DNA from: Squalus acanthias
Taxonomy: Eukaryota
Direction: 5' to 3'
Assembly (NCBI GenBank): GCA_030390025.1
Contig: CM059431.1
Coordinates: forward strand, 152,398,001 to 152,462,000
Length of the DNA: 64,000 nt
Part shown: positions 1 to 64,000 of the stretch, one piece after another
Position numbering within the stretch: the first letter of the stretch is position 1
How the letters are laid out: each line of letters starts with the position of its first letter
Program-made: the position numbers and the translations under genes
The notes under the pieces: model-generated
Seen by the model: only the letters and a program-made list of their open reading frames with translations
What the model was told of the DNA's origin: nothing
Databases searched by the model: none

Positions 1-3000
1 AAGGTGCAGATAGACAGATTTCTGCAAGATAAGGGAGTGAAGGGTTATGGGGAGCGGGCAGGGAAGTGGCTTTGAGCCCAAGATAAGCCCTGATCTTATT
101 GAATGGCGGAGCAGGCTCGAGGGGCCAAGTGGCCTATTCCTGCTCCTAGTTCTTATGTTCTTCTGGAAACAGTTTCTCCTTATTTACTCTACCTAAACCC
201 TTCATTGATTTTTGAACACCTCTGTCAAATCTCCACATAACCTTCTCAGCGCCAAGGAAAACAACCCCAGTTTCTCCACATGACTGAAGTCCCTCATCCC
301 TGATACCATTCTCGTAAATCTCTTCTGCCCCCTCTCCAAGGCCCAACTTCCTTCCTCAAGAAATCTCCACTATCCATCTCTGCGTGCAACATTCTTGATT
401 TTAAGTGTTGGCGCGGTAAGTATTTGCCTTCGTCACTGTAATGATGCGCAGTGATATAGTTTGTTGAGCTGCTCGATTTGCGAGCAGCATCTGCCCAATG
501 CTGGCATGTCCTTACATGTTGCCTGTTCCTAGTTGCTCTGAGGGGGATCAAGAGTAAACCACGTGGTGCGCATTTAAGAGGAAGCTAGATAAATACATGA
601 GGGGGAAAGGAATATAGAGGGTTCTGCTGATGGGGTGATATGAAGAAGGGTGGGGGGGAGGCTGGTGTGGAGCACGAACACTGGCACGGACCAGTTGGGC
701 CAAATGGCCTGTTTCTGTGCTGTACATAGAAACATAAAAATAGGAGCAGGAGTAGGCCATTCGAGCATAAGAGCATGGCTGATCCTCTATCTCAATCCCT
801 ATTCCTGCTCTCTCCCCATACCCCTTGATGGCTTTTGTGTCTAGAAATCTATCTATCTCCTTCTTAAATATATTCAGTGACTTAGCCTCCACAGCCTTCT
901 GTGGTAGAGAATTCCATAGGTTCACCACCCTCTGAGTGAAGAAATTTCTCCTCATCTCAGTCCTAAATGTCCTCCCCCGTATCCTGAGACTGTGACCACT
1001 CGTTCTGGACCCCCCCAGCCAGGAGAAACATCCTCCCTGCATCCAGTCTGTCTAGCCCTGTCAGAATTTTATAAGTTTCAATGAGATCCCCTCTCATTCT
1101 TCTAAACTCGTACAATCTATGTAATTCTATGTAAGTACTTATCCAATTCCCTTTTTGAAAGTTACGATTGAATCTGCTTCCACCACCCTTTCAGGCAGTG
1201 CATTCCAGATCATAACTCGTTGCAGACATTTTTTTCCCCCTCATGTTGCTTCTGGTTCTTTTGCCGACTACCTTAAGTCTGTGTCCTCTGGTTACCGACC
1301 CTCCTGCCACTGGGAACAGAGTCTGCCTATTTACTCTGTCAAAACCCTTCACGATTTTGAACACCTCCATCAAATCTCCCCTTAAGCTTCTCTGCTCTAA
1401 GGAGAACAACCGCAGCTTCTCCAGTCTCTCCACATATTGAAAGTCTTTCATCCCTGGTACCATTCTGGTAAATCTCCTTAGCGGGCACGGGGGGGTGGGG
1501 GTGGGGGGGCTACAAGAACAGAGGGACTTGGGGGTGCATCGTCACAAATCTTTGAAGGTGGCAGGGCAAGTTGATAAGGCGGGTAAGAAAGCGCTTGGAA
1601 TACTTGGCTTTGTAAATAGGGGCATTGAATACAAAAAGAAGGAAGTCATGCTGAACCTTTACAAATCATTGATTAGGCCTCAGCTGGAGCATTGTGTCCA
1701 ATTCTGGGCCCTGCGTTTAAGGACATCAAGGCCCTGGAGAGGGTACAGCGGAGGTTGACCAGGGTGCTCCAGGGATGAGGGACTTCAGCTCTGTGGAGAG
1801 ACTGGAGAAGCTGGGGTTGTTCTCCTTAGAGCACAGAAGGTTACAGGTATTCAAAATTTAAAAAGGGGTTTTTGATCGAGCAAGTAGGGAGAAACCGTTT
1901 CCTCTGGCAACCGGGTCGATAACCAGAGGTCACTGATTTAAAATAATTGGCACAAGAACAGGCAATTGGATGTGTACTTGTAGAGGACTAATTTGCAGGC
2001 TTATGAAAGAAAGACAGACTTGCATTTCTATAGCGCCTTACACAACCACCGGACGTGTCAAAGCGCTTTACAGCCAATGAAGTACTTTTGGAGTGTAGTC
2101 GTGCTTGTAATGTGGGAAACGCGGCAGCCAATTTGTGCACAGCAAGCTCCCACAAACAGCAATGTGATAATGACCAGATCATCTGTTTTTAGTGATGTTG
2201 ATTGAAGCATAAATATTGGCCAGGACACCGGGGATAACTCCCCTGCTCTTCTTCGAATAGTGCCATGGGATCTTTTACGTCCACCTGAGAGAGCAGCTTA
2301 ACGTCTCATCCGAAAGGCGGAAAAAGCTGGGATGTGGGATTAGTGGGAGAGCTCTTTCAAAGAGCCGGAACAGACGACGGGCCGAATGGCCTCCTTCTGT
2401 GCTGTAGGATTCTATGATTCAGCCCACAGCTCCGTGCCGGTGTTTATGCTCCAAGCGAGCCTCCTCCCACCCTATCAACATATCCATCTATTCCCATCTC
2501 CCTCCTGTGTTTACCAAGCTTCCAGTAAATGGATCTATGCTATTCGCCTCAACCACTACCTGGGGTAGCGAGTCCCACCTTCTCATCACTCTCTGGGTAA
2601 ATCAATTCCACCTGAATTCTTCTGTTGTATTTATTAGTGACCATCTTACTTTGATGGCCCCTAGTTTTGGACTTCCTCCCCCAACCCCACACAAGTGGAA
2701 GCACCTTCTCCATGTCTACCCCATCAAACCCTTTCATTATCTTAATGACCTCCATGAGGTCACCCCTCATCCCTGGAAAAGAGCCCCACCCTTTCCTGAT
2801 AGATTCCTGCCCAATAACTCTGGTAATTTGTCGGGTAGGGGAGGGGGGAATTGACACCCGAATGCTTCCCAGGAGTTGTATTGAGAAGGCAACCTTCTCC
2901 CACCCTACCTGACCTGACCTACATGTGACTCAGGTCCCACACTATTTCATTGGCTCTTTATGCCCTCAAAGCAAAGTAGGGAATGGACAATCAATGCGAC

Positions 3001-3593
3001 CCTTGTAAGCTCCACCCACATCCAAAGAACAAGTTAGCAATAAGAATATGATGGATATCTGGGGGGGCAGGGAGGTTTGAGGGGGACATCTTCAAACCAG
3101 CTTACATTTATACAGCACCTTTACTGTAGTAAGTCCCAAGGCGATTCACAGGAGCGATTATCAAACAAAATTATCGAGCCACGATAAGGCGATATTAGGA
3201 CAGCTGACCAAAAGCTTGGACAAAGAGATAGGTTTTAAGGAGCGTCTTAAAGGAGGAGAGAGGGGGAGAGGGGTTTAGGAAGGGAATTCCAGTCTTTGGG
3301 GCCTCAGCGGCTGAAGGCACGGCCGCCAATGGTGGAGCGATTAAAATCGTGGGTGGGTGGGTGGGGGGGGGGGATGTGCAAGAGGCCAGAATTGGAGGAA
3401 CGCAGATATCTGAGGGTTGTAGGGCTCGAGGAGGTTAGAGAGATCGGGAAGGGGTGAAGCCATGGAGGGGTTTGAACACAGGAATGGAAATTGGGCAGGG
3501 CGACCGAGAGTCAAGGTAGGTCAGCGAGCACGGGGCTGGGGGCGAAGGTGTGGATAACGGGCGAGTGTGAGTGAGAGTGAGAGGGGAACCTAC

Positions 3594-3689
3594 CTTCCGT
3601 GCCACGTCCCGGGAGAAATAGCTGTAAGGTGCAAACTTTAGGTGGCACCGGTCCCCTGTCCTCTTGTTGATGATGTCGATTTCCCCACT
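3594..3689 (-). CDS. OSBP: OSBP (oxysterol-binding protein) internal exon, ORD domain; 96 bp, phase 0-0, intact
   Basis: cag|AGT...AAG|gtagg; translates SGEIDIINKRTGDRCHLKFAPYSYFSRDVARK, matching vertebrate OSBP SGEIDIVNHKTGDKCNLKFVPYSYFSRDVARK. Confidence 0.93.
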
Positions 3690-3746
3690 CTGTTAGCACA
3701 AAAACAAGAACGCGACGGTAAGTACTGGTCAGTTCAAGTATCCTCG

Positions 3747-6340
3747 GAACACAGGAGGAGGCCATTTAACCCCTCGAGCCTGTTACACAGGAACAGGAGG
3801 AGGCCATTTAACCCCTCGAGCCTGTTACACAGGAACAGGAGGAGGCCATTTAACCCCTCGAGCCTGTTACACAGGTATGATTTTTCAGAATTCATTAGAC
3901 TCGGGAACAGTGCCCATGGATTGGAGGGTAGCTAACGTTACCCCACTATTCAAAAAGGGGGGTAGGGAAAAAGCAGGTAATTACAGACCTGTAAGCCTTA
4001 CATCAGTTGTGGGCAAAATGCTGGAGTCCATCATTAAGGATGAAATAGCGGAGCACTTAGCAAATGGGGACAGGATAGGACAGAGTCAACATGGATTTAC
4101 AAAGGGTAAATCGTGCTTGACTAATCTATTGGAATTTTTTGAGGGAGTAACTGGTAAAATAGATGGGGGAGAGCCAGTAGATGTGGTGTACCTGGACTTC
4201 CAAAAGGCCTTCGATAAGGTCCCACATAAAAGATTAGCAGGGAAAATTGAAGCTCATGGGATAAAGGGGAAAGTATTGACGTGGATAGAGAACTGGCTGT
4301 CAGATAGAAAACAGAGAGTTGGAATAAACGGCTCATTTTCTGAATGGCAGGCAGTAACAAGTGGGGTACCACAGGGATCTGTCCTGGGTCCCCAGCTGTT
4401 CACAATTTACATTAATGACCTGGATCAGGGAGTCGGATGCAGCATTTCCAAATTTGCAGACGACACTAAACTAGGAGGGGGGGTGGGCTCAGAGGAGGAG
4501 ACCAGGAAGCTCCAGAGCGATTTGGACAGACTGGGTGATTGGGCGGATAAATGACAGATGCACTATAATGTGGACAAGTGCGAAGTTATCCACCTTGGGT
4601 GCAGGAACGGGAGGGCAAATTATTATTTAAATGGCAATAAATTGGGAGAGGGGGAAGTACAGAGAGACCTGGGTGTTCTTGTACACCAGTCACTGAAGGC
4701 GAGCATGCAGGTGCAACAGGCGATCAAGAAGGCAAACGGTATGCTGGCCTTCATAGCAAAAGGGTTGGAATACAGGAACAGGGATACCTTGCTGCAGCTG
4801 TACAGGGCACTGGTGAGACCACACCTCGAGTACTGTGTACAGTTTTGGTCGCCTCATCTGAGGAAAGATGTTCTTGCCATGGAGGGGGTGCAGCGGCGAT
4901 TCACCAGGCTGATACCAGGAATGGCGGGATTGACCTATGAGGAGAGACTATGTAGTTTAGGGATGTACACACTGGAGTTTAGAAGATTGAGAGGGGACCT
5001 CATAGAAGTGTATAAAATTCTGACAGGTCTAGACAGACTAGATGCAGAAGGAATGTTTCCCTTGGCGGGTGAGAACAGAACTAGAGGACATAATTTAAGG
5101 ATAAGGGCTAAACCATTTAGGACAGAAATGAGGGGGAATTTCTTCACTCAGAGGGTGGTGAACCTGTGGAACTCATTGCCACAGAGGGCAGTGTACGCCA
5201 GCTCATTAAATATATTTAAGAGGGAATTAGATATATTTCTACAGGCAAAAGGGGTTAAGGGTTACGGAGAGAAGGCGGGGACGGGATACTGAATTGGAGG
5301 ATCAGCCATGATCTCATTAAATGGCGGAGCAGGCTCGAAGGGCCGGATGGCCTACTCCTGCTCCTATCTTCTATGTATCTATGTATGTAACAGGAGGAGG
5401 CCATTCAGCCCCTCGAGCCTGTTACACAGGAACAGGAGGAGGCCATTCAGCCCCTCGAGCCTGTTACACAGGAACAGGAGGAGGCCATTCAGCCCCTCGA
5501 GCCTGTTACACAGGAACAGGAGGAGGCCATTTAACCCCTCGAGCCTGTTACACAGGAACAGGAGGAGGCCATTTAACCCCTCGAGCCTGTTACATAGGAA
5601 CAGGAGGAGGCCATTCAGCCCCTCGAGCCTGTTACACAGGAACAGGAGGAGGCCATTTAACCCCTCGAGCCTTTTACACAGGAACAGGAGGAGGCCATTT
5701 AACCCCTCGAGCCTGTTACATAGGAACAGGAGGAGGCCCATTCAGCCTCTCGAGCCTGTTACACAGGAACAGGAGGAGGCCATTCAGCCCCTCAAGCCAG
5801 TTACACAGGAACAGGAGGAGGCCATTTAACCCCTCGAGCCTGTTACATTGGAACAGGAGGAGGCCATTCAGCCCCTCGAGCCTGTTACACAGGAACAGGA
5901 GGAGGCCCATTCAGCCCCTCGAGCCTGTTACACAGGAACAGGAGGAGGCCGTTCAGCCCCGAGAGCCTGTTACATTGGAACAGGAGGAGGCCATTCAGCC
6001 CCTCGAGCCTGTTACACAGGAACAGGAGGAGGCCATTCAGCCCCTCGAGCCTGTTACACAGGAACAGGAGGAGGCCATTCAGCCCCTCGAGCCTGTTACA
6101 CAGGAACAGGAGGAGGCCATTTAACCCCTCCAGCCTGTTACACAGGAACAGGAGGAGGCTGTTTAACCCCTCCAGCCTGTTACACAGGAACAGGAGGAGG
6201 CTGTTTAACCTCTCCAGCCTGTTACACAGGAACAGGAGGAGGCCGTTCAGCCCCGAGAGCCTGTTACACTGGAACAGGAGGAGGCCGTTCAGCCCCGAGA
6301 GCCTGTTACACAGGAACAGGAGGAGGCCATTCAGCTCCCC
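3747..6340 (+). repeat. 42-bp minisatellite (3747-3874 and 5388-6340), split by the CR1
   Basis: Unit ACAGGAACAGGAGGAGGCCATTCAGCCCCTCGAGCCTGTTAC; resembles the antisense CR1 3' tail. Confidence 0.95.
3875..5387 (+). mobile_element. Young 5'-truncated CR1 LINE (RT domain to 3' tail) inserted in a minisatellite
   Basis: [34 protein letters not shown]; a single TGA at 4552-4554 separates the 225- and 244-aa ORFs; tail (CTATGTAT)n. Confidence 0.95.
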
Positions 6341-6630
6341 GTAGCCCTGTATCAATCCCAAACTAATCCCACTGTCCCACTCTCCCCATAGCCCTGTATC
6401 AATCCCAAAACTAATCCCACTGCCCGGCTCTCTCCCCGTAACCCTGTATCAATCCTAAACTAATCCCACTGCCCCGCTCTCTCCCCATAGCCCTGTATCA
6501 ATCCCAAAACTAATCCCACTGCCCGGCTCTCTCCCCGTAACCCTGTATCAATCCTAAACTAATCCCACTGTCCCGCTCTCTCCCCATAGCCCTGTATCAA
6601 TCCCAAACTAATCCTACTGCCCCGCTCTCA
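6341..6630 (+). repeat. About 47-50-bp minisatellite
   Basis: Unit AGCCCTGTATCAATCCCAAACTAATCCCACTGTCCCGCTCTCCCCAT. Confidence 0.9.
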
Positions 6631-7116
6631 GCCAATGATGTACGTTTGAAGTGTTGTCACTATTGTAAAGTATGGAAGGCGGCAGCCAATGAGCGCACAG
6701 AAAAGTCCCACAAAAAACAATGCAGTAAATGACTGGATCAAATGTTTTTATTTAAAAAGTGATGTTGGTTGAGGGATAAATATTGGCCCCAGGACACTGG
6801 GAAGAACTCCCCTGTTCTTCTTCCAAATAGTGACCATGGGATCTTTTACGTCCACTGGAGACAGCAGGCGGGGCCTCGGTTTAACATCTCACCCGAAAGA
6901 CGGGACCTTCGATAGTGCAGCACTCTCTCAGTACTGCCCCATCTGACGGCGCAGTGCCCCTCCCTCAGTGCAGCGCTCCCTCGATACTGCCCCTCCGACA
7001 GTGCGGTGCTCCCTCAGTACTGCCCCGCCGACAGTGCAGCGCTCCCTCAGTACTGCCCCTCCGACAGTGTGGTGCTCCCACAGTACTGCCCCGCCGACAG
7101 TGCAGCGCTCCCTCAC

Positions 7117-7649
7117 CTGGTCGATCCACAGCTTGCCTACGATGATGTTGTGCACTGTGGTGGTGACTTTTCTCCACGTGTAGTGGTGGCAACACGGTGG
7201 CATAGTGGTTAGCACTGGTGCCTCACAGCGCCAGAGACCCGGGTTCGAATCTGACCTCGGGTGACTGTCTGTGTGGAGTTTGCACATTCTCCCCGTGTCT
7301 GCGTGGGTTTCCTCCGGGTGCTCCGGTTTCCTCCCACAGTCCAAAAATGTGTGGGTTAGGTTGATTTGGCTATGATAAATTGACCCTTAGTGTTAGGGGG
7401 GATTAAATATGTGGGGTTATGGGGATAGGATGGGATAGGTTAGGGGGAATTAAATACGTGGGGTTACGGGGGTAGGGTGGGATATGTGTACTGTGGGGAT
7501 TAAAGCAGGGACAGGGTACTGGATTTGGATGATCAGCCATGATCGTATTGAATGGCGGAGCAGGCTCGACGGGCCGAATGGCCTACTCCTGCTCCTAGAT
7601 TCTATGTTTCTATGTTTGCCGCTTTGATGGAAGGTGCAGTGGATGGAGC
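7117..7649 (-). pseudogene. OSBP: OSBP exon (104 bp) split into 7618-7649 and 7117-7188 by a SINE insertion
   Basis: cag|GC TCC ATC.. gives (G)SIHCTFHQSG, then a 429-bp insert, then HHYTWRKVTTTVHNIIVGKLWIDQ|gtgagg. The joined halves give the contiguous OSBP motif. Read-through into the insert stops at 7450-7452. Confidence 0.9.
7189..7617 (+). mobile_element. HE1-like V-SINE (tRNA head + V domain + CR1-type tail) inserted in an OSBP exon
   Basis: A box TGGCATAGTGG, B box GGTTCGAATC, V-domain TGTGGAGTTTGCACATTCTCCCCGTGTCTGCGTGGGTTTCCTCCGGGTGCTCCGGTTTCCTCCCAC, tail ..GAATGGCCTACTCCTGCTCC..(TCTATGTT)n. Confidence 0.9.
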
Positions 7650-7799
7650 CTGCAGCACAGAAGACACGTGCATCAGACGATTGGCACATCTTACACTTAA
7701 AAAGCACCAGAAGCAGGTCAGTGGACCATGTGTGTGCGGAGGGGGTGGGAGCGGGTAAACGGTAATTCTATTACACACATTTCTGGGCTCCACGTCTGC

Positions 7800-9035
7800 A
7801 TGACACTCCAGTCCGGGCCTGCGTGTGTGTGTGTGTGACTCCAGTCCGGGCCTGTGTGTGTGTCTGAGAGGCTCCAGTCCGGGCCTGTGTGTGTGTGAGA
7901 GGCTCCAGTCCGGGCCTGTGTGTGTGTGAGAGACACTCCAGTCAGGGCCTGTGTGTGTGTGAGAGACACTCCAGTCCGGGGAGTCTGTGTGTGTGAGAGA
8001 CACTCCAGTCCGGGGAGTCTGTGTGTGTGTGTCTGACACTCCAGTCCGGGCCTGTGTGTGTGTGTCTGACACTCCAGTCCGGGCCTGTGTGTGTGTGCCT
8101 GACACTCCAGTCCGGGCCTGTGTGTGTGTGTCTGACACTCCAGTCCGGGCCTGTGTGTGTGTGTCTGACACTCCAGTCCGGGCCTGTGTGTGTGTGTCTG
8201 ACACTCCAGTCCGGGCCTGTGTGTGTGTGTCTGACACTCCAGTCCGGGCCTGTGTGTGTGTGTCTGACACTCCAGTCCGGGCCTGTGTGTGTGTGTCTGA
8301 CACTCCAGTCCGGGCCTGTGTGTGTGTGTCTGACACTCCAGTCCGGGCCTGTGTGTGTGTGTCTGACACTCCAGTCCGGGCCTGTGTGTGTGTGTCTGAC
8401 ACTCCAGTCCGGGCCTGTGTGTGTGTGTCTGACACTCCAGTCCGGGCCTGTGTGTGTGTGTCTGACACTCCAGTCCAGGCCTGTGTGTGTGTGTCTGACA
8501 CTCCAGTCCGGGCCTGTGTGTGTGTGTGAAAGACTCCAGTCCGGGCCTGTGTGTGTGTGAAAGACTCCAGTCCGGGCCTGTGTGTGTGAGAAAGACTCCA
8601 GTCCGGGCCTGTGTGTGTGTGAAAGACTCCAGTCCGGGCCTGTGTGTGTGTGAAAGACTCCAGTCCGGGCCTGTGTGTGTGTGTGACTCCAGTCCGGGCC
8701 TGTGTGTGTGTGAAAGACTCCAGTCCGGGCTTGTGCGTGTGTGACTCCAGTCCGGGTCTGTGTGTGTGTTTTTAAGACTCCAGTCCAGGCCTGTATGTGT
8801 GTGTGACACTCCAGTCCTTACCCAGTCTGGGACTATGTGTGACTCCAGTCCTTACCCAGTCTGGGACTATGTGTGACTCCAGTCCTTACCTAGTTTGGGA
8901 CTACAGGTGACTCCGGTCCTTACCCAGTCTGGGACCATGTGTGACTCCGGTCCTTACCCAGTCTGGGACTATAGGTGACTCCGGTCCTTACCCAGTCTGG
9001 GACCATGTGCGACTCCGGTCCTTACCCAGTCTGAC
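7800..9035 (+). repeat. Two adjoining 32-33-bp minisatellites sharing an ACTCCAGTCC core
   Basis: GACACTCCAGTCCGGGCC(TG)nTCT to about 8810, then GTGACTCCAGTCCTTACCCAGTCTGGGACTAT. Confidence 0.95.
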
Positions 9036-9166
9036 CCAATAAATGCTGGCTTTGCCAGCAATGCCCACGACCAGAGAAGGAATATAATGAATGATATATT
9101 GTTTTGAAACCACCCACACAGCAAGCTGGGATTGTTGCCCAGCTGGTGAATCACTGGCACACTTAC

Positions 9167-9287
9167 CCAGGGGCATGATGGACAGGTATTTGCCTCGGAA
9201 CTTGCTGGCGATGGCTATCTCCTGGCGCAGTGCCCAGCCATTCTTGGACTCGGCGTGATGGGCAGCGGCCGGAGGGTGGTGGCTGAC
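9167..9287 (-). CDS. OSBP: OSBP exon carrying the (EQ)VSHHPP signature; 121 bp, phase 0-1, intact
   Basis: cag|GTC..CTG G|gtaagt; VSHHPPAAAHHAESKNGWALRQEIAIASKFRGKYLSIMPLG. Confidence 0.95.
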
Positions 9288-10611
9288 CTGGGGAGGGGGT
9301 TCAAAGCAGCACACCGTTAAAAACATTACGCCCTCCCCCGAAACGATCCAATCAGTGCCTCCTCCTGGCGACAGGTCAACCCCGCGTCCTAACAGGGGGC
9401 CCCGTGGGCTTCAGTTAGAGTGAGCTTCCCTTCACCGGTTACCAGATCTGCCGTAACCACCCCACTCTGAACAAAGCCAGAAGTACTTCAGCTTTGATCG
9501 GAGTCCGTTCGCTCGCTGGCCTGCTTCGGGCTCCCGCTCCGGCAATGCTTCGATTTTAAAACTCGGCCTGATTTTCAAATCCCTCCCGGGCCCTCGCGCC
9601 CCCACACCCCCCACTCTTCCCTAACTCTGTAACCTCCTCCAGCTCTACAACATAACATAAGAAATAGGAGCAGGAATAGGCCACTTGGCCCCTCCAGCCT
9701 GCTCCGCCATTCAATAAGATCAGGGCTGATCTTGGGCTCAAAGCCACTTCCCTGCCCGCTCCCCATAACCCTTCACTCCCTTATCTTGCAAAAATCTGTC
9801 TATCTCTACCTTCAATGTATTTCATGACCCAGCCTCCACAGCTCTCTGGGGCAGAGAATTCCACAGATTTACGACCCTCTGAGAGAAGAGATTCCTCCTC
9901 ATCTCAGTTCTAAAAGGGCGACCCTTTATTCTGAAACTATGCCCCCCGAGTTCTAGATCTCCCCACGAGGGGAAACGTCCTCTCTGCAGCTACCTTGTCG
10001 AGCCCCCTCAGCATCTTCTATGTTTCAACCTTCGGAGATCTCTGCGCTCCTGCAATTCTGGCCTCCTGCCCATCTCCCAATTTCCAAATCGCTCCAACAT
10101 TGGCGGCCGTGCCTTCATGTGCCTCGGCCCCAAGCTCTGGAATTCCCCTCCGTGAACACCTCTACCTTTCTTTTCTCCTCCTTAAATCCTACCTCTTTGA
10201 CCAAGCTTTTGGTCACCTGCCCTAATATCTCATGTGGCTCGGTGTCAAACTTGTGTCTGATTAACGCTCCTGGTGAAGTACCTCGGAACCTTGTTGGGAC
10301 GTTAAAAGGCGCTGTTGTCTCAAAGCACTTTGCAGCCAATGAAGTACCTTTTGACGTGCGGTCACGGTTGTGATGTCGGAAACGCGGCAGCCAATTTGCG
10401 CACAGCAAGCTCCCGCAAACAGCAACGTGATCGTGACCGGTTCACCTGCTTTTCAGCTGCTGTTGACCGAGGGATCTGGAGCTGGTGAAAGGCGCTGTAT
10501 ACACGCAACTCCCTTCTTCCTTTGATCAAAGTTACCCAGTTAATAGGCCGCAGCTACACCTCAGCCCTGTGAAGCGAGGACTAAAGCCTAACCTCCAGAA
10601 AGAGAGGGGAG

Positions 10612-10862
10612 CTACAGCACGGGTTAGATACAGAGTAAAGCTCCCTCTACACTGTCCCATCAAACACTCCCAGGGCAGGTACAGCACGGGTTAGATACAG
10701 AGTAAAGCTCCCTCTACACTGCCCCATCAAACACTCCCAGGGCAGGTACAGCACGGGTTAGATTCAGAGTAAAGCTCTCTCTACACTGCCCCATCAAACA
10801 CTCCCAGGGCAGGTACAGCACGGGTTAGATTCAGAGTAAAGCACTATCTACACTGTCCCATC
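10612..10862 (+). repeat. About 67-bp tandem repeat, about 4 units
   Basis: TACAGCACGGGTTAGATACAGAGTAAAGCTCCCTCTACACTGTCCCATCAAACACTCCCAGGGCAGG. Confidence 0.9.
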
Positions 10863-11529
10863 GCAGAAGCCGGCATTAGATACAGCACAGCAACTTATAT
10901 TTCTTTAACAATTTTAGGGTAGAAAAGATATCCCAAAATGCTTCACAGCGGTGTGAGGAACAAAAACTGAAAGGCAACAGAGCAAATATTAGCACGATGG
11001 ACCAATAGCTCGGGAGGGGCATGAGCACGGACAGATTTAAACTCACACACGGCTTAGAAAAATCTCTCTATTGACAGAGCGTTAGAATAAAGCAGTCTGA
11101 AGTGGCGCCAGGATACCACACACCAGCTACCCCGATATGGCCCGCTCCCCCGTACCGCGCACCCAGATATAGCCTATGGGGCTTCTGCCACACGGGTTTC
11201 CCGCAGGGGGGCTTACAATTACACACAGCATAAAAAGCAGCCCATTCGGCCCGACAGGTCGATGCCGGTGTTTATGCTCCACACGAGCCTCCTCCTACCA
11301 CTCTTCATCTAACCCCAATCAACATATTCTCCGAGTCCTTGGCCTTTCAACCCTCCCTGGGCCTAGGATCAGCAAGCCTAAACGTGGCGCCCACTACTTC
11401 TGGCCTGTTGAGATCTTGGCAGCTGAACTCATCATCAGAAGCATAATAACATAAGGAATAGGGTCAGGAGTAGGCCATTCGGCCCCTCGAGCCTGCCCCG
11501 CCATTCAATAAGGTCACGGCTGATCTGAT

Positions 11530-12105
11530 CATAGAATCATAGAAAGTTACAGCACGAAGGAGGCCATTTCAGCCCATCGTGTCCACGCTGGCCAACAAAG
11601 AGCTGTCCAGCCTAATCCCACTTCCCAGCTCTTGGTCTGCAGCCCTGCAGGTTAGAGCATCCCAAGTGCACATCCAAGTACTTTTTAAATGTGGTTAGGG
11701 TTCCTGCCTCTACCACCCTTTCAGGCAGTGAGTTCCAGACCCCTACAACCCTCTGAGTGAAGCAGTTTCCCCTCCAAACCTTCCCCCAATTACTTTAAAT
11801 CTGTGCCCATTGGTTTTTGACCCCTCTGCTAAGGGAAATAGGTCCTTTCTATCCACTTTATCTAGGCCCCTCATAATTTTATACACCTCAATAAGGTCTC
11901 CCCTCAGCCTCCTCTGTTCCAAGGAAAACAGACCCAGCCTATCCAATCTTTCCTCATAGCTAAGATTCTCTACTCCCGGCATCATCCTTGTAAATCTCCT
12001 CTGTACCGTCTCTAGTGCAACCACATCTTTCCTGTAACGTGGTGACCAGAACTGCACGCAGTACTCTAGCTGAGGCCTAACTAGTGTTTTATACAGTTGA
12101 AGCAT
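11530..12105 (-). mobile_element. CR1 3' fragment nested in another CR1 tail
   Basis: LYKTLVRPQLEYCVQFWSP..RRLRGDLIEVYKI. Confidence 0.88.
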
Positions 12106-12302
12106 AACCGTTGAAGCATGATCTTGGCCTCAACGCCACTTTCCGCTCCCCATAACCCTGGACTCCCCTGTAGCTCAAATATATGTCGACCTCCGCCTTG
12201 AATATATTCAATGACTCCGCCTCCGCAGCTCTCTGGGGTAGAGAATTCCAAAGATTCACGACCCTCAGAAGAAATTCCTCCTCCTCCCGGCTCTCCACCT
12301 AC

Positions 12303-12624
12303 CGGTTCTCCATCGGCTCCTCACCCTCTTCGGAACGCCCCCCGGTCGGCTCGGCTCCGCTGAAGGTGAAGGAGATGCAGCTCCGCCGGCGGGGATATTC
12401 CGACTTGCGCCTGCGTTGCGCCGGGGCAGCCCCGGGCCGGGCCCTGTGGCGGTTTCTGCTGCCGCTGCTCGCGCCCCCGCAGGCTGGCCGTGGCCCCCTT
12501 CGCCGGCTCGGCCTCGCCCTGGCCCCAGCCTGCCAGTCGGCGCGGTCCCAATCTGCCTCCTGGCACAGCACTGCCTCCTCTACCAGCTGCTCCTGCTCAC
12601 CTACGATCAGGATCCTCCGCTTCG
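12303..12624 (-). CDS. ZFP91: ZFP91-like N-terminal exon (322 bp, phase 1-2); orphan, with no downstream zinc-finger exons seen
   Basis: Pyrimidine-rich acceptor ..ctcgttcccag| and donor CG|gtaggt. Open frame KRRILIVGEQEQLVEEAV...AQRRRKSEYPRRRSC resembles the ZFP91 N-terminal motif SRRRKAEYPRRRR. CpG-rich. Confidence 0.62.
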
Positions 12625-13659
12625 CTGGGAACGAGAGGGGGGAGAAAGAGAGAGAGACGGCCCATTAATACCGGCACAGGAGAGACCCTGGGACACACGA
12701 GAATCAATGGGCATGGCCGTCAATCCAAGCACTGGGTACATCTCGGAGCACCCGATCATAGAGACATCACAGACTCTGGTGAGTGGGCAACATCCTGCAG
12801 TATTTATTCAGAGTCTCTCACAGACCCCAGTGAATGAGGGGGAATATCCTGCAGTATTTATTCAGTGTCTCTCACAGACCCCAGTGAATGAGGGGAATAT
12901 CCTGCAGTATTTATTCAGAGTCTCACAGACCCCAGTGAATGAGGGGAATATCCAGCAGTATTTATTCAGAATCTCTCAGACCCCGGTGATTGAGGGGGAA
13001 TATCCTGCAGTATTTATTCAGAATCTCTCAGACCCCAGTGAACGAGGGGAATATCCTGCAGTATTTATTCAGTCTCACAGACCCCAGTGAATGAGGGGAA
13101 TATCCTGCAGTATTTATTCAGGGTCTTGTCCGACATCCACTATTGGATGAGCAGAAATTTCCTCCACCTAAATACTGGGAAGACCGAAGCCCTTGTCTTT
13201 TAAAATTCTCATCCTTGATTTCAAAATCACTCCATGGCTTCGCCCCTCCCCATTTCTAATCTCCTCCAGTCCTGCAACCCTCCAAGATATCTGCGCTCTG
13301 CCAATTCTGGCCTCTTGAGCATCCTCGATTTTAATCACTCCACCATTGGTGACCTTGTCTTCAGCTGCCAAGGCCCCCAAGCTCTGGAATTCCCTCCCTA
13401 AACCTCTCCACCTCTCCTACTTGAAGACTCTCCTTAAAAGCTAGCTCACTGACCAAGCTTTTGGTCACCTGCCCTAATATCTCATGTGGCATGGTGTCAA
13501 AATTTGTTTGATAACACGCCTGTAAAGCACCTTCAAACATTTTACAATGTTAAAGGCGTTATATAAAGACAAATTGTTGTCGTATCACAGACCCTGGTGA
13601 GTCAGGAACATCCTGCTGTATTTATTCAGGGTCTCTCAAGGAGCCTGGTGAGTGGGCTT

Positions 13660-16362
13660 AATTTTTTTTTTTTTAATTCATTCCTGGGATGTGGGCATCG
13701 CTGGCAAGGCCAGCATTTATTGCCCATCCCTTGAGAAGGTGGTGGTGAGCTGCCTTCTTGAACCGCTGCAGTCCGTGTGGTGAAGGTACTCCCACAGTGC
13801 TGTTAGGAGAGAATTCCAGGATTTTGACCCAGTGACGATAAAGGATCAGCGATATATGTCCAAGTCAGGATGGTGTGTAACTTGGAGGGGAACTTGCAGG
13901 TGGTGGTGTTCCCACGTGCCTGCTGCCCTTGTCCTTCTAGGTGGTAGAGGTCACGGGTTTGGGAGGTGCTGCCGAAGAAGTCTTGGCGAGTTGCTGCAGT
14001 GCATCTTGCAGACGGTACACTCTGCAGCCACGGTGCGCCGATGGTGGAGGGGGTGAATTTTTAAGGTGGTGGATAGGGTGCCAATCAAGCGGGCTGCTTT
14101 GTCCTGGATGGTGTCGAGCTTCTTGAGTGTTGTTGGAGCTGCACTCATCCAGGCAAGTGAAGAGTATTCCATCACACTCCTCACTTGTGCCTTGCAGATG
14201 GTGGAAAGGCTTTGGGGAGTCAGGAGGTGAGACACTCGCCGCAGAATACCCAGCCTCTGACCTGCTCTTGTGGCCACAGTATTTATGTGGCTGGTCCAGT
14301 TAAGTTTCTGGTCAATAGTGACCCCCAGGATGTTGATGGTGGGGGATTCGGCGATGGTAATTCCATGGAATGTCAAGGGACAGTGATTAGACGCGCTCTT
14401 TTTGGAGGTAGTCATTGCCTGGCACTTGTGTGGTGCTAATGTTACTTGCCACTATCAGGCCAAGCCAGAATGTCATCCAGGTCTTGCTGCATTCGGGCAT
14501 GGACTGCTTCATTATGTGAGGAGTTGCTAATGGAACTGAACACTGTGCAATCATCAGCGAACATCCCCATTTCTGGCCTTATGATGGAGGGAAAGTCATG
14601 GCTGATAGAAACATAGAAGATAGGAGCAGAAGTAGGCCATTCGGCCCCCTCGAGCCTACTCCGCCATTCGATGAGATCATGGCTGATCATCCAAACTCAG
14701 TACCCTGTACCTGCCTGCTCCCCATATCCCTTGATACCTTTAGCTTTAAGAAATATATCTAACTCATTCTTCAATATATTTAATGACTTGGCCTCAACTA
14801 CCTTCTGTGGTAGAGAATTCCACAGGTTCACCACTCTCTGGGTGAAGAAATTCTTCCTCATTTCTGTCCTAAATGGCTTACCCCTTATCCTTAGATTATG
14901 ACCCCTGGTTCTGGACTCTCCGACCATCGGGAACATTCTTCCTGCATCTAGTTTGTCCAGACCTGTCAGAATTTTATATGTTTCGATGAGATCCCCTCTC
15001 ATTCTTCTATACTCCAGCAAGTTAAGCCCAATCGACCCAATCTCTCCTCATATGTCATTCCTGCCATCCCAGGTATCAGCCTTGTGAATCTTCGCTGAAC
15101 TTCTTCCATGGCAAGAACATCCTTCCTCAGATAAAGCGACCAAAACTGCACACAGTACTCAAGGTGTGGTCTCACCAAGGCCCTGTACAACTGCAGCAAG
15201 ACATCCTTGTTCCTGTACTCAAACCCTCTCGCTATGAAGGCCAACATACCATTTGCCTTCTTCACCGCCTGCTGCACCTGCATTCTTACCTTCAGCGACT
15301 GGTGCACAAGGACACCCAGGTCTCGTTGCACTTCCCCGTCTCCCAATCTATTGCCATTCAGATAATAGTCTGCCTTTCTGTTTTTGACACCAAAGTGGAT
15401 AACCTCGCATTTATCCACGTTATATTGCATCTGCCACGCTTCTGCCCACTCACCCAACCTGTCCAAATCATCCTGGAGTTTCTCGGTATCCTCCTCGCAG
15501 CACACACGCCCACCCAGCTTTGTGTCATCTGCAAACTTGGAGATATTACATTTAGTTCCCTTATCTAGATCATTTATGTATATTGTGAATAGCTGGGGTA
15601 CCGATCCCTGCGGTACCCCACTAGTCACTGCCTGCCACTCGGAAAAAGACCCATTAATTCCTACTCTCTGCTTTCTGTCCGCCAACCAGTTCTCTATCCA
15701 AGTCAATACCTTGCCCACAGCGCCTCAGGGATGCCCAGTTTTGAGCTGCTAGATCTGTTCTGAATCAATCCCATTTAGCACGGTGATAGTGCCACACAAC
15801 ATGAGGGTGTCCTCAGTGTGAAGATGGGATTTCGTCTCCACAAGGATTGTGCGGTGGTCACTGCTAACAATGCTGTCATGGACAGATGCATCTGCTACAG
15901 GTAGATTGTGAGGACAAGTTCAAGTAGGTTTTTCCCCTCATGTTGGTTCTCTCACCACCTGCCGCAGTCAGAGTCTGGCAGCCATGTCCTTCAGGATTCG
16001 GCCAGCTCGGTCAGTAGTGGTGCTTCCGAGCCACTCTTGGTGATGGACATTGAAGTCCCCCACCCAGAGTACATTCTGTGCCCTTGCTACCCTCAGTGCT
16101 TCTTCCAAGTGGTGTTCAACATGGAGGAGTACTGATTCATCAGCTGAGGGAGGGCGGTAAGTGGTAATCAGCAGGAGGTTTCCTTGCCCATGCTTGACCT
16201 GAAGCCATGAGACTTCATGGGGTCCGGAGTCAATGTTGAGGACTCCCAGGGCCACTCGCTCCTGACTGTATACCACTGTGCCGCCACCTCTGGTGGGTCT
16301 GTCCTGCCGGTGAGACTGGACATACCCAGGGATGGTGATGGAGGAGTCTGGGACATTATCCT
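13660..16362 (-). mobile_element. Non-LTR retrotransposon (CR1/L2 group, distinct family): endonuclease fragment 15720-16362 and RT/C-terminus 13660-14600
   Basis: APE motifs TTYRPPS and WVGDFNVHH; MFADDCT; QVRSVMEY; A-rich 3' end at 13660. Confidence 0.85.
14606..15717 (-). mobile_element. 5'-truncated CR1 LINE nested in another LINE
   Basis: GVPQGSV..FADD..RPHLEYCVQFW; one frameshift near 15020; tail at 14606. Confidence 0.93.
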
Positions 16363-17114
16363 GCCGTATTTGTCATGTTCTCTCAGACCCTGGTGAGTGG
16401 GGTGAATATCCTGCTGTATTTATTCAGGGTCTCCCACAGATCCTGGTGAGCAGGGAAGATCCTGCTGTATTTATTCAGGGTCTCTCAGACCCTGGTGAAT
16501 GGGGTAATATCCTGCTGTATTTATTCAGGGTTCTCTCACAGACCCTGGTGAATGGGGTGAAGATCCTGCTGTATTTATTCAGGGTTCTCTCACAGACCCT
16601 GGTGAATGGGGTGAAGATCCTGCTGTATTTATTCAGGTTCTCTCAGACCCCGGTGAGTTGGGGAATATTCAGGGGGTCTCAGAGCCTGGTAATATCCTGA
16701 AGCTCACTCTGGCAGGAGTACACCTTGACCTCGGAGTGCATGCTCCCTAGCCAACCAGTTTTCCACACCGCACCCTGTACATAGTTTGAAGGAAGACACG
16801 CACGGTATAAATTTACACCGTTACTCCTCACACTGCGTCACTGGGCTTCACAGAGCTGGGAAACTCGGGGTGTCTAAACCATCCAATCCCGATCAGTTCA
16901 CGAACACGTCTGAAAGTAAACCTGCTCCTCGACTGAAGGCTAAACAGGAGAATCTTTCAGGGCCGTGAATAAGAAGGGAGACATGGAGAGCAGGAAGCTT
17001 TAGTGTCAGCCGTGGCTCAGCGGTAACACTCTCACCTCCGAGTCAGAAGGTCGTGTGATCAAGTCCCACTCCAGAGACTTGAGCAGATAATCCAGGCCCA
17101 CACTCCCCAGTGCT

Positions 17115-17770
17115 GTACTGAGGGAGCGCCGCACTGTTGGAGGGGCAGTACTGAGGGAGCGCTGCACTGTCGGAGGGGCAGTACTGAGGGAGCACTGCAC
17201 TGTCGGAGGGGCAGTACTGAGGGAGCGCCGCACTGTCGGAGGGGCAGTACTGAGGGTGCGCTGCACTGTCGGAGGGGCAGTACTGAGGGAGCGCCGCACT
17301 GTCGGAGGGGCAGCACTGAGGGAGCGCCGCACTGTCGGAGGGGCAGTACTGAGGGAGCGCTGCACTGTCGGAGGGGCAGTACTGAGGGAGTGCTGCACTG
17401 TCAGAGGGGCAGTACTGAGGGAGCGCTGCACTGTCGGAGGGGCAGTACTGAGGGAGTGCTACACTGTCGGAGGGGCAGTACTGAGGGAGCGCTGCACTGT
17501 CGGAGGGGCAGTACTGAGGGAGTGCTACACTGTCGGAGGGGCAGTACTGAGGGAGCGCTGCACTGTCGGAGGGGCAGTACTGAGGGAGCGCTGCACTGTC
17601 GGAGGGGCAGTACTGAGGGAGTGCTACACTGTCGGAGGGGCAGTACTGAGGGTGCACTGCACTGTCGGAGGGGCAGCACTGAGGGAGCGCTACACTGTCG
17701 GAGGGGCAGTACTGAGGGAGCGCTGCCCTGTCGGAGGGGCAGCACTGAGGGAGCGCTGCCCTGTCGGAGG
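17115..17770 (+). repeat. 33-bp minisatellite expanded inside a Deu-SINE (also 6915-7114, 19610-19725, 44635-45360)
   Basis: Unit GTACTGAGGGAGCGCTGCACTGTCGGAGGGGCA; single-copy in the unexpanded SINEs at 24186 and 36578. Confidence 0.95.
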
Positions 17771-18159
17771 TGTCGTCTTTCGGATGAGACGTTAAACCGA
17801 TGCCCCCTGAGGTGGGAAGTAAAAGATCTCATGGCATTCTTCGAAGAGGAGCAGGGGTGTTCTCCCCGGTGTCCTGGCCAATATTTATCCCTCACCAAAA
17901 ATCAGATTATCTAGTCCTCATCATATTGCTGTTTGTGGGAGCTTGCTGTGCGCAATTTAGCTGCCACGTTTCCTACATTACAGCAGAGACTGTAGGTCCC
18001 GCATTGGACTCATCAGTCACCTGAGAACTGATCTTTAATGTGGAAGCAAGTCATCCTCTGTTCCGAGGGACTGCCTAAGAAAAAAACGACAACAGTGAGT
18101 ACACTTTACAGAAGTACTTCATTGGCAGTAAAGCATTGACTGAGCGCAGCGCTTCCCCA

Positions 18160-19610
18160 GTACAGCCCCAATAGGACAGCACCCACCCCAGCACTGCCCC
18201 GACAGGACAGCACCTCCCCCAGCACTGCTCCCAGATAGGACAGCACCTCTCCCAGCACTGCCCCCGACAGGACAGCACCCCACCCAGACAGGACAGCACC
18301 TCTCCCAGCACTGCCCCCGACAGGACAGCACCTCTCACAGCACTGCCCCCGACAGGACAGCACCCCACCCCACAGGACAGCACCTCCCCCAGCACTGCCC
18401 CCGACAGGACAGCACCTCCCCCAGCACTGCCCCCGACAGGACAGCACCTCCCCCAGCACTGCCCCCCCGACAGGACAGCACCCCAGCAATGCCCCCGACA
18501 GGACAGCACCTCCCCCAGCACTGCCCCCGACAGGACAGCACCTCCCCCAGCACTGCCCCCCCGAGAGGACAGCACCTCCCCTAGCACTGCCCCCGACAGG
18601 ACAGCAGCTCCCCCCAGTACTGCCCCCGACAGGACAGCACCCACCCCAGCACTGCCCCCCGACAGGACAGCACCTCCCCCAGCACTGCCCCGACAGGACA
18701 GCACCTCCCCCAGTACTGAGCCCCGACAGGACAGCACCTCCCCCAGTACTGCCCCCGACAGGACAGCACCTCCCCCAGTACTGCCCCTGACAGGACAGCA
18801 CCTCCCCCAGTACTGCCCCCAACAGGACAGCACCTCCCCTACTGCCCCCGACAGGACAGCACCCACCCCAGCACTGCCCCCGACAGAACAGCACCTCCCC
18901 CAGTACTGACCCCCGATAGGACAGCACCCACCCCAGCACTGCCCCCGACAGGACAGCACCCACCCCAGCACTGCCCCCGACAGGACAGCAGCTCCCCCAG
19001 CACTGCCCCCGACAGGACAGCACCTCCCCCAGCACTGCCCAGACAGGACAGCACCTCCCCCAGCACTGCCCCCGACAGGACAGCACCCACCCCCAGCACT
19101 GCACCCCGACAGGACAGCACCTCCCCCAGCACTGCCCCGACATGACAGCACCCACCCCCAGCACTGCCCCCGACAGGACAGCACCTCCCCCAGCACTGCC
19201 CCCGACAGGACAGCACCTCCCCCAGCACTGCCCCCCGACAGGACAGCACCTCCCCCAGCACTGCCCCCGACAGGACAGCACCTCCCCCAGCACTGCCCCG
19301 GACACGACAACACCCACCCCAGCACTGCCCCCGACAGGACAGCAACTCCCCCAGCACTGCCCCCGACAGGACAGCACCTCCCCCAACACTGCCCCCAGAT
19401 AGGACAGCACCCACCCCAGCACTGCCCCCGACAGGACAGCACCCACCCCAGCACTGCCCACCGACAGGACAGCACCTCCCCCAGCACTGCCCCAGACAGG
19501 ACAGCACCCACCCCAGCACTGCCCCCGACAGGACAGCACCTCCCCCAGCACTGCCCCAGACAGCACAGCAGCCCCCCCAGCACTGCCCCCGACAGGACAG
19601 CACCCCCGGC
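18160..19610 (-). repeat. About 32-bp G-rich minisatellite, a variant of the 33-bp SINE unit
   Basis: Minus unit GGGGAGGTGCTGTCCTGTCGGGGGCAGTGCTG. Confidence 0.95.
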
Positions 19611-20239
19611 CCCCCCGACAGTGCAGCTCCCTCCGTAGTGCAGCTCCCTCCGTACTGCCCCTCCAACAGTGCAGCACTCCCTCAGTACTGCCCCTCCGAC
19701 AGTGCAGCGCTCCCTCAGTACTGCACCGGGAATGTCAGCCTGGATTTTGGAGTGGGGGCTTGAACCCACGACCTTCGGACTGAGAGGAGAGAGTGCTACC
19801 CACTGAGCCACGGCTGACACACAAGGCTGCCAGGCGAGTGCTGGAGGGGGACAAGTGCATCAGCGCTGGAGCGACGGAGACTGGTGACGTTAGAGACATG
19901 AATTCAGCTCGGGAATCACAACAAGACACCATGGTTGAGCCTCACACAGCGGCTGGGAAAAAGGGGATGGAATCGGTGACGTGGATGCGTCGCTCGTGGT
20001 TTAAACGATGGCTTCAACCTTCCCATTGTCTGACTGGAGGAAGCTGCAGCTCATTCAAGACTAGACTTTAGACAAGCAGTCTGGACAGCACAGGGAGGGG
20101 GAGGTGGAGAGCTGGAGCTGGCTGTCACTGTGCCTGTATGAAAACAGACCCCCTTGTTTTGGTCTCCCGCTTGTGGAGGGAAGCCAGAACTAGGGGCTAT
20201 AAATAGAAGATAGTCACTACTAAATGTCCTTGTGCATGA

Positions 20240-20905
20240 AACACAAAAAGTTAGCATGCATGTACAGCAAGGCAAATGGAATGTTGGCCTTTATTGCAAG
20301 GCGGTTGGAGTATAAAAGCAAAGAAGTCCTGCTACAACTGCACAGGGCGTTGGTGAGGCCGCACCTGGAGTACTGCGCACAGTTTTGGTCTCCTTATTTA
20401 AGGAGGGATATACTTGCATTGGAGGCAGTTCAGAGAAGGTTCACGGGGTTGATTCCTGAGATGAAGGGGTTGACTTATGAAGAAAGGTTGAGCCTATACT
20501 CATTGGAGTTTAGAAGCACGAGAGGTGATCTTATCGAAACATAAGAGATACTGAGGGGGCTCGACAAGGTAGTTGCAGAAAAGATGTTTCCCCTCATGAG
20601 GGAATCTAGAACTAGGGGGCACAGTTTCAGAATAAGGAGTCGCCCATTTAAAACTGAGATGAGGAGGAATTTCTTCTCTCAGAGGGTCGTAAATCTGTGG
20701 AACACTCTGTCCCAGAGAGCTGTGGAGGCTGGGTCATTAAATACATTGAAGGTGGAGATGGACAGAGTTTTGAACAATAAGGGAGTGAAGGGTTATGGGG
20801 AGCAGGCAGGGAAATGGAGCTGAGCCCAAGATCAGCCATGATCTTATTAAATGGCGGAGCAGGCTCGAGGGGCCAAGTGGCCGACTCCTATTTCTTGTTT
20901 TCTTA
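20240..20905 (+). mobile_element. CR1 3' fragment
   Basis: KANGMLAFI..RPHLEYCAQFWSP; standard tail. Confidence 0.88.
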
Positions 20906-21967
20906 AATCCAATCGGGAATTCAGGAGAGACTTCTTTACACAGAGAGTGGTGAGAATGTGAAACTCGCTACCACAAGGAGCAGTTGAAGCGAATCGCAGA
21001 CATGCATTTAAGGGGAAACACACGAGGGAGAAAGGAATAGAAGGATTCGCCGATAGGGTGAGATAAAGAGGAGTGGGAGGAGCCTCGTGGAGCATCAACA
21101 CCGGCACGAACCAGTGGGGCCCAATGGCCTGTTTCTGGGCTGTACAATCTATACAATGATGGCACTACGGGGAAGCATGTAGATTAGGAAGAGGAGAGGG
21201 CCAAGGATAAGCTGAGGAGTAGCAAGAGTTGGGAGCAGGGATGAAGACTGTCTTGGTGCTGGGGAATGGGGAATCTAAATTATTCAACATTCAACCAACG
21301 GGTGCATTTTAAACTACTGCAACTGCAATTTGCATTTATATAGCGCCTTTAACATAGTAAAACGTCCCAAGGCGCTGCACAGGAGTGTCATCAGACAATA
21401 ATTTGACAGAGCCACATAAGGAGATATTCTTGGTCAACGAGGTAGGTTTTAAGGAGCGTCTGAAAGCAGAGAGAGGCGGAGGTGTTCAGGGTGGGAATTT
21501 CAGAGCTCAGGGCCGAGGGAACTGAAGGCACAGCCGCTAATGGTGGAGCGATTAATATCAGGGATGCTCAAGAGGCCAGAATTGGAGGAGAGCAGAGATC
21601 TTGGAGGGTTGCAGGGCTGGAGGAGGGCGAGGCCATGGAGGGATTTGAACACAAGGCTAAGAATTTTTAAAGGTCGAGGTGTTGCTGGACCGGGAGTCAA
21701 TGTAGGTCAGCGGGCACAGGGGGTGATGGGTTAAAAGGACTTGGTGCGAGTTAGGAGACCAGCAGCAGAGCTTTGGATGGGCTCAAGTTTACGGAGGGTG
21801 CAAGGCAGGAGGCCGGGCAGGAGAACACTGGAATAGGCGAGTCAAGAAGTAACAAAAGGCATGGATCAGCAAAGGCAGGGGCAAAGATGGGCGAGATTAC
21901 GGAGCATTCACAGCAACAACCGCCATTGAAATTCAGGGCCAAGACTGCTTCATAACTGTGAACATGA

Positions 21968-22128
21968 ACCCGAACAATTCCCCTAATTACAGAACCCTAA
22001 CAATTCCCCTAATTACAGAACCCTAACAATTCCCCTAATTACAGAACCCTAACAATTCCCCTAATTACAGAACCCTAACAATTCCCCTAATTACAGAACC
22101 CTAACAATTCCCCTAATTACAGAACCCT
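21968..22128 (+). repeat. 26-bp tandem repeat containing CCCTAA twice per unit
   Basis: AACCCTAACAATTCCCCTAATTACAG, about 6 copies. Confidence 0.95.
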
Positions 22129-23128
22129 CCCCCACCAATTATAGACAGGCCAACAGCAACAATCCACCAGTAATTGTGAGCATTACTGCAGTAAGATTAA
22201 AGAAGAAAAAGACTTGCATTTATATCGTGCCTTTCATGACCACCGAACGTACCAAAGCGCTTTACAAGATGAAGTACATTTTGAAGTGTCGTCTCTGTTG
22301 TAATGTGGGAAACGCGGCAGCCAATTTGCGCACAGCAAGCTCCCACAAACAGCAATGTGATAATAACCAGATAATCTGTTTTGGTGATGCTGATTGAGGG
22401 ATAAATATTGGCCCCAGGACACCGGGGAGAACTGCCCTGCTCTTCTTCGAAATAGTGCCGTGGGATCACCTGAGAGCGCAGACGGGGGACTCAGTTTAAC
22501 ATCTCATCCAAAAGACGGCACCTCCGACAGTGCAGCACTCCCTCAGCACTGCACTGCAGTCTCGGCATCGATTTGGGCTCAAGTCCCTGGAGTAGGATTT
22601 CAACCCATAACCGCATGACTTAGAGGCGAGAGTGCGATCAACTCAGCCATTGGCTGTCACAAATCAACTCCCAGCATTCGGCAAATTACTAATACACACT
22701 TTAATACGGAGTCACATTTTTTTAATAATGGCAATTAGAATTCCCAAACAATGCTATCAGTGTAGTAACAGAGCCAATATCTGGTAGGAATATTACAGCT
22801 GTACGGTAGCATTGTTTTACACCAATAGTAATGGTTAACACGTTAACCCAAAGATTTCCATGTTACACCAGGCTGATTGAGCCCAGTTCTACACTGCCAC
22901 CAATATTAACACCACAGCTCCCATTCCTGACTACTAACCCTATCTCACACTGATACTGTTACTGGGCTACAGTGCCATTATTTCTCAGTAAATGTGTCTG
23001 ATACATACAGTGCTGCTCTATTGATAGTACAATAGTGATTGTCTTCATTTGTGCTTGGTTTGATCACCTCAAGAAAGAATCTCGTCACCACCCATAAGGT
23101 GTCTGGGTCGCATTTATTACAAAGCTGG

Positions 23129-23217
23129 CGACCGCAACAAGACTCGAACCTCCAACCGACGGATAACAGTACGATTAGCACCAAAGTCAGACGCCTTATA
23201 CTTTAAGCCGTGCGGCA
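23129..23217 (-). tRNA. tRNA pseudogene, Arg(TCG)-like body, with a 16-nt insert at the canonical 37/38 intron position; anticodon now TTG
   Basis: Minus strand: TGCCGCACGGCTTAAAGTATAAGGCGTCTGACTTTGG-tgctaatcgtactgtt-ATCCGTCGGTTGGAGGTTCGAGTCTTGTTGCGGTCG. B box GGTTCGAGTC, acceptor pairing CCGCA/TGCGG, 73+16 nt. Anticodon stem is mismatched. Confidence 0.7.
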
Positions 23218-23331
23218 ACTAAGCTAATGAGTTCAAAGTGTACACCTGTACTTGAACAGATTGGAGCTTTTTTCTTTAGACAGAGGTGACCTGATAGAGG
23301 GCTTTAAGGTTATAAATCGGTTGGACAGGGA

Positions 23332-23490
23332 CAAGGTTCCCTCTAATTTTTTGGGGGGTCACACGGCCCCTTTAATGGGCTGCGCAGCCCATTCAAAAGT
23401 CCGCGGATGTGCATTTTTTTAAATCTAAAAGCAGGCTCACGGCTGCGCGGGACCTGCAGAGCGCTGCGCGGACGCTGAAAGGGAGCGTTG
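23332..23490. mobile_element. Small hAT-like MITE in a CR1 fragment
   Basis: Ends CAAGGTTCCCTCT / AAAGGGAGCGTTG; similar 8-bp flanks GACAGGGA / GACAGGAC. Confidence 0.55.
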
Positions 23491-24185
23491 GACAGGACAG
23501 ATATGGAGAGATTGTTTCCACGTGTGGAAGAATCCAAAACTACAGGCCAGAAATACAAGATAATTACTAATCAATCCAATTGGGAAATAAGGAGAAATTT
23601 CATTACTTAGAATGTGGAACTCGCTACCACAGGAAGTGGTTGAGGCAAATAGCTTAGATGCTTGCAAAAGGAAACTAGACGAGTACATGAGAGAAAAGGG
23701 AATAGAAAGATATGCTGAAAGGCTGAGATGAGGCAGATAGAATAGGAGGAGACTTGTGTGGAGTATAAACACCGGCACAGGCTAGTTAGGCCTGTATATT
23801 CGATGTAATTCTATGTAAAACGCAGGTTATTTCTGCATTTTAATTTTCACTGTTTCATTGCCAGGCAGCGCAAATAAAATTATATGTACACCATATCTTC
23901 ATGGGCTCTTGCTCGAATCTTCTTTCACCTGTCTATTCTTACACTCTACTCTATTACTGACCCTGTGTCATAGGAACAGGAGTAGGCCAATCAGCCCCTC
24001 GAGCCTGTTCCGCCATTCAATGAGATCATGGTTGATCAGTATCTTAACTCCATCCACCTGCCTTGGCTCTATATCCTTCTATAACCTTGCCTAGCAAAAA
24101 TCCAGCGATCTCAGATTTAAAATGATTAATTGAGCTAGCATCTAAAGCTTTTTGTGGGAGAGTGTTCCACACTACTACCACCACA

Positions 24186-24650
24186 GTGTCAGCTGTGGCT
24201 CAGTGGTTAGCTCACTCGCCTGAGTCAGAAGGTTGTGGGTTCAAGTCCCACTCCAGGGACTTGAGCACATCAAGCTAGGCTGACACTCCAGTGCAGTGCT
24301 GAGGGAGTGCTGCCCTGTTGGAGGTGCCATCTTTCGGATGAGACGTTAAACTGAGGCCCCGTCTGCCCTCTCGGGTGGACGTAAAAGATCCCATGGCACT
24401 ATTTCGATGAAGAGCAGGGGAGTTATCCCCGGTGTCCTGGTCCATATTTATCCCTCAATCAACATCACCAAAACAGATTGTCTGGTCATCATCACATTGC
24501 TGTTTGTGGGACCTTGCTGTGCGCAAATTGGCTGCCGCGTTTCCCACATTATAACAGTGGCTACACTCCAAAAGTACTTAATTGGCTGTAAAGCGCTTTG
24601 AGACGTCTGGTGGTCGTGAAAGGCGCTATATAAATGCAAGTCTTCCTTTC
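24186..24650 (+). mobile_element. Full-length tRNA-derived Deu-domain SINE. Further copies near 2008-2320(-), 6630-7116(-), 17005-18135(+), 22205-22660(-), 36578-37035(+), 47190-47627(-).
   Basis: A/B boxes TGGCTCAGTGG / GGTTCAAGTCC; Deu core GATGAGACGTTAAAC..AAAGATCCCATGGCAC..CCCCGGTGTCCTGG; L2-like tail GGCGCTATATAAATGCAAG. Confidence 0.85.
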
Positions 24651-25971
24651 TGTGAAAAAGTGTTTCTGAACTTCTCCCCTGAATAGCCTGGCTCCGATTT
24701 TAAGGTTGTCCTAGAATCCCCCACCAACGGGAAAAAAGTTTCCCTCTATCTACCCTATCAAAATCCTAAAAACCTCAATCAAATCACCACTTAACCATCG
24801 ATATTCCAGGGAATACAAGCCGAGTTTGTGCAATCGCCGCATAATCTAACCCTTGGAGTCCTGGTATCATTCGGCACTCCTTCAAAGGCCAGTATATCGT
24901 AAGATGCAGTGCCCAGAACTGTACACGGTACGCCAAATGTGGTCTAACCAGGGCTTTGTATAGCAAAAGTTCCTCCTCTCACATTGATAGTGGGATTATG
25001 AACGTGATTAATACTTCCTTTCCCTCGAGTACTGACACTGCCTCACACACTGATACCCAGGCTAACATATTAATTCTTTCAACCCAACAGTACTGATCCT
25101 GCCTCACCCCCCCAACAGTATTAACTATATACCCGCTCAACTACTGAGTGTATTAATACTCAACCGCTCGATTACTGACAGTAGGCTCGCTGCTGTATAA
25201 TAGCTTGGGGGGGGGGGCACAGCTTCACAAAATATTACAAGCAGCACCTCAGTTGCATCAGGATGCAAAAAACACGAATAGAACTTTAGGATTTTATCTC
25301 TAGGGGTATAGAATATAAAAGCCAAGTAATAATGGGCCTACAGAAAACCTTAGTAATGCCTCAGTTAGAGCACTGTTGGCAGTCTTGGGCTCCGCACTAT
25401 ATTGTGGCTTCAGAGAGGGTACAATGCACATTGCACCAAGATGAAACCTGGTGTGAGGAAATGCGAATGCGAACAAAGACTTGAAAAAGTAGATCTTTTA
25501 TCGTTATAATGCAGATGACTGGGTAGATAGAAGTAGACGGATTCATAGAATGACAGACTTTACAGCACAGAAACAGGCCATTCGGCCCAACTGGTCCGTG
25601 CCGGTGTACATGCTCCACATGAGCCTCCTCCCACCCTTCGTCATCTCACCCATCAACATATCCTTCTATTCCTTTCTCCCTCAAGCACTTATATAGCTTC
25701 CCATTAAATGCCTCGACGCTATTCACCTCAACCACTCCCTGTGGTAGCGAGTTCCACATTCTCACCACTCTCTGGGTAAAGAAGTTTCTCCTGAATTCCC
25801 GATTGGATTTATTTGTGACTATCTTGTATTTATGGCCCCAAGTTTTGGTCTCCCCCACAAGTGGAAACATCGAGCTATTCGAACCATTTCATAATCTTAA
25901 AGACCTCTATCAAGTCAGTACGCAGCCTTCTCTTTTCTAGACAAAGAGCCCCGGCCGGTTCAATCTTTCCT

Positions 25972-27145
25972 GCTCAAACATGGACAAAGGAGCTGAATTC
26001 CAGAGGTGAGGTGAGAGCGGCTGCCCTTGACATCAAGGCAGCATTTGACCGAGTGTGGCATCAAGGAGCCCCAGTAAAACTGAAATCAATGGGAATCGGG
26101 GGGAAAACTCTCCACTGGCTGGAGTCATACCTAGTACAAAGGAAGATGGTTGTGGTGATTGAAGGTCAATCATCACAGCTGCAGGAGTTCCTCAGGGCAG
26201 TGTCCTCGGCCCAACCATCTTCAGCTGCTTCATCAATGACCTTCCCTCCATCATAAGGTCAGAAGTGAGGATGATCACTGATGACTGCACAGTGTTCAGC
26301 GCCATTCACAACTCCTCAGATAACAAAGCAGTCCATGCCCACATGCAGCAAGACCTGGACGACGTTCAGGCTTGGGCTGATAAGTGGAAAGTAACATTCG
26401 CGCCACAGAAGTGCCAGGCAATGACTATCTCCAACAAGCGAGAGTCTAACCACCTCCCCTTGACATTCAATGGCATTACCATCGCCGAATCTCCCATCAA
26501 TATCCTGGGGGGTCACCATTGACCAGAAACTTAACTGGACCAGCCACATCAATACTGTGGCAACAAGAGCAGGTCAGAGGCTGGGTATTCTGCAGCGAGT
26601 GTCTTAGCTCCCGACTCCCCAAAGCCTTTCCACCATCTACAAGGCACAAGTCAGGCGTGTGATGGAATACTCTCCACTTGCCTGGATGAGTGCAGCTCCA
26701 ACAACACAAGAAGCTCGACACTATCCAGGACAAAGCAGCCCACTTGATTGGCACCCCATCCACTGCCTCCACCACCGGCGTACCGTGGCTGCAGTGTATA
26801 CCATCTGCAAGATGCACTGCAGCAACTCGCCAAGGCATCTTCAGCAGCACCTCCCAAACCCGCAACCACTTCCACCTAAAAGGACAAGGGCAGCAGGCAC
26901 ATGGAAACACCACCAACTCCAAGTTCCCCTCCAAGTCACACACCATCCTGACTTAGAAGTATATCGCCGATCCTTCATCGTCACTGGGTCAAAATCCTGG
27001 AACTCCCTACCTAACAGCACTGTGGGAGGACCTTCACCACACGGACTGCAGCGGTTCACCACCACCTTCTCAAGGGCAATTAGGAATGGGCAATAAATGC
27101 TGGCCTTGCCAGCGATGCCCACATCCCATAAACAAATAAAAAAAG
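25972..27145 (+). mobile_element. Same non-LTR family, RT to 3' end
   Basis: ALDIKAAFDRVWH, TDDCT; 3' UTR matches 13680-13900 and 46150-46370. Confidence 0.85.
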
Positions 27146-28221
27146 ATACGGAGGGTTACTGCCCATATTAATACTGGCCCTCAGATACTGAGAGTTACAG
27201 ACAGTATTAATAATGCCCCATAGATGCTGAGGCTAACTGAGTATAAGTAATACCGCCGCCCCTCACACAGATATGGAGGATAACAAGCATTAATATTCCA
27301 CTGTCCCTCAGATACTGAAGGCTACTGACCATATTAATACTGCCCCTCAGATAATGAGGGTAAATGACGGTATCTGAGAGGGGCAGTATTAATACAGATA
27401 CAGAAGGTTACTGACAGTATTAATGCTCCAACATCCCTTATAGATACAGAGTCTTAATAGTATTAATACTACCCTGCAGATACTGAGGGCTAATACAGCA
27501 TTAATACTGCTCCACACAAAAACTGAGGGTAACTGACAGTATTAATACACCTCCCCTAACAAACAGACAGTATTAATACACGCCCCCAACAGACTATTAA
27601 TACACCCCTCCAACACACACAGTATTAATACACCCCCCAACAGACAGTATTAATACACCCCCAACCTCCCCCAATACAGACAGTATTAATACACCCCCCA
27701 ACACACACACACTGACTGTGTGTTGGGGGTGTGTATTAATACTGTCAGTGTGTGTGTGTGTTGTGGGTGTATTAATACTGACAATATTAATACACCCCCC
27801 CAACAGACAGTAATACACCCCCAACAGACAGTAATACACCCCCTCTAACACACTGACATGAATACACACCCCGAACACCCCCCAACACAGTATTAATACA
27901 CCCCACCAACAGACAGTATTAATACCCTCTCTAACACGCACACACGCTGACAGTATTAATACACCCCCAACACACTGACAGTATTGATACAATACACCCG
28001 CAACACACACACGCTGACAGTATTAATACACCCCCAAGACAGTAATACACCCCCCTAACAGACATTAATAGACACCCCTAACACCCCAACACAGACAGTA
28101 TTAATACACCCCACCGACAGTATTAATACACCCCCCCCAACAGACAGTATTAATACCCCCCTCTCACGCGCACACACTGACAGTATTAATACACCCCCCC
28201 AACACACACACACTGACAATA

Positions 28222-29778
28222 TCATAGAATCATAGAAGATAGGAGCAGGAGTAGGCCATTCGGCCCCTCTAGCCTGCTCCACCATTCAATGCGATCATTG
28301 CTGATCATCCAAATTCAGTACCCTGTCCCTGCTTTCTCCCCATATCCCTTTAGCCTTAAGAAATATATCCAACTCCTTCTTGAATCTATTTAATGAATTG
28401 GCCTCTTCTGCCTTCTGTGGCAGAGAATTCCAGAGGTTCACCACTCTCTGGGTGAAGAAATTCCTCCTCATTTCTGTCCTAAATGGCTTACCCTTTATCC
28501 TTAGACTGTGACCCCTGGTTCTGGACTCCCCGACCATCAGGAACATCCTTCCTGCATCTAGTTTGTCCTGTCCTGTCAGAATTTTATAAGTTTCAATGAG
28601 ATCCCCTCTCATTCTTCTAAACTCCAGCGAGTATAAGCCCAATCGACCAATCTCTCTTCATACGTCATTCCTGCCATCCCAGGTATCAGCCTTACACACA
28701 GAATACACAGAATCCCCACAGTGCAAATCGAGGCCATTTCGGCCCATCGAGCCTGCACCGACACATATCCCAGCCTATCCCCGTAACCCCACGTATTTAA
28801 TCCCCCTAACACTAAGGGTCAATTTATCATAGCCAAATCAACCTAACCCGCACATCTTTGGACTGTGGGAGGAAACCGGAGCACCCGGAGGAAACCCACG
28901 CAGACACGGGGAGAATGTGCAAACTCCACACAGACAGTCACCCGAGGCCGGATTCGAACCCGGATCCCTGGCCCTGTGAGGTAACAGTGCTATCCACTAT
29001 GCCACCGTGTTGCCCTTGTGAATCTTCGCTGAACTCCTTCCATGGCAAGAACATCCTTCCTCAGATAAGGCAACCAAAACTGCACACAGTACTCAAGGTG
29101 TGGTCTCACCAAGGCCCTGTACAACTGCAGCAAGACATCCTTGTTCCTATACTCAAACCCTCTCGCTATGAAGCCCAACATACCATTTGCCTTCTTAACC
29201 GCCTGCTGCACCTGCATGCTTACCTTCAGCGACTGGTGCACAAGGACACCCAGGTCTCGTTGCACTTCCCCTTCTCCCACTCTATTGCCATTCAGATAAT
29301 AATCTGCCTTTCTGTTTTTGACACCAAAGTGGATCCACGTTATATTGCATCTGTCACGCTTCTGCCCAATTACCCAACCTGTCCAAATCATCCTGGAGTT
29401 TCTCGGCATCCTCCTCGCAGCACACACGCCCACCCAGTTTTGTGTCGTCTGCAAACTTGGAGATATTACATCTAGTTCCCTTGTCTAGATCATTAATATA
29501 TATTGTGAATAGCTGGGGTCCAAGGACTGATCCCTGCGGTACCCCACTAGTCACTGCCTGCCACTCGGAAAAAGACCCGTTTATTGCAACTCTTTGCTTT
29601 CTGTCTGCCAACCAGTTTTCTATCCAAGTCAATACCTTGCCCCCAATCCCATGTGCCTTAACTTTACACGCTAATCTCTTATGCGGGACCTTATCAAATG
29701 CCTTTTGGAAGTCCAAATACACCACATCCACTGGTTCTCCCTTATCTATTTTACCAGTTACATCCTCAAAAAATTCCC
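28222..29778 (-). mobile_element. 5'-truncated CR1 LINE, same subfamily as 14606-15717, interrupted by a V-SINE
   Basis: [27 protein letters not shown]; long stretches closely match 14606-15717. Confidence 0.93.
28694..29014 (-). mobile_element. HE1-like V-SINE nested in a CR1 copy; short CTT/CCTT duplication
   Basis: Same head and V domain as 7189-7617. The host CR1 reads cagccttgtg in the uninterrupted sister copy near 15077. Confidence 0.9.
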
Positions 29779-30099
29779 AACACACACACACTGACAGTAT
29801 TAATACAAAAATCAGAAGTCGCACAACACCAGGTTATAGTCCAACAGATGTATTTAATTTTACAAGCTTAATACAGGCAGTATTAATAAACACACCCCCT
29901 AACATACACTGATAGTATTAATACAGATAGTATTAATAAACACCCCCCCTAACACAGACAGTATTAATACCCCTCTCTGACCCACACACACTGACAGTAT
30001 TAATGCCTCTCTGACCCACACACACTGACAGTATTAAATCCCCTCTCTGACCCACACACACTATTACTGACACTATTCCCACTGTCCAGCCTCCCTCCC

Positions 30100-31450
30100 T
30101 CCCTCTTCTCTCGGACACTCACCTGCTGACGCTCCCGGCCCGAGGCCCCGCTCCTAGCCCTGCCCCGGGCCCTGGCTCTGGCTTGTGCCCGCTCTCGCTA
30201 CCGCTCCTGTTCCTCCTCCTCCTCCTGCTGGACTTCCACCTCCACCTCCACCTCCTCCTCCTCCTCCTCTCCTTCCTCCTGCTTGACCAGGCAGGGCGCG
30301 GCCAGGCCGAGAGCCGAGGCCTGCTGCTGCTGCTGCTGCTGGTTCTGCCTCCTCCTCCTCCTCCTCCTCCTGCCGACCCCCGGGCCCGGGACAGCTCGGT
30401 GACACTGAGCCGCCGCCATCTTCTCCAGAGTCTCCGCCAAACACACACAAAAAAAAACCGCCACCGCCAGAGCGCGCACGCACGTACAGACAGACGCGAG
30501 CGGGCACGCCCTCCAAACACCCGAGCACGCCGCCTCTCTTTGTCTGCCAGAGCCCTGCGCCTGCGTCAATCGGGGGTAACCGGGGACCCGCCCCCCACTT
30601 TTATGCCCTCCGCACGCACGCAGGCGCGCAATCGTCGCCGCTGGCAACAAACGCCGTGAGTGACAGCCCTGCGGCCCCCGCCCACCGCACGCCAGCGTCA
30701 CCCCCTGACACTCGCTCGTGAGTGAGTGACAGATCCCGGGGCCCTGCCTCTGCACTCAGTCGTCACCCCTGACAACCGCGCCTTGAATGACAGATTGCGG
30801 CCCCGCCCATCGCCCCTCAGCGCGGCCGCCGCCGAACGGGTGACTGACAGATGGAGCAGCATTGAGACCCCGCCCCTTCCACCGCACCCGCCCCTCATCT
30901 CCCGGGCAACAGTGAGTGACAGCAAGGACCCGCCTAACACCCCGCCCACCGACCCGCGCCTCCTCTCTCTCTCTCTCTCTCTCTCTGTCTCCCTGACAAC
31001 CGGACGGTGAGTGGCCCGGCATCGAGTGACTGACAGAAGGAGCAGCCTTGAGACCCCGCCCCTCATCTCCCGGGCAACAGTGAATGACAGCAAGGCCCTG
31101 CTCTACGCCCCGTCTACCCCCCCGCCCCCCCCTGTCTCCTGTCGCCCCTGACAACCAGAGAGCCTGACCCCAAGGGGTCACTGGGCACTTTTTCCATTTG
31201 ATGATAAAAATCCTAGAATGTCCCAGCACCAGGAAGGTGGCCGTGGGCTGTGGCGGTGGAGAGTGTTGCGCGGGGGGCGCTCGTGTGCAATGGGTTTTTG
31301 GACAATGTCCGCGGGGCCGCCTGTCGCTCTGGCGGTCTGGAAGAGTCGATGGAGCGTCTCCCAAACTGGGCTGCCCGTGTCCTAGCTCGCACCATGTCCC
31401 CTTCACCCACCCCGCCCTGTGCTCGCCCACCTACATCGGCTCCTGGTCCC
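30100..31450. promoter_or_regulatory. CpG-island promoter with a YY1-type site, GC boxes and seven TGAnTGACAG decamers
   Basis: High CpG density; AAGATGGCGGC on minus near 30412-30422; several CCCCGCCC; decamers at 30657, 30723, 30784, 30841, 30913, 31027, 31081. Confidence 0.75.
30123..30419 (-). pseudogene. First coding-type exon in a CpG island (possibly the upstream exon of the ZFP91-like unit) with an in-frame TAG
   Basis: AAGATGGCGGCG start context; MAAAQCHRAV..VKQEEGEEEEEEVEVEVEVQQEEEEEQER* with TAG at 30198-30200; the frame continues RERAQARAR..RQQ to a consensus donor CAG|gtgagt at 30122. Confidence 0.55.
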
Positions 31451-31894
31451 TCAACGCCTCGATTTTAAATTTCTCATCCTTGTTTTCAAATCCCACCAGG
31501 GCCTCGCCCCTCCCTCCCTCCCGATCTCTGTAATCTCCTTCAGTCCTACAACACCCTCCCCCCGAGATCTCTGCGCTCCTCTAATTCTGGCCTCTTGACC
31601 ATCCCTGATTAGAATCGCTCCACCATTGGCGGCCGTGTCTTCTGTTGCCTGGGCCCTAAGCTCTGGAATTCCCTCCCTAAGCCTCTCTACCTCTCTTCCC
31701 TCCTTGAAGTCGCTCCTTATAACCTACCTCTCCTGATAACCTTCCTCTTTGACCAAGCTTTTGGTCACCTGCCCTAATATCTCCTTTCGTGGCCCGGTGT
31801 CAAATTTCTCTTGATAACGCTCCGTGAAGCGCCTTGGGATGTTTTACTACGTTAAAGGCGCTGTATAAATGCAAGTTGTTGTTGTTGTTGTTGT

Positions 31895-32295
31895 CTACGT
31901 GGAGTGTGAGCGGTTGCAGCCCCTCTTCCACGACTTGAAGGGGCTGCTCCTCAACCTCTGGCTGCGCTTCAGTCCCCACTCTCCTAATCTTCGGCCACCC
32001 GGTGTGGAGGAGGTGGGGGGGAACGGCCAGGCCGGAGGACCTCCTCGTGTATCGGCTCCAAGTTATCCATCGACAGGTCCAGCAGAGCAGGGTTGAGGAC
32101 ACGCTCCGTCCCGGTGCCCTGCCTCCCTTCAGCGGCTACGTCCCCGCCCGGATATCCCTGGAGCGAGAGCAGGCGGTGTCTGCCGGTACCCTTGAGACTT
32201 TCCGTGACCGGTGGGCACCGGAGGGCCTGGAGTGCATCATTGACCCGGCCAATAACGTTATCAGTTAACCTTTTTTTCTGTTTTTTATTTATTTA
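31895..32295 (+). mobile_element. Tx1/L1-clade LINE 3' fragment
   Basis: YVECERLQPLF..FSPT, LEREQAVSAGTLETFRDRWAP; T-rich 3' UTR. Confidence 0.65.
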
Positions 32296-33675
32296 TGCAG
32301 CGAAGGTTCCTGGGATGGCAGGACTGTCGTATGAGGAGAGATTGGGTCGACTCGGCCTGTATTCACTAGAGTTTAGAAGAATGAGAGGGGCTGTCATTGA
32401 AACGTATAAAATTCTGACAGGTCTAGACAGACTGGATGCAGGGAGAATGTTTCCCCTGGCTGGGGGTGTCTACAACGAGGGGTCACAGTCACAGGATACG
32501 GGGGAGGACATTTAGGACTGAGATGAGGAGAAATTTCTTCACTCAGAGGGTGGTGAACCTGTGGAATTCTCTACCACAGAAAGCTGTGGAGGCCAAGTCA
32601 CTGAATATATTGAAGAAGGAGATAGATAGATTTCTAGACACAAAAGGCATCAAGGGGTATGGGGAGAGAGCGGGAATATGGTATTGAGATAGAGGATCAG
32701 CCATGATCATATTGAATGGCAGAGCAGGCTCAAAGGGCCGAATGGCCGACTCCTGCTCCTATTTTTCTATGTTTTTATTTTTCTTTCTACTGATCAACTT
32801 GGACTTTTTTTTCTGTTTGTGCCCCCTTAAAAAGGGGGCACATTTGTTCATTTGAATTTGATTTGTGACATCGTAACCCCCCACCGACCAAGTAAAAGAA
32901 AAGAAGGAGGCCATTCAGCCCATCATGCTTGTCCCTGCTCTTTGAAAGAGCTGTCCATGTAGTCCCTGCTCTTTCCTCATAACCCTGCAAATTTTCCCCT
33001 TTCAAGTATTTATCCAATTCCCTTTTGGAAGTGACTATTGAATCCCTTTCAGGCAGCACATTCCAGATCACAGCAACTCACTACGTAAAATATATTTCCT
33101 CATGTTCTTTTGCCAATCATCTTAATTCTGTGACCTCTGGTTACCGATCCTTTGGCCGCTGGGAACGGTTCCTCCTTGTTTACACTATCAAAACCGTTCA
33201 CGATTTTGGACACCTCTATCAATTCTCTCCTTAACCTTCTCTGCTCCAAGGAGAACAATCCGAGCTTCTCCAGTCTCTCCATACAACTAAAGTTCCTCAT
33301 CCCTGGTACCATTCTAGTAAATCTCTTCTGCACCCTTTCTAAGGCCCTGACATCATTCCTAAAATGTGGTGCCCAGAATTTACTGAGTACGGAATACTCC
33401 TCCTTCTCTGTCTTACTCAATCTCTCCATCTCTATGTCTCTCTCTCAGTCAATCTCTCTCTGCCTCCCTCTGTGTCTCTGTCTCTCTCAAAATTTGCAGA
33501 TGACACCAAATTGGGGGGTATAGTCAATACCGAAGAAGACTGCAACAAAACACAAGAAGACATTAATAAATGTGCAGAATTGGGCGTTTAATTGGCAAAT
33601 TAATTTCAATATAGATAAGAGTGAAGTGATGCACTTTGTTAGGAATGATAAGGAGGCTCCATCGTGGAAAATGAC

Positions 33676-34366
33676 GGGGATAAATTAGTTTGCATTGCGC
33701 CTCCCATTAGGGCCCCGAGGGGGCGTAAAGCGCCGAGCACCCGGGCACGGCGCCGCTGACGCCTCCCGCGAAATTCAGCAGGAGGGTAGTGGCGGCGGTA
33801 GCTGGTAGCGCCCCATGTCACTGCGCCTCCGGTGATGGTGTACCGCATGCGCCCCGGCCACCTACTTTGCTCGCGCCCCCTGACCTACCGTCGGACGCTG
33901 TGTCCGACAGGGTCAGTGTGCCGCGTTTGTGGCTGGGCTGGCGTAAATTGACGAGCAGGTGCCGGGCGGCCATTCAGTTTTGGGGCCGCCAGCCAGCACC
34001 TGCCCCCTTTCGCCTCCTCCTGCAGGGTGCCGGCCGTGATCGGGACCCCCGGCGTCCTCTTGAGTGCCGGGCTCTTTTGCTGGCCCCCCGCTCCCCGGGT
34101 GTCCGGCAGGGCTGCATTAGGCCCCGTCCCCTTTAATCAGGGGAGGGAGGCCTGTAGTACCGCGGCGCTACGTGTCGACGCGCGTGGCGCTTCAGCACGT
34201 AGCGCCGCGATATGAAGTGGGAGCGCTCCAAGTAGCGCCCTGCCTCCTGCTTGGGGCGCTACCATTCCATTTCCAGCGCGGGGGAGCTAACTTTTTCAGG
34301 GCGCTAAAAGTAGCACCCCCCGGGCGAAGTTAGCCCCCCAAAGGGGGCGCGACCCAATTTTTCCCT
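33676..34366. mobile_element. GC/CpG-rich MITE inserted in a CR1
   Basis: Imperfect TIRs GGGGATAAATT / AATTTTTCCC; CR1 sequence resumes on both sides; right end homologous (inverted) to 42149-42300. Confidence 0.7.
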
Positions 34367-35024
34367 TTAAGAGTCTCAATGGGGTAGAGGAGCGAAGGGA
34401 TCTAGAGGTACAGATACACAAATATCTAGAAGTAGCAACACAAGTTAACAAGGCCATAAAAAAGCAAATGAAAAGCAGAGAAGTTCTGCTAAACTTGGAT
34501 AGATCCTTGGTTAGACCACACTTGTTCTGGTCTCCATATCATAAAGGAGGTGGAGGCACTGAAGGTGGTGCAAAAATGTTTGACAAGGATGAAAACTATC
34601 AGGAAAGATTGAACAGGCTGGGTCTCTATTCTGGAGAAAGGAGAAGGGTGACCTGATAGAGCTCTTCAAGATGATGAAAGGATTTGATGCGGGAGGTGTA
34701 GAGAAGATGTTTCCACTTATGGAGGAGAACAAAACCAGGGGTCATCAATATAATAAATCCAATAAGGAATTAAGGAGAAAATTCTTTACTCAGAGAGTTG
34801 TAAGAATCTGGAATGTGCTACCACAAGGTGTAGTTGAGCTGAATAGCAGAGATACATTTAAGGGGAAGCTAGATAAGTACATGAGGGAGAAAGGAATCGA
34901 AGGATGTACTGATAGGATGAGATGCATTGAGTGGAAGGAGGTTCGTGTGGAGCAGAAACACCAGCGAAGGCCTGTTGGGCCAAATGGCCTGTTTCTGTGC
35001 TGTACATTCTAAGTGACGCTATGG

Positions 35025-35027
<3 letters not shown>

Positions 35028-35068
<41 letters not shown>

Positions 35069-36565
35069 GTCTCTCTCTCTCCCTCCCTTTGTCTTTCTCT
35101 GTCTCTTTCTGTCTCTCTCTCTCTCTGTCTCTCTCTCTCCCTCCCTTTGTCTTTCTCTGTCTCTCTCTCTCTCTCTTTGTGTGTCTCTCTCTCACTTTTT
35201 CTGTCTTACTCTCGGTCTCTCTCTATCTCTTTCTCTCCCTGTCTCTATGCCTCACTCCCCATCTCCTATCTCTCTCGCTTCCCCACCCCTTTTGGCTGAC
35301 GCTCACATCCAGGCAGTGGGCTGCATGAACTGGAAGGTGCTGCTGTAGTTCATACCCAAGATGTAGCGCAGGGATTTGGAACGTGTGTTGCAGGAGGTTG
35401 ATGGCAGGATGTCCACACTGCATTAGCAGGAAGGGCCCAGGCTCCATCACCGCGGTGCCTGTGATGAGTTGTCTGACCCCAGCCGGTGTGGTACTGAGCC
35501 CGCACTGACACACACACACACACATACAGCAGGAAAGGCCCAGGCTCCTTCCCCGGCCTGTGCTGAGTTAGCTGAAATCAGCCTGGATATAGGGGCTGCA
35601 TTGGCCTCTTTGCTCTGGGTGAGAGAGAGAGGGGTGAACTCACCATGGCCCCCTGCTCCTGACCACTGCCCAGTGGCTCCTGCTGGAACATATTCTGCCC
35701 CCCTCTCTAAACCCTGCCCTTCCCCCCGTGTTCTGCTCCCCTCTATAACCCAGCCCTTCCCCCACAGGAGGCTCTGTTTGACCAATCCGCAGTGGCGGCT
35801 CAGTCCTGGAAACTCGCCCACCTGTGACATGTGTGAGATCACATGGCACATTGCCAAACAGAGCGGCCGGTCACACCAGGTGTGAATCTGTTTCAATAAC
35901 TGGGAGTCTAGTCCCAGAGCTGGACGGCACGCTCTCTCTCTCCCCCTCTCACTCTGTTCTGCTGCACTGTTGCTCCTCTCCTATTCTCTCTCTCTCTTTC
36001 TCTATCTCTGTCTCTCACTTTCTCTCTCTTTTTCTCTCCCTCTCATTCTCTCTTTCTCTGTCTCTCTCCTTCTCCTATATTCTCTCTCTGTCTCTCACTT
36101 TCTCTCTTTCTTTCTCTTCCTCTCGTTCTCTCTCTCCTTCTATACTCTCTCCATGTCTCTGTGTCTCTCTCTTTCTCTCCCTCGCATTCTCTCTCTCTGT
36201 CTCTCACTTTCTCTCTCTTTCTCTTCCTCTCGTTCTCTCTCTGTCTCTCTCCTTCTCCTATTCTCTCTCTCTGTCTCTCTTGTTCTATAGTCTCTCCGTG
36301 TCTCTGTGTCTCTCTTTCTCTCCCTCGCATTCTCTCTATCTGTCTCTCACTTTCTTTTTCTCTTCCTCTCATTTTCTCTCGCCTTTCCCTATTCTCTCTC
36401 TCTGTCTCTCTCCTTCTATACTCTCTCTGTGTCTCTCTTTCTCTCCCTCGCATTCTCTCTAACTCTCTGTCTCTCACTTTCTCTCCCTTTCTTTCTCTTC
36501 CTCTCATTCTCTCTCTGTCTCTCTCCTTCTCCTATTCTCTCTCCTTCTATATTCTCTCTGTGTCT
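35028..36565 (+). repeat. CT-rich low-complexity tracts (35028-35280, 35930-36565)
   Basis: (CT)n-derived polypyrimidine. Confidence 0.95.
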
Positions 36566-37305
36566 GTTACATTTATGTGTCAGCTGTGACTCAGTTGGTA
36601 GCACACTTGCCTCTGAGTCAGAAGGTTGTGGATTTAAGTCCCACTCCAGGGACTTGAGCACATCAAGCTAGGCTGACACTCCAGTGCAGTGCTGAGGGAG
36701 TGCTGCACTGTTGGAGGTGCCGTCTTTCAGATGAGACGTTAAACCGAAGCCCCACCTGCTCTCTCAGGTGGACGTAAAAGATCCCATGCACTATTTCGAA
36801 AAAGAGCAGCGGAGCTATCCTTGGTGTCCTGGCCAATATTTATCCCATAACAAAAACAAATTATCGGGTCATTATCACATTGCTGTTTGTGAGACCTTGC
36901 TGTGTGCAGATTGGCTGCAGCATTTCCCACATTACAACAGTGACTCCACTTCAAAAAGTACTTCATTGGCTGTAAAGCGCTTTGAGATGTCCGGTGGTCG
37001 TGAAAGTTGCTATATAAATGCAAGTCTTTCTTTCTTCTCGTTCTCTGTGTCTCTCTCTGTTTCTTTCTCTCTCTATCTGTCTATCAATCTCCCACTGTCG
37101 CTCTCTCAGTCTCTGGGAGTGTTTGAGGGAGTTGGAGCCGGGAGCGCATGCTCTCTGTTCGCTGTTGGCCCCGTGTTAACTCTTCATTCGTTATCTTGCC
37201 TCGGCGGGACTAAACAGAAATATCTGGGAGAGGACTACCTGAAGGATGACCCTGAGGGGAACAACATGCCCAGGTCCAACGAGCTGACGATCACCGTGGA
37301 AACAG
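35308..37305. pseudogene. Three unidentified exon-like islands (about 35308-35426, 35768-35879, 37218-37305); strand ambiguous
   Basis: Unique, coding-like sequence among repeats with plausible splice signals. Plus: RLCLTNPQWRLSPGNSPTCDMCEITWHIAKQSGRSHQ|KYLGEDYLKDDPEGNNMPRSNELTITVET. The first island is open on minus but has three TAGs on plus. Confidence 0.3.
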
Positions 37306-37346
37306 TTCACTCCCCTCTGCTCGGAGCTGCTTTTTGCTGCGATCTC

Positions 37347-38200
37347 GGGGATGGAGCCTGGGCCTTTCCTGCTCGGTGTGAGATCAGCTAACTCAGCACA
37401 GCTGGGGATGGAGCCTGGGCCTTTCCTGCTCGGTGTGAGATCAGCCAACTCAGCACAGGCCGGGGATGGAGCCTGGGCCTTTCCTGCTCGGCGTGAGATC
37501 AGCCAACAGGCCGGGGATGGAGCCTGGGCCTTTCCTACTCGATGTGAGATCTGCTAACTCAGCACAGGCCGGGAATGGAGCCTGGGCCTTTCCTGCTCGG
37601 TGTGAGATCAGCTAACTCAGCACAGCTGGGGATGGAGCCTGGGCCTTTCCTGCTCGGTGTGAGATCAGCCAACTCAGCACAGGCCGGGGATGGAGCCTGG
37701 GCCTTTCCTGCTCGGCGTGAGATCAGCCAACAGGCCGGGGATGGAGCCTGGGCCTTTCCTACTCGATGTGAGATCTGCTAACTCAGCACAGGCCGGGAAT
37801 GGAGCCTGGGCCTTTCCTGCTCGGTGTGATATCAGCTAACTCAGCACAGGCCGGGGATGGAGCCTGGGCCTTTCCTGCTCGGTGTGAGATCAGCCTCAAA
37901 GCACAGGCCGCGGATGGATCCTGGGCCTTTCCTGCTCGGTGTGAGATCAGCCAACTCAGAACAGGCTGGGGATGGAGCCTGGGCCTTTCCTGCTCGGTGT
38001 GAGATCAGCCTCTCAGCACAGGCTGGGGATGGAGCCTGGGCCTTTCCTGCTCGGCGTGAGATCAGCTAACTCAGCACAGGCCGGGGATGAAGCCTGGGCC
38101 TTTCCTGCTCTGTGTGGGGGTCTCAATCCCACACTGGGTGAGATCAGCTCCCTCAATACAGGCCGGGGCTGGAGCCTGGGCCTTTCCTGCTCCGTGTGAC
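37347..38200 (+). repeat. About 57-58-bp minisatellite with a higher-order 4-unit duplication
   Basis: GGGGATGGAGCCTGGGCCTTTCCTGCTCGGTGTGAGATCAGCTAACTCAGCACAGGCC; ORFs 37351-37557 and 37575-37781 are identical (224-bp period). Confidence 0.95.
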
Positions 38201-38669
38201 ACAGTTGCTGGGTGGAAAACCCGGCTGAGGCCTAAGAGCTGCTGAAGGGAATCCCAACCCTCGTGTCGAGGACCGTCTGCATCTACAACCCAACAACACT
38301 CCGAGATCTCTGAGCTCCTCCAATTCTGGCCTGTTGTGCTTCCCCGATTTTAATCGCTCCACCATTGCTGGCCGTGCCTTCGGCTGCCTGGGCCTAAGCT
38401 CTGGAATTGCCTTCCTAAGCCTCTCCACCTCACTTTCCTCCTTTAATACGCTCCTTTAAACCTTCCTCTTTGATCAAGCTTTTGGTCACATGTCCTAATA
38501 TCTCCTTATGTGGCTCGGTGTCAAATTTTTTCTGACAATCGCTCCTGTGAAGCACCTTGGGACGTTTTACTTTGTTAGAGGTGCTATATAAATGCAAGTT
38601 GTTGTTGTTCTTGCACCCCTGGTCCACTCTAGCATTCGGGCCGGCCCTGATTTTCAACGACCAGTGTCT

Positions 38670-39255
38670 TCTTCTTCTTAGGCAGTCCCTCGGAACCGAG
38701 GATGACTTGCTTCCACATTTAAAATGAGTTGTCAGGTGACTGATGAGTCCAATGTGGGACCTACAGTCTCTGTCACAGGTGGGGCAGACGGTGGTTGAAG
38801 GGGTGGGTGGGTGGGGTGCTTGGGTTGACATGCGCCCCTTCTGTTATTTGCGCTTGTCTTCCGCTTGCTCCCGGCGAAGAGACTCCAGGTGTACGGCGCC
38901 TTCCCGGATGCTTCTCCTCCACTTTGTGTGGTCTTGGGCCAGGGATTCCCAGGTGTCGGTGGGGATGTTACACTTTTTCAAGGAGGCTTTGAGGGTGTCC
39001 TTGAAGCGTTTCCTCTGCCCACCTGGGGCTCTCTTGCCGTGTTGGAGCTCTGAGTAGAGCGCTTGTTTCGGGAGTCTCGTATCGGGCAGGTGAAAAATGT
39101 GACCCGTCCATCGGAGCTGATCGAGCGTGGTCAAAGCTTCGATGCTGGGGATGTTGGCCTGAGGGAGAACACTGACGTTGATGCGCCTATCCTGCCAATG
39201 CATTGGCAGGATCTTGCGGAGGCAGTGTTGGTGGCACCTCTCCAGTCTTTGAGGT
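38670..39255 (-). mobile_element. RTE-clade LINE 3' fragment
   Basis: QLRWTGHI..RLPKQALYSEL..GGQRKRFKDTLK; terminal C2H2-like CPTCDRDCRSHIGLISHL; (AGA)n tail. Confidence 0.88.
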
Positions 39256-40000
39256 GACCCAATATTGGCCGAGTGTCGTGGTTATGTTACTGGACTCGTA
39301 ATCCAGGGGCCTGGATCAATAATCCAGAGAATGTGAGTTCAAACCCCACAGTGGCAGTTCGAGAATCTGATTGCAGTTTAAAAATCTAGAAATCAAAATC
39401 ATGGGAGCAGTAAAAATGACCGTGAAGCTGTCAGATTGTTGCAAAAACCCAACTGCTTTATTAATCATAGAATTATAGAATGGTTACAGCACAGAAGGAG
39501 GCCATTCGGCCCGTCGAGCCCGTGCCGGCTCTCTGCAAGAGCACTTCAGCGAGTCCCACTCCCCCGCCCTTTCCCCGTAGCCCTGCAAATTTTTTGTCCC
39601 TTCAGGTTCCCTTTTGAAAGCCACGATTGAATCTGCCTCCACCACCCTTTCAGGCAGTGAATTCCAGATCCTAACCACTCACTGCGTAAAAAGGTTTTTC
39701 CTCATGTTACCTTTGGTTCTTCTGCCATTCATCTTAAATCTGTGTCCTCTGGTTCTCGACCCTTCTGCCAATGAGAACAGTTTCTCTCTATCAACTCTGT
39801 CCAGACACCTCATGATTTTGAACACCTCTATCAAATCTCCTCTCAACCTTCTCTGCTCCGTAGAGAACAACCCCAGTTCTCCAGTCTATCCACATAATTG
39901 AAGTCGCTGATCCCTGGAACCATTCTTGTAAATCTTTTCTGCGCCCTCTCTAAGGCCTTCACATCCTTCCTAAAGTGCGGTGCCCAGAATTAGACACAAT

Positions 40001-41762
40001 GGGCTCGATTTTGCCAGGCCCGAGGAGACTGGATTGGAGGCGTGTGAGGTGTTAAAATCGCAAAAAATGGTAGGCGGCGCCGATCCCGCCTCCAGCCCGC
40101 CTCCGAGCAACTTTCCCAGAATCAGGGTTTTAGACCCCGTTTCCATCCCGCCTATCCCGAGATAGGCCCCTAAGGCCCTTAACTACCGATTACGTGCCTC
40201 TATAATCCCATTTTGAGAGGCCTTTCTGAATTTAACACTTTTCCCCCGTCCTGCACGCCTCCTCTGGAACACGCCAGTTAATCCTGGCAGCCTCACAAGT
40301 GGATTGCTTACTAACAGCTGCAGCTCCACCATCAAAAACAGGTTTTCTGCAATCATCATTTGCAGGTGGCAGAACTTTGTTGTCTCAGGTCTGGGGGAAC
40401 TTTTAGCAGGCTTACTCATTGTTGTGGAAGTTTGGAGCCTGAGACCCATCTCCAGTGTGACCTCCTGGGAAACCCCTCTCCCCACCTTGACTGAGCGCTT
40501 CCTCAACTGCGGTATATACCAGAAGAATGGGAACCATTTATTTCCTTTCCTCCTGGACAGTGGGGAGGGGGGCTGTTGCTGGTCCTGTGGGGGAGTAAAG
40601 GAAAGAGGTAAACATGTGAGATAAACATTGCATGCACATTGAATTGTGCAGATGACCAGAAGTCAATCTGTTAGAGCATCAGAATCAATTCAGTCACTCA
40701 TGCAATGTCAATGAGAGAGATGAAAAACTATTCTGTCACCAGCTTGCTCTGATGCGCCCATCTGTCCGTCTCCCAATTGCGCATCCTCCTCCACTCCCAC
40801 GATCTCCAGGGCCACCTCCTCCGCAGTGGTGAGCTGGGCTATTGAGGGTGGCCCTCCTCCTGTCCTCGTCCTCTCCCTCTTATTGTGGGCTCTCTTTTCC
40901 GGCAATGAGGGACACAAGTGGAGTTTGAATGAGAATGAAGGAGTGAGTGTAGAGAATCCATAGCATAGATGCTTAGAAGGACATAAAGCTGGAGCGAGGT
41001 GCCAAGACCAAGGGCCCTCCCTGTGTGTTGTAAGTTGTTGTCATAGCATCACAGTGACAGGGAGTGTGAGGGCTGTATAGTCGAATAGTTAAGTGAATGT
41101 GAACATACAGAGAGAGGGACTGGGTAAGGGTGCAGGGATGTAAGGGTGAAGTGGGATGTAGTGAAGGAGGTTGACAAGGCAGCGTGCTGGTGATGAGAGG
41201 CGATGGGGATCAGATTGAGGGTCATGGGGATGGAATACTCACTTTTCCTGTGCGGAGAAGGTCATGAAACCTCTTTCGGCACTGCAGCCAGGTTCTGCTG
41301 CACATTGAAATCGCATTCACCTCCTGTGCCACTTGCAGCCACACAGCTTTGGTCTGTTGTGGAGGCTTTTTCCTCCCTGAGGAAGGAAAGAACACTTCCT
41401 TGTTTGCTCTTGCTCCATCTGCCAGAGCTTGGAGGGAGGCCTCATCGACTCTGGGTGCACACTTTGGACGGGTGCTGGACATAGTAGCAGCAGGAATCCC
41501 TCAGAAGTATGTTGATAAAGTTGTGAGGCTGAAAAAGAAGCAAGGCTGCTTGCAGGCCTTAAATCCAGCTGCATAGATGACGTCATCGGAGGCGAGTTTC
41601 TGTATGAAAAGGCTCATTGGGCCAGGGGTTCCCACACGCTGGAAATCAAGAGCCCAATTAGGGCGAAATCGCACTTTGTCCCTCCTCACATCGGAGGTGG
41701 GGTCCTGACACGCCGACCACCTGACACGCCCCAGCCCCGCCCACAATGACAAAATCCAGCCC
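40001..41762 (-). mobile_element. Non-autonomous PIF/Harbinger-type element, internally deleted, carrying Myb/SANT exons 1-2
   Basis: TIRs GGGCTCGATTTT / AAAATCCAGCCC; 3-bp AAT duplication inside a CR1. Exon 41243-41482 MSSTRPKCAPR..WLQVAQEVN..RTWLQCRKRFHDL; exon 40740-40899 EKRAHNKRERTRTGGGPP, with its acceptor mutated to CG. Confidence 0.88.
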
Positions 41763-42148
41763 AATACTCCAGTCGAGACCGAACCAGTGCTTTATAAAGA
41801 TTCATCATAACTTCCTTGCTTTTGTACTCGATGCCTCTATTCATGAAGCCCAGGATCCCATAAGCTTTTTTAACTGCTTTCTCAACCTGCCCTGCCACCT
41901 TCGACGATTTGTGCACAGATACCCCCAGCTCTCTACTGGAGTAAAGTTTACACTACTAGCCAGCAGGTCCTCCATGACAGCTTTAATACTTCTATCTACC
42001 TCTGTTAATGGTAGCTGGATGTCTGCTGTAGAGGTGATTAAATGTCTGTATTGCTGCTAAATCAATTCTTTGGTCTAACCAGAATCAAGATCACTTTCCT
42101 AATTGGTCACTTCTTTTCTTTTAAAATAAATTCTTGATAAAAGTATCC

Positions 42149-43145
42149 GGGGGAAAAATCGAGTCGTGCCCCCTTTGGGGCGCTAACTTTGCCGGGGCGC
42201 TACCCAGAAAGATTGGCGCCCCCGCGGCCGAAGTTGAGTGGTAGCGCCTCTTGGGGCGCTGCGAGGGAATATCACGGCGCTACGGGCACTGCGGCACATC
42301 GCGCCGCGGGATTGCAGGCCTTCCTCCCCTTCTTAAAGGGGAGGGGGCCTGGCGCAGCACAACCCGGGGCCCAGCTGGGCCACCAGGGATCAGAGTGCCG
42401 GCAAAAGAGCCCGGCACTCAAGAGAAGTGACGGGGCTCACGGAGCGCAGCCGGCACTCCGCGGGGGGCGGGTCAGGAGGCCGGGGACGGCAGCGGAGGCA
42501 GGTGTTGGCAGGCAAGTGTAGGATATTTTACACATGAAGAAAGCAGGCGTAAGACCCCCTTTTAATAAGGTAAGTAGTTAATTAAGTATTATTTTAAATT
42601 TTTTCAACAGGTTTATCTTTTTTAGAAACTTTAAAGAAAGGTAAGTTTATTTTTATAACTTTTAAAAAGAATTAAAAAATTTTTTAAATTTAATTTTTGT
42701 TTAAAGTGGTTAATTTATTTAACTATAGTTATTTTATTAATGTGATGGCTTTTAAAAAAAATTTAATTGAGGTTTAGCTGTTCTTTTGGGGGCTTGTTGT
42801 ATTCATAGCTTTGACAGTTCTCCTGTCAAAAGTATGAATGAAAGATGGTGTGCTGCCATTGGCTCTAACTGGCCCACGTGATCCCAGAGGTATCATCGCA
42901 CAAACTGCGCCTCAGGACACGCACACACTGCACGCCGGCAACAGGGAGAGGCGCAGGAACTGAAGTTCGTGTGGGCCCGAAACACAACGGCAGGCGCGGA
43001 GTGCGATAACGCGGGGGATCCTTACCCCCGCGGGAAACATCGATGTTTAATTTCTGGGCCAATATTTTTCTGTTTTTTAAAACTCTTATGCTGGTTAAAG
43101 CAAACCTTATGCGTGCTTTTACCAGGCGTACGAATTTCCCGGGCA
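42149..43145. mobile_element. Composite of MITE pieces
   Basis: Left part matches the end of the 33676 element; about 42520-43062 is an inverted homolog of 48748-49290. Confidence 0.7.
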
Positions 43146-43587
43146 TTCAGCGGGCGGAAGCTGGGCAAATAGCGCAACCGTCCCCCCACAGAAGCCCTTC
43201 TCCCGGGGATGTGGGGGATCTGCCTTCAAACAAATATTTTACTGGAGATATTAAAAGACACAAAAACAATTTGAATGATAAACTAAATCATGTTTGTGAC
43301 ATATGTCTTTTTATTATTTTGTTTAAACCCTGATTTTAGACATGAGAAAAAAGTTGACGTCCCAAATTTTTTCAGAAAGCAATTTGGGGGGAAAGAGGTA
43401 TTGAGAGCAAAAGAAAACAAAAGACTTGCATTTATATAGCGCCTTTCATGACTTCAGGACATCCCAAAGCACTTTACAGCCAATCAATTGCTTTGGAAAT
43501 GTAGTCACTGCTGTAATATAGGAAACGCTGCAGCCATTTTGCGCACAGCAAGCTCCCACAAACAGCAATGTGATAATGACCAAGTAT

Positions 43588-44195
43588 TGCCCCGCATTTT
43601 CCGATCGGAGGCTTCCTGCGTGCGGAGGCCTCCGATCTGGAAAAAATCTACGGACTTACCTGAGGGCTCCCGAGGTGCGTATACTTCCGTTCCTGGGCCT
43701 CTCCAACTCGAAATGCACAAGGCCCAGGTATCTGAGGGGTGCGTGCGGTTCGCAAGTATCCCTGGGATCACGTGGGCCATGGGGAGCCAATAGGAGAAGG
43801 GAATCTCCCTTCATAAACTTGACAGATAGACCTGTCAAACATATGAGTGGAGATCACCCCAAAACACTGTAAAACATGAAATCAATTTAACAAAAACCAT
43901 CACATTTTTAAAATGAGTTGAAATGACAATAAATTAAATATTTTAAACAATTTTTTTTACTTTTTTCAACTCTCATGCTGGTAAAAGCGGGTGGAGGTTC
44001 TGCAGAAAGCGGAACTCTCCACCCGCAGAGGCCCTTCTCCAGGGCAGGCGAGCGATCTGTCGAGAGGATTCTTGTCAGATCGGAAATGCCGGTTTTCAGC
44101 GCATGCGCTGTGCATGCCTGAAACGGGCATTTCCGATATCCCTACGGGTGAGTACACAGCGCGGACACACCCGTAGGGATCGTAAAATACGGCCC
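43588..44195. mobile_element. Related MITE truncating a Deu-SINE
   Basis: Ends CCCCGCATTTT / AAAATACGGCCC; shares GGGATCACGTG and GCCGGTTTTCAGCGCATGC blocks and a terminal hairpin with 48748-49494. Confidence 0.65.
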
Positions 44196-45358
44196 AAGTG
44201 ATGTTTCTTGAGCAACACCCTGTGGCTCGTTTGTGCAGTTACCGGCTGTTAAGTTAGGACCAGTTGCCATTCTAAATCTGAACAGAGGAATTTCTAACAG
44301 GAAGAAACAATTGATGCAGAAGTGCAAGAAAAAGATTGAGATCAGAATAAAGGTTCTATAGACCTGGTAGTGCCTTCGACATGCAAGTGAGATTTAAGCA
44401 AGCCTGTGAGGATAAGGTTGTGCGCTCCTTCCTCACCGGCCTACTCACTGCTTCTAAAAAAACAACGGCGTGTGTTGTTGCTGGTTGTGAGGAGGTGGCA
44501 CACAGGTGATAATATTAAAGGTCTCCTCTATGGATAGGACCTTGATCACACTCGCCGCTAGGTCAGAAGGTTGTGGGTTCAAACCCCACTCCAGAGACTT
44601 GAAGCCATAATCGAAGCTGATTCTGCCAGTGCCAGTACTGAGGGAGCGCAGCACTGTCGGAGAGGCAGTACTGAGGGAGCACTGCACTGTCGGAGGGGCA
44701 GTACTGAGGGAGCACTGCACTGTCGGAGGGGCAGTACTGAGGGAGTGCTGCACTGTCGGAGGGGCAGTACTGAGGGAGCGCTGCACTGTCGGAGGGACAG
44801 TACTGAGGAAACGCCGCACTGTCGGAGGGGCAGTACTGAGGGAGTGCTGCACTGTCGGAGAGGGCAGTACTGAGGGAGCGCAGCACTGTCGGAGGGGCAG
44901 TACTGAGGGAGCGCTGCACTGTCGGAGAGGCAGTACTGAGGGAGCGCTGCACTGTCGGAGGGACAGTACTGAGGGAGCGCTGCACTGTCGGAGGGACAGT
45001 ACTGAGGGGACGCCGCACTGTCGGAGGGGCAGTACTGAGGGAGTGCTGCACTGTCAGAGGGGCAGTACTGAGGGAGCACTGCACTGTCGGAGGGTCAGTA
45101 CTGAGGGAGCGCTGCACTGTCGGAGAGGCAGCACTGAGGGGGCGCTGCACTGTCGGAGGGGCAGTACTGAGGGACTGCTGCACTGTCAGGGGGCACTACT
45201 GAGGGAGCGCCGCCCTGTCGAAGGGGCAGTACCGAGGGAGCGCTGCACTGTCGGAGGGGCAGTACTGAGGGAGCGCTGCACTGTCGGAGAGGCAGAACTG
45301 AAGGAGCGCTGCACTGTCGGAGGGACAGTACTTAGGGAGTGCTGCATTGTCGGAGGGG

Positions 45359-45583
45359 CAGGAGGTTCTGATTCCACCTTACGAGGTGTTTCGAGTCGAA
45401 AATCAGAGCTCTTGGGAAGGTGGCAGCAACTTTCTTCTCAAGGGAATGAGGAAGCAGGGGACCGTGGTGAGGTTGGACAGGGACAAAGATGGGGAGCTGG
45501 TGGTGGTACGGTGTGAGGGGGCGATCATTTTGGCATTGGTTGGATTGTGGATTCTGGCGGCTCTGGCTCTCATCTCGGTGTAA
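45359..45583 (+). pseudogene. C-terminal fragment of an ecto-ADP-ribosyltransferase (ARTC family) with a hydrophobic GPI-signal-like tail; 5' part absent
   Basis: (Q)EVLIPPYEVFRV matches the ARTC catalytic E-x-E-VLIPPxExF motif; ends AIILALVGLWILAALALISV*. Preceded directly by minisatellite, with no acceptor tract and no upstream ART motifs. Confidence 0.75.
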
Positions 45584-45877
45584 AGTACAGTATTTGAATG
45601 TTCCTGCAGTTCTTGCCCTAACTTGACAGAAGAACCAGAGTTTACGCAGCGAGTTGTTGTGATCTGGAATGCACTGCCTGAAAGGGCGGTGGCAGCAGAT
45701 TTAATAGTAACTTTCAAAAGAGAATTAGCTAAATACTTGAAGGGGGAAATATACAGGGCTATGGGGAAAGAGCATGGGAGTGGAACTAATTGGAGAACTC
45801 TACCTAAGAGTCGGCACACGCACAGACACGATGGGCTGAATGGCCTCATTCTTTGCTGTATCATTCTACGATTCAAA

Positions 45878-46370
45878 CTCTCCACTTGTCTGGATGAGTG
45901 CAGCTCCAACAACATTCAAGAAGCTCAACACCATACAGGACAAACTAGATTATCCACCACCTTAAACAGTCACTGCCTCCACCACCGGCATACCGTGGCT
46001 GCAGTGTGTAACATCTACAAGATGCACTGCAGCAACTCGCCAAGGCTTCTTCGGCAGCACCTCCCAAACCCGCGACCTCTTCCACCTAGAAGGACAAGGG
46101 CAGCAGGTGCATGGGAACACCACCACCTCCAAGTTCTGCACCAAGTCACACACCATCCTGACTTGGAAATATATCTTCGTTCCTTCATCGTCGCTGGGTC
46201 AAAACCCTGGAATACGCTCGCTAACAGCGCTGTGGGAGTACCTTCACCACACGGACTGCAGTGGTTCAAGAAGGCGCCTCACCACCACCTTCTCGAGGGC
46301 AATTAGGGATGGGCAATAAATGCTGGCCTTGCCAGCGACGCCCACATCCCATAAATTAGTAAGAAAAAAC
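45878..46370 (+). mobile_element. Same non-LTR family, 3' fragment
   Basis: LHHRHTVAAVCNIYKMHC; shared 3' end. Confidence 0.85.
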
Positions 46371-47879
46371 TTCCATTCAAGGGAATGCAGGTAGAACGCT
46401 ACAGTCCATGCTTTTCCTGGGCTGGAAGCCCTTGATTCCTGACCGGGGTATAAGGAGTCTCCAAAATGTTCTCTTGTTCAATAATTATATTTGTGCAGCT
46501 TGATCATTGCAAAAAACAAGCCAAATATTAGTTCCGCCTCTACGTGTTCTGCCCGCTTATTCAAATTGTTCATTTTTGTAAAAGATTTGTGAACAAGTGT
46601 ACTGATAGATTTCATAGTTGATTGTTATGCATGAAATTATCTACAAACATAGTCCTCATAATATCCAACACGTGAATTCTAAATGTCAAAGTGTTTGTCC
46701 TCAGACCGAACACTTGTATTTGATTATCAGTGTAACGCTCATGTATGGACTGTACTGAAAGTTGTAAATTATATCGGACTGAAAATTTCAATTCATTATC
46801 ACCAAATTCCACAGTTGTACAGGTGAAACATTAGAGTAAAATAAAATGAACACAGGTTAAATTTATATCCAATAAACATGAATGATAAACAGTTGAACAA
46901 CAGTGTGTCATTTTTATGTTCTAACTATGTAACTGAATGAATCGGAAGGTAACAAAATTGCCCTCACTGTTGTAAAATTGTATTATATTCCCTTTCACAC
47001 TCGCTACTGAATCCTGATAGTGAAATTATTGGTGATTTGACACACAGGATGATATGGCCTGCCAACACTTTTGACTTTTCTATTACTCTTACTTTAGATG
47101 AGGGCTGGAAACTGTTTGGGCTGCAGGGCCACTTAACAAGTTTTGGTGAGCTGTTGAGGGCCACACACTAATGTTCCCCCTAAGAAAGAAAAGAAAGACT
47201 TGCATTTATATAGCGCCTTTCACAACCACTGGATGTCTCAAAGCGCTTTACAGTCAATTAAGTACTTTGGAAGTGTAGTCACTGCTGTAATGTGGGAAAC
47301 ACGGCAGCGAATCTGTGCACAGCAAGCTCCCACAAACAGCAATGTGATAATGACCAGATAATGTGTTTTTATTATGTTGATTGAGGGATAAATACTGGCC
47401 AGGACACCAGGGATAACTCCCCTGCTCTTCTTCTAAATAGTGCCCTGGGATCTTTGAAGTCCACCTGAGAGAGCAGATGGGGCCTCGGTTTAACCTCCGA
47501 CAGTGCAGCACTCTCTCAGCACTGCACTGGAGTGTCAGCCTAGCTTTATGTGCTCAAGTCACGACATGGACCCACAACCTTCTGACTCAGAGGCGAGTGT
47601 GCTACCCACTGAGCCACAGCTGACACTGCCAGTCGTGCACCAAACATGCGGTCCCGCCCAGGCCGCTCACCAGCTCCTGCCGCTGGAGAAGTTAATGTGC
47701 AAAATGTATTCGCTGCTGCTCAGAAATGAATCAAAGATAAAAGCTGAAAATGTTTTTCAATCTCCTTGCCTCTGTAAATCAGTGCTGTGAAATAGAACTG
47801 TACCCTAATTAGAGCCTGTGTCAGCATCAATTTTCCACTTCAGTCATCCTTATAGAGTCTTTGGGCTGGATTTTGATAC

Positions 47880-49768
47880 ATAAGAACATAAGAACGTTAG
47901 AAATAGGAGCAGGAGTAGACCAATCGGCCCCTCGAGCCTGCTCCGCCATTCAATGAGATCATGGCTGATCTGATCCAGCCTCAACTCTAAAGAACAAGAA
48001 GTAGGAGCAGGACCAGGCCACTCGGCCCCTGGGCCCGCTCCGCCACACAGAGGGCCTTGACCGATCTGAACTCAAACTCATGTCCAATTTCCAGCCCGCT
48101 CCCCGTAACCCCTGATTCCCTTTACTTCTAGGAAACTGTCTATTTCTGTTTTAAATGTATTTAATGAAGTAGCTTCCACAGCTTCCTGGGGTAGCAAATT
48201 CCACAGACCCACTACCCTCTGAGTGAAAAAGTTTCTCCTCATCTCAGTTTTGAAAGAGGAGCCCCTTATTCTAAGATTATGTCCCCTAGTTCTAGTTTCA
48301 CCCATCATTGGGAACATCCTCACCGCGTCCACCCGATCAAGCCCCTTCACAATCTTATATGTTTCAATAAGATCGCCTCTCATTCTTCTGAACTCCAATG
48401 AGTAGAGTCCCAATCTACTCAAGCTCTCCTCGTATGTCCACCCCCTCATCCCCGGAATTAACCGAGTGAACCTTCTTTGTACTGCCTCGAGAGCAAGTAT
48501 GTATTTTCTTAAGTATGGACACCAGAACTGTATGCAGTACTCCAGGTGCGGTCTCACCAATACCCTATACAACTGCAGCAATACCTCCCTGTTTTTATAT
48601 TCTATCCCCCTAGCAATAAAAGCCAACATTCCATTGGCTTTCTTGATCACCTGCTGCACCTGCATACTAACTTTTTGATTTTCTTGCACCAAGACCCCCA
48701 GATCCCTTTGTACTGCAGTACTTTCCAGTTTCTCGCCATTAAGTTAATGGCCCAAAAATTAGTGAGGGAGCCTTCGTGCGGGGGTAAGGCTTCCCCGCGA
48801 TATCTCACTGCGCGCCGGCTTTTTCATTCCCAGCTCGCACGAACTTGATGTTCTGGACAGCAGCTGTGCAGTGCTTCCGTATCCTACAGGCGCAGTTAAT
48901 TCGTGCGAGCGGTGGGATCACGTGATTCAGTTAGAGCCAATGGCAGCACACCATCTTTCATTCATAGTTTTCACTTAAGTGCTGTGAAAGCTATGAATTT
49001 ATACCCCCCAAAAAGAACAGCTAAACCTCAATTAAAAGTTTTTTTTAAAAACCATCACATTAATAAAATAAGTATAGTTATATAAATTAACCACTTTAAA
49101 CAAAAAATTAAATGTTTGAAAACATTTAAAATCTTTAAAAAAGTTATAAAAATAAACTTACCTTTCTTTAAAGTCTCTAAAAAATATATACCTGTTGAAA
49201 AAAATTCAAAATAATACTTAATTAACTACTTACCTTGTTAAAAGAGGGTCTTATGCCTCCTTTCTTTAGGTGCAAAATCTTCCATGCTTACCTGCGCATT
49301 CAAAGCACTAAGTGCACTGCGTGCGCGCAGCCTGTAGCGCGCACACGGTTCACTTAGGAACCGCCTCATTTTGAAATCACCAAGTGCCGGTTTTCAGCGC
49401 ATGCACAGTGCATGCAGAAAACCGGCAATTGGAGACAGAATACGCGAGAGTACACAGTGCGTACTCTCGCGTAGAGGCACTAATTTTTGGGCCATAAACT
49501 TGCTCTCTGATTTTTCCTGCCAAAGTGCATAACCTCACATTTTCCAATGTTGTATTGCATCTGCCAAATCTCTGCCCACTCACCCAGCCTGTCTATATCC
49601 CCTTGTAGGTTTTTTATGTCCTCCTCACTCTCTACTTTCCCTCCCATCTTTGTATCATCTGCAAACTTTGATATGTTACACTCGGTCCCCGTCCTCCAAA
49701 TCGTTAATATAGATTGTAAAGAGTTGGGGACCCAGCACCGACCCCTGCGGAACACCACTGGCTACTGG
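47880..49768 (-). mobile_element. CR1 LINE interrupted by a Harbinger MITE
   Basis: 204-aa ORF at 48078-48692; the FADD region resumes at 49495. Confidence 0.9.
48748..49494. mobile_element. Harbinger-type MITE
   Basis: Perfect 17-bp TIR TGGCCCAAAAATTAGTG, TAA on both flanks, internal hairpin 49441-49473. Confidence 0.9.
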
Positions 49769-50014
49769 GGTGGGTTGGGGTCGTGTCATCCGCATTTCAT
49801 TTTATCCACCCGACTGCAATTGGATGTGGGAGATTGATGCAATTTTCACCTAATTGGGCAATTGAGTTCCAGCATGTGCGAACCCATGAGCCAATTAGTG
49901 GTTTCAGTCTGAAAGTCGCCTCTGATGATGTCATCATTACTGTTGCATTGCAGGTCAGAGACTGCCTGGCCTTTGCTGTGAGAGGACCAGGATGCAAAAT
50001 GAGCAGCAGCTCTA

Positions 50015-50049
<35 letters not shown>

Positions 50050-50448
50050 TTTTTTCCTCCACCACTCCCAGATACGGTTCCTCCCAGATACCTGCCAGCC
50101 GCAGTCACTGATAGTCAGCCCAGCCACTGATAGTTAGCTATCCAAATGTGCTCCCGCCAGGTTTCACAATCGTGTTTCAGGACAGGCGTGCTTCATGGAG
50201 AATAAGGGTTAAAATCACAAAGGCCTTTCAAAATGGCAATATACAGCCAATTTAATGCTTGTTAAGAGCCTTAACAGCCTATCCCATCCCTTAGAGGCGG
50301 GACGGAGTCGGGACCAGCAGACACAATTTAATGAAAATTGCGTAGAGGCGGGATGGAGGCGGACTTGTGCCCCCCCCGCCAGTTTTCGCAATTTTAACCC
50401 CCCACACAACTCCAAACCCGCCTCCACGGGTCAATGAAAATCCAACCC
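49768..50448 (+). mobile_element. Short non-autonomous relative of the Harbinger family; left end missing
   Basis: 49770-49950 is homologous to 50480-50650; right TIR AAAATCCAACCC. Confidence 0.7.
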
Positions 50449-50459
50449 ATAGAGTCATA

Positions 50460-53400
50460 GGGCTGGATTTTGATTCAGGGGCGGGCTTGGGTTGTGTAAT
50501 CTGCATTTCGTGTTATCCACCCGATTCTAAATCGATGTCGGAGATTGATGAGAATTACCATAATTGGCCATTTGAGTTTCAACGTGTGGGAACCCATGGC
50601 CAGTGAGTTTTTCCAGTCTGAAAGTCGCTTCCGATGGCGTCATCATTGCTGCAGCATTTAAGATCTGCAACAAGCCTTGCTTCCTCTGCAGACTGCCAAG
50701 CTTCTGCCTTTGCATGTTAGAGGCACCTGCAGGAAGAATGGCCAGCCAGAGACCTAGGTCTGCACCTCGATTTGATGACGTCGCCCTGCAAGCTTTACTT
50801 GAGTGAGCCAGAGCTAATAAGGAGGTGCTCTTCCCTTCTTCAGGAGGAAGAAGCCTTCCCATCAAACCAAGGCTGTGTGGATCCAGGTGGCAGAGGAGGT
50901 CAACTCGTTGTCCATAACCCGCAGAACCTGGCTTCAGTGCAGGAAGAGGTTTCATGACCTGCTGCACACTGGAAAAGTGAGTATGAATTTCCCATCACCC
51001 TCATTCTGATCCCCATTGCCTCTCCTCACCAGCACTCAGCTTTGAGAACCTCTTCCTCCACATCCCACTTGACACTGACATCCCTGCGCCCTTACCCATT
51101 CCCTCGCTCTTTATGGTCACATTCACCTAACTATTCGACTATGCAGCCCTCACACTCCCTATCGCTGTGATTCTATGAAAACAACTTACAACACACAGGA
51201 AGGGCACATGGTCTTGCCACCTCACTTCGAATTTATCTCCTTCTAACCATCAATGATATAGATTCTCTACACTCCTTCATTCTCACTCAAACTCCACTTG
51301 TCTCCCTCATTGCAGGAAAAGAGAGCTCACAATAAGAGGGAAAGAGCGAGGACAGGAGGAGGGCCACCCTCAGTAGCCCAGCTCACCACCTGGGAGGAGG
51401 CGGTCCTGGAGATCATGGGAGTGGAGGAGGATGCGCAAGTGGGGGACGGACAGATGGGTGCATCAGAGCAAGCTGGTGACAGAATAGTTTATCATCTCTC
51501 TCATTGACATTGCATGTGTCACTGATAATGATTCTGATGCTCCAGCAGACTGACTTATGATCATCTGCAATATGCAATGTGCATGTAACCTTGGACTCAC
51601 ATCTCTGACTTTTTCCTTTACTCCCCCCCAGGATCATCACGAGCAGCCGTCCCCACCGTCCAGGTGGAAGAGCATGAGCCTCACCACTCCTCAGAGGAAG
51701 CTGCAACCTCTGAGGGTGCTGCATCAGCAGAAATCAGCGCACCCAGCATCAGCGCAGACACTCACACCTCGGAGGGAACATCGCGAGATAGAGTAGTGTT
51801 GTCACGTGGTGTATGACAGCTCACAAGTGAGCATCAGCAGATAGTGGAGACAGGGACAGCAGTGGAGAGTCCTAGTAGCAGGACTCTCCTAGCTCGGGTC
51901 AGCTGCATGTCGACCCTCTGCCTCTGTGTCCATCCATAAGATCAGCGTCGCTGGAACTCCAGGAACAGATGCAGGAGTCTCTGGCAGGTTTTGTCTCCAG
52001 GGTCGCTGCGAGTGTGGAGCGAATGGAGGAGTCCATAGCAAACATGAGCAGAGCCTTTGTGGAGTCATTGGCGCATGAACGCATCACCATGGAAAGGATG
52101 GCAACCTCCGTGGAAAGGATGGCTACAGTAGAGGAGAAGATGGCTACGGCTATGGAGGAGAAAAGTCGCCAGAGTGTAGAACACATGGTCATTGGTCAGA
52201 ATAGACTGGCATCTCTTGAGGAGCGATTGCCATCTATTGAACACAGAAACCAGACCTTCATGGAAGTCCTTCTGAGTAGGATTTCCAGTGCAGATACGGG
52301 TCCCCATGGCCCCCCTGATGTGCAACAATGTGCTCTCAATCCACTTACAAGAGCTGAGGTGGGGCTGACGCATGAGAGGGATATTTGTGGCAGACAAAAA
52401 GGAAATGGGGGCTTCACTCCAATTGCTCACACGACCAAGCCACTGCAAAGCCCTCGGTCAGAGCCCCACCAGACTCCTCACCCAACTGAGATCGGCGTCT
52501 CAACCCCTTTACAGCCACAGCTGCAGCAGACTGTTGCCGAACCCTCACAGGCTGGCAACCCCAGAGGACGCCCGCAAAAGGTGTCGAGCCAGGAGCAGCA
52601 AGAAAGTGCGCAAGGTGCCTCCACATCTGCTGAAGCTACAGGGGAAGCACCACGTAGGAGCACGCGTAAAATAAAAATAATGCACAAGTAGTCACAAGGG
52701 TAGTCACTTGTGTGTAATGTTGTATTTATCCTTGAAATGCCAGCACTTGCTTGGCGTGATTAAAAATTCTGCTGGCAAACTGCTGAATTTGTGACGTCTG
52801 TCATTTCGCAAATGGGACTTCCACATTGAGGGCTTAGGATGACTTGCAATTGTCAGTATGGTGGTCAGAGTAATAGGAATCCGCATGTTCCTGGCCATTG
52901 TCGATGGTCTGATAAGAAGGTGCGAGGCAAAAGTGTTTGATTGTGCAAACTAAGCAAATCTGGTCAAGTGTGTCCCTTGCATCTCGGGCAGCAATGTGGT
53001 CGCGCGCTGGCGCCTTCTGGTCTGTGCAGCTTCAGGTGGATGAGGAACAGCTTGGCACTCCTGTTGATGCTGCTGCTGCTGCTGGTGATGCTATTGTTTA
53101 ATGTTCTGCTGTTGCCACGGCTGGTCTTCGTCCGAATCTGATGTCCAGGAGGAAAGGAAATAAATGGATCCCATGATTCTCGTATAAGCCTCAGTTGAGG
53201 AAGCGAGAGGGGTTTCGCAGGAGGTCACACTGGAGATGGGTGTCAGGCTCCAAACTTCCACAAAAATGGGTATGCCTACTAAAAGTTCCTCCAGACCTGA
53301 GACAACAAAGTTCTGCCACCTGCAAATGATGATTGCTGAAAACTCCTTTTTAATGGTGGAGCTGCAGCTGTTAGTAACAGTCCACTTGTGAGGCCGCCAG

Positions 53401-53675
53401 CTTCTAGAGGAGACGTGGAGGATCGTGGGAAAAGTGGGAAAATCAGAAAGGCCTCTCAAAATGGGATTAGAAATGCACTTAACTGGTTGTTAAGGGCCTT
53501 AAGGGCCTATCCCGTCTGTTGGAGTCGGGATGGAAACGGGGTCAGAAAACACGCCTTTGGGAAAATTGCTCGGAGGCGGGCTGGAGGCGGGCTCGGTCCC
53601 GCCCGCCATTTTTTGCGATTTTACCACCTCACACGCCTTCAATCCCGCCTCCTCGGGCCTGGCACAATCGAGCCC
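50460..53675 (+). mobile_element. Longer copy of the same Harbinger-type family: 3-exon Myb/SANT gene (+) and a convergent transposase remnant (-)
   Basis: TIRs GGGCTGGATTTT / ACAATCGAGCCC; exons 50738-50976 (TGA and a 1-bp deletion), 51316-51475, 51632-52691; minus-strand remnant 52950-53174. Confidence 0.85.
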
Positions 53676-55799
53676 AATGTTTTCACTTGTGGGGAAGAGC
53701 ATAACTGGAGGCCTTCAATATAAGAGAGTCAACAAGAAATCCAATAGGGAATTCAGAAGTAACTTTTTTACCCAAAGCGTGGTGAGAATGTGGAACTCGC
53801 TACCACAGGGAGAGGTTGTAGCGAATAGTATAGATAGATGCATTTAAGGGGAGGCTAGACAAGCATAGGAGGGAGAATCGAATAGAGGGTTATGCTGATA
53901 GATTTAGATGGGGAAAGACGGGAGGAGGTTCAAGTGGAGCATAAACACCGGCATGGACTGGTTGGGCCGAATGGTCTGTCTCTGTGCCGTGTATCCGATG
54001 TAATCCTGTGAAATCCATTCAAGACATAGTCAGTCACGGTGACATCACCACTACATGAAATGATTAATGTGGCTCTGGAGAGAGTAATGTGTAAAACAAA
54101 TGGGTAGAGATCTGCAGAAGAGAAAAGATTGTGATAGATATATGATGCTGATGTGATATTGCTTAGAGTTGGCCTTAAGTAATCTAGCGCAAACGAAGGG
54201 GAGATTGTAGGGAAAGGGTTAATCAGACTGTACTAAAGTCTGCTAATATTATACTGTATTGGTTTATCTCTCTATTGTAGTAATGTTAATCTTTAGCCAG
54301 TTCCTGTTTAGTTAGAAGTATAAGTCATTTAAAATTCCCCTGCAGCAATGGTCAGTCTCAGGATGCAGCAATTAGAGATTTAATTAAACACATGCCATTG
54401 CAAACTGATTCAAAAATTTCAGAGAACTTTAATCATTTGCTGCAATGTTGGAAGACAGTTAGATCTACAAAGGAAAACATCGGGGCATACATCATCATTT
54501 TAATTGGCAGAATGATCCAAAAACTAAGGCAGATTTATAATTAACGGTTTCACTTGTTAGAATTGAAATGTTTGGATCAAGAGTGCAACTATCGATAAGG
54601 TAACGGCTCTGAGGTAATTACACTTATAATTCCACCAGACAAGGAGATCGTTAATAAGGAAACCTGTTCCTATTGATCAAGGATAAGTCGATGAAAGTCT
54701 CCTTATATGGAGTTACATTTTAACTTTCATATAGTTATATAATGCAACATTGTGTGGATGTTCAATGAGAAGCAGTGGACCAATGTAGTATAACTGGCTG
54801 TTTGTACTGAGTATTCCGATTCCTGAATGTCCTAAGGTACTGAGCTCAGAAATGTAAGACGTCTCAATCCCTAACCAACCATCATCAGCTGTGGTTGTAA
54901 GTAATACATTTTACGTGTATGTGTCAGTACTATTGCAGATACTGTGGGCTCAATAAACCTATGAAATCTCAGTCCAAGTTTCAAGAACTTCATTGAAAAC
55001 TTTACTCTAACAACAGCCTCAGTACTTTAATTTTCAATGGGCTTCATTTATTAACTGTGATTAAGTGCCCTCTTTACCCGTAACTCACGTTCCACTTTAT
55101 GCTGACGTTCCCCAAACAAACAAACTCCACATAGTTTAAGGTCCCCGGGGAGCCCAGGCTCTGCTACTCCGGCCCGCATCCAGCTCTGGGTGAAGTGACG
55201 GTGAGTTGCGGGCCGTTTTGCGTAATAGGCACATTCTCATTTAACTGTATTCAGACGACCAACAGTATTTAAGCCAAGGGTCAGGCAGCAGGCACAGGTT
55301 TTAATGCCGTCAGTCAGCGATGTATCTGCACCCAGCCACAATCGTGAGCAGGCGATGTGTAATCAACCACATCATCCAAATTCAACAGATAAAGCAGAAA
55401 GCAAAGGCATGCGAAAGTTAACCATTGCATTACCGTGTCAAATTCAAATCAATATAGTTGTGATTCCTCGCCCCTGTTTCTAATTGAATAGTTGTTGTGT
55501 TTCCTTGAGTCCCTCTATTTATAATTAAATAATTACCATGTGTCCCTGATATTGTCATCTCCTCTATTTCTAAATAAACCTTTGCTGTGTTCCCCTCAAT
55601 TCCCATAGGCATCAAACATGCCCGACGGCCCGTCAGACAGCCAGCAGACACACGTTCCTTAAACACAGAGCGAGAGAGAGCAACCCTGACTGAAGCTCAG
55701 CGACAGACACAGGCTGTTGACTGACATCACACAGACTGCAGGCTGACGTCACACAGACTGACGTCACACTAGACCCTGCCTCAGTTATTACTGCACTAG

Positions 55800-56500
55800 A
55801 CATAAGAACATAAGAAATAAGAGCAGGAGTAGGCCATACGGCCCCTCGAGCCTGCTCCGCCATTCAATAAGATCATGGCTGATCGTCGACCTCAACTCCA
55901 CTTTCCCGCCCGATCTCCATATCCCTTGATTCCCCTAGAGTCCAAAAATCTATCGATCTGAGCCTTGAATATATTCAAAGACTCAGCATTCACAGCCCTC
56001 TGGGGCAGAGAATTCCAAATATTCCCTACCCTCTGAGTGAATAACTTCCTCCTCATCTCAGTCTTAAATAGCCTACCCCTTATTCTGAGACATGCCCCCT
56101 AGTTCTAGACACTCCTGCCAGGGGAAACAACCTCTCAACAACGACCCTGTCAATCCACTTCAGAATCGTGTATGTTTCCATGAGATGACCTCTCATTCTT
56201 CGAAACTCCAGACAGTATAGGCCCATTCTGCACAATCTCTCATCATAGGACCGCCCTCTCATCTCAGGTATCAATCTAGTGAACCTTCTTTGCACCGTAT
56301 CCAAGGCATATATATCCTTCCGTAGATAAGGAGACCAAAACTATGCACACTACTCCAGGTGTGGTCTCACCAAGGCCCTGTACAATTGTAGCAAGACTTC
56401 CTTAATCTTATTCTCCAAACCCCTTGCAGTAAAGGCCAACATGCCATTTGGCTTCCTTCTTGCTTGCTGTACCTGCGTGCTAGCATTCTGTGTTTCCTGC
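55800..56500 (-). mobile_element. CR1 3' fragment inside a short tandem array
   Basis: VQRRFTRLIP..EFRRMRG; (CATAAGAA)n tail. Confidence 0.88.
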
Positions 56501-57204
56501 ACGACCCTGTCTCTATTTATGTTGCACTAGGCCTGTCTCAGTTATTAATGCACAGGACCCAGTCTCTTTTTATATTACTCTAGGCCCTGTCTCAGTTATT
56601 ACTGCACAGGACCCAGTCTCTTTTTATATTACACTAGACCCTGTCTCTGCTTATATTACACTAGGCGCTGTCTCTGTTTATATTATTCTTGGCCCTGTCT
56701 CAGTTATTACTGCACTACAACAGGTCTCTGTTTATATTGCATAAGGTCGCTCTACCTCAGTCAGGCTGTGTTTAATGAGCCCTCACATTGTCAATTTGTG
56801 TTACAGATACACGGGATAAGGTGACATTATAATGGGGTATAGTCAGCACAACCCTAATTAAACTGTTCCCTTCCCGTGACACTATATTTATTAATACACA
56901 CCTGGATCTTTCTCTCTCTCTCTGTTGGTTTCTTCCTGTATTACTCATTGTATTTGGTCTCACCTTTATGCATCTCCCGCTGTTGGTGTCTCTCGATGTC
57001 ACTCACTGTATTTAGTGTCACCTTTATCTATCTCCCTTTGTTGGTGTCTTTCTGTGTCTTTCACTGCATTCAGTATCACATTTATCTATCACTGTGTCGT
57101 TCTCTCTCTGTTTCGCTCAATGTATTCAGTGACACATTTATCTATTTCCCTGTGGTGGTGACTCTCTCTATTATTCACTTGCCTCACTCATAGCTGTATC
57201 AGGT

Positions 57205-57660
57205 ACAGGTACATTTCTCAGATCTTTAATTGATACGTACAGACAAGCAGAGGGCTGATCCATCGTGGGGGGACTCACTCACCTGCTCAGGTTTATTGCG
57301 CAGATCTTTATTCATCGAGAGCAGATGAGCACTGGGCTGATCCAGCGTGGAGGGCGGGGGGGGGGGGGGGAGGCTCACACACCTGCACAGGTACATTGCT
57401 CAGTTCTTTAACCATTGAGAGAAGATGGGCACTGGGCTGATCCACCGTGGAGGATGGGGGGGGGGCTCACTCAACTGCACAGGTACATTGCTCAGATCTT
57501 TAACCATTGAGAGAAGATGGGCATTGGGCTGATCCAACATTTTGGGCATCACTCACTTGCACAGGTACATTGCTCAGATCTTCAACCATTGAGTACAGAT
57601 GATCAATTGGCTGATCTCCGTGGGGGGCCTCACTCACCTGCACAGATAACATTCTCAGAC
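57205..57660 (+). repeat. Degenerate tandem repeat of roughly 80-100 bp
   Basis: Recurring CACCTGCACAGGTACATTGCTCAGATCTTTAACCATTGAG..GGGCTGATCCA. Confidence 0.8.
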
Positions 57661-58304
57661 TTTCCTTTCATTCCATAACTTCCATTGTTCTTTTTCAGAA
57701 GTTTCTTTGTTTTAGTTCAACAACAACTTATATTTATAAAGCGCGTTTACCGTAATAAAACGTCCCAAGGCGCTTCACAGGAGTTTGAAAAAAAAACTAA
57801 ATTGGACACCGAGCCAAATAAGGAGATGTTAGGGCAGATAAACACATTCGTGGTCGAAGAGGTAGTCTTTAAGGAGCGTCTAAAGTAGGAAAGGGAAGTG
57901 GAGAGGCAGAGAGATTTAGGTGAGGGAATTGCACAGCTTCGGACCTCGGCGACTGAAAGGCAGGACCGCCAGGGGCGGAGCATTTAAAATCGGGGATGTT
58001 CAAAAGGCTAGAATAGGCGGAGCACAGAGATCTAAGGGGATAATAGAGCTGGAGAAGATTACAGAGATAAGGAGGGGCGAGGCCACGGAGGGGTTTGAAA
58101 ATAAGTTTGAGAATTTTAAAATCGAGGCGTTACTTAACTGGTAGCCAATGTAGGTCATCAAGCTTTAACATGTTTTTTTCTGTTACCTGTCTGGATTTTT
58201 TAAACCTCTCTTTCCGATTACTTTCCCCCATCGGCTGTGATTTTTCTTTTGCTCTTTCTCCCCATCTCCCCCGTTCCCTTAACAATCCCCAGATTGCACC
58301 AGAG

Positions 58305-59222
58305 CACCATTTCAAAATTTGCAGGTGACACAAAACTAGAAAGTATAGTCAACAGTGAGGAAGATAGTGATAGACTTCAAGAGGAGATGGACAGGCCGGT
58401 GGAATGGAGGACACGTGGCAGATGAAATTTAACGTCGAAAATTGTGAAGTGAGACATTTTGATAGGAGGAACGAGGTGAGGCCAAATAAACTAAAGTGTA
58501 CAATTCTAAAGGGAGTGCATGAATACAGAAGACCTGGGGCTATATGTACACAAATCGATGAGGGTGGCAGGGCATTTTGAGAAAGTGGTTAAAAAAGCAT
58601 ACGGGCTCCTGGGCTTCATAAATAGAGGCATAGAGTGCAAAAGCAAGGAAGTTGTGATGAACCTTTATAAAACACTGGTTCAGCCTCAACTGGAGTATTG
58701 TGTCCAATTCAGCGCACAACACTTTAGGAAGGATGTGAAGGCCTTAGAGAGGGTGCTGAAAAGTTTTACAGAAATGGTTCAAGGGATGAGGGACTTCAGT
58801 TATGTGGATAGATTAAAGACGCTGTTTTTGTTCTCCTTGGAGCAGAGAAGGTTGACAGGAGATTTGATAGAGGTGCTCGACAGAGTATGAGTGTCTAGAC
58901 GGAGTAGGCAAAGATAAACTGTTTCCAATGGCGGAAGGGTGGAGAACCAGAGGACACAGATTGAAGTTGATTGCCAGAAAAACAAAAGGCGTCATGAGGA
59001 AGAACATTTTTTTACGCAGCAAGAGGTTAGGATCTGGAATGCACTGCTTGAGAGGGTAGTGGAAGCAGTTTCAATCGTGACGCGCAAAAGGGAATTGGAT
59101 AAGTGCCTGAAGGATAAGAAATTGCAGGGCTACGGCGGAAGTGCTGTTGCATAGAGCCGGCATGGGCTCGACAGGCCGAATAGACTCCTTCTCTGCTGTA
59201 ACCATTCCATGATTCTATGATT
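58305..59222 (+). mobile_element. Older CR1 3' fragment
   Basis: ISKFAGDTKL, LVQPQLEYCVQF; (ATTCTATG)-type tail. Confidence 0.85.
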
Positions 59223-59234
59223 CCCCGTCCTCTG

Positions 59235-60200
59235 GTGACACCGTGCAGTCTGTAGGATGTGTGACATCAATCTGCAGTATGTCTTACGTCATTCTACACC
59301 CTGTGTGACGTCTGACTGACGTCTATATGACGTCAGTCTGCAGTCTGTGTGATGTCAGTATGCAATCCGTATGACGTCATTCTGCAGTCTGTGTGGCGGA
59401 ATTCTGCAGTCAGTATGGCGGAATTTTGCAGTCTTTGTGACTCTGTCTGCAATCTGTGTGACGCTGTCTGCATTGTGTGTGACGACAGTTTGCAGTCTGT
59501 GTGACGTCAGTCTGCAGTATGTGCGACGTCAGTTTACAGTCTGTGTGGCGGAATTCTGCAGTCTGTGTGGCGGAATTTTGCAGTCTGTGTGACTCTGTTT
59601 GCGTTCTGTTTGACGTCAGTCTGCAGTCAGTGTGACGTAATTCTGCAGTCTGTTTGACTCTGCCTGTGTTCTGTGTGACATCAGTCTGCTGTCTGTGTGA
59701 CGCTGTCTGCAGTCTGTGTGACGCTCCCTGCAGTCTGTGTGACGTCATTTTGCAGTCCGTGTGAAGTCAGTCGGCAGTCTGTGCGACTGTCTGGCGTCTC
59801 TGTGACGTCATTCTACAATCTGTGTGACTCTGCCTGCTGCCTGTGTGACGTCATTCTACATTCTGTGGAGCGTCTGTCTGCAGACTGTTTGACGTCAATC
59901 TGCAGTCAGTGTGACGCAATGCTGGCATCTGTGTGATTTAAGTCTGCAGTCTGAGTGACTCTGTCTGCATTCTGTGTCACACTGTCTGCATTTATGTGAC
60001 GTCAGTTTGCAGTCTGTGTGACTCTGCAGTCTGTGTGACATCAGTCTGCAGCCTGTGCGATTCTGTCTGCAGTCTGTGTGACTCTGTCTGCAATCTGTAT
60101 GACGACAGACTGTTTGACGTCAGTCTGCAGTCTCTGTGAGGTCGGTCTGCAGTCTGTGTGACGTCAGTCTGCAGTCTGTGTGACGCCAGTCTCTGTGTGT
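59235..60200 (+). repeat. About 22-bp degenerate minisatellite rich in TGACGTCA
   Basis: Unit TGTGTGACGTCAGTCTGCAGTC. Confidence 0.9.
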
Positions 60201-61029
60201 CATTGAGCTTCAGTCAGCGTCAGTCTCTCTCCCTCTGTGTTTGTTGGCTGTCTGACGTGCCGTCGGCCATGTTTCTGTGACGTGCTTTCGGCCATGTTTG
60301 ACTGCGCCTTCTCACGATTGTAGCTGGGTGCAGATACATCGCTGGATGACGGAATTAAAACCCCAACCTGCTGCCTGACTCTTGGCATAAATAGTGTTCG
60401 TCTAAAACTACTTAAATGAGAATCAACTTACTTCTCAGACCCGCCAGCAACTCATCACCACTTCCCCAGAAGCTGGATGCGAGCCGGATTTGCAGAGCAG
60501 GGGCTCCGGGGGCCTGAAACCAAGTGAAGTTTGTTTGTTTTCAGAAGGTCAGCATAAAGTGGAACGTGAACGGGTGACGCGTCAAGGGGCACTTTATCAC
60601 AAATTATATATGAACACCACGGACTATTAAAGTACTCAGGCTATTGTTAGAGTAAAGTTTTCAATAAGGTTTTTGAAAATTGATGTGAGGTGTCATAGGT
60701 TTATTGAGCACACAGTCCTTGCAATAGTACTTAAACATACAGTTGAAAGTTGTAGCGATACCTAATGATGGTTGCTTGGTGATTAAAACGTCTTACAGTT
60801 TTCAGCTCAGTATCTTAAGCTTTTAAGAATCAGAATACTCAGTACAAAGAGCCAATTTGATTACAATTTGTCTCACTCCCTCTCTGTGACCAAACCAACA
60901 CAATGATGCATTATATAACGTTATGATAGTTCAAATATAACTCCATATATGGAGACTTTCATCGACTTATCCTTGATCAATAAGGGTAGTTCTCCTTGCG
61001 TAACGATCACTTTGTCGGGTGGGCTTTGA

Positions 61030-61550
61030 AGCGAAATTCCCTCTTCCCAATCCCGCATCATTTCCTCTGAGGTCCCCGAAGGATGTATTCTTGCTCCCCT
61101 CCTATTTCTCAACTCTCTGCTGCCCCTTGGCGACATCATCCGAAACCACGGCGTCAGTTTCCACATATACGCTGACGACACCCAGCTCTACCTCACAACC
61201 TTTTCTCTCGTCCCCTCCACCGTCTCTAAATTGTCAGACTGTTTGTCCGACATCCAGTACTGGATGAGTAGAAATTGTCTCCACTTAAATATTGGGAATA
61301 CCGAAGCCATTGTCTTCAGTCCCCTCCACAAACTCCGTTCCATAGTCACCGACTCCATCCCTCTCCCTAGCATCTGTCTGAGGCTGAAACAGACTGTTCG
61401 CAACCTTCGTTTCATATTTGACCCTGCATGAGCTTGCAACCACATATCAGCGGCATAAGACCGCCTATTTCCACCTCCATAACATTGCCCGTCTCCGGCC
61501 CTGCCTCAGCTCATCTGCTGCTGAAACCCTCATCCATGCCTTTGCTCCTT
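61030..61550 (+). mobile_element. L2 LINE RT fragment
   Basis: [47 protein letters not shown]. Confidence 0.85.
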
Positions 61551-62119
61551 CCCTGCTTAACAGGCCGTGGCTACATATTAAAATTAAAGCTATAGAACGA
61601 TAAACCAATACAGTATAACATTAGCACACTTTAGGCAGTCTGATTAACTATTTTCTTACAATACCCCACCTTTGGCATTAGATTACTGAAGGCTAAACCT
61701 AAAAAAATCTCATCAGCATCATATATCTATCTCGATCTATTCTCTTCTGCAGATCTCTACCGATTTGCTTTACACATTACTCTCTCCAGAGCCACATTGA
61801 GAACTTCTTGTAGTGCTGACTCAAGCGTGACTGGCCATGTCTTGGACCCATTCTTTACGGAATCTTCATCATGCACATCGCATGCTGGTCTCTCATTCAC
61901 GGGCAACACTTCACTTCAGCACACACAGCGATAACCCAAGATCAGGCAGCAGGAGGCATCCGATACAAGCCATCCCTGCCATTTCTGGCTATCTACACAA
62001 AGCTGGGAGAGGTGGTAGTGGTTCTGTCGATGTTTGGATAGAATCTCACTCTGCATGGTTTCGATGTTTCTTGTAATGGCAAAGCTATCAAGTACATTCC
62101 TCTAATTGCTCAGTACCAG

Positions 62120-64000
62120 AAATGACATAACCGTGAAAGCGGACGTGAGCAAGATGAGGAGCGGCGGCATAAAAGCAGCGATAGAAAAGATCCTGGGGCG
62201 GAGCAGACCGGAGCAGCAGCGGCATATTTATTCGGGTAATTCAAAAACAACAACAAATTATCAAGGAGTGACGTCACCGGACAGCAGGTAGGTGATTGGT
62301 TGGTGAGTTTTACAGTTTATTTTGCTCTCAGCCAGCGAAGTGGGTTCAACCTATAACTTGAACTAGATTTAGTAAGTATTTAAAAACTAAATCATGAGCT
62401 AAGTTAATTGAATGCATAAACATTAATTAATTAAATAACTAAAACGAGGTTATATAGTGATGGCAGTGCGGGTGATATGGTGCAACTGCACCATGTGGTA
62501 TGTTTGTGTCGAGAATCGCGATTCCTGATGACCACGTTTGCAGTTAGTGCCTGAACCTCGAGGAACTTCTTCTCAGAGTTGTTGAACGAGGTGCAGACAT
62601 TGCGAGGCATCAGGGCGGGGGAGAGTTACCTGGACACTTTGATCCAGGGGGCAGTCACACCCCTTCGGTTAGGTAGTGGAACAGGCCTGGTTAGTGGTCA
62701 GGGACAGGAGGGTGTGACTGCGACTCAGGCAGGTAAGGTGACCCCAGGTGCAGTGCTGGAGGAGCCTCGGCTTAGTACGTATTCAGCAGGTATGAGGTTC
62801 TTGCTGCCTGTGTGGATGAGGGCAAAATCTGCAGTATGGATGAGCAAACTGACCACGGCACCTTGGCATAGGAGGCCATTCCAGTGGGACGAGTGAAAAT
62901 GAATGTAGTTGTGGTAGAGGACAGCATAGTCAGGGGGAGAAATACTGTTTTCTGCAGCCAGGACCGGTGTTCCGAAGGCTCTGTTGCCTGTCAGGTTTAA
63001 GGATACCTCCCCGCAGCTGGATAAATATTTGTAGTGGGAGGGGGAGGATCCAGTGGTCGTATTCCACGTCGGAACCACAGACATACGTCGAACTAGGAAT
63101 GAGGTTCTGCTGAGAGAGCTTGAGGAGCGAGCATACAATTTAAAACGCAGGACCTCAAAAGTAATCATTTCTGGATTGTGACCTCATCCACGTGCAAATT
63201 GCCACCGTGATAAGCAGAACTGAGAGTTAAATGTTTTGCTGGAAGAATGGTTTGGGAGGAAAAGGTTTCGATTCATGGGCACTGGCACCAGTACTGGAGA
63301 AAGAGTGAGCTGCTCCATATTGAAGGGGCTCCATTAAACCGGGCTGGGACATGTATCCTGTTGAAGCAAATAACTTGACTGTTCATAGGGCTTTCAACTA
63401 AAATTCAAGGCATTGGAGCAGTGTATCGATTTGGATAAAGATAAGCAGAGTGTGACAGGAAGGAACAGAGAGCTTAATGGTAATAGTGCATCAGCGAATA
63501 AGGAGAAAGCAGGGAATAATGGTAAGAAAGCTAAAAGTAAAGGCTGTTTATCTGAATGCACGAAGCATTCGTAACAAGGGATCTATAAGAAATGAAACCA
63601 GACTAAATATAAACGAAACAGGAACGCAGAACCTAGGAAGGAACAAACTAAGGTAGGTCATAGACTCTAGGTAATAAATAGAGTTATAGATATAGGGAGT
63701 AAAAATATGGTTGAAAATAAAGTGACAAGAACTGCTATTAAACATGAGTTAAACTCTCTGTAGAGCAATACACACTCTGTCCTAACAAAACAGGGGAACT
63801 GGAGGCAATATTATGTTGCGATGAACCAGATATTGTAGGGAATACTTTGCCATGGCTAGAGAAAGCAGGACTGGGAATTAAACATTGCAGGGCATAACAT
63901 ATTTAGAAAAGAAAGAGTGGGCAAAATAGGAAGTGGGTTCGCTGTGCTTATTAGAGATAACATAATGGCAGTAAAAACATGACAGAGTTATCAGTTAGAC
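62120..64000 (+). mobile_element. 5' end of a degenerate CR1: 5' UTR, ORF1 (Zn-finger + SGNH-esterase type) and start of the ORF2 endonuclease
   Basis: CNCTMW..CS*C; VVVVEDSIVRG (GDS motif variant), VVFHVGTTDI, VIISGL; YLNARSIRNK; many stops and frameshifts. Confidence 0.8.

Follow-up and report, generated by a model that had tools for sequence, protein, structure and literature searches.

A 64,000-nt stretch of Squalus acanthias DNA (CM059431.1; the window) carries on its minus strand a fusion copy, W, in which the 5' end of ZFP91 is joined to the 3' part of OSBP. The fusion is present in the actual DNA. We consider it probable that W is one of two ZFP91(exons 1–2)–OSBP(exons 9–13) fusion copies that arose by segmental duplication and for which no working protein is now predicted, because each splice route hits an early stop. 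Window features are on the minus strand unless stated otherwise; all the exons listed in the original prediction, which assigned them to that strand, are present.

In W, ZFP91 exons 1–2 lead into OSBP exons 9–13 across a single breakpoint at ~10615 (10613–10616), within the interval 9288–12302 proposed earlier. TGTA forms a 4-base microhomology at 10613–10616, and a minisatellite with 3.9 copies of a 67-base unit (10605..10862, unstranded) terminates at the breakpoint. This region matches C7:150436748, inside intron 8 of the parent OSBP. Pieces of two different genes meet at a genomic breakpoint with their introns retained, as in chimeric duplicates. The sister copy, B (C7:153.12-153.15 Mb), lies 730 kb from W in inverted orientation. 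The two share one contig that contains no N from 152,395,673 to 153,210,000, which rules out side-by-side haplotigs. Its breakpoint is base-exact identical to that of W while the two copies are 2–3% apart, which argues against the join being an assembly error. No contig bridging the W junction was found among the read contigs listed; repeats flank both sides. Read contigs from other individuals or species merge the paralogs.

The whole window (1..64000, minus strand) is inside an inverted duplicated block of about 124 kb with its counterpart at C7:153.01-153.15 Mb. The W–B alignment has 67,241 collinear sites and reaches window coordinate 121,644; at >1 kb and >90% identity to another place, the block is a segmental duplication. 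The copies are surrounded by a heavily duplicated GPCR/ART cluster. Its genes come after OSBP in the parent as well as in B and C, whereas W and B have them before exon 1 of ZFP91. C (C7:153.70-153.72 Mb) is a third copy of the OSBP 3' part, beyond B. Scaffold gaps occur at exon 14 of W and on the 5' side of C. Of 5 sharks listed for both ZFP91 and OSBP, 4 have the two genes on contigs of equal length.

The parent genes persist elsewhere. Tblastn for intact paralogs, a check suggested earlier, located a complete OSBP at C7:150.34-150.46 Mb, 2 Mb from W, with all 14 coding blocks in order. ZFP91 from exon 3 onward (micro-exon 3 and the zinc-finger exons) was found on the unplaced scaffold C3603, where the finger exons are 91–100% identical to those of other sharks. 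Read contigs that are likely to be RNA contain an undamaged, undeleted exon 2 that differs from that of W, together with a third version of intron 2, so that the ZFP91 5' end is present in reads though unassembled. The original prediction had proposed that a large deletion or rearrangement struck the genes themselves. This is not supported, in view of these genes and also because the fusion is present in two diverged copies, and is therefore a duplicate. A working ZFP91 5' end is absent from the assembly, whose only copies of exons 1–2 are the two fused ones, as would be expected had the working genes been destroyed; given the complete OSBP, the conserved ZFP91 3' exons and the third exon-2/intron-2 version, together with the shared junction, we regard either destruction of the genes or misassembly as highly improbable. 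B was rejected as the true ZFP91 5' end since its exon 1 is frameshifted and its intron carries an 18-base deletion missing from the read contigs.

The predicted CpG-island first exon was borne out. The island (30100..31000), which covers exon 1 and the promoter of the ZFP91 duplicate, has a GC content of 0.68 and a CpG observed/expected ratio of 0.83 (0.48 for the window), and has one other copy only in the assembly. Exon 1 (30123..30419; 297 bases from the ATG, phase-0 GT donor) matches shark ZFP91 (E 2e-7; 6 matches). It contains an in-frame TAG at codon 74 (30198–30200), which had been overlooked. Intron 1 (12632..30122) is rich in repeats and collinear with that of B, with 2.26% substitutions over 10,272 sites. 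Exon 2 (12303..12631, phase-2 donor) is indeed ZFP91, as had been claimed for 12303–12624: the match to shark ZFP91 (12303-126xx) has an E of 5e-26 and 66% identity, and 24 of the 24 protein matches listed are from cartilaginous fish. Its start needed correction. The natural acceptor, at 12631, is AG in B and CG in W; the AG at 12624, 7 bases inside the exon and behind the same pyrimidine tract, is therefore a cryptic site. Exon 2 of W also carries two deletions, of 31 and 11 bases. A putative intron 2 remnant (10863..12302), containing a CR1 piece, has two copies in the assembly.

On the OSBP side, the 3' part of intron 8 (9288..10616) is 96.9% identical to the parent over 1477 columns. Exon 9 (9167..9287) has a phase-0 acceptor, starts at VSHHPP, matches Pfam Oxysterol_BP (PF01237) and shows 0/121 differences from the parent. 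The exon predicted at 7117–7649 is OSBP as proposed, but is actually exon 10, 104 bases long and without differences from the parent, interrupted by a SINE of 429 bases (7188..7616, plus strand, antisense to the gene) that introduces in-frame stops. This SINE, whose CR1-like tail is 88% identical to a CR1 end, occurs at 39 other places at 99–100% identity among 40 scored and differs by 0–1 base from 9/9 copies checked; its sequence indicates that it is very young. It had no significant match in Rfam. Intron 10 contains a young CR1 insertion (3875..5386, plus strand; 99.4–99.7% identical to copies elsewhere) missing from the other three OSBP copies. Exon 11 (3594..3689) shows 0/96 differences from the parent, so that exons 9–11, correctly recognized as late OSBP exons, are identical to it. 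Exons 12 (C7:152397009-193, minus strand; 0/185 differences) and 13 (C7:152395685-905, minus strand; 1/221) are outside the window, just past its start, and a scaffold gap follows 12 bases after exon 13. All splice sites of exons 9–13 are intact.

Tblastn found no PH, OSBP exon 8 or zinc-finger exons in the window or the surrounding 832 kb, which agrees with the earlier failure to find the preceding OSBP exon, the PH exons and the ZFP91 finger exons. Compared with shark OSBP and ZFP91, W encodes the parent's amino acids exactly in exons 9–13 and takes exons 1–2 from ZFP91, and differs from them in having no PH domain, FFAT region, lid, exon 8 or zinc fingers. OSBP/ORP proteins have a whole ORD with lid and EQVSHHPP; W starts at VSHHPP and lacks residues 348–461 of shark OSBP, as matched to PDB 7v62. 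No exon of the C2H2 zinc-finger array that characterizes ZFP91 occurs in the 832 kb.

The locus is decaying, as had been proposed. W carries the exon-1 stop, the lost exon-2 acceptor and the SINE stops in exon 10, and thus has disabling lesions on each reading route, as is typical of unprocessed pseudogenes. Splicing exon 2 (donor phase 2) directly to exon 9 (acceptor phase 0) is out of frame, in agreement with the original prediction. The route from exon 1 to exon 9 that skips exon 2 is in frame (phase 0 to 0) and had been missed. ZFP91 micro-exon 3 was considered as an exon that might restore the frame if it lay between 12302 and the junction, and was rejected: it was found only on C3603, and it ends in phase 1. 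No open reading frame crosses the fusion, there being the codon-74 stop in W and a stop in the frameshifted exon 1+2 of B. In B, besides the frameshift in exon 1 (197 bases), exon 9 has lost 4 bases and contains a stop, and exon 14 is missing; C is interrupted by a stop in exon 12. The 12303–9287 joint was not found among the contigs listed from two likely-RNA runs, a comparison in which the RNA nature of the runs is a guess, W exon 9 is indistinguishable from the parent's, and exon 1 was outside the stretch compared. No fusion protein was seen among the 24 exon-2 and 6 exon-1 matches, and a further search gave 0 matches, the low-complexity query making all these searches weak.

Intron divergence from the parent is 2.91% for W, 2.77% for B and 2.99% for C, in a star-like pattern (77, 65 and 62 odd sites, respectively, of 5119). 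At the epaulette-shark mutation rate of 7e-10 per generation (PMC10587355), 1.4% per lineage gives about 2e7 generations; this is implausibly long and the dating was therefore not used.

The OSBP exons of W show 0 amino-acid changes relative to the parent, as against 8 and 9 in the two sister copies, a feature that had been overlooked. Non-synonymous and synonymous changes number 17 and 2 in B and C combined and 0 and 1 in W, that is, 1 change in 727 bases versus 19 in 1412 (Fisher P 0.004). That 0/17 non-synonymous changes fell on W has a binomial P of 0.0009, or 0.003 after correction for choosing one among three copies; at W's own intron rate 5.8 would be expected (P(0) 0.003). The test is post hoc with small counts. 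Flanks within 50 bases of the exons differ by 2.35%, so the effect is exon-specific. Neutral coding drift is present in B, in C and in exon 2 of W, and not in W's OSBP exons, whose freedom from pseudogene-like drift counts against a passenger pseudogene.

This conservation could mean that W was long a working gene, its exon 1 spliced in frame to exon 9 and its OSBP exons under selection, the product being the final two thirds of OSBP's lipid-binding domain, preceded by an acidic leader from ZFP91. Exon 2 would have decayed meanwhile, consistent with its lost acceptor and two deletions, and the stop and the SINE would have killed W late, perhaps in some haplotypes only; the intact splice sites of exons 9–13 and the near identity of the SINE to its other copies fit such a course. 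However, the exon-1 stop may be old, the cryptic AG probably retains exon 2, and no fusion protein appears among database matches. The product would also lack PH, FFAT, the lid (for its role, see PMC7385082) and the initial 101 positions of the 368-position Pfam domain, so that a function is hard to envisage. We consider this history unlikely, and it is likewise doubtful that W is a dying fusion gene, born out of frame, gaining a frame by shedding exon 2, its lid-less OSBP fragment kept unchanged by selection, as its sisters decayed, until a late knock-out by the stop and the brand-new SINE; on this reading, intact alleles may still exist in the species. As read from the sequence, the fusion may have been coding until recently.

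The clean exons might instead reflect a donor, namely a full-length working OSBP (either a duplicate since lost or a highly divergent allele of the parent) to which the ZFP91 half became joined later, through unequal crossover or because the assembly switched close to the end of the contig. Such a donor would account for clean exons and diverged introns without requiring a function for half a domain. The W contig stops 12 bases past exon 13, read contigs from different samples disagree at several intron sites, and the four OSBP copies have 31 interleaved, mutually incompatible shared sites that suggest exchange or old polymorphism. Yet W shows no special closeness to the parent (11, 12 and 9 shared sites for W, B and C), and no switch point was found along W. 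W and B differ by 2.2–2.3% in the ZFP91 half versus 2.95% in the OSBP half, so any swap from B is old, and even then P(0) is 0.002–0.013. The scenario also calls for a donor that has not been seen, or for alleles that differ by 2.9%. We find this origin quite improbable. A recent gene conversion of W by the assembled parent was rejected, since W's introns differ evenly from the parent.

The junction, second copy, complete parent and lesions were observed directly; from the arrangement of the copies we infer the ancestral order and the course of duplication that would produce a duplicated fusion pseudogene. The ancestral order on one strand would have been OSBP, then the ART/GPCR cluster, then ZFP91, and is only inferred because a working ZFP91 5' end is absent from the assembly. 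A head-to-tail duplication that began in OSBP intron 8 and ended in ZFP91 intron 2, its ends joined via the 4-base microhomology at the minisatellite, would have set OSBP's final exons behind the ZFP91 promoter while leaving both parents whole. Later duplication and inversion would have given W, B and C, making the fusion a passenger of cluster expansion. Any RNA that is still started from the retained CpG island would be either non-coding or subject to nonsense-mediated decay.

We classify W as a segmental-duplication fusion pseudogene, a kind already known, and as such it is ordinary. Judged by the titles and abstract openings of openly available papers, the literature found on ZFP91–OSBP fusions, shark ZFP91 and shark chimeric duplicates did not describe this locus. 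Chimeric gene duplicates can arise from a single duplication whose ends lie in two adjacent genes (Katju 2012, PMC3449122). W resembles these in having two adjoining partial genes, two genic donors and retained parents; unlike them, its fused exons were originally out of frame and both copies have stops. In the accessible parts of PMC9852989, CHRFAM7A places CHRNA7 exons 5–10 behind FAM7A exons, 1.6 Mb from the parent. It shares with W the 3' exons of a conserved gene behind a foreign 5' end, 1.6–2 Mb from the parent, and a predicted N-terminally cut protein; CHRFAM7A is expressed and dominant negative, whereas W is known here from DNA alone and has a broken frame. HYDIN2 and other human segmental-duplication fusion transcripts (PMC5345166, PMC6169893) likewise combine incomplete duplication with a borrowed promoter, and share the gaps and paralogs that are hard to map. 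The human fusions are backed by long-read transcripts and exceed 98% identity to the parent, while W, B and C are about 3% apart, one with exon-only conservation.

Were selection on the fusion real, W would be a rare shark example of a chimeric gene with a dated birth, rescue by splicing and death, its two decayed sisters serving as internal neutral controls; an OSBP fragment without lid and targeting domains would then have some use. The main practical caution is that every ZFP91 5' end assembled for this genome belongs to a broken copy and that the three partial OSBP duplicates can mislead both annotation and read mapping.

Re-examination of the sequence bore out the five minus-strand exons of the original prediction, a first exon at 30123-30419, an exon at 12303-12624 and three later exons at 9167-9287, 7117-7649 and 3594-3689. 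As had been proposed, the 12303 exon is ZFP91 (best E value 5e-26 to shark ZFP91) and the three downstream exons align with shark OSBP; exon 1 also matches shark ZFP91 (E 2e-7). Exon 2, predicted to start at 12624, was extended to 12631 by alignment to ZFP91 of other sharks and to a sister fusion copy, B. OSBP exon numbers are our own count over the 14 coding blocks of the complete parent gene, O; the copy in the window, W, carries ZFP91 exons 1-2 and OSBP exons 9-13. In W, the exon-2 acceptor AG at 12631 reads CG, exon 2 has deletions of 31 and 11 bases relative to B, exon 1 carries a TAG at codon 74, and a 429-base SINE insert (7188-7616) splits OSBP exon 10 and brings stops into it. Splicing exon 2 onto exon 9 breaks the reading frame, as originally claimed, and does so with either acceptor. 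An exon 1 to exon 9 splice is in frame, yet runs into TAG. Even an open fusion product would begin at VSHHPP, without the PH domain, exon 8 and the lid, which serves to close the lipid pocket (PMC7385082). An in-frame ATG lies 39 bases 5' of OSBP exon 9 (9288-9326, minus strand) within an open intron stretch; it is present in O too, absent from a third OSBP 3' copy, C, and is a possible alternative start for a cut OSBP.

Four OSBP-type exon sets turned up at the end of C7 (CM059431.1) in a Pfam scan; searching the DNA with exon 9 returned the same set. Parent O (150.34-150.46 Mb) has 14/14 blocks in order, with stop-free matching parts and one 200-N gap in intron 7. The others are W (C7:152,398,001-152,462,000), B (153.12-153.15 Mb) and C (153.70-153.72 Mb). 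In B, exon 1 measures 197 bases and, once spliced, reads into a stop at codon 74, exon 9 has a 4-base deletion and a stop, and exon 13 an 18-base deletion; in C, exon 12 carries a stop. Of the four, only O and C yielded exon 14; the W contig stops 12 bases past exon 13, and the C contig starts at a gap just 5' of exon 9.

In an assembly search, ZFP91 exon 1, exon 2 and two intron probes each hit W and B and no other place. The remaining ZFP91 lies on an unplaced scaffold, C3603, which begins within ZFP91 intron 2. Micro-exon 3 sits there at 4833-4864, the exon after it at 14.1 kb, and the finger exons share 91-100% identity with those of other sharks. The exon or exons encoding ZFP91 residues ~262-425 (P0001) were not found, and a 200-N gap occupies the expected place. 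The working ZFP91 is only partly assembled (C3603:1-60000 and the whole assembly), lacking exons 1-2 and whatever exon or exons encode ~262-425. Since its exons 1-2 are missing, the only ZFP91 5' ends in the assembly are those of the two broken fusion copies. Another shark's ZFP91-like record (P0024), a 332-residue piece whose annotation bears an unrelated name, starts inside exon 2 and stops without fingers. Poor assembly, or partial duplication, may affect this locus in other sharks as well.

Read contigs from 4 of 21 runs were compared; two of these runs were guessed to be RNA, and none is recorded as such. In the two guessed-RNA runs, contigs start precisely on the 12303 donor, leaving 33 and 32 letters unaligned; distance-to-end values put their other end at ~12632. 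These contigs have the 11 exon-2 bases and the alleles that are absent from W. In length, the unaligned stretches would fit the 32-base ZFP91 exon 3. Intron-2 contigs in three runs are without B's 18-base deletion and also unlike W, and thus a third, unassembled ZFP91 version exists.

The junction falls within 9288-12302, as predicted: OSBP homology ends in W and B at the identical base, C7:150,436,748 of intron 8. This breakpoint is the end of a 67-base minisatellite, with TGTA common to both sides. In O, a CR1 piece lies 40 bases downstream of the breakpoint position; it is absent from W and B and was gained by O since. W and B are inverted relative to each other, collinear over about 124 kb, and on one contig with no N across 814 kb. 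A mis-join would need base-exact recurrence in two sequences 2-3% apart. Bridging of the fusion junction was not seen among the read pieces listed (contigs of 4/21 runs), a result neutral both as to a fusion transcript and as to the presence of W in other animals. The large deletion or rearrangement originally invoked gives way to a likely duplication, the parent O remaining with its 14/14 blocks. A head-to-tail duplication spanning OSBP intron 8 to ZFP91 intron 2 would have made the fusion. ART and GPCR genes come after OSBP in O, B and C, the GPCR/ART cluster comes before ZFP91 exon 1 in W and B, and ZFP91 and OSBP records lie on equally sized contigs in four of the five shark species listed for both. 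This gene order and shared-contig pattern agree with the head-to-tail route of chimeric duplication, described by Katju as common (PMC3449122). We infer the ancestral gene order, because C3603 is unplaced.

Intron differences from O number 167/5737 in W, 201/7249 in B and 144/4815 in C, and 3097 four-way intron sites hold 25-35 private and 9-12 shared sites per pattern; this even divergence and these counts place W, B and C at about one age. Around exon 9 (about 500 bases), another organism's contig shows 29 differences from W, against 4 for O and at most 14 for B, so that the copies likely arose after the split from that species.

Over OSBP exons 9-13 (727 bases, 563 non-synonymous and 163 synonymous sites, O as reference), a single synonymous base separates W from O; B shows 8 non-synonymous changes and 1 synonymous, and C 9 and 1. 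That 0/17 non-synonymous changes fall on W has a P of 0.0009, or 0.003 allowing for three copies; a Fisher test on all exon changes gave P 0.004. W intron flanks up to 50 bases from the exons differ at 9/383 sites, so conservation is restricted to exons. Of 40 places scored, 39 besides the exon 10 copy match the SINE at 99-100%, which marks it as very young. Such a pattern would be expected of a gene selected until lately. Against this speak the undated exon 1 stop, a cryptic acceptor that may retain exon 2 and a fusion fragment without obvious function; no fusion protein appeared among the database matches listed (ZFP91 exon queries and a further search). The clean W exons possibly derive instead from a lost full-length OSBP donor or an assembly switch, but neither a switch point nor extra closeness of W to O was seen.

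W qualifies as a chimeric duplicate and, in the present haplotype, as a pseudogene, but not as a working fusion gene. We conclude that W is a real ZFP91-OSBP fusion, born by duplication and broken in the assembly. It resembles CHRFAM7A (PMC9852989) and HYDIN2 (PMC5345166), described as fusion duplicates of human segmental duplications, and the 5'-truncated class of such fusions outlined in PMC6169893; comparable fragment-rich regions are presented for flies in a preprint on 'tinkering loci' (10.64898/2026.08.09.743762). The fusion belongs to a known kind; among the papers retrieved in a literature search, none gives an account of the shark ZFP91-OSBP locus.

Across the 852 kb examined, 15 places match GPCR genes and 4 match ART genes, and the nested duplicates there are 90-97% identical. 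C7:152.36-153.21 Mb, of which window positions 43000-64000 are part, is a dense rhodopsin-type GPCR cluster with ART genes and one core-2/I-branching enzyme gene. A 3' ART remnant at 45341-45529 (plus strand) is 92% identical to a copy at C7:153.072 Mb. The ART gene beside parent OSBP (L186, C7:150493003-150493879) aligns in several pieces, and the copies downstream of B and C (L081:4543-5427, C7:153676065-153676946) in one piece; the duplicates, rather than the ART beside parent OSBP, may have kept a working ART.

Copies of the SINE family (7188-7616) and of a CR1 family (3875-5386) are 99-100% identical genome-wide, and both families are likely active now. The SINE presumably resembles the shark HE1 family. 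HE1 is recorded with a HER1 tail (PMC3747384). A Myb/SANT-like ORF (PF13873) lies at 41222-41500 (minus strand) and a 270-residue ORF with no Pfam match at 51879-52691 (plus strand). We take these two ORFs to be likely parts of Harbinger-type DNA transposons. At C7:152380079-152395172 (L017-L018), a tandem array of 15 kb, its repeat unit about 78 bases long, stops at the scaffold gap adjoining W.
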